Source: Chiloscyllium plagiosum (lineage: Eukaryota). From it: DNA of 64,000 nucleotides. Positions 1 through 64,000 of this stretch are shown here, one piece after another. The stretch's first letter is position 1; each line of letters starts with the position of its first letter. The position numbers were made by a program, and so were the translations under genes. The notes under the pieces are model-generated. The model was not told where the DNA came from and searched no databases. It was given only the letters and a program-made list of their open reading frames with translations. The DNA lies in contig NC_057725.1 in assembly GCF_004010195.1 (NCBI RefSeq), forward strand, positions 55,761,312-55,825,311, given 5' to 3'.

Positions 1-894
1 AATTCCAATAACAAGCAAAAACAAATGGCTGCTTGCCAGTGCAGCTGACTGCTACTTTAGCTGAGGATAAAGGACTGCATCCAATGACAAACCAAATAAC
101 TGCAGTGAACTAAAGCGTTCAAAATTCAATGTGATGTGAACTCTGACTGCATTTTTGCTGTCAAAACTAATGCTTGTTCTAACAAAGTAGCTCATAATGA
201 TATTCTAAAATATACTTTGATTTATTTATGATAAAGTTGCATAAGATTAAAGATGTTGTTAAAATTACAGGGCATGGCATGAAATCAGTTACTTTATTTA
301 CTGGACATGGGAATAATCAAACTTGATTCAGAACTGAAATTGTCACCTAGTCAGAAAATTGCTGTTCAATTCAACCTGCAGCATAGATTTAAACTGTTTG
401 AACTAGCTGTGATCATATACTACAATAATAAAATGTTGAACCTGTTTTACGTTGACCAGTGGTAACTCAGATGGAGTCTCCTTTTACACTTTGCCTCATG
501 GTCAGTTAGTAGGCGGTCTTACTGCGACCTTATTTAGTTTTAAGTTGCAGGAGAGCAGTGGCCATGAGCAGCTCCCTTTGCTCTGCCTAGCCAAATCTAT
601 ACTCCAATTCCTGGATTAAATAGGACTGGTATTGTAGCACAAATATGGGGACTAATTGCAAGGCCACCATTCTTTTGTAATTTGAATTGCAAGAGTTTAA
701 ACACTGTTGGTAGATAGTTTACCTCGACTCATTTGTGCTTAGTATTTAGCATTGTTTAACAACTTTCAAATTTTCTTTAAAACTCTTGAAATGTATTGCT
801 TTTCATTAGATGAGATGTACTAGATTGAATAGCTATATTTTGTATTGCAATAAATAAACACGCACATTAGTACTTATTCTATAAAGGTAAATGT

Positions 895-1113
895 AAAATT
901 TCCATAATCCTACTGGACCATAGGGCCATTTTCTCATTCAGGGGAGAGACAGAGATGACTGGTGATTGTTTAGACAGAGGGTCACAAAGCTTCAGACAAG
1001 GGCAGAGATTGAGGGGAGTCCTTCATAGCAACCTCAATGTGGGAATTGAGCCCATGCTGTTGTCATCACTCTGCATTGCAAACCAGCCATCCAGCCAAAT
1101 GAGCTAACTGACC
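895..1113 (-). mobile_element. Old tRNA-derived SINE
   Basis: Reverse strand starts GGGTCAGTTAGCTCATTTGGCTGGATGG (A-box-like) and has GGCTCAATTCCC (B-box-like). Confidence 0.55.
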
Positions 1114-1152
1114 CTGCTAATTCTGTAATGTCCATGCAAGGTCAGGTTTTGC

Positions 1153-3145
1153 AGTCAGAGTTATAGAGATGTACAGCATAGAAACAGACCCTTCGGTCCA
1201 ACCCGTCCATGCTGACCAGATATCCCAACCCAATCTAGTCCCATCTGCCAGCACCCGGCCCACATCCCTCCAAACCCTTCCTATTCATATACCCATCCAA
1301 ATGCCTCTTAAATGTTGCAATTGTACCAGCCTCCACCACTTCATCTGGCAGCATACACATACCACCCTCTGCGTGAAAAATTTGCCCATTAGGTCTCTTT
1401 TATATCTTTCCCCTCTCACCCTAAACCTATGCCCTCTAGTTCTGGACTCCCCCAACCCAGGGAAAAGACTTTGCCTATTTACCCTATCCATGCCCCTCAT
1501 AATTTTGTAAACCTCTATAAGGTCACCCCTCAGCTTCCGATGCTCCAGGGAAAACAGCCCCAGCCTGTTAAACCTCTCCCTATAGCTCACATCCTCCAAC
1601 CCTGGCAATATCCTTGTAAATCTTTTCTGAACCCTTTCAAGTTTCACAACATCTTTCCGATAGGAAGGAGACCAGAATTGCATGCAATATTCCAACAGTG
1701 GCCTAACCAATATCCTGTACAGCGCAACATGACCTCCCAACTCCTGTACTCAATAATCTGACCAATAAAGGAAAGCATACCAAACGCCACCTTCACTATC
1801 GTATCTACCTGCGACTTCACTTTCAAGGAACTATGAACCTGCACCCCGAGGTCTCTTTATTCAGCAACACTCCCTAGGACCTTACCATTAAGTGTATAAG
1901 TCCTGCTAAGATTTGCTTTCCCAAACTGCAGCACCTCGCATTTATCTGAATTAAACTCCATCTGCCACGTCTCAGCCCATTGGCCCATCTGGTCCAGATC
2001 CTGTTGTAATCTGAGGTAAAAAGGGAGAAAGTGAGGACTGCAGATGCTGGAGATCAGAGCTGAAAAATGTGTTGCTGGAAAAGTGCAGCAGGTAAAGCAG
2101 CATCCAAGGAGCAGGAGAATCGACGTTTCGGGGATAAGCCCTTCCTCAGTAATCTGAGGTAACCCTCTTCGCTGTCCACTACTCCTCCAATTTTGGTGCC
2201 ATCTGCAAACTTACTAACTGTACCTCTTATGCCTGCATCCAAATCATTTATGTAAATGACAAAAAGTAGAGGACCCAGCACCGATCCTTGTGGCACTCCT
2301 CTGGTCACAGGCCTCCAGTCTGAAAAACAACCTTCCACCACCACCCTCTGCCTTCTACCTTTGAGCCAGTTCTGTATCCAAATGGCTAGTTCCCCCTGTA
2401 TTCCATGAGATCTAACCTTGCTAATCAGTCTCCTATGGGGAACCTTGTCAAACGCCTTAATGAACTCCACATAGATCACATCTACTGCTCTGCCCTGATC
2501 AATCATCTTTGTTACTTCTTCAAAAAACTCAGTCAAGTTTGTGAGACAAGATTTCCCACACACACAGCCATATTGACTATCCCTAATCAGTCCTTGCCTT
2601 TCCAAATACATGTACATCCTGTCCCTCAGGAGTCCCTCCAACAACTTGCCCACCACCGAGGTAAGGCTCACTGATCTATAGTTCCCTGGTTTGTCTTTAC
2701 CAACCTTCTTAAACAGTGGCACCAACCACGTTTGCCAACCTCCTGTCTTCTGGCACCTTACCTGTGACTATCGATGATACAAATGTCTCAGCAAGAGGCC
2801 CAGCAATCACTTCTCTAGCTTCCCACAGAGTTCTCGGGTACACCTGATCAGGTGCTGGGGATTTATCCACCTTTACCTGTTTCAAGACATCCAGCATTTC
2901 CTCCTCAGTAATCTGGATGTTTTGCAAGATGTCACCATCTATTTCCCTACAGTCTATATCTTCTATATCCTTTTCCACAGTAAATAGGGATGCAAAACAT
3001 TCATTTAGTATCTCCCCCCTTTTCTGTGGCTCCACACAAAGGCAGCCTTGCTGATCTTTGAGCGGCCCTATTCTCTCCCGAGTTACCCTTTTGTCCTTAA
3101 AATATTTGTAAAAACCTTTTGGATTCTGCTTAATTCTATTTGCCA
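1153..3145 (-). mobile_element. 5'-truncated CR1-clade LINE (RT domain and 3' tail), decayed
   Basis: Minus-strand ORFs carry RT motifs PGNYRSVSLTS, KAFDKVPH, GVPQGSVLGPLLF, SKFADGTK and C-terminal LVRPLLEYC, RGDLIEVYK, TRGH. Frameshifted; interrupted at 2020-2148. Confidence 0.93.
2020..2148 (-). mobile_element. Short Penelope-derived terminal-repeat element (family A) with hammerhead core, inserted in CR1
   Basis: Perfect 14-bp direct repeat GTAATCTGAGGTAA at 2006-2019 and 2149-2162. Minus strand reads CTGAGGA-A-GGGC-TTAT-CCCC-GAAA-CGTC. Confidence 0.8.
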
Positions 3146-3591
3146 TCATTGGATAAGGTGTTCTATCTCCAAGCAAGTTAAAATCTTGATTATTTCCTCC
3201 TTCAGTTTTATGTATGAGGTTACAAGTAAGTCAGACGAGTGGCTGTCACCTGAATGGCGCTGTTTTGTCCAGACAATATGAAGTGCAAGTCTATAACTGG
3301 TATCTCATTAGCGCATAAACAATTATATTGGATATGCTCATTTAAGTCAGTGCATTCCCATTGAGTTAAGTGTTACTGTAGGAGATAATTGGCCATGTAT
3401 ATCATACAGACATGGGAATTTCTTACACTTTCCTGAGGCAGTGCATTTTAATCTTCTGAATGTGTCCTTAGTAATTGGGTTATAATTTTAAATTGATGCT
3501 AATAGCTAACATGCATTGCATACAAAGGTTATGTGTTAGTATCTCATATGGTAATATTTTTCAATAAAGCCAGAGTTTCATTTTATTTGAG

Positions 3592-3802
3592 GAGAAAGTG
3601 ACGACTGGAGATCAGAGCTGAAAATGTGTTGCTGGAAAAGCACAGCATGTCAGGCAGTATCCAAGGAGCAGGAGAATCGACGTTTTGGGCATGACCCCAA
3701 AGAAGGCTTCCTGAAGAAGGGCTCATGCCCGAAATGTCGATTCTCCAGCTCCTTGGATGCTGCCTGACCTGCTGTGCTTTTCCAGCAACACATTTTCAGC
3801 TC
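3592..3802. mobile_element. Fold-back family A Penelope-derived element
   Basis: Two inverted arms. Flanking repeats TTTCATTTTATTTGAG (3576-3591) and TTTCATTTCATTTGAG (3803-3818). + strand CTGAAGA-A-GGGC-TCAT-GCCC-GAAA-TGTC from 3711. Confidence 0.8.
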
Positions 3803-4097
3803 TTTCATTTCATTTGAGCTTGTTTTGATAGCAGCAGACATAACTGACAATACTCTATATAAATCTAACACTTTGACACCATTTCTTGTCCATTTATGGC
3901 TCTTCCTACCTTCCCCAACAGCTCCTTTTTGCCTGTGTCACTTTTTCTCTCTGGTCTTTTGCATTGTAATCCTCTCCCCCTACATTTCTAGCTCTTTTGT
4001 GTCACAATTACCCAGCCTTGTGTATTTCTGTTTGGCTAAATGCTCAGCTTGCTATGTGAGGATTAAGCAAATTGTGGTGAATCAGCTAAAAGGAAAA

Positions 4098-4222
4098 CAC
4101 TGATGCTGGAAATCTAAAATAAAAACACATGTCAGAGAAACTCAGCAGGTCCTTCAACATCCACAGAGAGAAAAAAAACCAAAGTTAATGTTTCAAGCCC
4201 AGGAAGACTCTTCTACGGAACT
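4098..4222 (-). mobile_element. Old, diverged Penelope-like terminal fragment
   Basis: GATGCTGGAAATC...CTCAGCAGGTC...CATCC...GTTAATGTTTC resembles the family A arm layout. Confidence 0.45.
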
Positions 4223-4540
4223 TTAATTCATGCTTTCCAGAAAATGGTTCCACCATCTCATTGTAGTCAGAAAGGTTTTCCATTCTCAGCATATACTTAT
4301 TGCTGGCAAACTTGGAAGAACCATCGTGGTTGTTTATAATGACTTCAAATGCATTTTTTCAATACATTATTTCAGAGCTAGTTCTGGATTATTAGTCCAG
4401 GTGTCTGTGATTACTACTCCAGAAGCAAAAGGCACTATCTATGATTTTCATTATTTTTGTTCTCCCCTGTCAATCAAGATTTCACAGCATTTTATTTTCT
4501 GTTCACCAAATGTGAATTTTGGGAAGTTCATTATCACATG

Positions 4541-4767
4541 ATGGAGGTGTTGGACTGGGGTGGACAAAGTTTTAAAAACTCACATAACACCAGGTTATAG
4601 TCCAACAGGTTTATTTGTAAGTACTAATTTTCAGCGTGCTGCTCCTTCATCAGGTAGCTGTGGATCAGGATCATAGACTTAGGATCGCTCCGAAAGCTAG
4701 TGCTTCCAACTAAACCTGTTGGACTATTACCTGGTAATGTGCGATTTTTTTTTTTTTTTTAAAAACT
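4541..4767. mobile_element. Fold-back family B Penelope-derived element
   Basis: Inverted arms CCAGGTTATAGTCCAACAGGTTTA and TAAACCTGTTGGACTATTACCTGG. 10-bp direct repeat TTATCACATG at 4531-4540 and 4768-4777. Partial hammerhead GCTCCGAAAGCTAGTG on +. Confidence 0.75.
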
Positions 4768-5947
4768 TTATCACATGGAAAAAGGATGGTGAAATGATTG
4801 ATGGGCTTTGGTAATCAGCATTTCTACACTTTAGCAGGAAAGTAAATGTTAGTTATTCAGTGACACTGCTCAAGCTTCTTCATCAGATTTCCACTAACAG
4901 CCACGTGGACAATGCCTCAAACCTTTAATCAGATATTACTGCTCAGAGTTTTCCAAACCTCAGGACAATGGTTCCAGCAGATCTCTTTTGAGCACATGGT
5001 TTGGGTCATCTCAATTTGGGACTTGTCTCTGCAGAACCTTTCTGTGAGGGATTCCTGATACTTGGAGTGAAGCTATTTACACTATAGGATGTTTGCACTG
5101 TGTATTAATTAAACTTTGAGCCTGGTTGTCGCTGCTTGGTACAGTTCAAATGAAGTATGCCATACAAAAAATACTCTTGTTGTAGTCTGACTTTGCACCA
5201 TCCTGGTAGTCATATGATAGAACAATTTTGGAAGTAACTGAAAACTTCATTCCTCACTAGATTCCCAAATATTCTTTGAAAATGAAGTGGCGAGTTTAGA
5301 GAGCTCACTGTTTGAAATGATAGTAACTTAAATCATTAACTAGGGACCTTGGTGTTACAAAAATGAAATACAGGACATAGCGGTCATCCCTGAGTCATAC
5401 TTTGGAGTGTTACACTGGTTCACGGAATAGTATCGTTCAGAAAAAGATCAATACCAGGTAAACATCCGGCAGTTCTTTCTCTGTTCCTGTGTTTGTTTGT
5501 GTTTTTGGGTTGCAAGTATGATTTTGATCACTTACCTCGAGTTGCTCAGGATTTGTTTTGTGCACTGGGTTTGTAAATATGGAGTTGACGTTTTAGGAGC
5601 TCGAGGTTAAAGTGACACCATGCTGAAATAACAGCACTTCATTATGTACACAAAAGGGTTCATGATAACACTGTGTCGTCAGTCTACTTAGCTGCTACGT
5701 ACATGCCTTGCAATTTCAGTGAATAGCGGAGCGTCATTAGTTTGAGGATTGTTATATGTAAACATTGTTGTTACGCTCGTGCACCTCTCTGCCTTTTCGA
5801 GCATGAAATGTCTCCAAGCTTTCTCAGTACAGAGCTCTTTTACATCCTGAGCTCATCTACAAAACCATCTCCTGCAGCAAAGCAGCACTTCAAAAGGTTG
5901 CACTAGTCATTGCCATTCTGAAGTGTTTTTGTTTTCACCCGCTCCTA

Positions 5948-6035
5948 ATTGGTAGGAAGTAATATATTGGTAGGAAGTAATATATTGGTAGGAAGTAATA
6001 TATTGGTAGGAAGTAATATATTGGTAGGAAGTAAT
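5948..6035. repeat. 18-bp minisatellite (ATTGGTAGGAAGTAATAT), about 4.9 copies
   Basis: Identical units start at 5948, 5966, 5984, 6002 and 6020. Confidence 0.97.
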
Positions 6036-6107
6036 GGACCTGGCAGCATCTTGCACAGGTGGCCAGTCTTTGTGACGTGAGATGAGGCAGATATTCGCAA
6101 GATATTT

Positions 6108-6439
6108 GGCGTGGCACGGTGGCTCAGTGGTTAGCACTGCTGCCTCACAGTGCCAGGCACCCGGGTTTGATTCCCACCTCGGATGACTGTCTGTGTGGAG
6201 TTTACACGTTCTCCCCGTGTCTGTGTGGGTTTCCGTCAGGTGCTCCGGTTTCCTCCCACAATCCAAAGATGTGCAGGTTAGGTGAATTGGACATGCTAAA
6301 TTGCCGGTAGTGTTAGGTGCATTAGTCAGGAGTAAATATAGGGTAGGGGAGTGAGTCTGGGTGGATTACTCTGCAAAGGGTCAGTGTGGACTTGTTGGGT
6401 CGAAGGGCCTGTTTCCAAATTGTAGGGAATCTAATCTAA
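6108..6439 (+). mobile_element. HE1-type V-SINE
   Basis: tRNA-like head GGTGGCTCAGTGGTTAGCACTGCTGCCTCACAG, central domain GTGGAGTTT...CTCCGGTTTCCTCCCACA, (TAATC)n tail. Confidence 0.85.
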
Positions 6440-7057
6440 GGTTTTCCAATATGGGGAAAGCTAATTGAGCCTGTGCTATTCACCTCTGAAATTGAAGCCA
6501 TACATTACCCAGTGGTGTGAAGTAGGAGCCCTGACCAGGTTTCGTTCCCTTTTCCCGCTGGGAAACATGCAGCTTATTTCTGAATTTAATCATAGAACTA
6601 ATTGGCAGTTTAGAAGTGTTTACTTTTTTTTTGTTAATGTCACTGACCAGGTAAAGCTGCACCCAGGTAAGTATATGAACATATTCGAAATAGGAGCCAT
6701 AAAACAGTCCCTTCATAAAACATGCCAGCCAATAATTTGTGATTGATTTGCCACTTCAGTTCATGTGTATGAATCTTGACAAAAAAAAGTTGCCATTCCT
6801 GAAACCAATATTAACAAATGGTGACCAGAGATAAATGGTGCAGTCTCCAATTCCTGACATAGTTATGGGTGAACACAATCTATCTCCTAAAGCTTATGTG
6901 GGATTGGACTCGATTGGAGGAAAAGATGTACTGCATTGTATCAAGATACTATGACCCTTCATTCTATTAAAGGCTGTACGAAATGGCCTTACAGTCATTG
7001 CTTGTGGTTTTTGTGTTAACTGTTTCCCTAACTTGCACTTCTTATTATTCTTTTCAG

Positions 7058-7267
7058 CGATATGTAGATGGAGGAATTACAGATAACTTACCTCAATATG
7101 AACTCAAAAACACAATTACAGTCTCCCCCTTTGCTGGAGAAAGTGACATCTGTCCTCATGATGGCTCCAACAATATGCATGAATTGAGAATAACCAATAC
7201 CAGCATCCAATTCAACCTGCAGAACCTGTACCGCCTTTCCAAGGCATTATTTCCTCCTGAAGCAGAG
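7058..7267 (+). CDS. PNPLA2: PNPLA2/ATGL-like coding exon (equivalent to human exon 5), contains the catalytic DGG motif
   Basis: Acceptor ttttcag|CGA, donor GAG|gtgaga; 210 nt, phase 0/0. Encodes [70 protein letters not shown], close to human [37 protein letters not shown]...[13 protein letters not shown]. Exons 1-4 were not found in the window. Confidence 0.95.
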
Positions 7268-7493
7268 GTGAGAACAAATAAATAAATAGACGAGGATGTT
7301 CATAGTTTTTTTTTGTTTTGAACCTACAAATGTTACTGAATGCAAATGAGCAAATTCTTACAAATAAGCTTCACTTATCCCAACCCCTCTGAATGAGAAC
7401 ACAGATTCTACAAGACATGAACAGTGTAGGGCGTAAGCTTGAACTTTTTTGTTCCAATAGCAATGTCTGCACTATTGCTAAGATCAGTAGGGT

Positions 7494-7835
7494 CTCTGGC
7501 CTGGCTGGTAGCGCAGAGGTGATGTCACTGGTCAAGTGATCCACAGGCTCAGTCTGATGTTTGAAGTATGTAAGTTCACATCTGACCGCTACACCTGGTG
7601 ATATCTAAATTCAATTGATCAGTCTGGAATATGAAGCTAGTCTCTGTAATGGTGGCTATGGAATGATTACTGAATTGATTTTTTTTTTTTTAAAGACACC
7701 ATCTTCTGGTTCACTAATGTCCTTTTTAGGGAAGGAATTCTGCCATCCTTGCAACACCTGTGTTACTACCCTGCTCCCTCAGTTCAAGGGGCAATTAGAT
7801 GTGGGCACCAATTGCTGGTCTTGTAAGGAAAGCTA
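7494..7835 (+). mobile_element. Old tRNA-derived SINE (second family)
   Basis: Degenerate A/B-box head and TCTGGTTCACTAATGTCCTTT...GGAAGGAATTCTGCCATCCTT core; related sequence recurs near 45050-45270. Confidence 0.5.
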
Positions 7836-8289
7836 AGATCCAAGGAGTGGATTAAAATTAAAATACAACGTCAGTTTGCCTACAGGCCCTGTTTCCTGAG
7901 GCCGAAGTTATTAGAGATAGTAATTTTATTCCAACGGAGCCTTGTGCATGTTCAGTTAATTCTCCGGTAATGTATTTAAGTATTGAGTGGGTATACATGA
8001 CCAAGAACATGATAGGTTCCTTACAAATGGCTTCCCTGTTCCAGATAAGTAGCCTACTTTCATGCAATGTGGTTCTGCTGAGTGTTTACTTCATACAAAC
8101 CCCTTAAAGGAAAAAGAATGTACCATTATGTAGAACAAAACATCCACAAAATGCACAAAGTGGTAAATAAAAATAACAGTGCACCATTTGGAAAGTATTT
8201 GGATAAATTCAAGTGTTGCAGGAGCAGAAAAAGAAATGGGGATGTTGAAATACGAGACTTGAGAGTGTACTCAGCATTTCAACACAGCC

Positions 8290-9560
8290 AGGACATACTT
8301 GGACTTGAAGTCTTACAGCATCCAGTTTCTTAGTGTTAGGTGAGTGAATCGAATTGGCTGTGCACTGCTTTCTGTGATGGTGGGGAAACTCATTGGGAGG
8401 CAGGAATGGATCACCCACTTGATGGGTTTAGAAAGGTCTGTCTTGTCTTTTAGAAACAAACACTGGATTCCCCCTTCATGGGAGTATTTACAGAATCTCC
8501 TTGTATTAGCTGTATAATTGACCTCTGCTATTCATGATTGAACGTGACAGGAATACAGAGCTTATCTGATCTGTTGGTTGTGGGATTGCCTCGCACTATA
8601 TAAAACAAACTGCTTTCAACGTTTAGAATGCATGCTCTGTATTTTGCATGCTCTTCATCAGGCTGGAACCTTACCTTTTGGGTATATTTGGTTCTGATCT
8701 TGACATGCTCTCTGACGTAGAAATCAGGGTTATTCTCCTGGTTTGATGATGGTAATGTGAGGGTTATGCCAAACCATAACATTTGTCAACTGTATTTGAA
8801 TATGACTCTGCTGCTCAGGATGAACAACATCCAATGATGCCCAACTTTGAGCGGTGAGATCAGTTCTGAAGCTCTCTATACGTTGCATTTGGAAAGGTCA
8901 CACAGCGTCATGGAGGGTGGCCTCAGTATGCAAATGGGACATTATTTCCATAAGACTTTGCAGAGATGACTCTGACCAAAACTTCATGACCAGATGCATG
9001 TACTGCAGGGAGATTACAGGGAATGATACCAGGTTGGATTATCATGTGAGCCAACTCCTGCAGACCTAGTGTGTCCTTCAGGATTTGGTGAGCATTGGCA
9101 GAATACGGTCACACTTGATGGTGGGTATTGAAAACTCCAACTCAAACTACATTCTATATCTTTGTCCTTTTGCTTCTTCTAAGTGATGTTCGACTTGGAG
9201 GAGCATTAACATAACAGCTGAGTGAGGTCAGTTGGTGGTAATCAGCATGGTTTCCTTTTGACCTGAGGCTATGAGCCTTTGTGAGGTCCATTGTTGAGTT
9301 CCCCCCCGGCTATACCTTCCTTGCTGGATACCAGTGACACCACATCTGATGGATCTGTCCTCCCTTTGAGACAGGCTGGGCACATGGATCATGGGATGTT
9401 GGCTGAGAGGTATGATCCTGCAAATATGACTGTCAAACTGTGTGGCTGGACAGTCCTCTAATCTTGGCACAGATTTCCAGGTAGGGGAGGAGGAGGAGGA
9501 GGAGGACTTTGTGGGATTGACTGAACAGGTAGTGCTTTTGTTGCATCCAATATCAGGGGA
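8290..9560 (-). mobile_element. Heavily decayed LINE fragments (endonuclease/RT remnants)
   Basis: Minus-strand remnant PSLSQREDRSIRCGV resembles the APE-domain R.DR...GGGV motif; many stops. Confidence 0.4.
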
Positions 9561-10871
9561 TGTTCAAGAACTAACTGCTTTGGCATGGGGTGGAGTCACA
9601 TACAGTTCAGACCAGGTAAGGGCAGCAGATTTCCATACCTAAGGATCACCAGTAAACCGGAAGAGTTTTTACGACAATCTGATTACACCAGCCTTTTGAT
9701 TCTAGATGTATTTAATTCACTGCTTGAGGTCAACCTAGCTCCATGGTGGGATTTAAACTCCCATTAACAAAACTAGTTCGTCCAGGCCTCAGGATTATAA
9801 ATCCAGTAACGTATCCGCCAGTGCTTTGAATTCTCGGAGCATTAGATACTTGGAGTATTGAGCTCTGATTAAAAAGCATGTGATAAACTACTTGGGATGT
9901 TTGAAAACTGTTAACATTTTATAACCCTGCACATTTGGTAACATGGGAATCATTGGAAGGAAGTTATTTTTTAATTCCTTCGGGAGATACAGGCTGCGCT
10001 GGCTTGACCATAATCTATTTCTCATCCCTGGCTGCTCTTAAGGTGGTGCTACGCTCCCTCCTCGAATTTCTTCTGTCCACTTGATGTAGGTACACCCACA
10101 ATGCATGAGGAGTCATCTGGCTCAATTAAACTATACCTTCTCAAAACCTCAAGAGTTGAAGAGTGCATGAAACACGTTTTAGTCTATATATATGTTGATG
10201 TTAGAGTTGTCATCCTCACTCTGGAAAGAATCCCCATCCCCTTTATTTTTTTCAGAACCATCACTTGCCAATATAGCAAACAGGTAGTGCATTGTACCCA
10301 AAATCCGGGACCTTCATTTGCAAAATCCACTGCAGAATCTCCGTTATCTTGAGCAGGTGAACATCTAAGATTTGGTTTGCATGAACTAGATGGATTGTCT
10401 CCTGATCACACCCCAAGGTATAAATTTATAAAGGGAGTATATGGTTGGGATAAGCTTTCCATTGAAACAGATAATGTTGCACAGTTCCTACTTTTATCCT
10501 TAAGAATTGCTATAGTCAGGCTGGTTTCAGTTCTACAAGTGGGTTTTTGATGTCAGGATACAAATTAACCAGAGGCCTGACTACTCTTCAGCAAATTTGA
10601 AGAGGCTGATGCAACACCAAGAGATATAAAAGTACATTGGGAACTCTGATTAAGGTGGACAAACATTCATTCGCATATGTACTTTACATGAAGTATACGT
10701 ACTGTCATGCTATGAAAACGTGTATAATTAAATTTCACCGAACATTCCACAACGGACATATTTAGAACAGTACTTGAGGAGTAAGTGAATACTTCAGTGT
10801 AAAATTAGCAATTGATTTGTCGAAATGAAATACAGATCCATTCACTTGATATGATTGATTCCATTTGGTAG

Positions 10872-10932
10872 GTGATGCGGAATATGTGCAAACAGGGATA
10901 CAGTGATGCACTGGACTTCCTCAAGAAGAATG
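10872..10932 (+). CDS. PNPLA2: PNPLA2-like coding exon (equivalent to exon 6)
   Basis: ggtag|GTG...AAT G|gtgagt; 61 nt, phase 0/1. VMRNMCKQGYSDALDFLKKN resembles human [20 protein letters not shown]. Confidence 0.93.
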
Positions 10933-11093
10933 GTGAGTGTGTTTACCTATATCATCCAGTTTTTAAAGGACACATTTTTTTTTGTCTCTAAGTCTGTGAG
11001 AATGATGGTCTATAAAATTGTATCTAATTAACCAAGCCTGTCACAATCGTTGAATGTCCTGGTGAGTTAAATAAGATTCATTGCGATTCATTA

Positions 11094-11428
11094 ATGGCTC
11101 AATGGTTAGCACTGCTGCCTCAGTGCCAGGGACACAGGTTTGATTCCAGCCCCTGGCAACTGTCTATGTGAAGTTTGCACATTCTCCGTGTCTGCATGGG
11201 TTTCCTCTGGTATCCTCCCACAGTCCAAAATATGCAGCTCAGTTGAATTGGCTGGCTATGTTAAATTGCCCATAGCGTTTCAGGACATGTAGGTGAGTGC
11301 ATTGGTCTGGGGTAAATATGGAATTATAGGGTAGGGGAATGGACTGGGTGGGACATACTACGGAATGTCAGTGTGGACTTGTTGGGCCAAAGGGCCTGTT
11401 TTCCACACTGTAGGGATGCTATGGAATC
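11094..11428 (+). mobile_element. HE1-type V-SINE
   Basis: Same head, core and tail as the 6108 copy. Confidence 0.85.
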
Positions 11429-12487
11429 AGGATGGTGTGTGGCTTAGAGGGGAAACTGCAAATGGTGGCATCCCTGTGCATCTGCTGCCTTTATCCTTCT
11501 AGATGGGAGAGGTTAGTGGTTTAGGAGGTACTGCTGACAGAGCCTGGGAGGGTTGCTACAATGCATCTTGTAGATGGAACATATTGCAGCCACCCAGTAC
11601 ATCCGTAGTGATGGGAATGAATATTCAAGTTCGTCAATGAGTGACAAACAAACTGATTCCTCTTATCCTGGTCAAGTTTGTTGTATTGTTGGACTACATC
11701 TATCCAGGCAAAAAGGAAGGTAATGCCATGGAATGTCACAGAGAGATGATTAGCTTCTATCTTGTTGGAGAGATCATATTATGGTTGTCACATATTTCAC
11801 CAGTACCGCCATTGCAACTTCGGATTCTGGCATTAAAAAGGAAAAATTATACTCTTGTTGCAAACTTTCAAAGTGCTTGAGTGGAAGTTTCATTTTAACC
11901 ACTGTTACTGGATAAAATGGCATTTATGTATCAGGAAACAAATATCACACTGACTTAGCTTTGATTGTCTACAGTATTATTGTAAAAATAACCTGACGTT
12001 AATTGTAGTCTTATTAGGTTCACACTGGGTGACTTGGCTTCAGATTATAAACAGAGAAGATAGAAAAGAAGGCACCCCTGCAGGGGAAGGGCAATATGAT
12101 TTCACATTTAAGGCTGCCTCCAATTTATGGCATTGATGTTATTCATGAATAGCCTTGATAACTCTCATACCTGCCAACTAAGGATCATAATGTGGACTTC
12201 TGGGAAGTGAAAGAGGGGTGAAAGATTGTGCTTATCAGAATAATGAGGCTTTTTCAACTTATTTTTATTTTATATATGTACAGTACTGTTTCCAGATTGA
12301 TTTTTTTATGCCACCCTGTGGTGATGCTAAGCAACAACACTTCAAAGCCATTCTGGTAAAAATCACAGAACACCAGGTTACAGTCCAACAGACTTATGTA
12401 GAAGTATTTCCAAATGCTGTATTTTTTTGCTGTTTTCTGTTTCAATGGGACTTTATTAAAATAAATTTTAGCAAAGCAATTTACTAC

Positions 12488-12762
12488 CGGGTTCAATTCC
12501 CGCCTCAGGCGACTCTCTGTGTGGAGTTTGCACATTCTCCCCGTGGCTGCGTGGGTTTCCTCCGGGTGCTCCGGTTTCCTCCCACAATCCAAAAATGTGC
12601 AAGTTAGGTGAATTGGCCATGCTAAATTGCCCGTAGTGTTAGGTGAAGGGGTAAACGTAGGAGTATGGGTCTGGGTGGTATACGCTTCGGCGGGTCAGTG
12701 TGGACTTGTTGGGCCGAAGGGCCTATTTCCACACTGTAAGTAATCTAATCTAATCTAATCTA
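12488..12762 (+). mobile_element. HE1-type V-SINE, 5'-truncated, young
   Basis: CpGs retained; (TAATC)x4 tail. Confidence 0.88.
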
Positions 12763-12805
12763 CTATGCTGTGCACTGCAACTGTATTTACAAGTCAAAGC
12801 TATAA

Positions 12806-12998
12806 AAACTGTTAGAAATCTGAAATAAAAACCAAACGCTGGAAATATTCAGCAGAATCTGTATAGAGAGGAGGCTTAGATTTTGACTCCGAAATGACCC
12901 TCAGAAGAAACATTGTCTATCCAACTTAAAATTCTCTCTCTCTCTCTCTCTGTGTGCTGCCAACCAGCTGAGATTCTCCAGCACCTTCTGTTTTTCAG
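12806..12998. mobile_element. Old fold-back Penelope-like terminal remnant with a (CT)n tract
   Basis: GCTGGAAATATTCAGC and GCTGAGATTCTCCAGC form inverted arms. Confidence 0.4.
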
Positions 12999-14561
12999 TC
13001 AACAATATCAATGTGTTTAGGGATAACGGACATCGTACCAACTAAAAAAAATTCATTCCAAAGAGAGGAAGTGAACATAGCACAAAATATCTGTACAGAC
13101 ACAATTAACCAGGAAGCAGAATAACTTAACTGAATGTGACATCACATCACTTCAATTCCTGCAGCAAATGGCATTGTATTTGTTGAAGAACAGAATTCAG
13201 GCTGAATGTAACTGTGACCTCAATTAATTCAGTTAGTAAGTCACAGTCTGGGACTGGAAACCTGAGATTATTTGGTCCATGTGATTTAATCTTACATTGA
13301 GTAATAGTTACAAACGTTGAATGTTTGTGGAGCTCTGTATGTTTCAGTTTGTTTATGATTCACATTGCCAATATCTCTGCAAATTCTATCAAAGTCAGTT
13401 TAATTTTAAAACAATCCTGCTTATTTTACCAGATGTGTTGGGTTGATGAAATTACAATTGTCGGGATGCTCTATTTATTTTTTCCCTTTCCCTTTCCCTT
13501 AACCTTTAACACTTATATTGTTCCAATCTTGCTCAGGTTGTGGTTGGTTTCTTTTGAGAATGCAGAAGTGCGTTTAGACACAAAATACTTCCCAATTCTA
13601 CTTTTCTAAAACTTGAAGGGGAAATCTGCCCACAGTGAATGGTAAAACACTTTTTTGTTCACCCTTGCAAGTGAGTGGACAGAAAATCAGGGTCTGGTGG
13701 ACACGTTTGCCAACCTCCACCCTCCAAAGCTAGGTTCACTTAACAAATCTTTACTTAGTGTGAAGCAAAGTTTGAATGAATAAATGTAATCCTTTCACAT
13801 GATCTCCCTAAAGAATGTGCAACACGTAACTCCACACTCAGTCTGTTTACTGCAGATTCATTTTAAAGTGATCTCCCTTCGAGAAAGACTGTGTCGTCCA
13901 GTTATACTGAAGACCAGATGAAATGGCTTCTAATATTGTGCTCTTGTAGTTTGTGGCATCGTCTGAAGTTGCCTATAGCCCTGTTTTTAGCACTGCAGGT
14001 GCTGCTGTCCAGAGCTCTGAGGCAAGACAATACATCATGACATGGATGCTTTAACTCTAACTCTTGAACTCCAGCTCACTTGTATTACTTCTTCTAGAGT
14101 TTACAATTTGTGCTCACTCCAAATACTTTCTCTCTTGTCTAACAAAATCACTCCAGCCCCTCCACACAAAAGCCCTTGCACTTTTTCCTGTAACTTCAAA
14201 GATGAAAGTCACAGAGTTGTGGTCTGCCCAGGCAAACAAAATCTTTCATTATTACCAAATATAAGAACTCTACTGTGTCCTGTTCACTACAGCAAATGGA
14301 TCATTAGCCATGCCATTCAAATTTTATATTGGACTCCCCTCCCAAACAAATTATTCTCAGAAGCACAAGGTATTTAATAAGTTCGAATATCGTAGACTCT
14401 AGACAGTTCACCAAGGGCTAGATCTGGGTGGGATGCTCTTCAGAGGGTCAGTGTTGACTCAGTGGGCCAAATGGCCTCTATCTGCACTGCAGAGATTCTA
14501 TGATTAAACACCCAAGCCAGTCAGAAAGTGAACCTTTTGAAAATATCTTCCAGAGCATAGA

Positions 14562-15312
14562 ATAAATATTTAAGGAGAGGCTGGATGGGTTGGGACCTTT
14601 TTTCCCCTGAAGCATTGGAGGGTGAGAGGTGACCTTGCAGGTATATAAAATCATGAAGGGCATCAATAAGGTGAATAGCCAAGTTCTTTTCCAAGGGTAG
14701 GGGAGTCCCGAACTAGAGGCCATTAGTTTAAAGTGAGAGGGGAAAGACTTAAAAAGGGACCTAAAGAGCAACTTTTTCTCAAAGGGTACTGCTTTATGGA
14801 ATGAGCTGCTAAAGGAAATGATGGACGGGGGTACAATTACAATATTTAAAAGGAATCTAGATGGGTACACGAATAGATTTTTTTTAAGACTCCCTACAGT
14901 GTGGAAATAGGCCCTTCAGCCCAACAAGTCCACACCAACTCTCTGAAGAGTAACCCACCCAGATGCATTTCCCTCTGACTAATGCACCTAACACTATGGG
15001 CAGTTTAGCATGGCCAATTCACCTGACCTGCACATCTTTGAAATGTGGGGAGAAATCAGAGCACCCAGAGGAAACCCATACAGACACAGGGAGAATGTGC
15101 AAACTCCACAAAGACAGTCGCCCAAGGCTGGAATCGAACCCAGGTCCCTAGCACTGTGAGGCATCAGTGCCAACCACTGTGCTGCCCAATAGAAAAGGTT
15201 TAGATGGATATGGACCAAATGCTGGCAAATGGGACTAGATAAATTTAGAATATCTGGTCAGCATGGACGAGTTGGACTGAAGGGTCTATTTTCTGCGTTC
15301 AATTCTATGACT
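14562..15312 (+). mobile_element. CR1 LINE 3' fragment split by an antisense HE1 SINE
   Basis: GAGAGGTGACCT...ACTAGAGGCCAT...; the tail resumes at ~15190 (GGCAAATGGGACTAG...CTATGACTCT). Confidence 0.8.
14886..15188 (-). mobile_element. HE1-type V-SINE
   Basis: Reverse complement of the head, core and tail. Confidence 0.85.
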
Positions 15313-15319
15313 CTAAATA

Positions 15320-16222
15320 CAGGAGCTTGGAAGGTCTTCCTGCAATTGTACAGGGCCTTGGCGTGACCACATCTGGAGTATTGTGTATAGTTTTAGTCTG
15401 CTTATTGGAGGAATGCAATGAAGATTTGCCAGACTGATTCCTGGAATGGCAGGACTGACGTATGAGGAGAGATTCGATAGATTAGCACCATATTCACTAG
15501 AGTTCAGAAGAATAAATAGGGATCTCATAAAATTCTAAGAGGGTGAGTCAAGGTAAATGCAGGAAAGATATTCCCAATGCCTGGGGAATTAGAACCAGAA
15601 GATCACTGTCTAACCATACAGGGTAGGCTATTTAGGACTGAGATGAGACATTTCCTCCCCCTGGTGGAATCATTAGAATCTCTAAATTGTGGAAGTAGGC
15701 CACTGATGTGGGCCCATCAAGTCCATACCTAACCCTGTGAAGGGCATCCTACCCAGATCCATCCCCCTCCATCCTATCCCTGTAACCCTGTGTTTCCCAT
15801 GGCTAATCCACTTAGCCTGTGTATCCCAGAACATTGTGGATAATTTATGGTCAACTTATCTAAGCTGGGACTGTGGGAGGAAACCAGAGCACTCTAAGGA
15901 AACCCACGCAGATACAGGGAAAACGTGTAAACTCCCCACAGATAGTCACACGAGGCTGGAATTGAACCCAGGTCCCTGGTGTTGTGAGGCAGCAGTGCTA
16001 ACCACCATGCCTTCTGTGGAATTCTCTACCAAAGAAAGGTTGAGGCTAAAACATTGTTTTCAGGAAAGCGATAGATATAGTTCTTGGGGCTAAAGGGATT
16101 ATAGAGTATGAGGAGAAAGCAGGAACAGGGTATCGAATTGGATAATCAGCCATGTTCAGATTGAATGGCAAAGCAGGCTTGAAGGGCCGAATGGCTTATT
16201 TGCTCCTATTTTCACATTTCTA
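15320..16222 (+). mobile_element. CR1 LINE 3' fragment split by an antisense HE1 SINE (15668-16011)
   Basis: Remnant LYRALA.PHLEYCV, then a 3' tail (GAAGGGCCGAATGGC). GTGGAAT is repeated either side of the SINE. Confidence 0.75.
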
Positions 16223-16595
16223 CCCCTTCTTCAAATATTCCTCATCCCGGATACTTTATAAATGCAAATGGTCATTAATGTTCTCTTGCCAAAGCCACAG
16301 AGTGGGTGAGTCATCTGCATCTCAATGAGGAGTTTAGTCGGTTTAAATTACGAACCACGCCCAGGCATTTGTGCATGACTTTAGTTAATTGAAAGACAGG
16401 ATTTGCTTACTGGAGCCGCCTTGTGTACTGGGTATTTGGTTGTTTCTGTTGTGAGCTCAAATTGCCATGTACTTTTCCTGGAAATGTTTAAGCACGGGTT
16501 GGTAAAATCGTTTGTTTCTTTTCAACCCAAAGAGCAGCTTTTTCCATATGGAAGGAATTGTGACTAACCACACTTCTTGCATTCCAACCCTGCAG

Positions 16596-16763
16596 CTCTG
16601 CTGAACCAGCAGCGACTTTTGCGCAGTCCTTCTCACTCAGCTTCCGACCCACACGACGCAGCTAATGACGTTGAAGAGGGGCCAGTAGAGGATCAAGTTC
16701 TGATCACATTCAGTAAGAATGATGACAAGATTCTCGAACATCTGTCACCTCGATTACACAAAG
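16596..16763 (+). CDS. PNPLA2: PNPLA2-like coding exon (equivalent to exon 7, variable linker)
   Basis: ccctgcag|CT...AAA G|gtaagt; 168 nt, phase 1/1. (A)LLNQQRLLRSPS...DDKILEHLSPRLHK; the start LLN and the end ILEHL.PRL match ATGL. Confidence 0.88.
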
Positions 16764-16941
16764 GTAAGTGAAGTTGCTCAAGATCGAGAGCAATAGTGAG
16801 AAAGGCCATTGCTTCTGGTCCAAAGCATGACTCACTGCTTCCTGTCAGGTGACCAGCTGATAGCTCAAGGGGTAAATGTCTTGTCCAGTGGACCATTCAG
16901 TGGCTGTTGGATTTCACTGCTGAGATTAGCCTGTCTTTCTC

Positions 16942-17274
16942 CTAGAATCCCTACAGTGTGGAAACAGGCCATTCAGCCTAGCAAGCCCACACCAACCCTC
17001 CAAAGAGTAACCCACCCAGACCCATTTCCCTACCTCTATTACTCTACATTTACCCCTGACCAGTGTACATAACCTACACATCCCTCAACACTATGGGCAG
17101 TTTAGCATGGTCAATTCACCTCAGCTGTGCATCATTGAGCACCTGGAGGAAATGCACGCAGATGCTGGGAGAGAGCGTGCAGACTCCACACAGACACTCA
17201 CCGGAGGTGGGAATCAAACCCAGGTCTCTGGCACTGAGGGGCAGCAGTGCTAACCACTGAGCCACCGTGTCACC
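16942..17274 (-). mobile_element. HE1-type V-SINE
   Basis: Ends GCAGCAGTGCTAACCACTGAGCCACCGT (reverse of the head). Confidence 0.85.
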
Positions 17275-17845
17275 CCAGTTTCCACGAGTACTTGTCTGGC
17301 AGGTGGGGGATTGACCGTGGTCTCACAATCCAAGGGCTGTGAAGGAATCTTCTGACTTGTACTGCAGCCCTGGCTGAGATCAGTTAGCTTGCCAGACTGC
17401 GGCTTGAACATTTTGTTTTTTTTTCTATTCGTTTCCGTCCAGCTGCTTTGCTTGGCTGTGCTGTTAGTGATGTGGCAAAGTCGACTGTTGTCAGACTACG
17501 TGGAACTTGATCCCACGTCTGTGGATGATATTTCCGAGGGGTGGCTGGTAGCTCAGAGCTGAGGTTGCATGTTGAGCAGGGAAAGACCAGCGGACTCTCA
17601 AAAGAGGCCATTGCTAGAGATGCACTGCAGCGATTGTTAGGTAAAAGTGTGACCAAATAAAGACAAACTCATTGGGTTGGGCTGCAGCGGAGATTTGTCG
17701 TGCAGGGTTTTATATACTACTGTGATTGTAGTATGAGGAATAGTGCACCCACCCTGACACAGGATGTGTTTAATCGTGATGGCCCTCTGTGCTGCCACAA
17801 TGATCAAAATCTAAATGAGGCTGAATACAGAACTTGGCAGAGAAA

Positions 17846-18084
17846 TGATATGGAGGTGCCGGGGTTGGGTTGGGTTGGGCAAAGTTTAAAAATGACAACA
17901 CCAGGTTATAGCCCAACTGTGGTTTTTTTTTTTGGAAGCACTAGCTTTCGGAGCGTTGCTCCTTCATCAGATAACTCGCCTACCTGATGAAGAAATTACC
18001 TGAAGGAGCAGCGCTCCGAAAGCTAGTGCTTCCAAAAAACAAAACCTGTCTGACTACAACCTGGGTGTTGTGAGAGTTGTAACT
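17846..18084. mobile_element. Fold-back family B Penelope-derived element with hammerhead core
   Basis: 12-bp direct repeat TTGGCAGAGAAA at 17834-17845 and 18085-18096. Minus strand 17970-17942 reads CTGATGA-A-GGAGC-AAC-GCTCC-GAAA-GCTA. Confidence 0.8.
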
Positions 18085-18841
18085 TTGGCAGAGAAAAAGA
18101 AAGCTAGTGATGTGTCAAGAGTGATGGGGTTAATATTGGATTGTTGGAGGAGGACTGCGAGTTGATGTAATTGTTCTATAAAGCCCATGCAAAACAGCTT
18201 GCTTTGATTCCCTTATTTACATTTTAAAAATCTAATTTAAACCACTTGCTGGGTGGGTAATTGAATTATCTGTGTAATGTGATTATCTATTCTAATAGTT
18301 TAATACACCACTAAACAATTTTCCGCTCACTGGGCTTCAGGAAGGTCAATACAGGATCACAAAGCAAGTTGGACTTTATTTTTTTACAAACATGAATGAG
18401 TTTTAAACCTTTGTAGCTCATACTTTCTCAATGCTGGTGACTGTCAAAATAGGTCTAATTTTGTAAACTGCCAGTTTTTCACAAAACAAAGCATCTCTCT
18501 TTCTCAGATATTACATTCTGTCCCCTCCTGTTGGATTGCTGAAATTTAAATATGCAGGATAGACCAGGTTATTTATCTCCTTGAGAGTTTATCTTCCTCA
18601 TGTACCAACCTTGGTCAGGTGAAGGTTATTTACAGAGAATCAGAAGGTGTGTATACATAGCCAGCAATTCTCATTTTATTCTTGCCAGCTCATGATTTCA
18701 GTCTTTCAAAGAAAATGCAGCCATTCAATAGTTTTTCCACCCATTATTTCCACCCATTTTTCCACCCTCACCCATAACTTGTGTTTCTAATATTATTGAC
18801 ACCATTACATTGGTTCTACATAACGGAGCATTTTTCTAAAT

Positions 18842-19141
18842 TAGAATCATTAATGTGGAAGTAGGTCATTCGGCCTATTGAGTCCACACTGACCCTTCAA
18901 AGAGCATCCTGCCCAGAGCCACTTCCCATACCTAATCCATCTAACCCTGGACGCAGTGCGTGGCCAATTCACCCTAACCTGCATACCTTTGAAATGTGTG
19001 AGGAAACCAGAGCTAATCCACACAGATACCGGGAGAATGTGACAACACCACTGAGACAGACAGTTGCCAGAGGCTGGAATTGAACCTTGGCTCCTGGTGC
19101 TGTGAGGTATTAGTGCTAACCACTGAACCACCATGTCACCC
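18842..19141 (-). mobile_element. HE1-type V-SINE (diverged)
   Basis: Reverse complement of the head and core. Confidence 0.8.
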
Positions 19142-19586
19142 TATTGTTTGCACCAGTGTTGGCACAGATCTTTCCTGCTGTTCACCAAAGATAAGCCTCA
19201 AATTCCCAGCTTTAGTAGATGGGAGTTTTGCAGTTCTCTGTACCAGTCAGTTGTCCTGTGACTGATCAGTGTAAATTTGTTCCAAGAATAGGACCAGAAT
19301 TGTATTTTTGAGTTCACTGGAAACTGGACAGTAAATGGTTGGATTCCACTCGATCCTAAAATCTTTAAACACTCCAGTGTTCGGAGACGGATCTGAACCC
19401 AGCCACATATGTAACAGTAAACCAGCCCAGTCTTCTGTGCCATGCAGTTTCTTGAGATCCTTTGCTTTTACCCTTTCACCCCATTCTTCCCTTGCAAAAC
19501 AAAATCTATGTACATGTGTCTGTTAATTTGTTCTAATTGGAAGTTGTTTGACTTTTTGTCCAATTGTCTTTTTTTTTAAAACTCAG

Positions 19587-19719
19587 CATTAATTGAAGCC
19601 TGTGCTGAAAAGAGAGGTTTCCGTGCAGTCTTCTCGAACATGTTGCCAGTTCGCCTAGCCTCGACCCTTATGCTTCCTTATACTTTGCCCTTGCAATCTG
19701 CGGTTTCACTCACCATAAA
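19587..19719 (+). CDS. PNPLA2: PNPLA2-like coding exon (equivalent to exon 8, hydrophobic lipid-droplet-targeting region)
   Basis: tttttttaaaactcag|CA...ATA AA|gtaagt; 133 nt, phase 1/2. (A)[43 protein letters not shown](K) versus human ALLEAC...[29 protein letters not shown]. Confidence 0.93.
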
Positions 19720-20228
19720 GTAAGTTTGCAACTTTTATTGTTCCTTGCCATCATTAGGGATCAATCATCTTCCTCTCTCCTTTATTGGAAAATCATATCT
19801 GATCAGGAGAAGTTGATCTGTCCGGTGTGGATATTATCAACATCCCTTCTAGGTGCAGCATATCAGAATAACTGGTGTCTAAGTCGTGGAAATGGAAAAA
19901 TTAATGGAGCTAATTCTCTGATCCTTTGCCCCTGGTGGGGAACCACACTCACAGGAGCACTGCTTAGACAGTCAGAATACAACAGTCTCATCTTGTCTTT
20001 GGCTCAATTTCCTTTTCAATACCACCTTCTCCAATGGAGCATTGAATTGTGGACTTAACCTTAGTAAGTTTTGGTTTGCCTTGGCATTCTGGCAAAGTAC
20101 CACTTAAAATATTGGCAACTGTAGCCAACTTGCGAGGAGGAGAGATGGAGACAAGCAAACATAGATTTAGAATTCATAAGTATTTATTTATCTGGCACAG
20201 TACTGTGTAATCAGACTGTTTCGTAGTA

Positions 20229-20485
20229 CTTTCCACATCCGGCAGAGATTTTCCTGCACATTCAAACACCTCATCTACCGTGTCAGTCGCTCTCGATGTG
20301 GTCTCCTCTACAGTAGGGAGACAGGACGCCAAATTGCGGAACGTTTCAGGGAACATCTCTGGGACGCGTGCACCAAACAATCCCACCGCACTGTGGCTGC
20401 ACACTTTCGACTCCTTCCCATTGCGTCAAAGACATGCAAGTCCTGGGCCACCTCCATTGCCAAATTCTAGCCACCCAACTCCCTG
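20229..20485 (+). mobile_element. Penelope-like retroelement fragment (GIY-YIG endonuclease)
   Basis: Translates FHIRQRFSCTFKHLIYRVSRSRCGLLYSRETGRQIAERFREH...VAAHF, then after a frameshift DMQVLGHLHCQ. This is the PLE pattern IY.I.C..C..YIGET.R....RF.EH. Confidence 0.85.
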
Positions 20486-21192
20486 AACCTGTGACCTCTT
20501 ACAATCATAATGAGATCATGCAGCATTGCCTTACGATGATAAAGGCATTGCTTGTCACTGGCCACACTGGTGTTTCCTTTATTCCTGGTGGTGGAAATTG
20601 AATAAAGATCTGTACACCTGTTGTCTTGCACACTTGCGCACACACACAACAAGGGAGTGCTAGGGAATATATAAGCATTACCGCAGTTAGGCGGTAGTGT
20701 GAGGGTCGAAACAAAAGTAAAAAAACAGGAGATTTAGAAAAAAAATACAACCATAACATGGATTTATGGCTCATCTTCAATGTAGTAAAATATTCCAAAC
20801 AAATAAAATTAGTTCTAGGCAGCTCGACTATGTTTATAAATTAGTTTGTCTTCACAGTTTACTTTTTTAAACAATGCTGATTTAGATCATAAACTCTACC
20901 TTGTGCTGCAGTATTCTGTTGCCTGCTCCAAGAAGAGAGAACTCAATTGTCATGGCATTGGCTTAAATTAAAAAGTACTTGAATAGAACTGGAGTGCCTA
21001 GTGTTGTTCGCATTTCTGGAATGTGTTCTGTGCAAAGTTATTACTTAGCCTGAGATCAGGGAATGCTTTATATGTTATATCCTAATTTATAGTTTAGAAT
21101 TTATTATCTACACTACCCTTATGGCTTTTATTCTGAAGCAATGAATACAGGCATTTAATCATTCTTGTCTCTTTATTCGTTGTGCTTCACAG

Positions 21193-21315
21193 AATGTTGG
21201 AATGGTTGCCTGATCTGCCCGAAGATGTTGACTGGATGAAAGAACAGGTTGCCAATATTTTATGGTACTTTGCCACGAATGCCAAGGCAAAACTGGGACA
21301 TCAACTTTCAACAAG
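21193..21315 (+). CDS. PNPLA2: PNPLA2-like coding exon (equivalent to exon 9)
   Basis: cttcacag|A ATG...ACA AG|gtatgg; 123 nt, phase 2/2. MLEWLPDLPEDVDWMKEQVANILWYFATNAKAKLGHQLST(R) versus human LLEWLPDVPEDIRWMKEQ...AKRKLGRHLPSR. Confidence 0.93.
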
Positions 21316-22210
21316 GTATGGACAGTAGATCAGAGAATAACTGCGCAAAGATTGACTGATGTTTAAAGTGCTCCACATAAATACACACACTTTTGCCATC
21401 TGGGCAACTTTTCAGACCTTTGACTTCTGTATTTGTAAGTGGGATTTGGACATAGAATCATTCTAACCCCAGTATCACTTGATAATGAATCAGGATTTAC
21501 TGTTTGTGTTTTTGTTCAGTTTTGCCTCTTTGGGTGAGCTGATGCCAAACGTAGTGATATAACCACTATTCTGGCTGAGACCAACTGAACTGAATAACAA
21601 ACATTAATTTTAATTCTAACTGTGAATTAATCTTTAATCATACCTGGCTTTCCACTGTTTGTTTCCATTCAGTTTTGTCCTGTGTCCACCACCACCTAAT
21701 GCTATAGGTGTGATTGTATGTGTATGTGTGGTGGGTGGGGGTGGGGTGGGGCACGAGAGGCTTCAGTCAAGTTGATCTAAGTTTAGTGCTTGCTCAGTTC
21801 CAACTTCCTGTGGAATTTTGACCGCCAAAATCATCATTGGGAATTCTGTCACCATTCCATGGTGATTTCCTTTGTTGGCAACCTCGTACATATTCTCCTT
21901 TTGTATTCTTAGCAAACCCTGAGATGACACATAGAATCTCTCGATAATGCTTGCCTCCTCCAGGCTGACGTCACCTAACTCACTGCTGGAAATTGAGCTT
22001 GGAACCTCTTTTCTTCTCTATTGAATAGGAACATTGAAGCGGGTGGTACATTAATTCACTGAAAGGTATGGGGGAGTCTGGGCCCATTCTTTCTAGTGGA
22101 GCTTCCCATGCGTGGTGTTTTTAGAAAGGACAAGAGGGGTAGAAAAAAAATGGCTCAATTTCTATATTCCTGCCAGTTTAACGACTTGACACAAACAATT
22201 GCTGTTCTAG

Positions 22211-22469
22211 GCTGCAATATAGTTCAAAGCTGCAGAGGACCCAAAGCCTTTTCATATCACCGAGACCATCTCCCTACATGTCTGTGAAGAAGTGGATTCG
22301 GAGTAATACTTCTGTCATGGATCTGATTTCCAAATGTGAAGCATACCAGCGTCACCTGTGGTCCAGCATGCCCTTGCTCAACTGGGAAGTGCCGGACTCT
22401 GTCTTTCAGGACGATCTCAAATCTGGCTTAGAGATGAAAGTGTCTGTTCACCACGGGGACCAGATCTGA
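22211..22469 (+). CDS. PNPLA2: PNPLA2-like last coding exon (equivalent to exon 10), ending at TGA
   Basis: gttctag|G CTG; phase 2. LQYSSKLQRTQSLFISPRPSPYMSVKKWIRSNTSVMDLISKCEAYQRHLW...DQI*, aligns by eye to human LRRVQSL...[22 protein letters not shown]. Confidence 0.88.
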
Positions 22470-25400
22470 CCATAAGGAGGCACCTTCTTCCACACACAGC
22501 AATTCTTCCTCAGTGTCATATTAACTGCAGATATTTTTATTATGCGCCAGTATGCCACGTGGAAACGAACTGTCTGAAAACTTATGGAAGTTTGCATTCC
22601 ACACAAGCCATGCATATTGACAAACTTCTTCCTGTTGAACAAATGATTTTCTACTAACCACTTTGCTATTGTTTGTGACCACTAAGTTTGGGGTACACCT
22701 ATTTTATAACTTCATTATCACAGTACCTTTTCTGGTAATTACTGTATTTCAAGATCATTCTATTAATTTAAAGATGAATTGAAATTTTATAATTTTTTAA
22801 AATATCAAAACTATTCAGAAATAATGTATATTATTAATATAAATTAAGCTTTCTTCAAAAAGCATTATAAAGCTAAATTTAGCTTTGAGATAGGGGATTG
22901 GATTTCTCAATGGAATCATGAAATTTGTGGAGAAATCTGACTTGCAAAACTGAGAATGACCAAAGATAAATTTAATGCCAGAAGTAACTTTAGTCTAACA
23001 GGGGTCATATTTGGAGAAAGAAAATTCTAGTTTCTTGCGAAGTGGTGAACTGAAAATTGCATACATAAGTATCCATACCTCGTCTCTTTACGTTTCGGAT
23101 CAATGCAATATTCTTATGCCAAATCAATGCAATTGTGAACTACTTGTTAAGTATTTGATTCATTTTAGTTGGAACTTTTTGAAAAAGTGGAATGTTTGAA
23201 ATGCGACTTCAAAACTTTTAGTTTAAAATTCTTAGCTTTTTAAACCTGAGTGGATTTATTGTTAAGTCTTGTTCTATTTCAAAGTAACAATAGCTGTCGA
23301 TATATTTATAGATTCTTTCCGTAATTTTTGTGACATACTTTGACTACATTCATATCTTAGCCTATACATTTCATTGTTTTGTTTCTATTCCACTGTTTTT
23401 GCGACTCCATCAATATGGGTGTAGTTTGTGTACATCTGTCAGCTGAACAAAGATATAAGCTTTCAGCTTCTGTATTACTTACCTCTACCTAATACACTGT
23501 TCTAAGACACAAGCCTTCCCACTGTGTTCCCAGTTCCAGACATTCAAGATCATCAATAGATAACATGGCCTCATTTGATTAATGAATGGTTTGGAATGCT
23601 TATAAACATTTGGGTGGAATTTACCTTGGGTAATAGTGTAAAGAGGACTTGAAGTGAGTGCTACTGAATATCTGGTGGTATACCACTGCCTAAGCTAAAT
23701 TTGTAGCTTGTTATACAATGTCCTGAGACTCCAATCTAAATTATCATTAGACAGCCATAAATAAATGTTAGTTTTGGATTGGCTACATTTTCATAAAAAG
23801 TATCTTCCACTAACTCTTCTATGCAGTTGACTGGAATAGTCACAGTGGTTATGTGCTAAAGTAGTATACGGAATCCTCCGAACCTAGACTTTGAGTAACC
23901 TTTGTGCATGCACTTTTTTTTTATTTTTAAATTTGTATATAAGGCACTATGTACTTTACAGATCCCTTTCGCTACTTTACAGTGTAGAGAAAATGCCATA
24001 ACTAACGTGGTTTCACCTAGTACAACGACTTTAAAATTTATTGTTTAATTTATTAAAATTTAAACTTTATTAAACTCATAGATCTGAACAAAAAATGAAT
24101 GCACAGTTGATATTTTATGGAGCCTTTTCCAATTGTTTCCCCTCTGTTTTAAGCATTAGCCAATCTTTATTACAAGTGATCTTTTGTAGAGTCCTTTTGC
24201 ACTGCAGATGTGAAAGAGTGGCTTACTGTAATTCTCTGCTGCTAATCTTCACACTCTCCCCAATTGGGGCCTCTTAATTAGACTTTGCAGCTTCTTCATG
24301 TCTAATGCAAACAAAGCACATGTTAATATCTTCCGTTTCCAGAAACCATTCGCTAGCTTGTAACCAGAGGCTAGAGCTTGAGGGGCCATCCCACTCCACA
24401 TCAAGCATGGCTGATTAGGAGGTGCTCCTGTTCTAATTACTTACCACAGGCATATTGGAAGGATTTGCAGCTTGACAATCACTTGTCAAAAATACACTTA
24501 AGAACACACTTTCTGTGACCATCAAGTCCTGGAGTAGGATTCAAACCCAAAGCATATGGCTTAGAGGCAGGGATGTTACCCACTGCATCACAAGGCATCC
24601 CCAAGGTCGCGATAATTTAACTATAATTTGCCACTACTGGATGTGAGGAATGTAATCAGATGAACATGCACAGTGACACTGGTCTTCGCGAGCAGTGCTA
24701 AATGGATTTAGCTAGTCAACCACCCATTTTACAGCACAGCCTTTCGCACTACAGCCTATTCAACATGAACCCATTTCATGCCACTAGTTCAGATCAATTC
24801 TGCCCCACTTCCCATACCTCTATACTAATCACTAGACTTTATAACTGCCCAGCACTAGATAACATTTAAATGAAAATTTATTTATAATATATTACCATGT
24901 ATATATTATGTTTAAGACTATACTGCCCTGTATGAGTTATCTGCATTATAAAATTATGGATTACAAATATATTGCTATGTATGATTTATCTCCACAAAGA
25001 ATTTTAAAAGATGTTAAATTTTGAGAATGTTTGTATAAACCGTACATAGGCTATAGCCTAAAAGATGTGTAATCTACAAATATGATCAATTTTAAATAGT
25101 TGAAAGGAGAATAGATTTGTTGTTTAATCAAATTGTACTTATTAAATTTAGACAGTATTTTCTTAAACTCCAAGGTGAGCATTTGAAGTTACAGTTGTGT
25201 ATTGTAACTGATTGAGTTACAGGTATGAATGGAGATGGATTGTAATTTAAGGAGGATCACACTTGATATGTTGAAGTGAAACAGGTTCCACCCTCTTCCC
25301 AGGTTCCTTCCTAGAGGGCACTGATCTTTGGTGGGAAATGGTTGTGTGAACTGTCTGGTACCTCTTTGATATATAATGAGTATCCAAGTGTAAACCAAAA

Positions 25401-26185
25401 CAATGTGCTCGTCACCGATGAAGAACGTCGTAGCCAGGACTGGTTCCACAAATGCTTTTCATAGCCTATTCGCTGGATTACAATCAGACACTGAAAACCA
25501 GAGTATCAAGACCACCCCATGTGTTCTAACCTAGCTTCAGCTAACTTGGTATATGTGCCCAAGCTTGGGAAATCTGGCCCATATAGCTCTAATTTCTTTA
25601 GGAGTTTTGTATATACTGGAAGGCAGGGCAAACAATCTAATGATCTTACAATTCAAATGATTTTACAACTGAATTACAAAATTTTAACCCATCACATGAA
25701 CTATAGAATGAGCAGTACAGTACAAGTCTAGTGAAAGAGTCTACGCAGGATGATTTACTGATGGTCCACTGCTGATCTTAATTTACTGCAAGTGCAAAAT
25801 TAATACTGAAAATAGAGGTGGTGCTGATTTTTAAGATATCTCCATGGTTGCATTAATTTATAATCTTTTCTGAAGAGATATTCTCTTTATTCCCCCAATA
25901 CCAATTAAGCTAAATTCTGAAAGGTTTTTAAACAGATGCCTCTAATTTCCTTTAGACTATTACAATAATTCATGATTCATATTCAATAGCATGATAACTT
26001 GACTTGATTTTTATAATCCATAGACACTGAAAACCACTGTACTATAATGAGCTTTTTCATTAAAATTAGAGACAAGACTTGTATGTTCTGCAAAGATTAC
26101 TGGAATGCAGTTAACCATGTTGTACTATTTTGTAAATAATGTCTTTGGATGATATTTGATCATTAAACAAGTTCAGTTGCTTAAA
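22470..26185 (+). other. Probable long 3' UTR of the PNPLA2-like gene
   Basis: AU-rich and nearly free of the young repeats seen elsewhere. AATAAA near 23760; ATTAAA at 26162-26167 followed by U-rich sequence. The end point is inferred. Confidence 0.5.
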
Positions 26186-26374
26186 TATTTTCTTCCATCT
26201 ATGCATTCCTTTTTAAAATTATACCACTTCAACATGTGGAGAATGTGCAATTCGGTGGGATCATGACTTACTGAGCAATATGTCCCTCATATTCTCACTG
26301 TCTCATTCTGCAGACTCCAATGAATTTGTTGACTTTATGTTATGTAATGGTTAGTTTTAATTTAATTTATAGGG

Positions 26375-26640
26375 ATTAGCACTGCTGCCTCACAGCACCA
26401 GGTTCCTGGATTCAATTCCATGCTTTGGCACCTGTCTATGTGGAGTTTGCACATTCTCCATGTGTCTGTGTTTGTTTCCTCCTACAGTCCAGATATGTGC
26501 AGGTTAGGTGGATTGGCCATGGGAAATGTAGGGTTACAGGGATGGGTTGGGTCGAGTCTGAGTGGGATGATCTTTGGAGGGTCATTGTGGACTTGATTGG
26601 CTGAATAACCTGCTTCCACACAGTAGTGATTCTATGATTA
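26375..26640 (+). mobile_element. HE1-type V-SINE
   Basis: TTAGCACTGCTGCCTCACAG head and V-domain core. Confidence 0.8.
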
Positions 26641-27113
26641 AATCCAATCGAGATGTTGTAAGTGGAGGGATATTGATCAGATAAACTGAGAAATACTATT
26701 GTGTAAATACCGAATACCTGCCAGAAGTAATAACTGAGATCCATTGAATTTTCATTTTGTTGAAGTTAATGGAATAAAGGTTGGCAGGTTCAATAAACAG
26801 CTGGTTACCAATTCTGTTAGATCACTCTCCAGGCAGTAGACTACTTAGTACTTTCTTCAGAACTTGAATTGGCTGCTATCTGGAGAAACATTTCGTTTGG
26901 ACATTTGCTGAATTGATACATTAATATCTTTGTAATTCAGTGAGACAAAATCATAACTCCCACCTGTGCCAAAACAAAACTTGAATCATCCATATGCAGC
27001 ATATCATCCCCTCTGGGCCAAATAAAATTGACTAAAGCAATGCAATTCAAATTGAAGCAGGACCTTGGGTTCCGGGTGGAGCTTGAGTTGCACGTTGACC
27101 TGACAGAGTTAGT

Positions 27114-27202
27114 TGAAACTTTATTGCTGGAACAGCACAGCAGGTCAGGCAGCAACCAGGGAACAGGAGATTCGACATTTCGGGCACAGGCCCTTCTTCA
27201 GG
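27114..27202 (-). mobile_element. Family A Penelope-derived short element
   Basis: Minus strand CTGAAGA-A-GGGC-CTGT-GCCC-GAAA-TGTC; GAGTTAG on both sides. Confidence 0.75.
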
Positions 27203-27209
27203 AGTTAGG

Positions 27210-27960
27210 ACAACAACAGCTTACATTTAAATAACATCTTTTTAAAGTCTCATGGTATTTCAGAGGAGCAATTATTTGTCACTGTCTCTGAAATGGAGAG
27301 ATTAAGACTTGATCAGAAGCTTGGTTACAGAGAGTTTTAAAGCAGCATCTTAAAGGAGGATGGAAAGGTTTGAGGAGAGAATTCTGGAGCTTGAGGGTTT
27401 GGGTGTCAACAGTGAAATGATAAAAATTCTGAATGCTTGAAATTAGAAGTGAAAAAGTGCAAAGGTTTTGCAGAGTTGCCGAACTGGAGGAGGCTACAGA
27501 CAGGTGGATGCTTGAAGCCATGGAATATATTTGAAAATGGGATTGAGGCTTTTTTATTGATGGATTTATGGATTTGGAGGAAACGAATGACCATGCAAGT
27601 CAGTGAGCGCAGGATGGATGGTTTGATGGAACTTGGTGTGAGTTAATATAAAAGTGGCTGAATTTTGGATGAACTAAAATAGGATGCCAACCAACACAGT
27701 GCTGGAATAGTAAAGTCTAAATGAGCATGTATTTCAGAGTTTCTGCAGCAAAACAGCTGAGACCATTCTGGAGGTAAAAGTATGAAATCTTGATGTAGAG
27801 GAGGATATGGAAATTTTCCCCTCTGGACCAAATAGAATGGCAAGTGTGAACAAGGTTCATCCTTAGACTTGTAGCTAGAGAAAGGGATGGAATTGATGAG
27901 TGAGTGAGTGAGTCTGAGACAAAGGTTTTAGCCTTTCCATTATCGAAGTGAAGGACATTT
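27210..27960 (-). mobile_element. Old LINE (L2-like) 3' fragment
   Basis: CAACAACAGCTTACATTTAAATA...GTTTTAAAGCAGCATCTTAAAGGAGG; similar purine-rich segments recur near 46890, 52640 and 56800. Confidence 0.45.
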
Positions 27961-29364
27961 TAAAACTTTGATCATACTGCACAATTACTTTAGCTGTGAG
28001 GTTTCTTGGGATTTCCTTAACAGAAAGGTTGGATTTAAGTTAATTGGTTACTTATTAATGATGCACAGGAGATACTAAACTACCTAAAGTTGGATTTTAC
28101 ACCTCTGCTTGCAAGTTTGATGATGGAGGTCATAAAACAAAACAATAGGCCTTCCTACTGCCAGGCAGTCTGCCTATCCAAAATCTTCAGTTGGTCTGCC
28201 CTTGGGCTGTTTGAAACCTTTAAGTGACCAGCTGACAATTGCTTTCTGATTGACCTGTAACTCTCCAATGTGGAACTTCCTTCTGAGGAGGGTTGCCTTT
28301 GAAACAAATGGCACTGTTCTGTGGTGTTAAATTGCTGTAGTGCAGGTGTGAGCATCATGAGTGGAAACTCCACCTACCAATCCCTAGCTTTTTAGTCTGA
28401 GGGTTGGCTTTGATAGCACTGCCGCATAAAATCCACCAATGCTGTCAAATAATTAATTAAAAAAACTTTGATCCAGACATTGCAAACCAAGAAACTTTAA
28501 TTGGAATTGCATTTAAATTCTCACATTATGTTGTGCCCTGCACATCAATGGAAAGGCATATTTTATTTTGTTTTATGAGCAGAAGTCCTTTGTACCAGTT
28601 TGAAGGTCACTTTGCTGTTTCTCTTCACAAATTTTCTTTTGTAAGTAATTGACTGCTGTTCTTTTACAATCAATCAATAATCACACAATGCTACTGTACA
28701 GGATTTTGCACATGTCGGGACTTGATAGCGATTGTAAAGGCTTTCCTGTAGAAAACTCATCTGAAATCAGTCAACTATCCTTATTTATATATCTTGCAAA
28801 GGTTTCTCCTCTCTCTGGAGAGGCACTGATTCTTGCTTCGTAAATCTCTGGTACATTTCAAAAATGCCCACTCTCAAGCGCACCACACAAAAGTGTGATA
28901 TTCCTGCAATTGTGTTTGCTCCTTCATGCATGTTCAAACGTGAAGCCTTTTCCCTTTCTCCTTTCACAGTAACGATTGGAAGTAGTAATTCTGGCAGATT
29001 TACCTTCTAATTGTCCTCAAGATATTGTACTAATTCCACCATTCTCCCCCTGCACCACTAAATCATCTTCAAATGATGGGATCATGACTGAGTGCTAACC
29101 CAGCAACAGTGTAGGAATCAACATTCCGGATTTCTGACGGGTATAATATTGCTGCCAAACTGTATGTTCTGCAAAGCCAATTGCAATCAGGGAAGCATAG
29201 TTTTACATAATTTGTATGTTGATTTAGATCTGACCCAATGTGTATTCTTAACTTGCTGTATTGTAATATTTAACCTCGTGGGTTAATGAATATTAATAAA
29301 GCTGTTGTAAATAACTGGTGTTTATGAGCTTGTTAATCGTGCTTTATGAAGTTCATAGATTATA

Positions 29365-29446
29365 GGTATCGTGGCCGAGCAGTCTAAGGCACTGGGTTAT
29401 GGCTCCAAACTCTTCGGAGGTGTGGGTGCGAATCCCACCACTGCCA
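29365..29446 (+). pseudogene. tRNA-Leu(AAG)-derived pseudogene, anticodon now ATG
   Basis: 82 nt GGTATCGTGGCCGAGCAGTCTAAGGC...GAATCCCACCACTGCCA, about 10 differences from the vertebrate tRNA-Leu(AAG) consensus as recalled. Long variable arm CTCTTCGGAG; T-loop TTC changed to TGC; TTTTT at 29453-29457. Confidence 0.88.
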
Positions 29447-29458
29447 AGTTACTTTTTA

Positions 29459-29870
29459 GGGTGGCACAGTGATTAGCACTGTTGCCTCACAGGGCCACGG
29501 ACACGGATTTCTGTATGGATTTCGTCCGGGTACTCCTGTTTCCTCCCACAGTCCCAAAGTTTGCAGGCTGGGTGGACTGGCTATGCTAAATTGCCCTTAG
29601 TGCCCAGGGTTATGCAGGCTAGGTGGATTAGCCATGGGAAATGCAGGGTTACAGGGATGGGATGAGTCTGGGTGGGATGCTCTTGTTGGGGAGATTTCAC
29701 TGCGGTGTTTAATGTAGGGCTAGGGAGGGCCAGGGTTATGCAGGCTAGGTGGATTAGCCATGGGAAATGCAGGGTTACAGGGATGGGATGAGTCTGGGTG
29801 GGATGCTCTCCATATGGTTGGAGGAGACCCAATGGGCCAAATGGCCTCTTTCTGCATTGTAGAGATTCCA
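29459..29870 (+). mobile_element. HE1-type V-SINE with an internal 80-bp duplication
   Basis: 29604-29683 is repeated exactly at 29730-29809. Confidence 0.8.
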
Positions 29871-29888
29871 TATTTTTACAAGTCAATT

Positions 29889-30290
29889 GTGGCCCACTTG
29901 GGTAGCACACTTACTGCTGTGTCAGACGGTTGTGGGTTCAAATCTCACTTGAGGCCCTGAATAAAAAAACTGTGAGCTGTTGTTCTACCACATTATCAAG
30001 GGAATGCTTCATTGTTGGGGTAGTCACCTTTCAAATGTCAAACTGAAGGCTCTCTGGGACGTAAATGGTCTGGGACTATATGGGAGATAAGCAGAACTTC
30101 TCTCCTGGATAACATTTTTACTTTATCTGACATCACAAAAATAAAGCTTGTGTGATTATTATCACATTTCTGTTTGTGGGAGCTTTCTGGCTCTGCTTTT
30201 CTGACAAAATTGACTATATTTCAAAATTCTTTCATTTGATGGAAATCACTTTGGAATATTCTGAAGTTGTGAAGTGTGCAATAGGAATAG
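29889..30290 (+). mobile_element. DeuSINE (SacSINE1/AmnSINE-like), old
   Basis: tRNA-like head (GGTAGCAC...GTGGGTTCAAATC), Deu-like segment ATCACATTTCTGTTTGTGGGAGCTT, tail CACTTTGG...CTGAAGTTGTGAA. Confidence 0.6.
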
Positions 30291-31499
30291 CAATGACAAA
30301 GTTAATCAAAGGAACTTGTTATTGATTCATCAGAATCACATTGTGAACGATATCTGGTTTTGAATTTGTTTTAATAGCCTGGAGACATGTAAATGTGAGT
30401 GTTTAGTTCTTCGAATTTGCTTCATTCAACTTGTAGCTATTCTCTTCCAAAGTATAAAAAAGGCTGCACAAGGAGAAACCATAAAGTGTATTGGCCCAGA
30501 TCCAAAGATCGCAAAGAGTGGAGTCTACAGGCAACAGCCAACAGAGAGGACATTCTGTAACACAGGACCAAGATGGCTGCTGGAGCAATTACCAATGGTG
30601 TGATGCACATGTGGTTGAAGTCAGTGGAATAAAGTTCAGTTGAGTGCTATAGGATTGGAGGAGGTTAAAGCTTGGGGCAGGGAGTGTTGATAAGAGTTTT
30701 GAACGGGTAAATGATAATTTGAAACTTAAGAAGTTGAGCAGGTGTAATGGGTAAGCAGGACAGAATAGGAGAAAGGACAAGTGAATGTGAGTTCTAGTTG
30801 ACTAAGTTTCACAAGAAGCTGGTGAAGATAGAGTTAGAAGGGACATAAAAACATAAGAAATTTGAGTTGCCGCCCTTCTCTGCTGATCAGATCATGGCTG
30901 ACCTTCAACTTTGACACCATTTTCTTGCACTATCCCCAATGATGTTTTGTGGGTGACCATGGCTTATGTGAGGATTGCAAATGCAGATGGGGTGACCTAA
31001 GGGGTGAATATCAGTAATATGGAAGTACAGGCAGGTGGAATCATGGAGGACATGATATATGGTCAGAAGCTGCTAGGGATCATGGAAAGATTTCAGACTG
31101 ACTGATTTAGCCTGAGGGAATGGCTTCAATGATGGATGAAGTTGGTAAGTGTTTGTGGCAACGTTTTTTGTCATCATAATGTTTAAGTAAAAGGAAACTG
31201 TGGCTGTTCCAGGATTGAATATTGGGTAGACAAAGCTCAGTATGATAAACATACAATTTAATACCGACCACGTACCTTCCACTGACACAGTCAGGGGGCT
31301 GAACGTAGATGAGGTGGAGTAATGTTGAATGAGCTAACTAGACAGCAGAGAAGCTGTTGCCAGAGATTCTGGGTGCAATCAATTAGGTAAAAGTGAAACC
31401 AAGTGCAGGAAAACTACTTGAACTGAACAATAGAGGAGTAGTATTGGAAGAAGCTGATGTGATTGACTTGCATCAAACTTTGAGAAAACACAGAATAGC

Positions 31500-32325
31500 A
31501 GAATAATTACAGCACAGGATGCACATTCAGCCTCTTAGATTGACATTGGCTTTCCAAATAAGGTTTCACCTTGTAACACTGCACATTCTGAGTTTTCAAC
31601 GTAGAATCCAATCTCTTGAATACTTCAATTGAACTCGCATCCATCAGACTCAACACATTTGAAATCTTAAACACACACTGTACAAAAGGTTTCTTCATTT
31701 GTGTCCAATTTTTCTGCCAGTTACTATAACTGTCACCTCTTGCTCTCGATTATATAATCAATGGAAATAGTCTCTGCTTATCTACTCTGTCCAGACTCCT
31801 CATGACTTTGGCTATTCTATTAAATGTCTTCTCAATATTTTCCTCTCTGAGGAGAATAGCCTTGCCTTTTCCAATCTATGTAACTGAACATCCTCAAATC
31901 TGAAACGAATTTAATGAATCGTGTTTGGAGTTTTCTAACACCTTTACATCTTACCTAAAGTGTGGTATCCAGAAATGGGCACAATACTTCATTTGATAAA
32001 AGTTTCACATCACTTCCTTGCTGTGTGCACCCCCTCCCCCATTAATAAAGTTTAGGACACTTATGCTTTATTAATTGCTCCCTCAACTTGGCTGGTCACT
32101 TTCACCAACTTATCCATGTATACATTGAGATTCCTCTGCTCCTGCATCCAATTCAGAACTGTGCCCTTCATTTTGATAGAAAGAAACAACATAAAATAAA
32201 TCACTTCACGCTTTCCTGCATTGAATTTCACATGTTACCTGTTTGCCATTCACCCACTTGTCTATGTACTTTGGAAAATCTACAGCCTTCCTCACAGTTC
32301 ATAATGCTTCCCAGTTTAGTGATTT
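31500..32325 (-). mobile_element. Old CR1 3' fragment
   Basis: Reverse CR1 tail and decayed C-terminal ORF2 motifs. Confidence 0.6.
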
Positions 32326-32709
32326 AAGAAATGTAAAACCAGCCATTAAGAAACAGATCTGATGCAAGTGTAATCTGTCACCAATAAATCTCCATATTTT
32401 GAGTGGGATGTGCAAATGTTGTATAGTCTATTCAAAAACTTAACAACTTTACAATCATGGGCTATAAATCTTTTAATTCTTGTGTAGTTTACAGGCACTA
32501 TACTAAGTTAATGATTTATAGTAACTGGTTCGGAAGGGAAAAAGGTCCTGTGGATGGGTTCTGGGGAGTCAGGAGGTGGATTACTCACCGCAGTATTTCG
32601 AGCCTATGACCTGATTTTGTAACCACAGTACTTATCCGACTGGTCCAGTTTCAGATCAATAGTAATTTCCAGGATGTTGATAATGAGGATTCAGTGATGT
32701 TAATGCCAT

Positions 32710-33485
32710 CATATATCTGGGCACGTGAGGTCATGCATTTTGGTATAAAAAACATGGGGTGACAATACAGGCTCATTGGTACAATGTTGAGGGGAGTTCA
32801 GGAGCACAGAGACCTCAGGGGTCACATGCATGAATCTCTGAAAATGGCCAAACAAGCTGAAACAGTTATTAAGCAGGCTTAAAGGATCCTTGGGTTTATA
32901 AACGGAGGCATACAGTATAAAAGCAAAGGAATGATGCAATATCTCTGCAAATCACTGGTCAGACTACATTGGGAATATTGTGTTCAGTTCTGGGCACCTT
33001 ATTTAAGGAAAGGTGTTAAAGCCCTGGAGTGTGTGCAAAGGAGATTTACTAGAACTATGCCAGGAATGTGGATTTTAGATACAAGGAAAGATTAGAGAAA
33101 TTGTGCTAATTCTCTTGGAGCAGAGATGATTAAAACATAATCTTGTGAGGAACAATTTTGACAGGATAAAGAGCAGGATTCTGTTTCCTTTAGTTGTTAT
33201 ATTAGTAACTAGGGGTCACCATGTTAAGATCGCCAACAAGAAAGTGAGGAGAGAGATGACGAGAAACTTCTTTACCTAGAGTTATCACAATTAGGACTGC
33301 ACTGCCTGGGAGAGTGATGGAGATGGATTCCGGAGGAGTTTCAAAAGAAAATGGGATATATATTTGAAAGAGATGTATTAAAGGGTTATGGAGATAGGGC
33401 TGGAAAATGGGATTAGGGTTTTCAAACATTGGTACAGACACATTGGATTGAATGGCCTCCTTCTGTACTGTAAAATTCTATGACT
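32710..33485 (+). mobile_element. CR1 3' fragment
   Basis: Remnant VMHFG...RDLRG...LVRLHWEYCVQFWAPYLRK; tail GAATGGCCTCCTTCTGTACTG. Confidence 0.8.
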
Positions 33486-34568
33486 AAGTGATAATTTATT
33501 TTTGGCTTCTACTGACTAGTAATTAAATTTCCCATTCTAAAGGTATTTCATTATTAGCCTGCTATGTGACCGTCCAACTCGGCATCTTTATAAAGAGGAT
33601 AAGATCCAAATGATTTCCAAGCAATAAACATGGAGATTAAAAGGCATGAGCCACAATGCATCCATTTATTATGTACAAATTATTAAGCATAACTTTATAG
33701 GAGATGCATGGCTATATGTGAAAAATAGGTTTGAAACATGTTTGCATTATGAGTGGTGGGAGATTACCTGAATCACAGAATTTTTTTAAAAAAAAAGCAA
33801 TCTTTAGATATCAACTATTAAAAATATACATTTCTTTAAAAAAAACCTGATTTTAGAATAGCTATGTTTTTAACATTTTTTATACAGTTACTTTGATAGC
33901 ATCTTTATAAAGTCAATGTTAAATGACAACAAAATTCTCATCTAACATCTCATCTGTAATGGAGATCAATGCTGAATGATAGATAAAGGCAAAGATATAT
34001 ATTATTTTGGTGTCTGTCTAGAAGATTCTGAAGTAGGCAGTAGAGGGCATTCCTGGGTTGCAGAATACTTGCAAAATGTGGGCACCATGTCTATGAAAAT
34101 ATATCTACAAATTCGTAGTGTTGGTGCTGTGATTAGGGTGGAATTTGGACTGAAGGAAGTCAAATATTTAATAGAGGGAGAAGTGGGCCCAAAATTGGCA
34201 GGTAATTCAAATACCTTCGCCGGAAATAGGAGGTTAACATTGTAAATGGCTGGAATGAAGAAAACAAATGAATTAATCTTTCAGTCTGAGTAGAAAGTTG
34301 AAGGCAATTTTAAAAGAGAGACTGAAGATAATGCCTGGGCAATGAGAGACATTTACACAACTTGAAATATAGTGATCCAAAAAGTAATTAATAGACAAGG
34401 AGCTGCCCTTGCCAATGTTCTCTCTCCCATGTTCTGTGCAGCAGAGAAAATAAGAACCCAAAGCAATTTCCATCTCTCTAATCTCACTCCCTATGCCGGC
34501 ACTCAGTTGACTTTGCTCTGATGTGGAATTGAACCTGGAACTTTTTCTGTGGTTCGGGTATTCACTAA

Positions 34569-34752
34569 GTCAGAGTGTGGAGTTGGAAAAGCACAGCTGG
34601 TCGGGCAGCATCAAGGTGCAGGAACGATGAAGGGCTTGAGCTTGAAACGTCGATTCTTCTGCACCTCGGATGCTGCCTGACTGGCTGAGCTTTTCCAGCT
34701 CCACACACTTTGACTCTGATCTCCAGCATCTGCAGTCCTCACCTTCTCCGCA
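34569..34752. mobile_element. Fold-back family A Penelope-derived element
   Basis: Flanking repeats GGTATTCACTAA (34557-34568) and GGTATGCACTAA (34753-34764). Degenerate core GATGAAGGGCTTGAGCTTGAAACGTC. Confidence 0.75.
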
Positions 34753-34989
34753 GGTATGCACTAACCCAACATTCTGTGGTAATGAAAGCTGTTTCCCTGC
34801 ATAGAAAGGTAAGGGATGAAAATCTCCCCCATTAAGTGGCATTTTTTTGTCTATCGGTCCCCTCACTGTAGACTATTCTATCAGATAGTTCTGCAGCATT
34901 GAGGATCATTTACTTCCACTCCAATGGAGATAGTTAATAAGGTCAATATACTGAGTGTAATGAGGTCAGCCAGGTGGACCTCATTGAAA

Positions 34990-36800
34990 GGGAGAGAGAG
35001 AGAGGGAAGGTAAGAGAGGTAGGCAGCTGGTGCAGGAGTCTTTTGTGGATATACCCACTTCAAACAGGTATGCTGTTTTGGAAAATGTAGGGGGTGATGG
35101 CATGAACAGCCAAGTTTCTGGTATTGTGACTGGCTCGAATGCAACAAGGGGCACATCGGGTTCCAAGAGATCAATTGTGTTAGGGGATTCTGTAGTCAGT
35201 GGTACAGACAGACGTTTCTGTGGCCAGCAGCGAAAAATTAGAATGGTGTGTTGCTTCCTTGGTGCCAGGATCAAGGATGTCTCAGAGAGGGTGCAGAATG
35301 TTCTCAAGGGGGAGAGGGGCCAGGTCATTGTCCATATTGGAACCAAAGATATAGGAAGGGAAAAGGTTGAGATTCCGAAGGGAGATTACAGAGAGTTAGG
35401 CAGAAATTTAAAAAGGAGGTCCCCGAGAGTAGTAATATCTGGATTACTCCCAGTGCTATGAGCTAGTGAGGGCAGGAATAGGAATAGCAGATGAATGCAT
35501 GGCTGAGGAGCTGGTGTGTGGGAGAAGGATTCACATTTTTGGATCATTGGAATCTCTTTTGGGGTAGAAGTGACCTGTATAAGAAGGACGGATTGCACCT
35601 GAATTGAAAGGGGACTAATATGTTGGCAGGGAATTTTGCTAGAGCTGCTCGGGAGGATTTAAACTAGTAGGGTAGTGGGGTGGGATCCAGGGAGATAGTG
35701 AGGAAAGAGATCGATCTGAGACTGGTACAGTTGAGAACAGAAGCGAGTCAAACAGTCAGGGCAGGCAGGGACAAGGTAGGACTAATAAATTAAACTGCAT
35801 TTATTTCACTGCAAGGGGGCTAACGGAGAAGGCAGATGAACTCAGGGCATGGTTAGGAACATGGGACTGGGATATCATAGCAATTACAGAAACATGGCTC
35901 AGGAGTGGGCAGGAATGGCAGCTTAATGTTCCAGGATACAAACGCTACAGGAAGGATAGAAAGGGAGGAAAGAGAGAGGGTGAGTGGCATTTTTGATAAG
36001 GGATAGCATTACAGCTGTGCTGAGGGAGGATATTCCCGGAAATACACCCAGGGAAGTTATTTGGGTGGAACTGAGAAATAAGAAAGGGATGATCACCTTA
36101 TTGGGATTGTATTATAGACCCCCTAATAGTCAGAGGGAAATTGAGAAACAAACTTGTAAGGCGATCTCAGCTATCTGTAAGAATAATGAGGTAGTTTTGG
36201 TAGGGGATTTTAATTTTCCAAACATAGACTGGGACTGCCATAATGTTAAGGGTTTAGATGGTAAGGAATTTAAGTGTGTACAAGACAATTATTTGATTCA
36301 GTATGTGGATGTGCCGACTAGAGAAGGTGCAAAACTTGTCGTACTCTTGGGAAATAAAATTCCTGAAGAAGGGCTTATGCCCGAAACGTCGATTCTCCTG
36401 TTCCCTGGATGCTGCCATTCCTGAAGAAGGGCTTATGCCTGAAACGTCGATTCTCCTGTTCCCTGGATGCTGCCTGACCTGCTGCGCTTTTCCAGCAACA
36501 CATTTCCAGCTCTTGGGAAATAAGGCAGGGCAGGTGACTGAGGTATTAGCGGAGGAGTACTTTGGGGCCAGTGACCATACTTCTATTAGACTTAAAATAG
36601 TGATGGAAAAGGATAAACCAGATCTAAAAGTTGAAGTTCTAAATTGGAGAAAGACAAGAACTTTCAAAAGCTGATTGGGGGCAGATGTTCGCAGGCAAAG
36701 GGATGGCTGGAAAATGGGAAGCCTTCAGAAATGAGATAACAAGAATTCAGAGAAAGTATATTCCTGTTAGGGTGAAAGGAAAGGCTGGTAGGTATAGGGA
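34990..36800 (+). mobile_element. CR1 LINE 5' portion: ORF1 (SGNH esterase) and ORF2 APE endonuclease, decayed
   Basis: ORF1: PTSNRYAVL, IVLGDSVV, HIGTKD, DGLHLN. ORF2: IIAITETW, LYYRPP, VGDFNFP, SDH. Stops and frameshifts present; interrupted at 36358-36509. Confidence 0.9.
36358..36509 (+). mobile_element. Family A element with two tandem hammerhead cores
   Basis: Perfect 14-bp repeat CTCTTGGGAAATAA at 36344-36357 and 36510-36523; cores start at 36363 and 36421. Confidence 0.85.
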
Positions 36801-36803
36801 ATA

Positions 36804-37397
36804 GAGTCATAGAGATGTACAGCATGGAAACAGACCCTTTGGTCCAACCCGCCCAACCCAATCTAGTCCCACCTGCTAGCACCCAGCCCATATCCCTCCA
36901 AACCCTTCCTATTCATATACCCATTCAAATGCCTCTTAAATGTTGCAATTGTATCAGCCTCCACCACTTCCTCTGGCAGCTCATTCCATACACGTACCAT
37001 CCTCTGTGTGAAAAGGTTGCCCCTTAGGTCTCTTTTATATCTTTCCCTTCTCACCCTATACCTATGCCTCTAGTTCTGGACTCCCCAACCCCAAGGAAAA
37101 GACTTTGTCTATTTATCCTATCCATGCCCCTCATAATTCTGTAGACCTCTATAAGGTCAGCCCACAGCCTCCGACGCTCCAGGGAAAACAGCCCCAGCCT
37201 GTTCAGCCTCTCCCTGTAGCTCAGATCATCCAACCCTGACAACATCCTTGTAAATCTTTTCTGAACCCTTTCAAGTTGAGTACAGGAGTTGGGAGTTCAT
37301 GTTGCGGCTGAACAGGATATTGGTTAGACCACTGTGGGAATATTGCATGCAATTCTGTTCTTCCTATTGGAAAGATGGTGTGAAACTTGAAAGGGTT
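36804..37397 (-). mobile_element. CR1 3' end with an inverted 5' segment
   Basis: 36804-37277 is minus-strand CR1 tail and ORF2 C-terminus; 37278-37397 is the adjoining upstream ORF2 piece on +. Confidence 0.8.
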
Positions 37398-38389
37398 CAG
37401 AAAAGATTTACAAGGTTGACTGTACCTCTCTGCCATTTACCATGCTTGACCGTAGTATTCTCCCACTAGCTCTTGGTGATAATCTGGTTATTTGTTTCCA
37501 CTCTGACATGTCTGAACACTGCTTTTGTATCTACCTTGTACTCAACATCAGACTCACCTCTGGAGTTGTCCACAGTCCTTCCTTCTGAACATCATTGTTA
37601 TTCAATAATATAATTCTTAAGCACAGCAAAGATTAGATTCTCAGGAGGTGAGTAATACAGTCAAAGAGTTTTTGATAGCAAATCTCCATTCTGCCTAAAG
37701 TAGTAGTGGTAAGCTTTTTCCTTGAACTACTATGGTCCTTGTTATGGCAGTGTTCTCATAAGAAGTTAGTTGTAGGGAACTCCAATGATGGCGTGGTTCT
37801 GAAATCAATAAGGATACACTTCAGCTTTCTCTTGTATACAAGACGACAAGTTCCTGGAAAAGAGTCATAGAGATGTACAGCATGGAAACAGACTCTTCGG
37901 TCTGTTATTGAACAGTAATTCTTAAAGGACCAAATATTTGCAACACATGACAAGGCATTATTGAACTGAACATTTTGTCAAATGTATTACTCACTAAACT
38001 TGGACGCATTTGCTGTTAAGTGAATGGCTCAGGTGTGGTGTGGTCCATAGCAATGAAAAGGGAAATTAATGATTGTAAATGTTAAAGAGACAGAGAGGCC
38101 TTTTGGGGAGAAAGTGAGAGAACACCTTTTTGGAATGGGAGTAACATGATTCACTTACCATGAAAGAATAAAATAATCCTTATGGAGTCAGAGTCATACA
38201 GCATGGAAACAGACCTTTTGGTCCAACCAATCCATTTTGGACATAATTGCAAACTAAACAAATCCCACTTGCCTACCTGGCCTATATCCCTATTATTACA
38301 TATCAGAAAACAAGTGAAAAAGGAGGGGAACAAAGAAAAATAATAGCTTGTCTATCCAGACTGAAGTCTGCATTGATCATGTCAACTTA

Positions 38390-39110
38390 TAACTTTATAA
38401 TATAGACTTTGGTTAGGCTACATTTCAAGTACTGTATTCAGTTCTGGTCACCACATTACAAGAAGGATGTGGAGGCTTTGGTGAGGGTACAGAAGAGGTT
38501 TGCCAGGCTACTGCCTGGATTAGAGGGTATGAGCTATAGGAAGAGGCTAGAAAAACTCAGATTGTTTTCTCTGGGGCAGCAGAGGCTGAGGGGGGGACTT
38601 GATAGAAGTCTATAAAATTGAGAAGCATAGATAGGGTTGACAGGCAAATATTTTTCCCAGAGTTAAAACATCTGATACTAGAGGGCATGCATTTAAGGTG
38701 GGGAAATTCAAAGGAGATGTGAGGGCAAGTTTTTTTTAAACAAAGTTGTAGGTGTCTGGAACCCACTGCCAGGGCTGGGGGTGGAGGCAGATACGATATG
38801 GGTGTTTAAGGGACTTTTAGATAAGCATATAACTGGACATAGAGTGGTGGGTATGTGGAATGCACTGCCAGTAGTGGTAGTAGAGTCAGATACATTCGGG
38901 ACATTTAAGCGACTCTTGGACAGGAGCATGGAAGGTTGTGTAGGTTAGTCAGTACTGAAGGGCCTGTACTGTTCTGTGTTCATATAAATATGCGAGGGAG
39001 GGATATGGACCAAGGGCAGTCAGCGGGAATTAATTCAACTTGGCCTCACCTTCAGCACAATACTGTTGGCTGAAGGGCCCTTTCCCGTGCTGTATAGTTC
39101 TTTGTTCTAT
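38390..39110 (+). mobile_element. CR1 3' fragments
   Basis: VRLHFKYCIQFWSPHYKKDVEALVRVQKRF; two tail pieces. Confidence 0.85.
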
Positions 39111-39309
39111 AAACTTTCAGGGTATCCCACTCCATGGTCCATACCCTGTGTTCACAAAGAGTCCACTATTAGAGCTCATGGACAAGCAGACATGAATGAA
39201 AGAGGCTATTCAGCCCATTTTACCTATGCGTTTTTTGAACGTGTTATTCCAAATAGTTCCATTCTTCCCTGTTTTCCCCCCTTTGATACAATTTCCTTTT
39301 AATGACTGA

Positions 39310-39950
39310 AACGGCGACCTCCAACTTTACAAGAACGCAGATCATAGCAGCTCACTGAATAAACACATTTTCCTCCTCAACTACAACTCGCACGGTCAGT
39401 CGGGATTGTGTCCCATAAATAAATATCCCTACATTAGCAAAGCAGTTTAAATACTATTCAATGCAAATTTGCAATGTAAATGACATGAGGGGGAAGTGGC
39501 GAGCCGAGGGGAGGGACATGCCTGTTAAGAATCGAGTTGTGGACCTTTAAAGGGGTTCAAGTGAAAGTGTTCCAGTGTTTTTTTTTAAAAACACACACAT
39601 ACAAATGCTTTTCTTTAGTTACCAGGTTTGCACGGTCCATTTCCGGAAATTGGCAGCAATAACCTGTTTGGCAAATTGAGAGAGGCTCCAGTTTTTCAAT
39701 ATAGTTTGGACTGGAAATATTAAACAAGTCTACACTGACTTCTGACTCTAACCAGTAACAGGTAAGATTCCCCACTGGGTAAAGTTTCTCGGTTGTTACG
39801 TACCAGTTGGTCGGCTGTTAACCAGCTCGCAATAACTAGCGTAACTGCTATTAACAGGCTGCATGTATCGGTGTTTGAGATCGCTGTTAACCTGTTCCCA
39901 ACTGCTCCTCCTGGCCGGGCCAGTGGAAAAACAATTCTCCTTTCTGATAA
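39310..39950 (+). promoter_or_regulatory. Putative promoter and non-coding first exon of an unidentified downstream transcript
   Basis: Locally raised CpG in non-repeat DNA. ZNF143-like ACTACAACTCGCA at 39380; palindromic ETS-type ATTTCCGGAAAT at 39639-39650; donor CAG|GTAAGA at 39761/39762; MYB-motif cluster. Confidence 0.55.
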
Positions 39951-40769
39951 TCCTGTTTCTTTCAGCGTTTCTCTCCCTCGTTGATTATGACACTTGAAGT
40001 GTGGAGTTATTTCATTGAGTCACGGGACTGTCAGGTTACTTGCTGCTTAATGTCGAAAACTCAAGTTTCCAGGGAATCTCCCTTTGGAATGTGATCCTGG
40101 GTTGGAGGTAAATTAAAATGGAAATGTTGATCTCTTAATCCCCCGCTTCTTATTAATTGTCTGCAACATAGTAAAAACTGATCAAAAAACCGTTTAGGTT
40201 TTGTCACCATTTGCGATATTTTTTCTCTTTTTGCCAATTTTAAGTTTTTTTTGGCTTGGAAACGGACTGAGGAGGATCCCAATATCCCTGTCAAAGGTAA
40301 AGGTCGAAATTAATCCTGATTTATGGAGTATGTTTTGTCACTTGTTGGCAACTGTTTGGGACATCATTAAGAAGGAATAAAGATTAAACTCCAAAAGGTA
40401 ATTGTACTTAAGTCGAAATCAAGTCTATACTTTTACATGAGACCTTTATTTCAGTTAGCCACACTTCATAAAATTCTTGGCCCACTGATTACAAATCTCC
40501 ATGTTTACGCAACCAATTCAGAACCAATGAACACTTTAATGAATATATTCTTTCACCTATTCCCTCATGTGGCCTCTAGCATTCCTTTTGACCGTGTTAG
40601 ATTACAGTAAAACCAATTAATTAATCTCCTTTTGATAAAGTGTCAGTTTGCTTGTGAGGGAGTGTTTAGAAAGTTATTTGGCTGTAAATTAAGCTTTGTT
40701 TTATTGGTTTTATCCAGTCACTCTGTCCCCCTACGTTGAATCACCCTTTTTTTATGGTCATCGTTAATC

Positions 40770-43700
40770 ATGTGTACAGAAACAATCTCTTTGGCCCATC
40801 AAGAATGTTCCAGTTTATCTATTCTAACCCCCATTTTCCACCATTGAACCCTTAATAAAGCCTCTGCACTTGTAAATATTTCTTAAATGATGTAAGAGTT
40901 TCTGCCTGTACCACCCTTTTAATGGCAGTGAGATTCAGATTCCCATAACCCTCTGAGTGAAAAACATTTTTCCCCACATCACCTCTAAACTTTCTGCCTT
41001 TTATCTTAAATCTATGTACTCTGATCATTCATCCATCCACCATGAGGTCAAATGTTTTCCTGGCTATCCTATTGATCTATGACCTTCATAGTTTTATACA
41101 CTTTAATCGTGTCCCCACTCAGTCTCCTCTGTTCCAAAGAAAACAACTTTCCAACATCCTGGTAAATTCTCCTGCAGTACAATCACATTCTTCCTATAAC
41201 TTGGATTCCAGAACTGTGCAACATTATAATTAGTGTGGAATGTTGAATGGCTGTGACAGCTTGCATTTACATAATGCTTTTAACATAGTAAAATGATCGT
41301 GTGCTCCGGAGGGAAATGCAAAGGGGGTGGGGAAATGCATAAAGCCAAAAATACCCATAAGACATTGCAACAGAAGTAGGCCATTTGACCCATTGTCTGC
41401 TTTGCCGTGCAATGAGATCATGGATAATCTGATAATCCTTAACTCCATGTTTTTGCATTTTTACCCACAATCCTTGATTCCCTTACTGATCAACAATCTC
41501 TCAATTTCAGCCTTAAATATACTTAAAGGCTTAATCCTACAGCCCGGTGTGGTACAGATGTCTACAGATTGACTAACTACCTTCTGAGAGAAGAAATTCC
41601 TTCTCCTAACTCGGGGAGCCTTATTCTGAGATTTCGGTGCACAGGTCCTAGATGATCCTCCAAGGGGAAATAACCTCTCGACTTTGGCCGTTTTAAGTCC
41701 TCACGAATCTTGTGTTTCAATAAGTTTGCCTCTTGTTGTTCTAAATTCCAATGGGTATATTGCATCCACTGCTCCTGACGTAGTCTCCTCTACATCAGAG
41801 AGACCGAATGCAAACTTGGGGAGCGGTTCAGGGAACATCTATGAGCCGCACACTCCAATCAACCCCACCTTCTAGTTGCTAGCCATTTCAAACCCCCTCT
41901 CTCCGACAACATGTCCATCCTGGGCTTCCACTACAGTTAAAATAATTCCCTCTCCACCCTGGCCCCTTGATCTGACCTATCCATCTTCCTGCTCACCTAT
42001 CTGCTCCATTCTTCCCACTGACCAACCACCGCCACCTCCTACCTGCATTCACCTATTTGCTGCCCACCCCCCCCCATTTATTTTGAAGCTCTCTTCCCCA
42101 GCCTTGACAAAAGATTCTGACCTGAAACATTGACTCTCCTGCTCCTTTGATGCTACGCTACTTGCTGTGCTTTTTACAGCTCCACACTTTCTCAACTCGG
42201 AGTATAAACCCAACCTACTTATTCTCTCCTTATTTTAACAAAAAAATCCTCCATACCCAGGATCAATCTAGTGGACTGCCTCTGATGCCAATATGTCTTC
42301 CTTCAGTATGGGTATTAACACTTTGCAACATTCCAAGTGTGATGTAATTAGTACCTTGTATGGCTTTAGCAAGACTTCCTTTTTATTTAAAACTCCAGTT
42401 CCTTTGTACTAAAGGCTAATAATTCCATTAGCCTTCCCTATTATCTGTTGAACTCATTTGCCAGCCTTTTGTACCCAATTCCCTCAGTACTGCAGCGTTT
42501 TGCAGTTTCTCCATTTAAATAATATTCTGATCATCTATTCCTCCACCAAAGTACACTTTCCCACATGTTCCATCTGCCAACTTGCTTAGCCTGTCTGTAT
42601 CCCTCCTATTTTTGAGTCATCTGTAAACTTTGCTATAGTACATTCGCCTCCCTCATCCAAGACATTAAGATGTATGTTGCAAACAAATACAGCTCTAGCA
42701 CTGTTCCCATTGGCACTCCAGCAGTCACAGGTTGCCATCCTGACATTTCTTTCCCCAACACCTCCCCCATCCCCCCCTCCCCCATCTCAACTCTGTCTTC
42801 TCTTCGGCAATCCTCTATCAGAGCTCATTACTCAACACTGAACTGTTATCTTCACTTAAGTATTTTTGCAAACATCTTTTTGGAAATCCAAATATAATAA
42901 ATCCATTGCTTCATCTTTATGTATCCTGTTACCTCCTTTATACAGTTCTGTATATAAAGCTGTGCTGACTCTCATTCATATTACAGTTGGAACTTTTAAA
43001 TGCTCTGCTATTACATCATTTATAGTTGATATAAACTGGCCTATAATTGTTTTATTATCCTCTCGTACTTTTTTGAATCAAGGTATTTGTTCCATTGGCA
43101 ATCCTTAAGCATTTTTCTGGAATTTCAAGATTCTTGAAAATTTCTACCAGGGCATCCATTACATCTCTGGCTACTTCTTTTTAATATCTTTAGTTCATCC
43201 CATTTGGTCCAATGGACTTATTCTTCTTTAGCTCCATTAGATGTCCTAGTACTTTCTTAATTTGTGATAGTTATTGTATCTCTATACTCTTCCCCTTTTT
43301 GCCCCTTGAATATTTAGTAACTTTGAAATGCTATTAGTGTCTTCTACTGTGAAGACTGATGCAAAGTATTTATTCAATTTCTCTGCCATTTCCTCGTTCC
43401 TCATTGTTACTTCTCCAGTCTGTTCACTTATGGTCACTTAGGCCTCTCATTTCCAGAATCTCTTGCTTCATGTTGATATTACTTGCAAATTTAGTCTCAA
43501 TTTGTTTTTTTTGGTCATCCTTTGTTGGTTTTTATAAACTTTCCTATTCCACTGACTTACCATTAATCATTGTCACACTAATGTTTATTTTCTTTCAATT
43601 TGATGTTATCCTTAAGTTTCCTGGTTAATCATAGTTGGCTTATACCCTTCTGAATCATTTGTTCTCACTGGAGTTTATCATTATTATGAGTCATGAAGTA

Positions 43701-43900
43701 TTTTCTTAAATGCCTGACATTGTTCCTTTGCAACATTTGTTGCTAAACTCCTTTGGTCCACTCCAACTAGTTCTGCCATTATTCCTTTGCAATTAGCCTT
43801 ACTTCAAGTCTAGTACAATTGAAAGTAACCTGGATTATGAACAAACTTGAGTCTAAATTCCATCATGTTACAGTCACTATTTCTAAGAGTTTTTTTTAAA
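40770..43900 (-). mobile_element. Old CR1 fragments (two tails, decayed RT)
   Basis: Reverse CR1 tails near 40775 and 41360, with decayed ORF2 extending to ~43900; interrupted by the Penelope fragment. Confidence 0.6.
41755..42198 (+). mobile_element. Penelope-like fragment (GIY-YIG plus family-A-like terminal arm)
   Basis: VYCIHCS*RSLLYIRETECKLGERFREH...LLVASHF...NMSILG, followed by GAAACATTGACTCTCCTGCTCC...GATGCT...CTGTGCTTTT. Confidence 0.8.
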
Positions 43901-44130
43901 CTCTGACATAATATATTAAAACCGCCCTCATTGATCTGTAATGAGGCAGCTGTTCTGGTGCAGTGGGTAATGTCCTTACCTCTGAGCTAAAGGTCCTTCT
44001 TTTTTGTCCTACCTACCTGCTCCAGAAGTAACTAATAATATATCTTAATAGTTTGATTTAGAAAATATCTACGCTATCACCAGATCCAAAACAGCTTGAT
44101 CTCTGACTGGATCCACAACATAGAATAATA

Positions 44131-44439
44131 GAAAAATGGAAGCGGGCCATTTGGCCCACTGAGTCCACACCGACCGCCGTCCCACACAGACCCACCCCTA
44201 CCCTATCCCTGTAACTCTGCACTTCCTCTGACTAATCCACCTATCCTACACATCCCTAGGTAACTTGGCATGGCCAATTAACCTAATTAGCACATCATTG
44301 GACTGTGGAAGGAAACCAGACCACCCAGAGGAACATCCCCACTGACGTAGGGAGAATGTACAAACTCCATGAAGACAGTCGCCCAAGGTTCCTGGTGCTG
44401 TGAGGCAGCAGTGCTAACCACTGAGCCACCACGTTGCCC
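44131..44439 (-). mobile_element. HE1-type V-SINE
   Basis: Reverse head GCAGCAGTGCTAACCACTGAGCCACC. Confidence 0.8.
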
Positions 44440-44751
44440 AACAACACTGTTGTTATAAGAAACTGTCAGGAATACTCTAAATTATTTCTCAAGGGTACCT
44501 CTGCCAATTTACATTTCACAATCTTCATGAAGTTTCATGACTAATATACTGCCATCATTATCTCCTGATTAATTCTCTGTCCTATCATAGAGCTACTGAT
44601 AGGAGGCCTATGGACGACATTTACCAGTCTCTTTTTTTTTTTAAATATCCCTTGTTAAATCATACTTCCACTCATTTTAATTGTATATCTTACAGCACAA
44701 GATCATTTCTTGCTATCATACTTATTCCAAGCTGTACTTACAAAGCTATTT

Positions 44752-44905
44752 GGAGAAAGTGAGGTCTGCAGATGCTGGAGATCAGAGTAGAGTGTGTGTT
44801 GCTGGAAAAGCACAGCAGGTCAGGCAGCATCCGACGACCAGCAGAATCGATGTTTCGAACCAGAGCCCTTTATTAGGAATGAGGCTGGGAGCCTCGGGGT
44901 TAGAG
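44752..44905 (-). mobile_element. Family A Penelope-derived terminal fragment, core degenerate
   Basis: GGAGAAAGTGAGGTCTGCAGATGCTGGAGATCAGAG arm. Confidence 0.75.
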
Positions 44906-45517
44906 AGACTAGCCTTCCTTTCCTGATGTCCTTTTGAAAAGTGACATACCATTGAATATTTTAGATTCCGTCTTTGATCTCTGTAATATCGATACGATTA
45001 ACCTTTGTTTGTACTATTAATTCATTTTTGTTCCAAATAGTACATACATTCAATGGTGACCACAAAGCTCTTGTTAATTGTTGCAAAACGGAGTTTACTG
45101 ATGTCATTTCTGCTGGGAAATCTGTTATCCTTGCCTGGTCTGATCAATGTGCAATTGAGACCCATAGCAACGTGATTACCCAATGGCTTCGTAAGCCATT
45201 TTAGTCACTGAGGGGTGAGCATCAAATACTGACCATGCCAGTGATGCACACGTTCCATGAAAAAAATCAAGGATAATGTCACCTCAATTGAAAAACTTCT
45301 AACTTTTACATAAAACAAAAACCAGACTCTGTATAATATATGAAATAGGAGCAGGCGTTTTAGCCTCTGAGGCCTTTGGCTGCCAAGTGAACAAGTGCAG
45401 TACTTAGTGAAAAGTTACTACTTCTATGTTTGGCTACTAACTACTGACATAATGATATAAGTTCCTAAGTCAGTCTGTTACTTGACAGCATTGTCTTCTG
45501 AGATTTGATGCTTTTTT

Positions 45518-45790
45518 CATAGAAACGTAGCATCCCTACAGTGCAGAAAGAGGCCATTCAGTCGGTTGTTTGCACAGACCCACCATAACGCATCTCTAGC
45601 AGAACCAGCCATCCACCCTATCCCCGTAATCCCGCATTCATCGTGGTTAATCCACCTAACCTGCACATCTTTGGACTCTGGGAAGAAACCAGAGTACCTG
45701 GAGGAAACCCATGCACTGGGAGAACATGCAAACTCCACACAGGCAGTCAGCCAAAGGCTGGAATCAAACTTTGATCTATGGCACTGCGAG
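45518..45790 (-). mobile_element. HE1-type V-SINE
   Basis: Reverse V-domain core. Confidence 0.8.
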
Positions 45791-45794
45791 AGAC

Positions 45795-46440
45795 AAAAAG
45801 ACTGCAGACGCTGGAATCCAAAGTAGGCCAGGCAGGAGACTGGATGAACATTAGCAAGTCAGACAGCATCAGGAGGTAGAAAAGTCGCTGTTTCAGATGT
45901 AACCCTTCAGGACTTGGAGTGGGTGTGGGTAGAGCTGCAGATAAAGAGGGTGGTGAAGTGGGGATAGCTGAAGACAGGCAGAGGGTATGACCTGTTGGTC
46001 AATGGGAGGAATGAATCCGGTTGGTGGCAGGGAGGAGTTGAAAGGAGGGGGAGGGGCTGGGAAGGGAGTTGGTGGACGAGAATGGAGGTTACTTGAAATT
46101 GGAGCACTGAGTCCTCTGGCCTTTAGGCTGCCCAGGCAAAAGGTGAGGTATTCCTCCAATTTACGGTTTGGTCCGTTGTGGCAACGGAGGATGCCAAGGA
46201 TGGTCATATTGGAAAGGGAGTGCCTGTACACAACCCCCCTTACCTCCATCCAAGGCTCTAAATACTTCCAGATGAGAGAGAGGTTCACCTGGCTCTTCTC
46301 CAACCAAGTGTTCCTGGTGTGGTCTTCTCTACATTGGGGAGACCAAATGTAAACTTAGGGAATGGCTCACTGAGCATGGGTCCACAGGGGCTGACCTGAC
46401 CTCCCAGTCACCGTCCATTTCAATTCCCCTCACCAATCCC
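45795..46440. mobile_element. Penelope-like element 3' region with an internal inversion
   Basis: 46223-46440 (+) encodes the N-terminal half of GIY-YIG (GLLYIGETKCKLREWLTEH, LPVTVHFNS). 46222-45795 (-) encodes the C-terminal half (HSLSNMTILGILRCH...RKLEEYLTFCLGSL...GL) and the terminal arm. Confidence 0.85.
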
Positions 46441-47137
46441 TTTTTTTTTTAAAAAAAAGCGCAATAAGTAGGAATGTATCTCAGAATGCTGTAGTGATGG
46501 TTCACATTTGGAGCAGAAATATTTAGTAACCCCATTTCTACGTTTTGGGGGTGGGGTGAGGGGCAGAGGCAATATGAATGAGTTCTAGCTATGATATCGA
46601 ATGCTAGATCAGCTAATGTTTTTGTAATTCCTGTTTGAAAGCCTGCCCAATGAACTCCCCAAAAGCTCAGTGTGTCATCTGCATTTTGAATTATGATGGT
46701 GTGAGATCAGCCAGAAATGTCCCAGATTTATTGGTTAATTCCAAATATATGCTGGGGGTTCAAGATGACTCTTTGCAATAGAGCGAGAATGCAATGCTAC
46801 AACCTCTGATTTCATTTTTTCCTATGAATGTAGGCTGCAGATTCTTATAAACCTGTTTCACAATATTGCTTGTATTCAAATTCTACTGTAACAACTTGTA
46901 TTTACCTAGAGGCATTTTAATTCATAAAATTTCCCAAGCTGATTTGTCGGGGCACATGAAAACCAAATATCAAACCAAACCACATAAATTATTGGAGTAA
47001 ATGACAAAGAACTGGTTGATAGTTTTAGGAAATGTTTTTGGAAATTAGGAAATGAAGGAAGAGAAGCAAATGTATTTGAGGTCCCATAGTTTTTAATTCG
47101 CTAAAACTCTCTTGATTTAGAGAGGGTCCCACCACAG

Positions 47138-47429
47138 GGTGGCATAGTGGTTAGCACTGCTGCCTTACAGTAACAGGGGCCCAGGTTCGATTGGGTGACT
47201 GACTGTGTGGAGATTGCACATTCTCCCCGTATCTGCATGGGTTTCCTCTGGGTGCTCCGGTTTCCTCCCACAATCCAAAGATGTGCAGGTTAGGTGAATT
47301 GGCCAAGCTAAATTACCCATAGCGTTAGGTGCATTAGTCGGAGGGAATGTCGGTCTGGGTGGGTTATTCTTTCGAGGGTTGGTGTGGACTTGTTGGGCCG
47401 AAGGGCCTGTTTCCATACTGTAGGGAATC
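47138..47429 (+). mobile_element. HE1-type V-SINE
   Basis: Head, core and tail present. Confidence 0.85.
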
Positions 47430-47449
47430 TTAAAAAAAAAAAGGAAGAT

Positions 47450-48520
47450 TAGCAATGTACTGCCTTTGTTCAAGTAAGTATTATTGTGGGATAATGTGAC
47501 AACGTCCATTTTGGCATGAAGAATTTTAAAAACAAAAAATGCATTTGGAATAAATAGTGATAGATTGCTGAACTCTGACATGTAGGAGGATATGGGTATG
47601 CGAGTACAGGTATATAATCCTTTATCAAAAGTTCTGAAATCCGAAAATTTTTTTGTGGGGAGTCATTTTGGCATGCAGACAGGTGACCCAACTCCCACAT
47701 GGCGTGGTCCTGCACTGGCAGGTGTCAGTCGTGTCTCAGCGCTTGTACTATTCACACGTGCATCTGCTGTTAGGTAATGTTTAAAAATTTCACTGAAAAT
47801 GTTGTTTATTTTGAATTCCAAAAAACAGCTAGCCCCAAGGATTTCAGATGAAGAATTGTGTACCTGTATATGAATTGCACAAGTTGTATTTAAGGGTCCA
47901 GCAAATATTCAATCAAAGGTTATAAAATGTTTTTATTCATTGAATAAAAGACTATGAAGGCTATGCTTCAGTTACAGAAGATAAGAAGACCACATCTAGA
48001 TTAGTGAGTACAATATTGGTCAACATTTTGAGGAAGAATGTAAATGTGCTGGAATCAACTTGAAGAGTGTTTGTTAAACTTACTGCTGAAATGGCCAAGT
48101 TGACTTAGGAGGAATGGTTGACCAGGCTAGCCTTGTACTGCTGGAGCTTAGAGTAAGAGCTGACTTGATTTGAAAGATCCTGAAGGGTCTTGACAGGATA
48201 GATGTGGAAAAGATGTCTTCCCCCAGTGGAATTCTAGAACAAGGTGTTTCTGTTCTAAAAACCAGGACATGCCCATTTAAGACAGAAGAATTTTTTTTCC
48301 CACTTAAGTCATGAGTCTCTTCATTGAAAAGGTTGTAGAAGGCAAGCCTTTGAATATTTCTGTGCCTGAGGTGAATAGATTCTTGATTTAACAAGGGGGT
48401 GAAAAGTAATCTTGGGTAAGCGGGAATGCGGAGCAATTAGATCATCCATGTTTTTCTTTGAAAGGCAGAGCAGACTCAATGGGGCAAATATCCTACTCTT
48501 TCTGATTTATATGTTTGCGT
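47450..48520 (+). mobile_element. Old CR1 3' fragment interrupted by a MITE
   Basis: VHFG...DMGMRV / RRPHLD remnants and a CR1-type tail. Confidence 0.6.
47607..47866. mobile_element. Tc1/mariner-superfamily (Tigger/pogo-like) MITE, 260 bp
   Basis: Terminal inverted repeats CAGGTATATAATCCTTTATC and GATGAAGAATTGTGTACCTG (16/20 match), flanked by TA on both sides. Confidence 0.8.
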
Positions 48521-49467
48521 GGACTCTGTCAGTAAGGGGGTTTAGTTTTGTTCAGTTGGCATGGTTGACCAATGTGCATCAGATTGGTACCTGTTTCAGA
48601 TGGGTCACCACCTTATGGTCCCCATTTAGGCATGCCAGTCTGAGTCAGTCCTGTCTTTGGGCAGAGAACTTCAGGTACTGCTGAGATAGTTGGCACAATA
48701 GTTTGTACTGTCTTTTTCTGGTAGCTTATTAAGGGATCACTTTCATTGAAACCAAGCAGATTGTCTTTTACAAATCTATTCGAGGTAAATAGGTGTTGCA
48801 TTTACACACAACAGGTGCAGCAGAGGAATGTGGTCACCTGATCTTCACCAGTCTGTTGTAAAAGGCCACAATTGACATTTCCTGCTTGTTACTACACTCT
48901 GATGTCAAAGCAAACAGATTTCCGTAAGCTGGAAAGGAATCACAAGGGGAGTGATTGTCTTGTTGCTAGGTAGCAAAGACGGATTGGAGCATAAAAGAAT
49001 CATGAGTAAATGTTGGGTATGATAGACTTGACCTTTTTTATAAAATACTGCTTGAGACACATTCCACTTTCTGTCTCTATCTTTTTCTGTGCTTTAAAGT
49101 GCTTTAAACTTGGTTCACCTTTATTAAAAACAGCAACTTTTATAAACTCCATTGTCTTAAAGGTTCTTGAAATGCAATGTTCAAATCTATCCAAAGATCT
49201 TTGGCCATGCATATAGAGAGGGTCAAGAGTGGTAGGGATGGAAGCGGGGGGATGTTGGGTGAGGTGCAGAGAGTGGTTAAAGTAAGGAGCCTCCTGTGCC
49301 AGTCTTAGACAGGTTCACGAGATGGTCCTCTGACTTGGCAAGAGTCCCGTTCAACCCTGGCCCTGACACCATTCCCTGACTACTTCAATATTAATTTGTA
49401 GTTTTGTATCTGTACTGCAGACCATCATTTTAAATCTATCAAACTGCAATTATACAATCTCCTCCTT

Positions 49468-49668
49468 GGTGAAAGTGAGGACTGCAGATGCTGGAGATCA
49501 GAGTCGAGTGTGTGGTGCTGGAAAAGCACAGGTCAGGCAGCATCCGAGGAGCAGGAGAATTGATGTTTTGGGCATTCCTGATGAAGGGCTTATGCCCGAA
49601 ATGTCAATTCTCCTGCTCCACGGATGTTGCTTGGCCTGCTGTGCTTTTCTAGCACTACACTCTCAACT
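49468..49668. mobile_element. Fold-back family A element with hammerhead core
   Basis: + strand CTGATGA-A-GGGC-TTAT-GCCC-GAAA-TGTC at 49578-49605; imperfect flanking repeat AATCTCCT...TGGTG. Confidence 0.8.
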
Positions 49669-50711
49669 ATAATCTCCTTGGTGCCTTAATATTGCGACCC
49701 TGCCCACCACCCACCCATCATGCAGAAATGTCTATTTTGCAACCAACTCCAGTTGGTTAAATTATCCTCTACATCATCTTCAGATTATTGTTGGTCATCA
49801 CTCCATATGTGTAGTGCCAAGAGACATTGACTGGTTGAAGACTAAACTTGTGATGCAGAAAGAAACACCATTCCTGGCAGTGAGAAGTAGCCTCATTAAA
49901 AATTGTAAGACTAAGTTTCAAGCCCCTGGAATACTGTCAGTGGCTTTGCATGAGCAGTACGATTGATTGGCTAATAATTCTTAAATGTCTACAGAGTTGG
50001 CTCATTTATGAAAGTTGTCATTTTCCATTGCATTAGATTCTCATGCAGCGAGCTTTATAAATTGCATTAATGGAATTCCTACTGGGGGGAAAAAAGTAAT
50101 AAACATCACCACGGTAAATGTAAATTAGCTTTAACATTTCATCATGCCGTTGAAATTAATTTGGACATTTATTTGGGCTAATACAAATTTTGAAATGTTT
50201 GGTGAATGTACTCCTTTTACAAGAAGATCAATTAACAATGTGGCCTTGTTTTGGATATATTCCATACTGCCATGAATTGTACTTTGAGAGTATACTTTTT
50301 TATAATGGTGCTCCTTGCTTGTCCACCGTGCAATCCTGGTCAAAGAGGATTTTCCTAATTTCCTCACTATTGGGTAAAATAGGGCCTTCTGTCTGGCTTG
50401 GAGGGATATTCCTGGTAATTTCATTTTGTCATCTCCCACCTTCATCGGGTCCATTGAACAGTTTTCATTTTACCCTCTACATTACTTTTATAATCAGGAA
50501 ACAAGTGAGGGTCAATGAAAATAACAGGGATAAAAACAGCCCCTCTGGAATTGTCTTAATTTCTATAGACTCCTAATAACCCTGGATCACTTAATACATG
50601 CAATGCTCTGCTTTTGTCCCTGCATGGATTAGTTACTTGTAGACATGTTAGTTCAAAGGAGAAAACAGCACAATCCTTGAGGATTAGTCTCTTTTTTTTT
50701 AATCTCCATAG

Positions 50712-51012
50712 AACTAGGGGCATAGCCTCAAAATAAGGAGAAGCAGTTTTAGGACTGAGTTGAGGAGGAACTTATTCACCCAAAGAGTTGTGTATCTGTA
50801 GAACTCATGCCCAGTGAAGCAGTGAGGCTACCTCGTTGAATGTTTTTAAGACAAAGACAATTTTTTTGCACAGTAAAAGAATGAAAGGTTATAGTGAGTG
50901 AGTGGGTAAGTGGAGCTGAGTCCACAAAAAAGATCAGCCATGATCTTATTGAATGGTGGAGCAAGCTTGAGGAGCCAAATGGCCTACTCCTGCTCTTATT
51001 TCTTATGTTCTT
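50712..51012 (+). mobile_element. CR1 3' end fragment
   Basis: ACTAGGGGCATAGCC (TRGH) through the tail TGGCCTACTCCTGCTC...TTCTTATGTTCTTAT. Confidence 0.8.
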
Positions 51013-54000
51013 ATTCTGGATCTATTAAAGTGATCACATTCTGTCTAACTCTTCACTGGCTCTCCTTCACCTTTACTGTTTTATTTCATCAGCGTTGTTG
51101 TCTAGATCCAGGGAACTGTAACGTCCTGCTCTCCCACCATCATCTTTATGCATGAGAAGACAAATCATCTGTCAAGGGGGAATCCATTGTATGCACATCC
51201 AGTTTTATTCTGGTTTAGAGATCAAAGCCATAATATTGTGACAAGGCCACTTTTTATGTTTTAAATTTTTAATGACTGGCTAGCTAATTGTTTTCTGAAT
51301 TGGATTTTAGCCTGCAGTTATTTTTAGGGTTATTAACTCTTGCATGAGAAGGAATGACTCATGAGAAATGCAGTTCTACCAGAGTTCTGTCTATTGACTG
51401 TTTGGGAGGTTCCTGTGTTTATTGTTCATTTATAGTTCTTCCCCAAAGAAAAATATTTGTCTGTGACATCTGGCCCTCCGCTTCGCCAATACTCCTCGAT
51501 CTGAAGACTTGCTAAGCGAGATACATAATCCTTCCTGAAATTGCTTATCTTTTGAGCTGAAGATACCCAAATCAAAGGTTCAAACATATAAAATTGCCAA
51601 CATGCCCCAAGCAGTGCTGGAATCATGCTGGATGTTAGAATGATGTTGTCCTTTTGTGTTCTTAAAAATAGTTGGAGTGGAATCAGTTTGTGTTTTTCTT
51701 TTCATAGTATCCTCTGTAAAATGTGGGAATTTGTGATATGAAGTAGAATGCTGTCAGGGCAGCAAAACAAATGATGGCTACCAGAATTCACCCTCATAAA
51801 TAGGCTACTAAGCTATTTTTAACCATGAGTTGTGGTTAGCACAACAGTCATGGGATGGTATTGAGACGATGGAAGCAAAAGGACTTCTCTTTTTTTAAAA
51901 AAAACTCTTTTGATCCTAAACTGAGAATATTAGGATCACCATTCCTTTTAGCATGGCATTACTTGAAATCTAGCAGGCAATCTCCTCCTTTCTCTCTTGC
52001 TTTTTTTTCCTCTATAAAGCTAGAATGTACCAGTTATTAGTTACTGCTGCCACTATATTTCAAATTTGAACCTTTTTCTCCCCTAAGTCTCACTAAACCG
52101 GAAGGAAGGAATCAGGAGAGTAGGGCTGGTTCTTGGTACTGGAAGGTAACGTACGTTGCAGTTTCACTGCTTTCCAATAAGAGATTTGCAATCTCCCGTG
52201 TGTGTGTGTGTGTTTACCTTGATTAAGAAGGTATTTGCTGTTCAAATTTCTATAGCTGCTGTTACTAATTAAAAGAGATCTATGCATTGGTGCCAGCATT
52301 GACTCATGCAGTTACAAAGTCAATGGTCATTCTGTCACGTGGTCAACTGTGGGTTTTTCCATACTGCCAACACTGCTGTGGATTGCGGGATAATGTGCTG
52401 CTGCCTGTGGGGAAGCTCACTGCTCTAAATGTTTCAATGTGGGTGAAGGCATTCTGCTGGCTCTCTTTGACCATTGCTCCTATCTGGGTATTGCCGCATC
52501 TCATGCCAGTGTCCCAGTGGTTTAGAATTAACTCCCAAGCTTACCAGCTGGTACAAAACTCTCATTGAAATGAAAGGGGATGCAGGTGACTCTATTACTT
52601 AGTGGTGTCATCCCAAAAAGCTGTTCCCACTACAGCTTATACTTGTATAGCACTCTTGTTTTTAAAACAGCCAGACAGCCTGAGAAGAAAGTTGGACAGG
52701 TGTTCAAAAGTTTGGTTGAATCCGATTTTAAGGGGTGTAGGAAATGCCAGAGTTTCTAGTCCAAACATTTGAAAGTGTCACATCCTGTGATGGAACAAAT
52801 GGAAACAAAAGCTGCACTGGGGGCCAGAATTGGAGAATGCATCACTTAGATAGTTGTAATTCTGGAGGGGATTACAAAGATTGGGTTGGCCAATGAGGAA
52901 TTTTAAAAATGAGGATGGGAAGGTCAAAATGAGGCATTTGGGTAACAGCAGTCAATGAAAGTCAGCAGGTATGAAATTGATGGGTGAATGAATACTTTGT
53001 TCAACCATGGAGGAGGGTGGTGTGGTTAATCATGTTAAAGGTTGTAGGAAGATCAAGAAGAATGAGGATGGATGGTTCACTCTGATCTCAGCCATACTCA
53101 ATGGACAGAAATCTGACTGGACTGGTTCAAAAACATGGGAAAGTTATGCAAAGCAGTGGGATATGTTAGCATATTCCTTTCAAGAGGCCATCAAATAGGT
53201 GGTCGGTAAGAGGAGGATCAATGATGTGGTTTTTGGGGAGCATACAATGATGGCAAATTTGAAGAGCAATTTTGTAGGGCTTGGTCAGTTCTGTATTATC
53301 ACCAGCATGAAATCTTCTCATTTAGAGCCACAAGGGGCTGGGAAATCCACAGCTGATGAATGACCATGATATCTAGTCTGTCAGCTGTCTGGCTTCAGAA
53401 CAAATTAATTGAAACCTGGAAGGTTTCCAATGAACTGTGAATCATTAGATGTCTCAAAGCAGATTGGCTCCGACTCTGTATTATGAGGCTGACCATAGCT
53501 CATATAGGATTTTATCAATTCAGCTTTGATCAGAGAGACGCTGTGTGTACGTGTTACCTTGCAAGGTTGAATGGATGTCAGTCCTGGAGAATGGAGTATT
53601 TGTGCACATAGGCAGCTGGTTGTAACATTGTTTCCCTGGGGAGAGGTGTGGCACTCTCAAATGTTGTGTATAGTTCCACTCTGTTTCAACAGCTACTCTA
53701 CTTGAACGAAGTCTTTGAGTGCAATTTTACCTCCTTTGCCTGTCATGCAACAGGCAAAGGATCCGGTGCAATGAACGCATTATATTCCATCTCATCTTTG
53801 GTATAAGCTTTGGTAAAAGGGCTTTTACTAAATATTTTATTGCACTTCAGCCCCCTACACTGGGCCCCATGGTACTCAAAAGGGCAGACAGATTGGCCAA
53901 CTTCCTTGCGATTACACCTCACTGGTGTAGCCTGCTGGAAATCAATCCCCTATGTTCCCAGAGTTGTGACAAGTTTTAAATATTTAAAACCATGCAGAAT

Positions 54001-54589
54001 TCCACAGCTCACCTGACTTTTAGACCCAGGTCAACAATGTACAGACCAGGTTACTGTGATTAATTAAATTTGCGTTATTACATAGATTTTATCGATAGAT
54101 AAACTATTCTGAACCATTGTATTACAATTCCACTTGTTAATATTCACATACACCCACAAAGCAAAATGCATGTTATGGGCAGAGGGAAGGTCTAGAAAGG
54201 TAGTTCAGTGATCCCTATTCACAGGGTACACTAGGATGGCCTTTCTGGCATGACACTTGCTCAGTGATTATTCTCCTCCAGCTGTTTTTACCTGCCAGAG
54301 GTACAATGTGCCTGGGTTACACGTGTAACCTCTCTGGCTTGCCAGTTAAAAGCCAAAGCTTACATTTAACCGCTGCTGGGAAAGTCAGCTGGTTTACTTC
54401 AGCCTTAAGTTGATATCTACTTCTGAGAGAAGGGACAGCTCCTGACCTTGCACCCATGCCCGGATACCCTTGGAAAGCTTGCTCATGTTGTCTGCAGGTA
54501 CCCTTCAAGTCTGTCCCCACTTTATAAAATTACACTTTTATTTAATGTGTATGTTTCCTTTTGGAATTTTGTTGTAGTACCCCTAAAGG

Positions 54590-54770
54590 GGCTGTCTTCC
54601 CTAATTTTTAAAATCGCACAACACCAGATTATATTCCAACAGGTTTACTTGGAAGCATTGGCTTTTGGAGCACTGCTCCTTTGTGTGAAGCTATAAATGT
54701 TTTGCTCTAAGTTCTGTGTCTTATAATCCTGTTTCACAGCTTCACACTGGCATCTTCACATCATGCCCTA
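54590..54770. mobile_element. Degenerate family B element
   Basis: CACAACACCAGATTATATTCCAACAGGTTTA...GGAGCACTGCTCC. Confidence 0.6.
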
Positions 54771-55034
54771 AATTTTGATAGAATGTTGTTTATTTAAAGT
54801 AGTAGAATAAAATTGGATGAGTGTTCTTTTAAATAGACAATCTGCCAAGTTCACCTTTGCTGAGAGGTGGTCACTTTTTTTTATTGGTTTGTGCCGATTT
54901 AAGAGTAACTTTGTTCAAAGCTTGTGCGAAGATTTGTAGCTCGGGTGCTCGTTGTTGTGGTTCTTGCTGATTTAAGAGTAACTTTGTCCTGTGGGTTTGT
55001 TTCTGCTAGGAACTGAGCTAGCATTGCTCAAAAG

Positions 55035-56272
55035 ACCTGATCTATATGGACTTCAGTAAGACATTCGACAACATTCCCAAAGGAAGACTGGTTAGCAAAG
55101 TTAGATCTCATGGAATACAGGGAGAACTAGCCATTTGGATACAGAACTGGCTCAGCTAGCCATAAGGATTGGTGCTGGGTCCACTACTTTTCGCCATTCA
55201 TACAAATGATTTGGATGTGAACATAGGAAGTATAGTTACTAAGATTGGAAGTGTAGTGGACAGTGAAGAAAGTTACCTTCGAGTACAATGGGGTCTTGAT
55301 CAGATGGGCCTAATTCTAAGGAATTGTGAAAATCTAAGTGATTGCATCCATTATCTCAACAAAGATAGCTATAGAAGTGCTACACTACAAGCTATCTGAT
55401 CTGAGATTTACATATCTTGGTCCCATTCATTTCCCCAGAATTCTATTTCTAACATTGTTTCCTCGAAGGTTCTTATCCTCACTAGATTCTTGATTCTTCA
55501 TTATTTCTGGTATTTTCTAGCATCCTAATTATGCACCTTTGTCAGAATTATAACAGGAATTGCATCAACTGCTGGTGTCACCTTGGTTGAAGTGCATCCC
55601 AGAATTTAACTTTATGAACTACTGCAGTTTCTTGTCTTTCGAAGGTTGCTTTCAATTGTTTAGGGGGGAAAAAAGAACCTGACGATGACTAGTCCTGTAT
55701 GCAGATGACTTGGAGGTCATTTGGCATGTTGCAGCTGTATTGGTGAGGCCACTTTTGGAATATGGCGTGCGATTCTGGTCTCCTTCCTATAGGAAGGATG
55801 TTGTGGAAAAACAAAAGATTCACAAGGATTTTGTCAGGGTTGGAGGATTTGAGCTAATTGGGAGAAGCTGAATAGGTTGGGGCTGTTTCCTGTGGAGCAT
55901 CGGTGCTGAGGGGTGACCTTATAGAGGCTTATAAAATCATGAGGGGCATGAATAAGATAAATAGTCTTTTCCCTGGGGTGGGGGAGTCCAGAACTAGAGG
56001 GCATAGGTTTAGGATGAGGGGAAAGATGTAAAAGGGACCTAATGGGCCACTTTTTCTTGCAGAGAGTGGTGCATATATGGAATGAGCTGTCAGAGGAAGT
56101 GGTGGAGGCTGGTACAATTACAACATTTATAAGGCATCTCAGATGGGTTTATGAATGTCGAGGGATATGGGCCAAGTGCTGGCAAATGGGACTAAATTAG
56201 GTGAGGTTATCTGGTCAGCATGGACGAATTGGACCAAAGGGTCTGTTTCCGTGCTGTACATCTCTGACTCTA
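55035..56272 (+). mobile_element. CR1 fragments (RT piece ~55035-55310; 3' end ~55725-56272)
   Basis: VLGPLLFAIHTNDLD, RGDLIEAYKIM, TRGH and a CR1 tail. Confidence 0.85.
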
Positions 56273-57801
56273 TTTGTCAAATACACTCTATACCATGAAG
56301 ACAGATACAAGATATTTGTTTCCTTTGCCGTTTCCTTTATTCTCCTGCCTGTAAGGAGCCCCTAGTTCCTCTCATTGGTTTTGCCTTTATCAATAACTGA
56401 AGTATATTGTAGCAACCATGTTTCACTTACCTGCTCAATAAATCAGTTTAACCAACACAAATTCTGGAAAATGATTTATGAAGATGTTATTGAGCAATAG
56501 GACTTGATACTCCACCCCACTTGCAGGGATGTGTCATGGATTCTCTATTTAACGTCAGAGTCTCATTTGTATTTACCAAGGTACAGGACAGATAGGTACC
56601 ACTCTGAGTGGCACAACACATCAAGGCGGCTTGTATGTTTACCTTTTGCCTTCTAGTAAAGTTTTCTGGAGACATTTTTGGTAGCCTTGGAGAAGACGTG
56701 ATGGTGAACTGGTCAGCAGATGCTTCAGATAACAGTCGTTTGTGCTGTTTCCACTTGAACGGGTCAAAAGGATCTCCTCAGTTAATTGTTAAAATTGAAA
56801 ATGTTCAAACTTGGCACAGAAGCAATGACCAACAGAACCTGCTTAACAGGAGCAGTAGCAAACAGAATTTGATATCCTAGCCAGCTGTGATATTGGGCAA
56901 GGTGATGAAAAGCACTGTAAAAAGGAGGTCTTAAGGAATATCTTAATGGCAGTTAGGGAGGGAATTCCAAAATGAAGGCCTTGGTAGCTGAAAACATGGC
57001 CACTGATGGTCGAGTTAGGTACTCCAAAAATAGACAATTATGGAGAGCTTGAGTAGCTCGGTTAGAGGAGATTATTGCAGGGGTGAGGCCATATAAAGAG
57101 GATATGAACGTAAGAATGAGAATAAATGTGTGGGCAGGGGTGGCTGATGAATAGGATTTGGTGCAAGTTGGAATATAGTTAATATAACTTTTGGATCGAC
57201 ACAATATAGGAGGTTGTCCAGGAGTACATGGAATAGTCTATTCTTGAGCGCTCAAGGGTTGGGTGTGGGCTGCAGTTGGAGATGAGCGAAGGCATGGAAT
57301 TCAGCAAGATGAAGGAGGGGGGTGTAAGCAGAGTTAGAATTGTCAGTTGTAAAAACTGATTGAGAATTTATATTTTGACTCCGATGATCTTAGAGTGAAT
57401 GACTTCCTTCCTTTCGGGACTTATGGGTGACTGAAGAGTCTAATATTAGGTCTGTGCACCTTGCCACAAATGTTTGAAGTGCTCAGTGGGTGGGTTTTCA
57501 CATGCTTCTTCCACTGTTTGCATATGGTCGCCACTTGCCCCTACTGGATGTTCTCTGGTTGGCAGCTTTTTTTTTGTTTTGTTCCAGTTTGTCTGATTGA
57601 ACATGAGACCAAGTTTGCAAACAGTCAAATTCCACCTCACCATGCCAAGTAGAGAGATGAAGTTGGTGGCTCAGAAACAGATTGGGAACTGAAGACCAAG
57701 GCTTTGGTCGTTTTAAAATATATCGAGAAAATTTCTGCTTGAGGGCTGGATATTTGACAAGTAGTCTGACAGTAGAAGAGTTGAAAAAGGTACTATCAAA
57801 G

Positions 57802-57958
57802 GAGAGTCGAAGGTGTGTAGCTGGAAAAGCACAATAGGTCAGGCTTTTGCCCGAAATGTTGATTCTCCTGCTCTTCGGATGCTGTCTGACCTGCTGTGTT
57901 TTTGCAGCACCACACTCTCGATTCTGATCTCCAGCATCTGCAGTCCTCACTTTTGCAG
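57802..57958. mobile_element. Family A element (duplicated at 60229-60385)
   Basis: Flanking repeats CTATCAAAGGAGAG and CTATCAAAAGAGAG; the 5' half of the core is missing. Confidence 0.75.
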
Positions 57959-58188
57959 CTATCAAAAGAGAGCTGTCTCTTGTCACCATACAGATAGGAA
58001 CTGTTGTAAGGTGAAGTAAATGGGAAGCAAGGTGATGTAAATGAGGAGCAGTTTGTAGATAACACCAAGGATTAGATCCTTGAGGTATGGAGGTAATGCT
58101 GAGTGAAGGGTAAGAGAAGCCATTGCACTGATACTGGGTAGTTATGAATGGAACCAGATTTATGACTGTCTATCAGCTGGATGACAGT

Positions 58189-58943
58189 NNNNNNNNNNNN
58201 NNNNNNNNNNNNNNNNNNNNNNNNNNNNNNNNNNNNNNNNNNNNNNNNNNNNNNNNNNNNNNNNNNNNNNNNNNNNNNNNNNNNNNNNNNNNNNNNNNNN
58301 NNNNNNNNNNNNNNNNNNNNNNNNNNNNNNNNNNNNNNNNNNNNNNNNNNNNNNNNNNNNNNNNNNNNNNNNNNNNNNNNNNNNNNNNNNNNNNNNNNNN
58401 NNNNNNNNNNNNNNNNNNNNNNNNNNNNNNNNNNNNNNNNNNNNNNNNNNNNNNNNNNNNNNNNNNNNNNNNNNNNNNNNNNNNNNNNNNNNNNNNNNNN
58501 NNNNNNNNNNNNNNNNNNNNNNNNNNNNNNNNNNNNNNNNNNNNNNNNNNNNNNNNNNNNNNNNNNNNNNNNNNNNNNNNNNNNNNNNNNNNNNNNNNNN
58601 NNNNNNNNNNNNNNNNNNNNNNNNNNNNNNNNNNNNNNNNNNNNNNNNNNNNNNNNNNNNNNNNNNNNNNNNNNNNNNNNNNNNNNNNNNNNNNNNNNNN
58701 NNNNNNNNNNNNNNNNNNNNNNNNNNNNNNNNNNNNNNNNNNNNNNNNNNNNNNNNNNNNNNNNNNNNNNNNNNNNNNNNNNNNNNNNNNNNNNNNNNNN
58801 NNNNNNNNNNNNNNNNNNNNNNNNNNNNNNNNNNNNNNNNNNNNNNNNNNNNNNNNNNNNNNNNNNNNNNNNNNNNNNNNNNNNNNNNNNNNNNNNNNNN
58901 NNNNNNNNNNNNNNNNNNNNNNNNNNNNNNNNNNNNNNNNNNN
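58189..58943. other. Assembly gap (755 N)
   Basis: Run of N. Confidence 1.
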
Positions 58944-61334
58944 CCACTTGCAGGGATGTGTCATGGATTCTCTATTTAACGTCAGAGTCTCATTTGTATT
59001 TACCAAGGTACAGGACAGATAGGTACCACTCTGAGTGGCACAACACATCAAGGCGGCTTGTATGTTTACCTTTTGCCTTCTAGTAAAGTTTTCTGGAGAC
59101 ATTTTTGGTAGCCTTGGAGAAGAAGTGATGGTGAACTGGTCAGCAGATGCTTCAGATAACAGTCGTTTGTGCTGTTTCCACTTGAACGGGTCAAAAGGAT
59201 CTCCTCAGTTAATTGTTAAAATTGAAAATGTTCAAACTTGGCACAGAAGCAATGACCAACAGAACCTGCTTAACAGGAGAAGTAGCAAACAGAATTTGAT
59301 ATCCTAGCCAGCTGTGATATTGGGCAAGGTGATGAAAAGCACTGTAAAAAGGAGGTCTTAAGGAATATCTTAATGGCAGTTAGGGAGGGAATTCCAAAAT
59401 GAAGGCCTTGGTAGCTGAAAACATGGCCACTGATGGTCGAGTTAGGTACTCCAAAAATAGACAATTATGGAGAGCTTGAGTAGCTCGGTTAGAGGAGATT
59501 ATTGCAGGGGTGAGGCCATATAAAGAGGATATGAACGTAAGAATGAGAATAAATGTGTGGGCAGGGGTGGCTGATGAATAGGATTTGGTGCAAGTTGGAA
59601 TATAGTTAATATAACTTTTGGATCGACACAATATAGGAGGTTGTCCAGGAGTACATGGAATAGTCTATTCTTGAGCACTCAAGGGTTGGGTGTGGGCTGT
59701 AGCTGGAGATGAGCGAAGGCATGGAATTCAGCAAGATGAAGGAGGGGGGTGTAAGCAGAGTTAGCATTGTCAGTTGTAAAAACTGATTGAGAATTTATAT
59801 TTTGACTCCGATGATCTTAGAGTGAATGACTTCCTTCCTTTCGGGACTTATGGGTGACTGAAGAGTCTAATATTAGGTCTGTGCACCTTGCCACAAATGT
59901 TTGAAGTGCTCAGTGGGTGGGTTTTCACATGCTTCTTCCACTGTTTGCATATGGTCGCCACTTGCCCCTACTGGATGTTCTCTGGTTGGCAGCTTTTTTT
60001 TTGTTTTGTTCCAGTTTGTCTGATTGAACATGAGACCAAGTTTGCAAACAGTCAAATTCCACCTCACCATGCCAAGTAGAGAGATGAAGTTGGTGGCTCA
60101 GAAACAGATTGGGAACTGAAGACCAAGGCTTTGGTCGTTTTAAAATATATCGAGAAAATTTCTGCTTGAGGGCTGGATATTTGACAAGTAGTCTGACAGT
60201 AGAAGAGTTGAAAAAGGTACTATCAAAGGAGAGTCGAAGGTGTGTAGCTGGAAAAGCACAATAGGTCAGGCTTTTGCCCGAAATGTTGATTCTCCTGCTC
60301 TTCGGATGCTGTCTGACCTGCTGTGTTTTTGCAGCACCACACTCTCGATTCTGATCTCCAGCATCTGCAGTCCTCACTTTTGCAGCTATCAAAAGAGAGC
60401 TGTCTCTTGTCACCATACAGATAGGAACTGTTGTAAGGTGAAGTAAATGGGAAGCAAGGTGACGTAAATGAGGAGCAGCTTGTAGATAACACCAAGGATT
60501 AGATCCTTGAGGTATGGAGGTAATGCTGAGTGAGGGGTAAGAGAAGCCATTGCACTGATACTGGGTAGTTATGAATGGAACCAGATTTATGACTGTCTAT
60601 CAGCTGGATGACAGTGAAGAAATGACACTGGCGAATGGTGTGGCTCAAGCTTGCCAAACGTTACAGATAAGGTTGGATCGCTTACTTTTAATCACAGTCT
60701 TACCAGCATATAAATTGTGCCTGGGAGAGCTGGAATCAGTACTGTCAAAGATATTTGATTTGAGGAATGCAAATGTGGAGTTCTAACAAAAATGGGCACT
60801 GAATTGGGAGGCACTAGCATGCATTCAGGAAGCTGAGTGTTCCCCAGATGGATGTAATGATCTGGAGAGATTGTGGGGCCATGATTGGGTGATGGTGAGA
60901 GGCGAAAAGGTAGGACGGCAGTTGTTGCAACCTGATACTGTTCTTTGGGAGGAACAGAATGTCCCATTTTAATTTTATTCCATTTCTGTTTCATGCACAT
61001 ACGTCCTTACCACAGCAAAAACATTAGTTGAGTATCTTTTGAATCGTTATCATTACACTGCCCAATATGGTAAATATCTTGTTATAAGTGGTTATTGCAC
61101 CATGTTGTTGTCAGAATTGCTTTGCTAAGCTATCCAAGGTTACTAGCAAGGTTAAGGCAATCAGAACAGGACTGCTTATAATGCTGTTTACTCCATTCAA
61201 GAGTTTCCAGTCAGTATATATAGTCATTTCAAAATCAGTCCAACTTCTTCAGTCATATAATATTTACGCTCGGCTTGCCTGTGCTGCCAATTTCCAATCG
61301 GATCTCCAAGTGGCAAGGTAATGGTTACTTGGAT

Positions 61335-61834
61335 NNNNNNNNNNNNNNNNNNNNNNNNNNNNNNNNNNNNNNNNNNNNNNNNNNNNNNNNNNNNNNNNNN
61401 NNNNNNNNNNNNNNNNNNNNNNNNNNNNNNNNNNNNNNNNNNNNNNNNNNNNNNNNNNNNNNNNNNNNNNNNNNNNNNNNNNNNNNNNNNNNNNNNNNNN
61501 NNNNNNNNNNNNNNNNNNNNNNNNNNNNNNNNNNNNNNNNNNNNNNNNNNNNNNNNNNNNNNNNNNNNNNNNNNNNNNNNNNNNNNNNNNNNNNNNNNNN
61601 NNNNNNNNNNNNNNNNNNNNNNNNNNNNNNNNNNNNNNNNNNNNNNNNNNNNNNNNNNNNNNNNNNNNNNNNNNNNNNNNNNNNNNNNNNNNNNNNNNNN
61701 NNNNNNNNNNNNNNNNNNNNNNNNNNNNNNNNNNNNNNNNNNNNNNNNNNNNNNNNNNNNNNNNNNNNNNNNNNNNNNNNNNNNNNNNNNNNNNNNNNNN
61801 NNNNNNNNNNNNNNNNNNNNNNNNNNNNNNNNNN
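61335..61834. other. Assembly gap (500 N)
   Basis: Run of N. Confidence 1.
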
Positions 61835-61925
61835 TCCTCTTTCCAAGCTGCTTTAGGTCAGCAGTTTTTCAAGCACCAAACACAATAACACAGGTGTTTT
61901 GGATACGATAAAATGTGTAAGACTT

Positions 61926-63054
61926 AGTCATAGAACTGTACAGCATGGAAACTGAACCTTCAGTCCAATTCGTCCATGCCGACCAGATATTCTAAATAAA
62001 TCTAGTCCCATTGCCAACATCTGGCCCATGTACTTCTAAACCCTTCCTATTCATATACTCATCCAGATGCTTTTTAAATGTTCTAATTGTACCTGCACCA
62101 CTTCATCTGGCATCTCATTCCACACACGTACCACCCTCTGCATGAAAATGTTGTCCCTTGGGTCTCTTCTATATTTTTCCCCTCTCACCTTAAACATATG
62201 CCATTTAGTTTTGGATTCCTCTACCCTTGTCTAGGCACACTACCCATGCCCTTCATGATTCTATAAATCTCTATTGGGTCACCTCTCAGCCTCTGATGCC
62301 CTTAGGAAAACAGCCCCAGCCTACTCAGCCTCTTCCTGTAACTCAAACCCTCCAACCCTGGCAACATCCTTGTAAATCTTTTCTGAACTCTTTTTCACAT
62401 TTCATAACACCCTTCTTTTAGGAGGGAGACCAGAATTGAATACAGTATTCCAAAAGTGGCCAAACCAATGTCCTGTACAGCTGCAACATGACCTCCCAAC
62501 TCTGATACTCAGTGCTCTGACCAATAAAGGAAAGCATACTAAACACGCTCTTCACTATCCTATCTACCTGTGACTCCAATTTCAAGGAACCATGAACCTG
62601 CACTCCAATGTCTTTGTTCAGCAACACTCCCCAAGACATTGCCATGAAGTGTAGAAGTCCTGCCCTGATTTTGTCTTTCCAAAATACAGCACCTCGCATT
62701 TATTTAAATTAAACTCTATCTGCTACTCATTGGCCCATCTGATCAAGATCTTGTTATACTCTGAGGTAAACTTCTTGGCTGTACAATCCACCTCCAATTT
62801 TGGTGTCATCTGCAAACCTAACTATACCTCCTATGTTCACACCCATACCATTTATATAAATGACAAGCAGTGGACCCAGCACTGATCCTCATGACGCACC
62901 ACTGATCACAGGCCTCTTGTCTGAAAAGCAACCCTCCACCACTACCCTCTGTCTTCTACCTTTGAGCCAGTTCTGTATCCAAATGGTGAGTTCTCCCTCT
63001 ATTTCATGTGATCAAACCTTGCTAACCAGTCTACCATGAGGAACCTTGTTGAAC
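61926..63054 (-). mobile_element. 5'-truncated CR1 LINE, same family as 1153-3145; a second CR1 tail follows at ~63054-63120
   Basis: LYRTLVWPLLEYCIQFWSP and RT remnants; (ATAGAAC)n tail of another subfamily. Confidence 0.88.
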
Positions 63055-64000
63055 ATAGAACATAGAACAATACAGCACAGAACAGGCCCTTCGGCCCACG
63101 ATGTTGTGTCGAACTTCTAACCTAGATTTGATACTCCTTGCGTTGAAGTATACGCACTTGAGCCCATCTCTGTGTCCATATAGATCATATCCACCACTCT
63201 GCCTTCATCAATCCAGTTTGTTACTTCTTCAGAAAAACTCCATTAAGTTAGCTTTGCACTCCATCTTAAACATCATGAGACTTTTGAATGGAATTTTCTT
63301 TTGAAGTCTTAGAGCAGCATTGCAGAGAAATTTCTTCTCCAATGTTCCCTGCAGAATAATTGGAACAGAAATCTAATTGTCATTAATAATATAAATTGCC
63401 TCAAAATGAATGCTGTCTTTCTTCGCTCTGTTTCTTTTTAGATAATTTATGTGTACGAATATCAATACATTTTAAACTGCACATGTAACCAGATATATCA
63501 AAATATTGCATATTTCTGAGTAACACATAGGAAGACTTGTTAGCTGAAGTAACCATGTGTCCTACCAAACCCCTTTTCAGTGCCTGGCTTATTGATTCTA
63601 TTATAAAGCCTGGTATTGATGTAATTTACAGTCATACACAAATGAGCAATATAATCAGATTCTCCAGAATATAGTTGAAAGCCAGTAGAACGTATTCCAG
63701 CATCGCAGAGAGCTAGATGTTTTAACAGAGAAATGTAACAAAGGGACCTGTAAGCACCAAGAGAAACACTTCTTCTGCTATTGTGTTGGAGCTGCCAATT
63801 CATTTTGTTTTTCTCCTTCATCAGTTTAGTGCAAATTAGCTCTTGCTCATTTTTTGGGATTTGGATTTTAAATGATGGGTAAGGAGCCTGACAGCATCTT
63901 GCATTCTTCTGGGTTTCATCCTGACTGGTTTGAAAGTGAGCCAGCAACCTTTTTTATTTTTTGCAGAAGTCAGGTTAGTAAAATATTCCAAGAGCTTAGT

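Follow-up and report, generated by a model that had tools for sequence, protein, structure and literature searches.

Short hammerhead-bearing repeats of a shark genome as probable ends of a Neptune-like Penelope element and a possible record of its cycle

The window analysed here, a 64-kb stretch of the Chiloscyllium plagiosum genome, carries dispersed copies of a short repeat, family A, with a minimal hammerhead motif (Table 1). The unit is present at all eight places named in an initial annotation of the window, but the list was incomplete, as the old longer copy had been missed as a ninth. The copies beginning at 57802 and 60229 count as one insertion because they sit in a 1,672-bp duplication (9 differences) flanking the N gap at 58189-58943; this doubling may be an assembly artefact, and the arms at 57842 and 60269 are truncated within the core. 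The host site of the copy at about 2020-2153 is the remnant of a LINE reverse transcriptase (RT; flanking frame, RVT_1 E 2.5e-22), while the youngest copy has an exact 14-bp target duplication in a LINE endonuclease remnant. The GIY-YIG remnant of the old longer copy matches residues 700-766 of P0001, an open reading frame (ORF) described below, at 45% (tblastn, E 3.4e-9). A whole CTGANGA..GAAA core is found in only six arms of the window (2149 on the minus strand, 3711, 27201 on the minus strand, 36363, 36421, and 49578), and the core together with the ACGU palindrome in only three (2149 on the minus strand, 36363, and 36421).

Table 1. Family A copies and associated features in the window; positions within the repeat are numbered with the C of CTGA as 0.
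Feature	Position	Strand	Details
Single long arm, 0..+124	about 2020-2153	-	complete core with ACGU at 2149; one stem II pair broken
14-bp target duplication of the copy above	2006-2019 / 2149-2162
Head-to-head pair	3588-3804	long arm - (+8..+127), short arm + (-3..+93)	core at 3711, palindrome CpG-decayed; target duplication 16 bp, 1 mismatch
Single short arm, second young subfamily (loop CTGT)	27111-27203	-	core 27201, CpG-decayed; no target duplication found at the ends
Older head-to-head pair	34569-34752	long arm +	core (34626) cut because the long arm begins at +2; target duplication 12 bp, 1 mismatch
Youngest copy, 58-nt partial tandem	36359-36514	+	two complete cores, 36363 and 36421; short end at +93
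Minimal hammerhead	36363-36390	+	C3-A9 at 36363-36369, extra A, 4-bp stem II, G12-A15.1, ACGU palindrome; cut predicted after C17 at 36390
Old longer copy	41734-42189	+	GIY-YIG remnant, then 3' UTR, decayed core, tail
Single long arm	44752-44884	-	core mutated
Head-to-head pair	49468-49677		CpG-decayed core on + at 49578; ends carry a 10-bp direct repeat
Head-to-head pair	57802-57953		long arm begins at +9, no CUGA; first duplication copy, period 2,427 bp
Duplicate of the 57802-57953 insertion	60229-60380		beyond the N gap

The motif had been described as a minimal type I hammerhead with a palindromic helix III, one base added behind A9, and a stem I of 2 bp, and this description holds. The hammerhead elements conserved in family A are C3, U4, G5, A6, G8, and A9, followed by G12, A13, A14, and A15.1, and by U16.1 and H17. 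Stem II contains G10.1-C11.1, and the palindrome of helix III is ACGU in family A and AGCU in family B; elsewhere in the genome, other families combine the preserved core with different stems and with AGCU replacing ACGU. Stem I has 2 bp (4 bp in one subfamily), and a helix I of 2 bp has been reported for Penelope of D. virilis. Loop II and N7 vary among copies as initially stated; the reported (C/T)GTC variation is also present, but is explained as CpG decay. By column, conservation is 0.984 for 10 non-CpG core columns and 0.891 for 57 tail columns, with 0.80 for loop II and 0.50 for N7; the core thus proves more conserved than its flanks, with a p-value of 1.6e-5 that overstates the difference because copies of family A are not independent. 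A descriptor combining the core, stem II, a palindromic helix III, and a 2-bp stem I has three matches in the window (two in family A, one in a second family) versus none in each of 20 shuffles, and 45 matches in 867 kb of other genome stretches versus 1, 1, and 2 for shuffled controls, while an Rfam scan of the window matched no hammerhead family up to E=5. Pair probabilities for stem II are 0.55-1.0 across seven folds and 0.99-1.0 at 36363-36390; those for stem I are below 0.09 in monomer folds, including that of 36363-36390, and folding 36359-36514 as a two-core dimer costs 6.4 kcal/mol relative to its free fold. No extended stem I or closing stem common to five long copies was found.

Elsewhere in the genome, the family A hammerhead and its downstream stretch recur 156 nt after the stop of an ORF encoding RT and GIY-YIG domains. 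The order of the element unit is hammerhead, 125-nt leader, ORF start (+162), RT, CxxxxCxxC linker, GIY-YIG, 156-nt 3' UTR, and hammerhead. P0001 is open for 821 aa and holds the motifs DKG, YIDD, and YIG, with an RVT_1 match at E 5.7e-8 and a GIY-YIG match (E 3.1e-4, 21.4 bits) slightly below the cut-off of 22.6; the named proteins nearest to it are uncharacterized ones from sharks (71-84%). A C-x4-C-x2-C ahead of its GIY-YIG domain fits the Neptune linker, a CX2-5CxxC linker between RT and endonuclease (EN) being, in the part of PMC8557442 drawn on here, a Neptune trait common to Nematis. In 25 of 30 loci, the RT thumb has the family A tail downstream of it, a linkage that supports the Penelope origin, and mobilisation by the RT/GIY-YIG of a Penelope-like element (PLE), proposed at the outset; in 12 of 20 loci the tail continues into the 5' region of the ORF, with an ATG at +162. 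N gaps and a GC-rich minisatellite interrupt the element, and no full-length copy spanning it end to end was found. As in EN+ PLEs, there is a single ORF with RT plus GIY-YIG at its C terminus, a pseudo-LTR, and partial tandems. Judged by sequence, a Neptune-like Penelope element has the ribozyme unit as its pseudo-LTR. A Penelope element with a ribozyme-bearing end is a kind already known, minimal hammerheads in Penelope ends having been published (PMC4209133, in part).

Insertions of family A have two kinds of start site, one sharp at +125 to +127 and one variable at about +40 to +95, the variable one having 1-5 bases in common with the target. Head-to-head pairs consist of one long and one short arm in 46/49 cases (11/12 in the later-fetched set). 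Target duplications, of 10-18 bp and mostly 14-16 bp, were found for 19/22 young pairs versus 5/613 controls, and for 3/11 and 3/14 single young arms (6/25 together). Within pairs, the short arm reaches further 5' in 25, the long arm in 14, and 7 are ties; fold-back of the first cDNA was rejected as the sole source of pairs because the short arm reaches further in 25/46. Arm identity for 34 pairs is 0.929 within a pair versus 0.905 between insertions, values that do not tell one RNA from two. The enzyme would nick both strands about 15 bp apart and start copying RNA at each nick; short homology would then join the resulting two cDNAs head to head.

The 5' ends of the arms were called with eight subfamily references, leaving out arms beside N or at stretch edges; a one-reference count (106/167) was inflated, as up to 15/56 unpaired arms continued into older upstream sequence. 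Of 236 arms, 121 end at -15..+10, 45 further up, and 13 at +26..+31, while the corresponding numbers for 65 young arms are 51, 6, and 1. These ends likely record where the RNA of the element starts. In exact whole-genome counts for one young core, the base before ATTC is G in 3,444 cases, A or T in 2,280, and the templated C in 15,396, so that G makes up 60% of the non-C bases ahead of an initiator-like A versus a background of 25%. Since this excess falls right before the initiator-like A, it resembles a capped RNA start, and sequencing depth in an independent run rises about fourfold at the same front edge. The excess is not visible in 130 sampled stretches (5 G, 13 A/T; mixed subfamilies), and among the first 20 G cases, 5 could take G from the partner arm, in at least 3 the G is the final base of the target duplication, and only 4 are plainly untemplated. 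RNA reads have no pile of ends at the start or at the cut; of two raw runs, one gave 1,686 reads on both strands, 95% of them running into other sequence, and the other none. Transcription would begin at the initiator-like A four bases ahead of CUGA, so that copying from the front start-site copy would run off the capped end after 90-130 nt, and copying from the rear one would produce longer, variably cut copies.

It is possible, but doubtful, that the stubs instead arise simply by 5' truncation of copies primed at the rear pseudo-LTR, with RT stalling or cDNA annealing at the hairpins and palindrome around the core, and not an RNA start, causing the pile-up. More than half of the exact young cores (15,396/27,266) extend past -4, which is above what long copies explain, and a single start at -4 therefore leaves part of the pile-up unaccounted for; in addition, head-to-head junctions often fall on the -10..+9 palindrome, and palindromes at inverted junctions are described in the part of PMC3846280 consulted. 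Stalling, however, explains neither the G excess specific to -5 (60% versus 13 of the first 100 at a control position one base further in) nor the G at -5 in both arms of locus L131, and a second family with a different upstream sequence has its pile-up at the same place (25/42 arms, uncorrected for reference divergence). Stalling is likely a partial contributor to the pile-up, and extra stops probably arise at the weak -10..+9 palindrome.

Cleavage by the hammerhead is suggested by joins to U6. The 3' end of U6 is fused at +28, the predicted cut bond, in 4/40 U6 loci; all four U6-to-tail joins are at this position and are spread over at least two subfamilies, while only 6/236 ordinary arms end at +27..+29. 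L314 and L324 have the same join in both arms, as if it were already present in the RNA. Other partners of U6 are SINE starts (about 16/40) and inner PLE positions (2/40), so the join needs no ribozyme-made 5'-OH. The fusions at the predicted bond give indirect support for hammerhead cleavage, and the tiny ribozyme likely cuts in living cells, as recorded in copy ends. Truncation at the cut was rejected as the source of the stubs, given the few arms ending at +26..+31. The ribozyme would cut after GUC (+27/+28) only now and then, either as a dimer via ACGU or with help from an element protein; most inserted RNA would be uncut, and the rare 5'-OH product would be joined to U6.

The motif could also be a relic hammerhead that no longer cuts, or a protein-binding fold, with the +28 joins produced by template switching at a pause. 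The 2-bp stem I, the unfavoured monomer fold, the scarcity of ordinary arms ending at the cut, the joining of U6 to other repeats, and insertion in vitro that did not need cleavage (PMC11167929, in part) are all compatible with such a relic, but it is improbable, as the U6-to-tail joins are all at a position where ordinary cDNAs rarely stop, two loci carry an identical join in both arms, and unrelated families retain both core and palindrome.

The genome-wide count proposed in the initial annotation was estimated from 130 sampled stretches, in which 183 sites in 1.25 Mb, or ~146 sites per Mb, scale to a total of roughly half a million small insertions across this shark-type genome. A separate SINE- or retrozyme-like non-autonomous family of 90-130 nt, copied in trans by the PLE enzyme, is highly improbable: the majority of copies are short with clustered 5' ends, trans action of PLE machinery on RNA that bears a pLTR is possible (PMC3846280, in part), and non-LTR retrozymes have been proposed as PLE derivatives (bioRxiv 10.64898/2026.07.22.740005, in part), but long copies are present under all eight subfamily references, copy lengths form a continuum, short-to-long identity (0.921) equals short-to-short (0.922), a tree built from 40 long and 122 short tails has 34 changes of the long/short label, junctions and short-arm ends vary copy by copy, and the window has no long tandem arrays, only one 2-unit 58-nt repeat. 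On this evidence, a lineage of their own is not supported for the non-autonomous elements first proposed, the unit being the end of an autonomous element whose long and short copies mix. With considerable confidence, an autonomous Neptune-like Penelope element carries family A as its hammerhead-bearing pseudo-LTR, and the short copies are likely one-off RT products of the element's own RNA that do not propagate themselves; they are likely dead stubs of the complete element. At a probability of roughly 55%, the genome would be a record of the Penelope cycle, with hundreds of thousands of strong-stop copies made from the capped front of its RNA, twin priming at the two nicks, where one start is fixed and the other guided by homology, and chimeras with U6 marking germ-line cleavage by the minimal hammerhead followed by 5'-OH ligation. 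Family A therefore bears on in vivo cutting by weak Penelope hammerheads, on their transcription start, and on the origin of mirror-image insertions, and makes predictions that can be counted: RNA should begin at the A lying four bases ahead of the core, cutting should fall at +27/+28, and each insertion should show two modes of priming.

Comparisons with known systems draw on parts of the cited papers. The PLE hammerheads of Cervera and De la Pena 2014 (PMC4209133) also have a type I core without a stable helix III, a palindromic 15.2-16.2, an extra base between 9 and 10.1, and G10.1-C11.1, and mostly occur as isolated, dispersed motifs derived from truncated PLEs, with some in close opposite-strand pairs. 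The shark stems are shorter, with 4 bp in stem II and 2-4 bp in stem I versus 7-8 and 4-5 in Schistosoma, and about half a million sites compare with 4,000-9,000 motifs in coelacanth and Xenopus; those parts of the paper make no mention of sharks. For PAc, a Poseidon element of Anolis (Frangieh et al. 2024, PMC11167929), RT starting internally, about 120-127 nt behind the core, and a second start one tail-length upstream have been shown in vitro, as have nicking and extension of both strands with uncut RNA as the main template. The shark element differs in its Neptune-type linker, in its main ATG at +162 behind the tail and not in stem II, and in a proximal start that varies and has homology to the target; the capped run-off stubs proposed for the shark, and the U6 joins at the predicted cut seen there, are not described in the parts of PMC11167929 used. 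Insertions of EN+ PLEs (Craig et al. 2021, PMC8557442; Arkhipova et al. 2013, PMC3846280) share strong 5' truncation, partial tandems, palindromes at inverted junctions, an inverted 5'-end copy, and a 30-40-bp tail at one end only, the shark ends being about +90 versus +125. Their target duplications are 8-10 bp while those of the shark are mostly 14-16 bp, the long-plus-short rule has been counted in the shark, and either shark arm may reach further 5', unlike a simple fold-back of the first cDNA. U6/LINE-1 chimeras formed by RtcB ligation (Moldovan et al. 2019, PMC6789731) likewise have the U6 U tract joined to 5'-OH retroelement RNA that is then retrotransposed, but their join places are variable, while the shark tail joins fall 4/4 at the predicted ribozyme cut.

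Family A, the dispersed short hammerhead-bearing repeats of the window, is, on a sequence assembled from several copies of which none was read end to end, the pseudo-LTR of a circularly closed Penelope-like element (PLE). A genome search with window positions 36418-36514 as query gave at least 40 near-identical places, 30 of which were taken as loci, and shared sequence extends upstream of many of these. Walking upstream from the tail (the stretch downstream of the core) led to a reverse transcriptase (RT) thumb, with 6,391 first-look candidates, and the tail lies downstream of the thumb in 25 of the 30 loci. The open frame P0001 (821 residues) has matches to RVT_1 and GIY-YIG and a C-x4-C-x2-C linker, and its stop codon is 156 nt upstream of the hammerhead core. 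Three further walking steps reached the 5' side of the element, where in 12 of 20 loci the tail runs directly into the sequence that holds the main ATG, located at +162 (the C of CTGA being 0); the unit is thus circularly closed, like the Penelope pseudo-LTR. The closest named proteins among 1,450 matches to P0001 are uncharacterized: bamboo shark proteins at 77-84% and whale shark at 71%.

Family A is a member of, and works like, the EN+ PLEs with a minimal hammerhead, and the linker, not a tree, suggests assignment to Neptune. The repeats are real, while the motif and the kind of element are already known. The accessible portions of earlier papers describe inverted partners, one-sided tails and junction palindromes for PLEs (PMC8557442, PMC3846280) and a promoter within the pseudo-LTR (PMC2377424), and list Penelope LINEs in whale shark (PMC8455134) and retrozymes in one cartilaginous fish (bioRxiv 10.64898/2026.07.22.740005). 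A literature search whose coverage excluded most subscription journals found no paper on shark PLE hammerheads, on stubs left by capped run-off or on U6 joined to a PLE at its cut.

The unit is present at every one of the eight insertion sites named in the initial annotation, with 57802 and 60229 representing one insertion inside a duplication that is either an assembly artefact or a recent tandem duplication. Head-to-head pairs of arms (oriented copies) occupy three named sites and the duplicated site; three sites have single arms and one has a 58-nt partial tandem. Six window arms have the full core, three of them with the ACGU palindrome; the rest have been altered by CpG decay, truncation or mutation. 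Most copies in the window have decayed and are likely inert. Clear end duplications of 12-16 bp were found at five of nine tested insertions (2020, 3588, 34569, 36359, 57802), while one of the other four has a 10-bp repeat and three have no end duplication. A strict hammerhead descriptor gave three matches in the window versus none in 20 shuffles, and 45 in 867 kb of genome stretches versus one or two in shuffles. The Rfam scan proposed in the initial annotation matched no hammerhead model in the window.

Features of the window (positions within the window)
Feature	Position	Measure	Remark
Duplication	56517-60600	period 2,427 bp	1,672 bp with 9 differences, around a 755-base N gap
Additional old family A copy	41734-42189		carries GIY-YIG remnant
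Family B, a second hammerhead-bearing Penelope family	4559-4749, 12357-12404, 17880-18087, 54603-54681		5-bp stem II, AGCU palindrome, cut triplet CUA
Hammerhead-like core, longer stem II	8614-8661 (-)		matches neither family A nor B
tRNA-like match	29365-29446	35.6 bits, E 9e-4	long variable arm
Isolated PLE endonuclease fragment	20222-20460	57% to P0001 690-752	no tail found adjoining

Abundance was sampled in 130 genome stretches, each 10 kb long and placed at round coordinates on contigs C1 to C40 (1,250,883 non-N bases). Eight natural reference sequences called 236 arms there, belonging to 183 sites; the density of 146 sites per Mb would mean about half a million genome-wide if it holds throughout. 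The 3' ends of arms cluster at +124 to +128, with a looser cluster at +71 to +96. Non-autonomous elements forming a lineage of their own had been proposed, but long and short copies are intermixed on a tree of 162 tails (40 long; 34 changes, a count given without a shuffled baseline), their identities are equal, and long copies were found under each of the eight references, which argues against a separate short lineage. One long and one short arm make up 46 of 49 head-to-head pairs, and 11 of 12 in 40 later-fetched stretches. Target duplications, mostly 14-16 bp, flank 19 of 22 young pairs (controls, 5/613) and only 6 of 25 young single arms. Young pairs have a long arm that begins at +125 to +127 and a short arm whose end mostly falls at a point where it has 1-5 bases in common with the target.

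The mechanism proposed for the observed element linkage, insertion geometry and end statistics would begin with a pseudo-LTR transcript starting just before the core. The enzyme would nick the two strands at points roughly 15 bp from each other. Priming would take place at +126 without homology at one nick and near +40 to +95, via short homology, at the other, and the cDNAs would halt at the RNA front or the palindrome and then join each other or the target. For the mechanistic reading as a whole, which combines stubs of the capped RNA front, priming from both nicks and U6 fusions as marks of ribozyme cleavage, we estimate a probability of roughly 0.55. Internal double start sites and the extension of both strands from an uncut RNA template, reported in vitro for an anole PLE in the accessible text of PMC11167929, match the proposed scheme.

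The 5' ends of the 236 arms fall at -15 to +10 in 121, further upstream in 45 and at +26 to +31 in 13; the corresponding numbers for 65 young arms are 51, 6 and 1. Contig depth from an independent sequencing run is about 4-fold higher from the same edge. TCATTCC, the sequence around the A at -4, conforms to the initiator consensus YYANWYY. Exact matches to one young core, counted across the whole genome, have G before ATTC in 3,444 cases, A or T in 2,280 and the templated C in 15,396, making G 60% of non-templated bases versus 25% background; a control one base further in had 13 G in the first 100 of 6,146. The excess is absent in the 130-stretch sample. Among the first 20 G matches, the partner arm can supply the G in five and the G is plainly untemplated in four, while in at least three of the 11 single arms an exact target duplication ends with this G, as a cDNA with an extra terminal C would select, although this is short of direct proof. 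More than half of the exact young cores extend past -4. Run-off at a capped RNA start likely explains part of the 5' pile-up, and a weak palindrome at -10 to +9 or further starts likely explain another part.

As had been predicted, the core is more conserved than its flanks (core columns 0.984 versus tail 0.891; N7 0.50, loop II 0.80), as measured in copies that share ancestry and had been selected with BLAST. The same stretches contain further families that retain the core but differ in their stems; family B has AGCU in place of ACGU, preserving a palindrome. In predicted folds stem II forms and stem I does not form in the monomer, as expected for such minimal hammerheads, described as dimer- or protein-dependent in the available parts of PMC4209133, PMC11167929 and PMC6765202. 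A genome search for U6 gave 48 scored matches, of which 42 were examined in 40 stretches and six, in two gene clusters, were excluded. The U6 U tract is fused to the family A tail at +28, directly behind the predicted cut between +27 and +28, in four stretches (L299, L314, L324 and L331; the L324 join was read from sequence, its BLAST match starting at +37), while 6 of 236 ordinary arms end at +27 to +29. Both arms of a head-to-head pair share the same join and private changes in L314 and L324. About 16 others of the 40 U6 copies (in L303-L335) join the 5' end of an abundant SINE also present in the window (e.g., 6126, 47173), and the endonuclease region of the PLE is the partner in two more. 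Joining of U6 is therefore not ribozyme-specific in general; the weight lies in the position of the tail joins, not in joining as such. For L1, RtcB has been demonstrated to ligate U6, through its cyclic phosphate, to an RNA with a 5'-OH, according to PMC6789731. A third hammerhead family has U6 joined near its predicted cut in one case (L326).

Family B is also arranged head-to-head (32 sites in 867 kb), and a long copy in stretch L003 lies 646 nt downstream of a GIY-YIG remnant. At least three further families have the same core with other stems (L063:1709, L065:3186 and 6137, L146, L151:2588, L175:3861), one with a GIY-YIG remnant 185 nt upstream. A DGG-motif frame at window 6971-7285 presumably resembles a patatin-like lipase gene exon; a Pfam search of this frame gave no match backing it. 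A 72-nt GC-rich repeat of the element's N-terminal region has expanded into free minisatellite arrays in several places (G000:C15:4034396-4036248; L206-L219).
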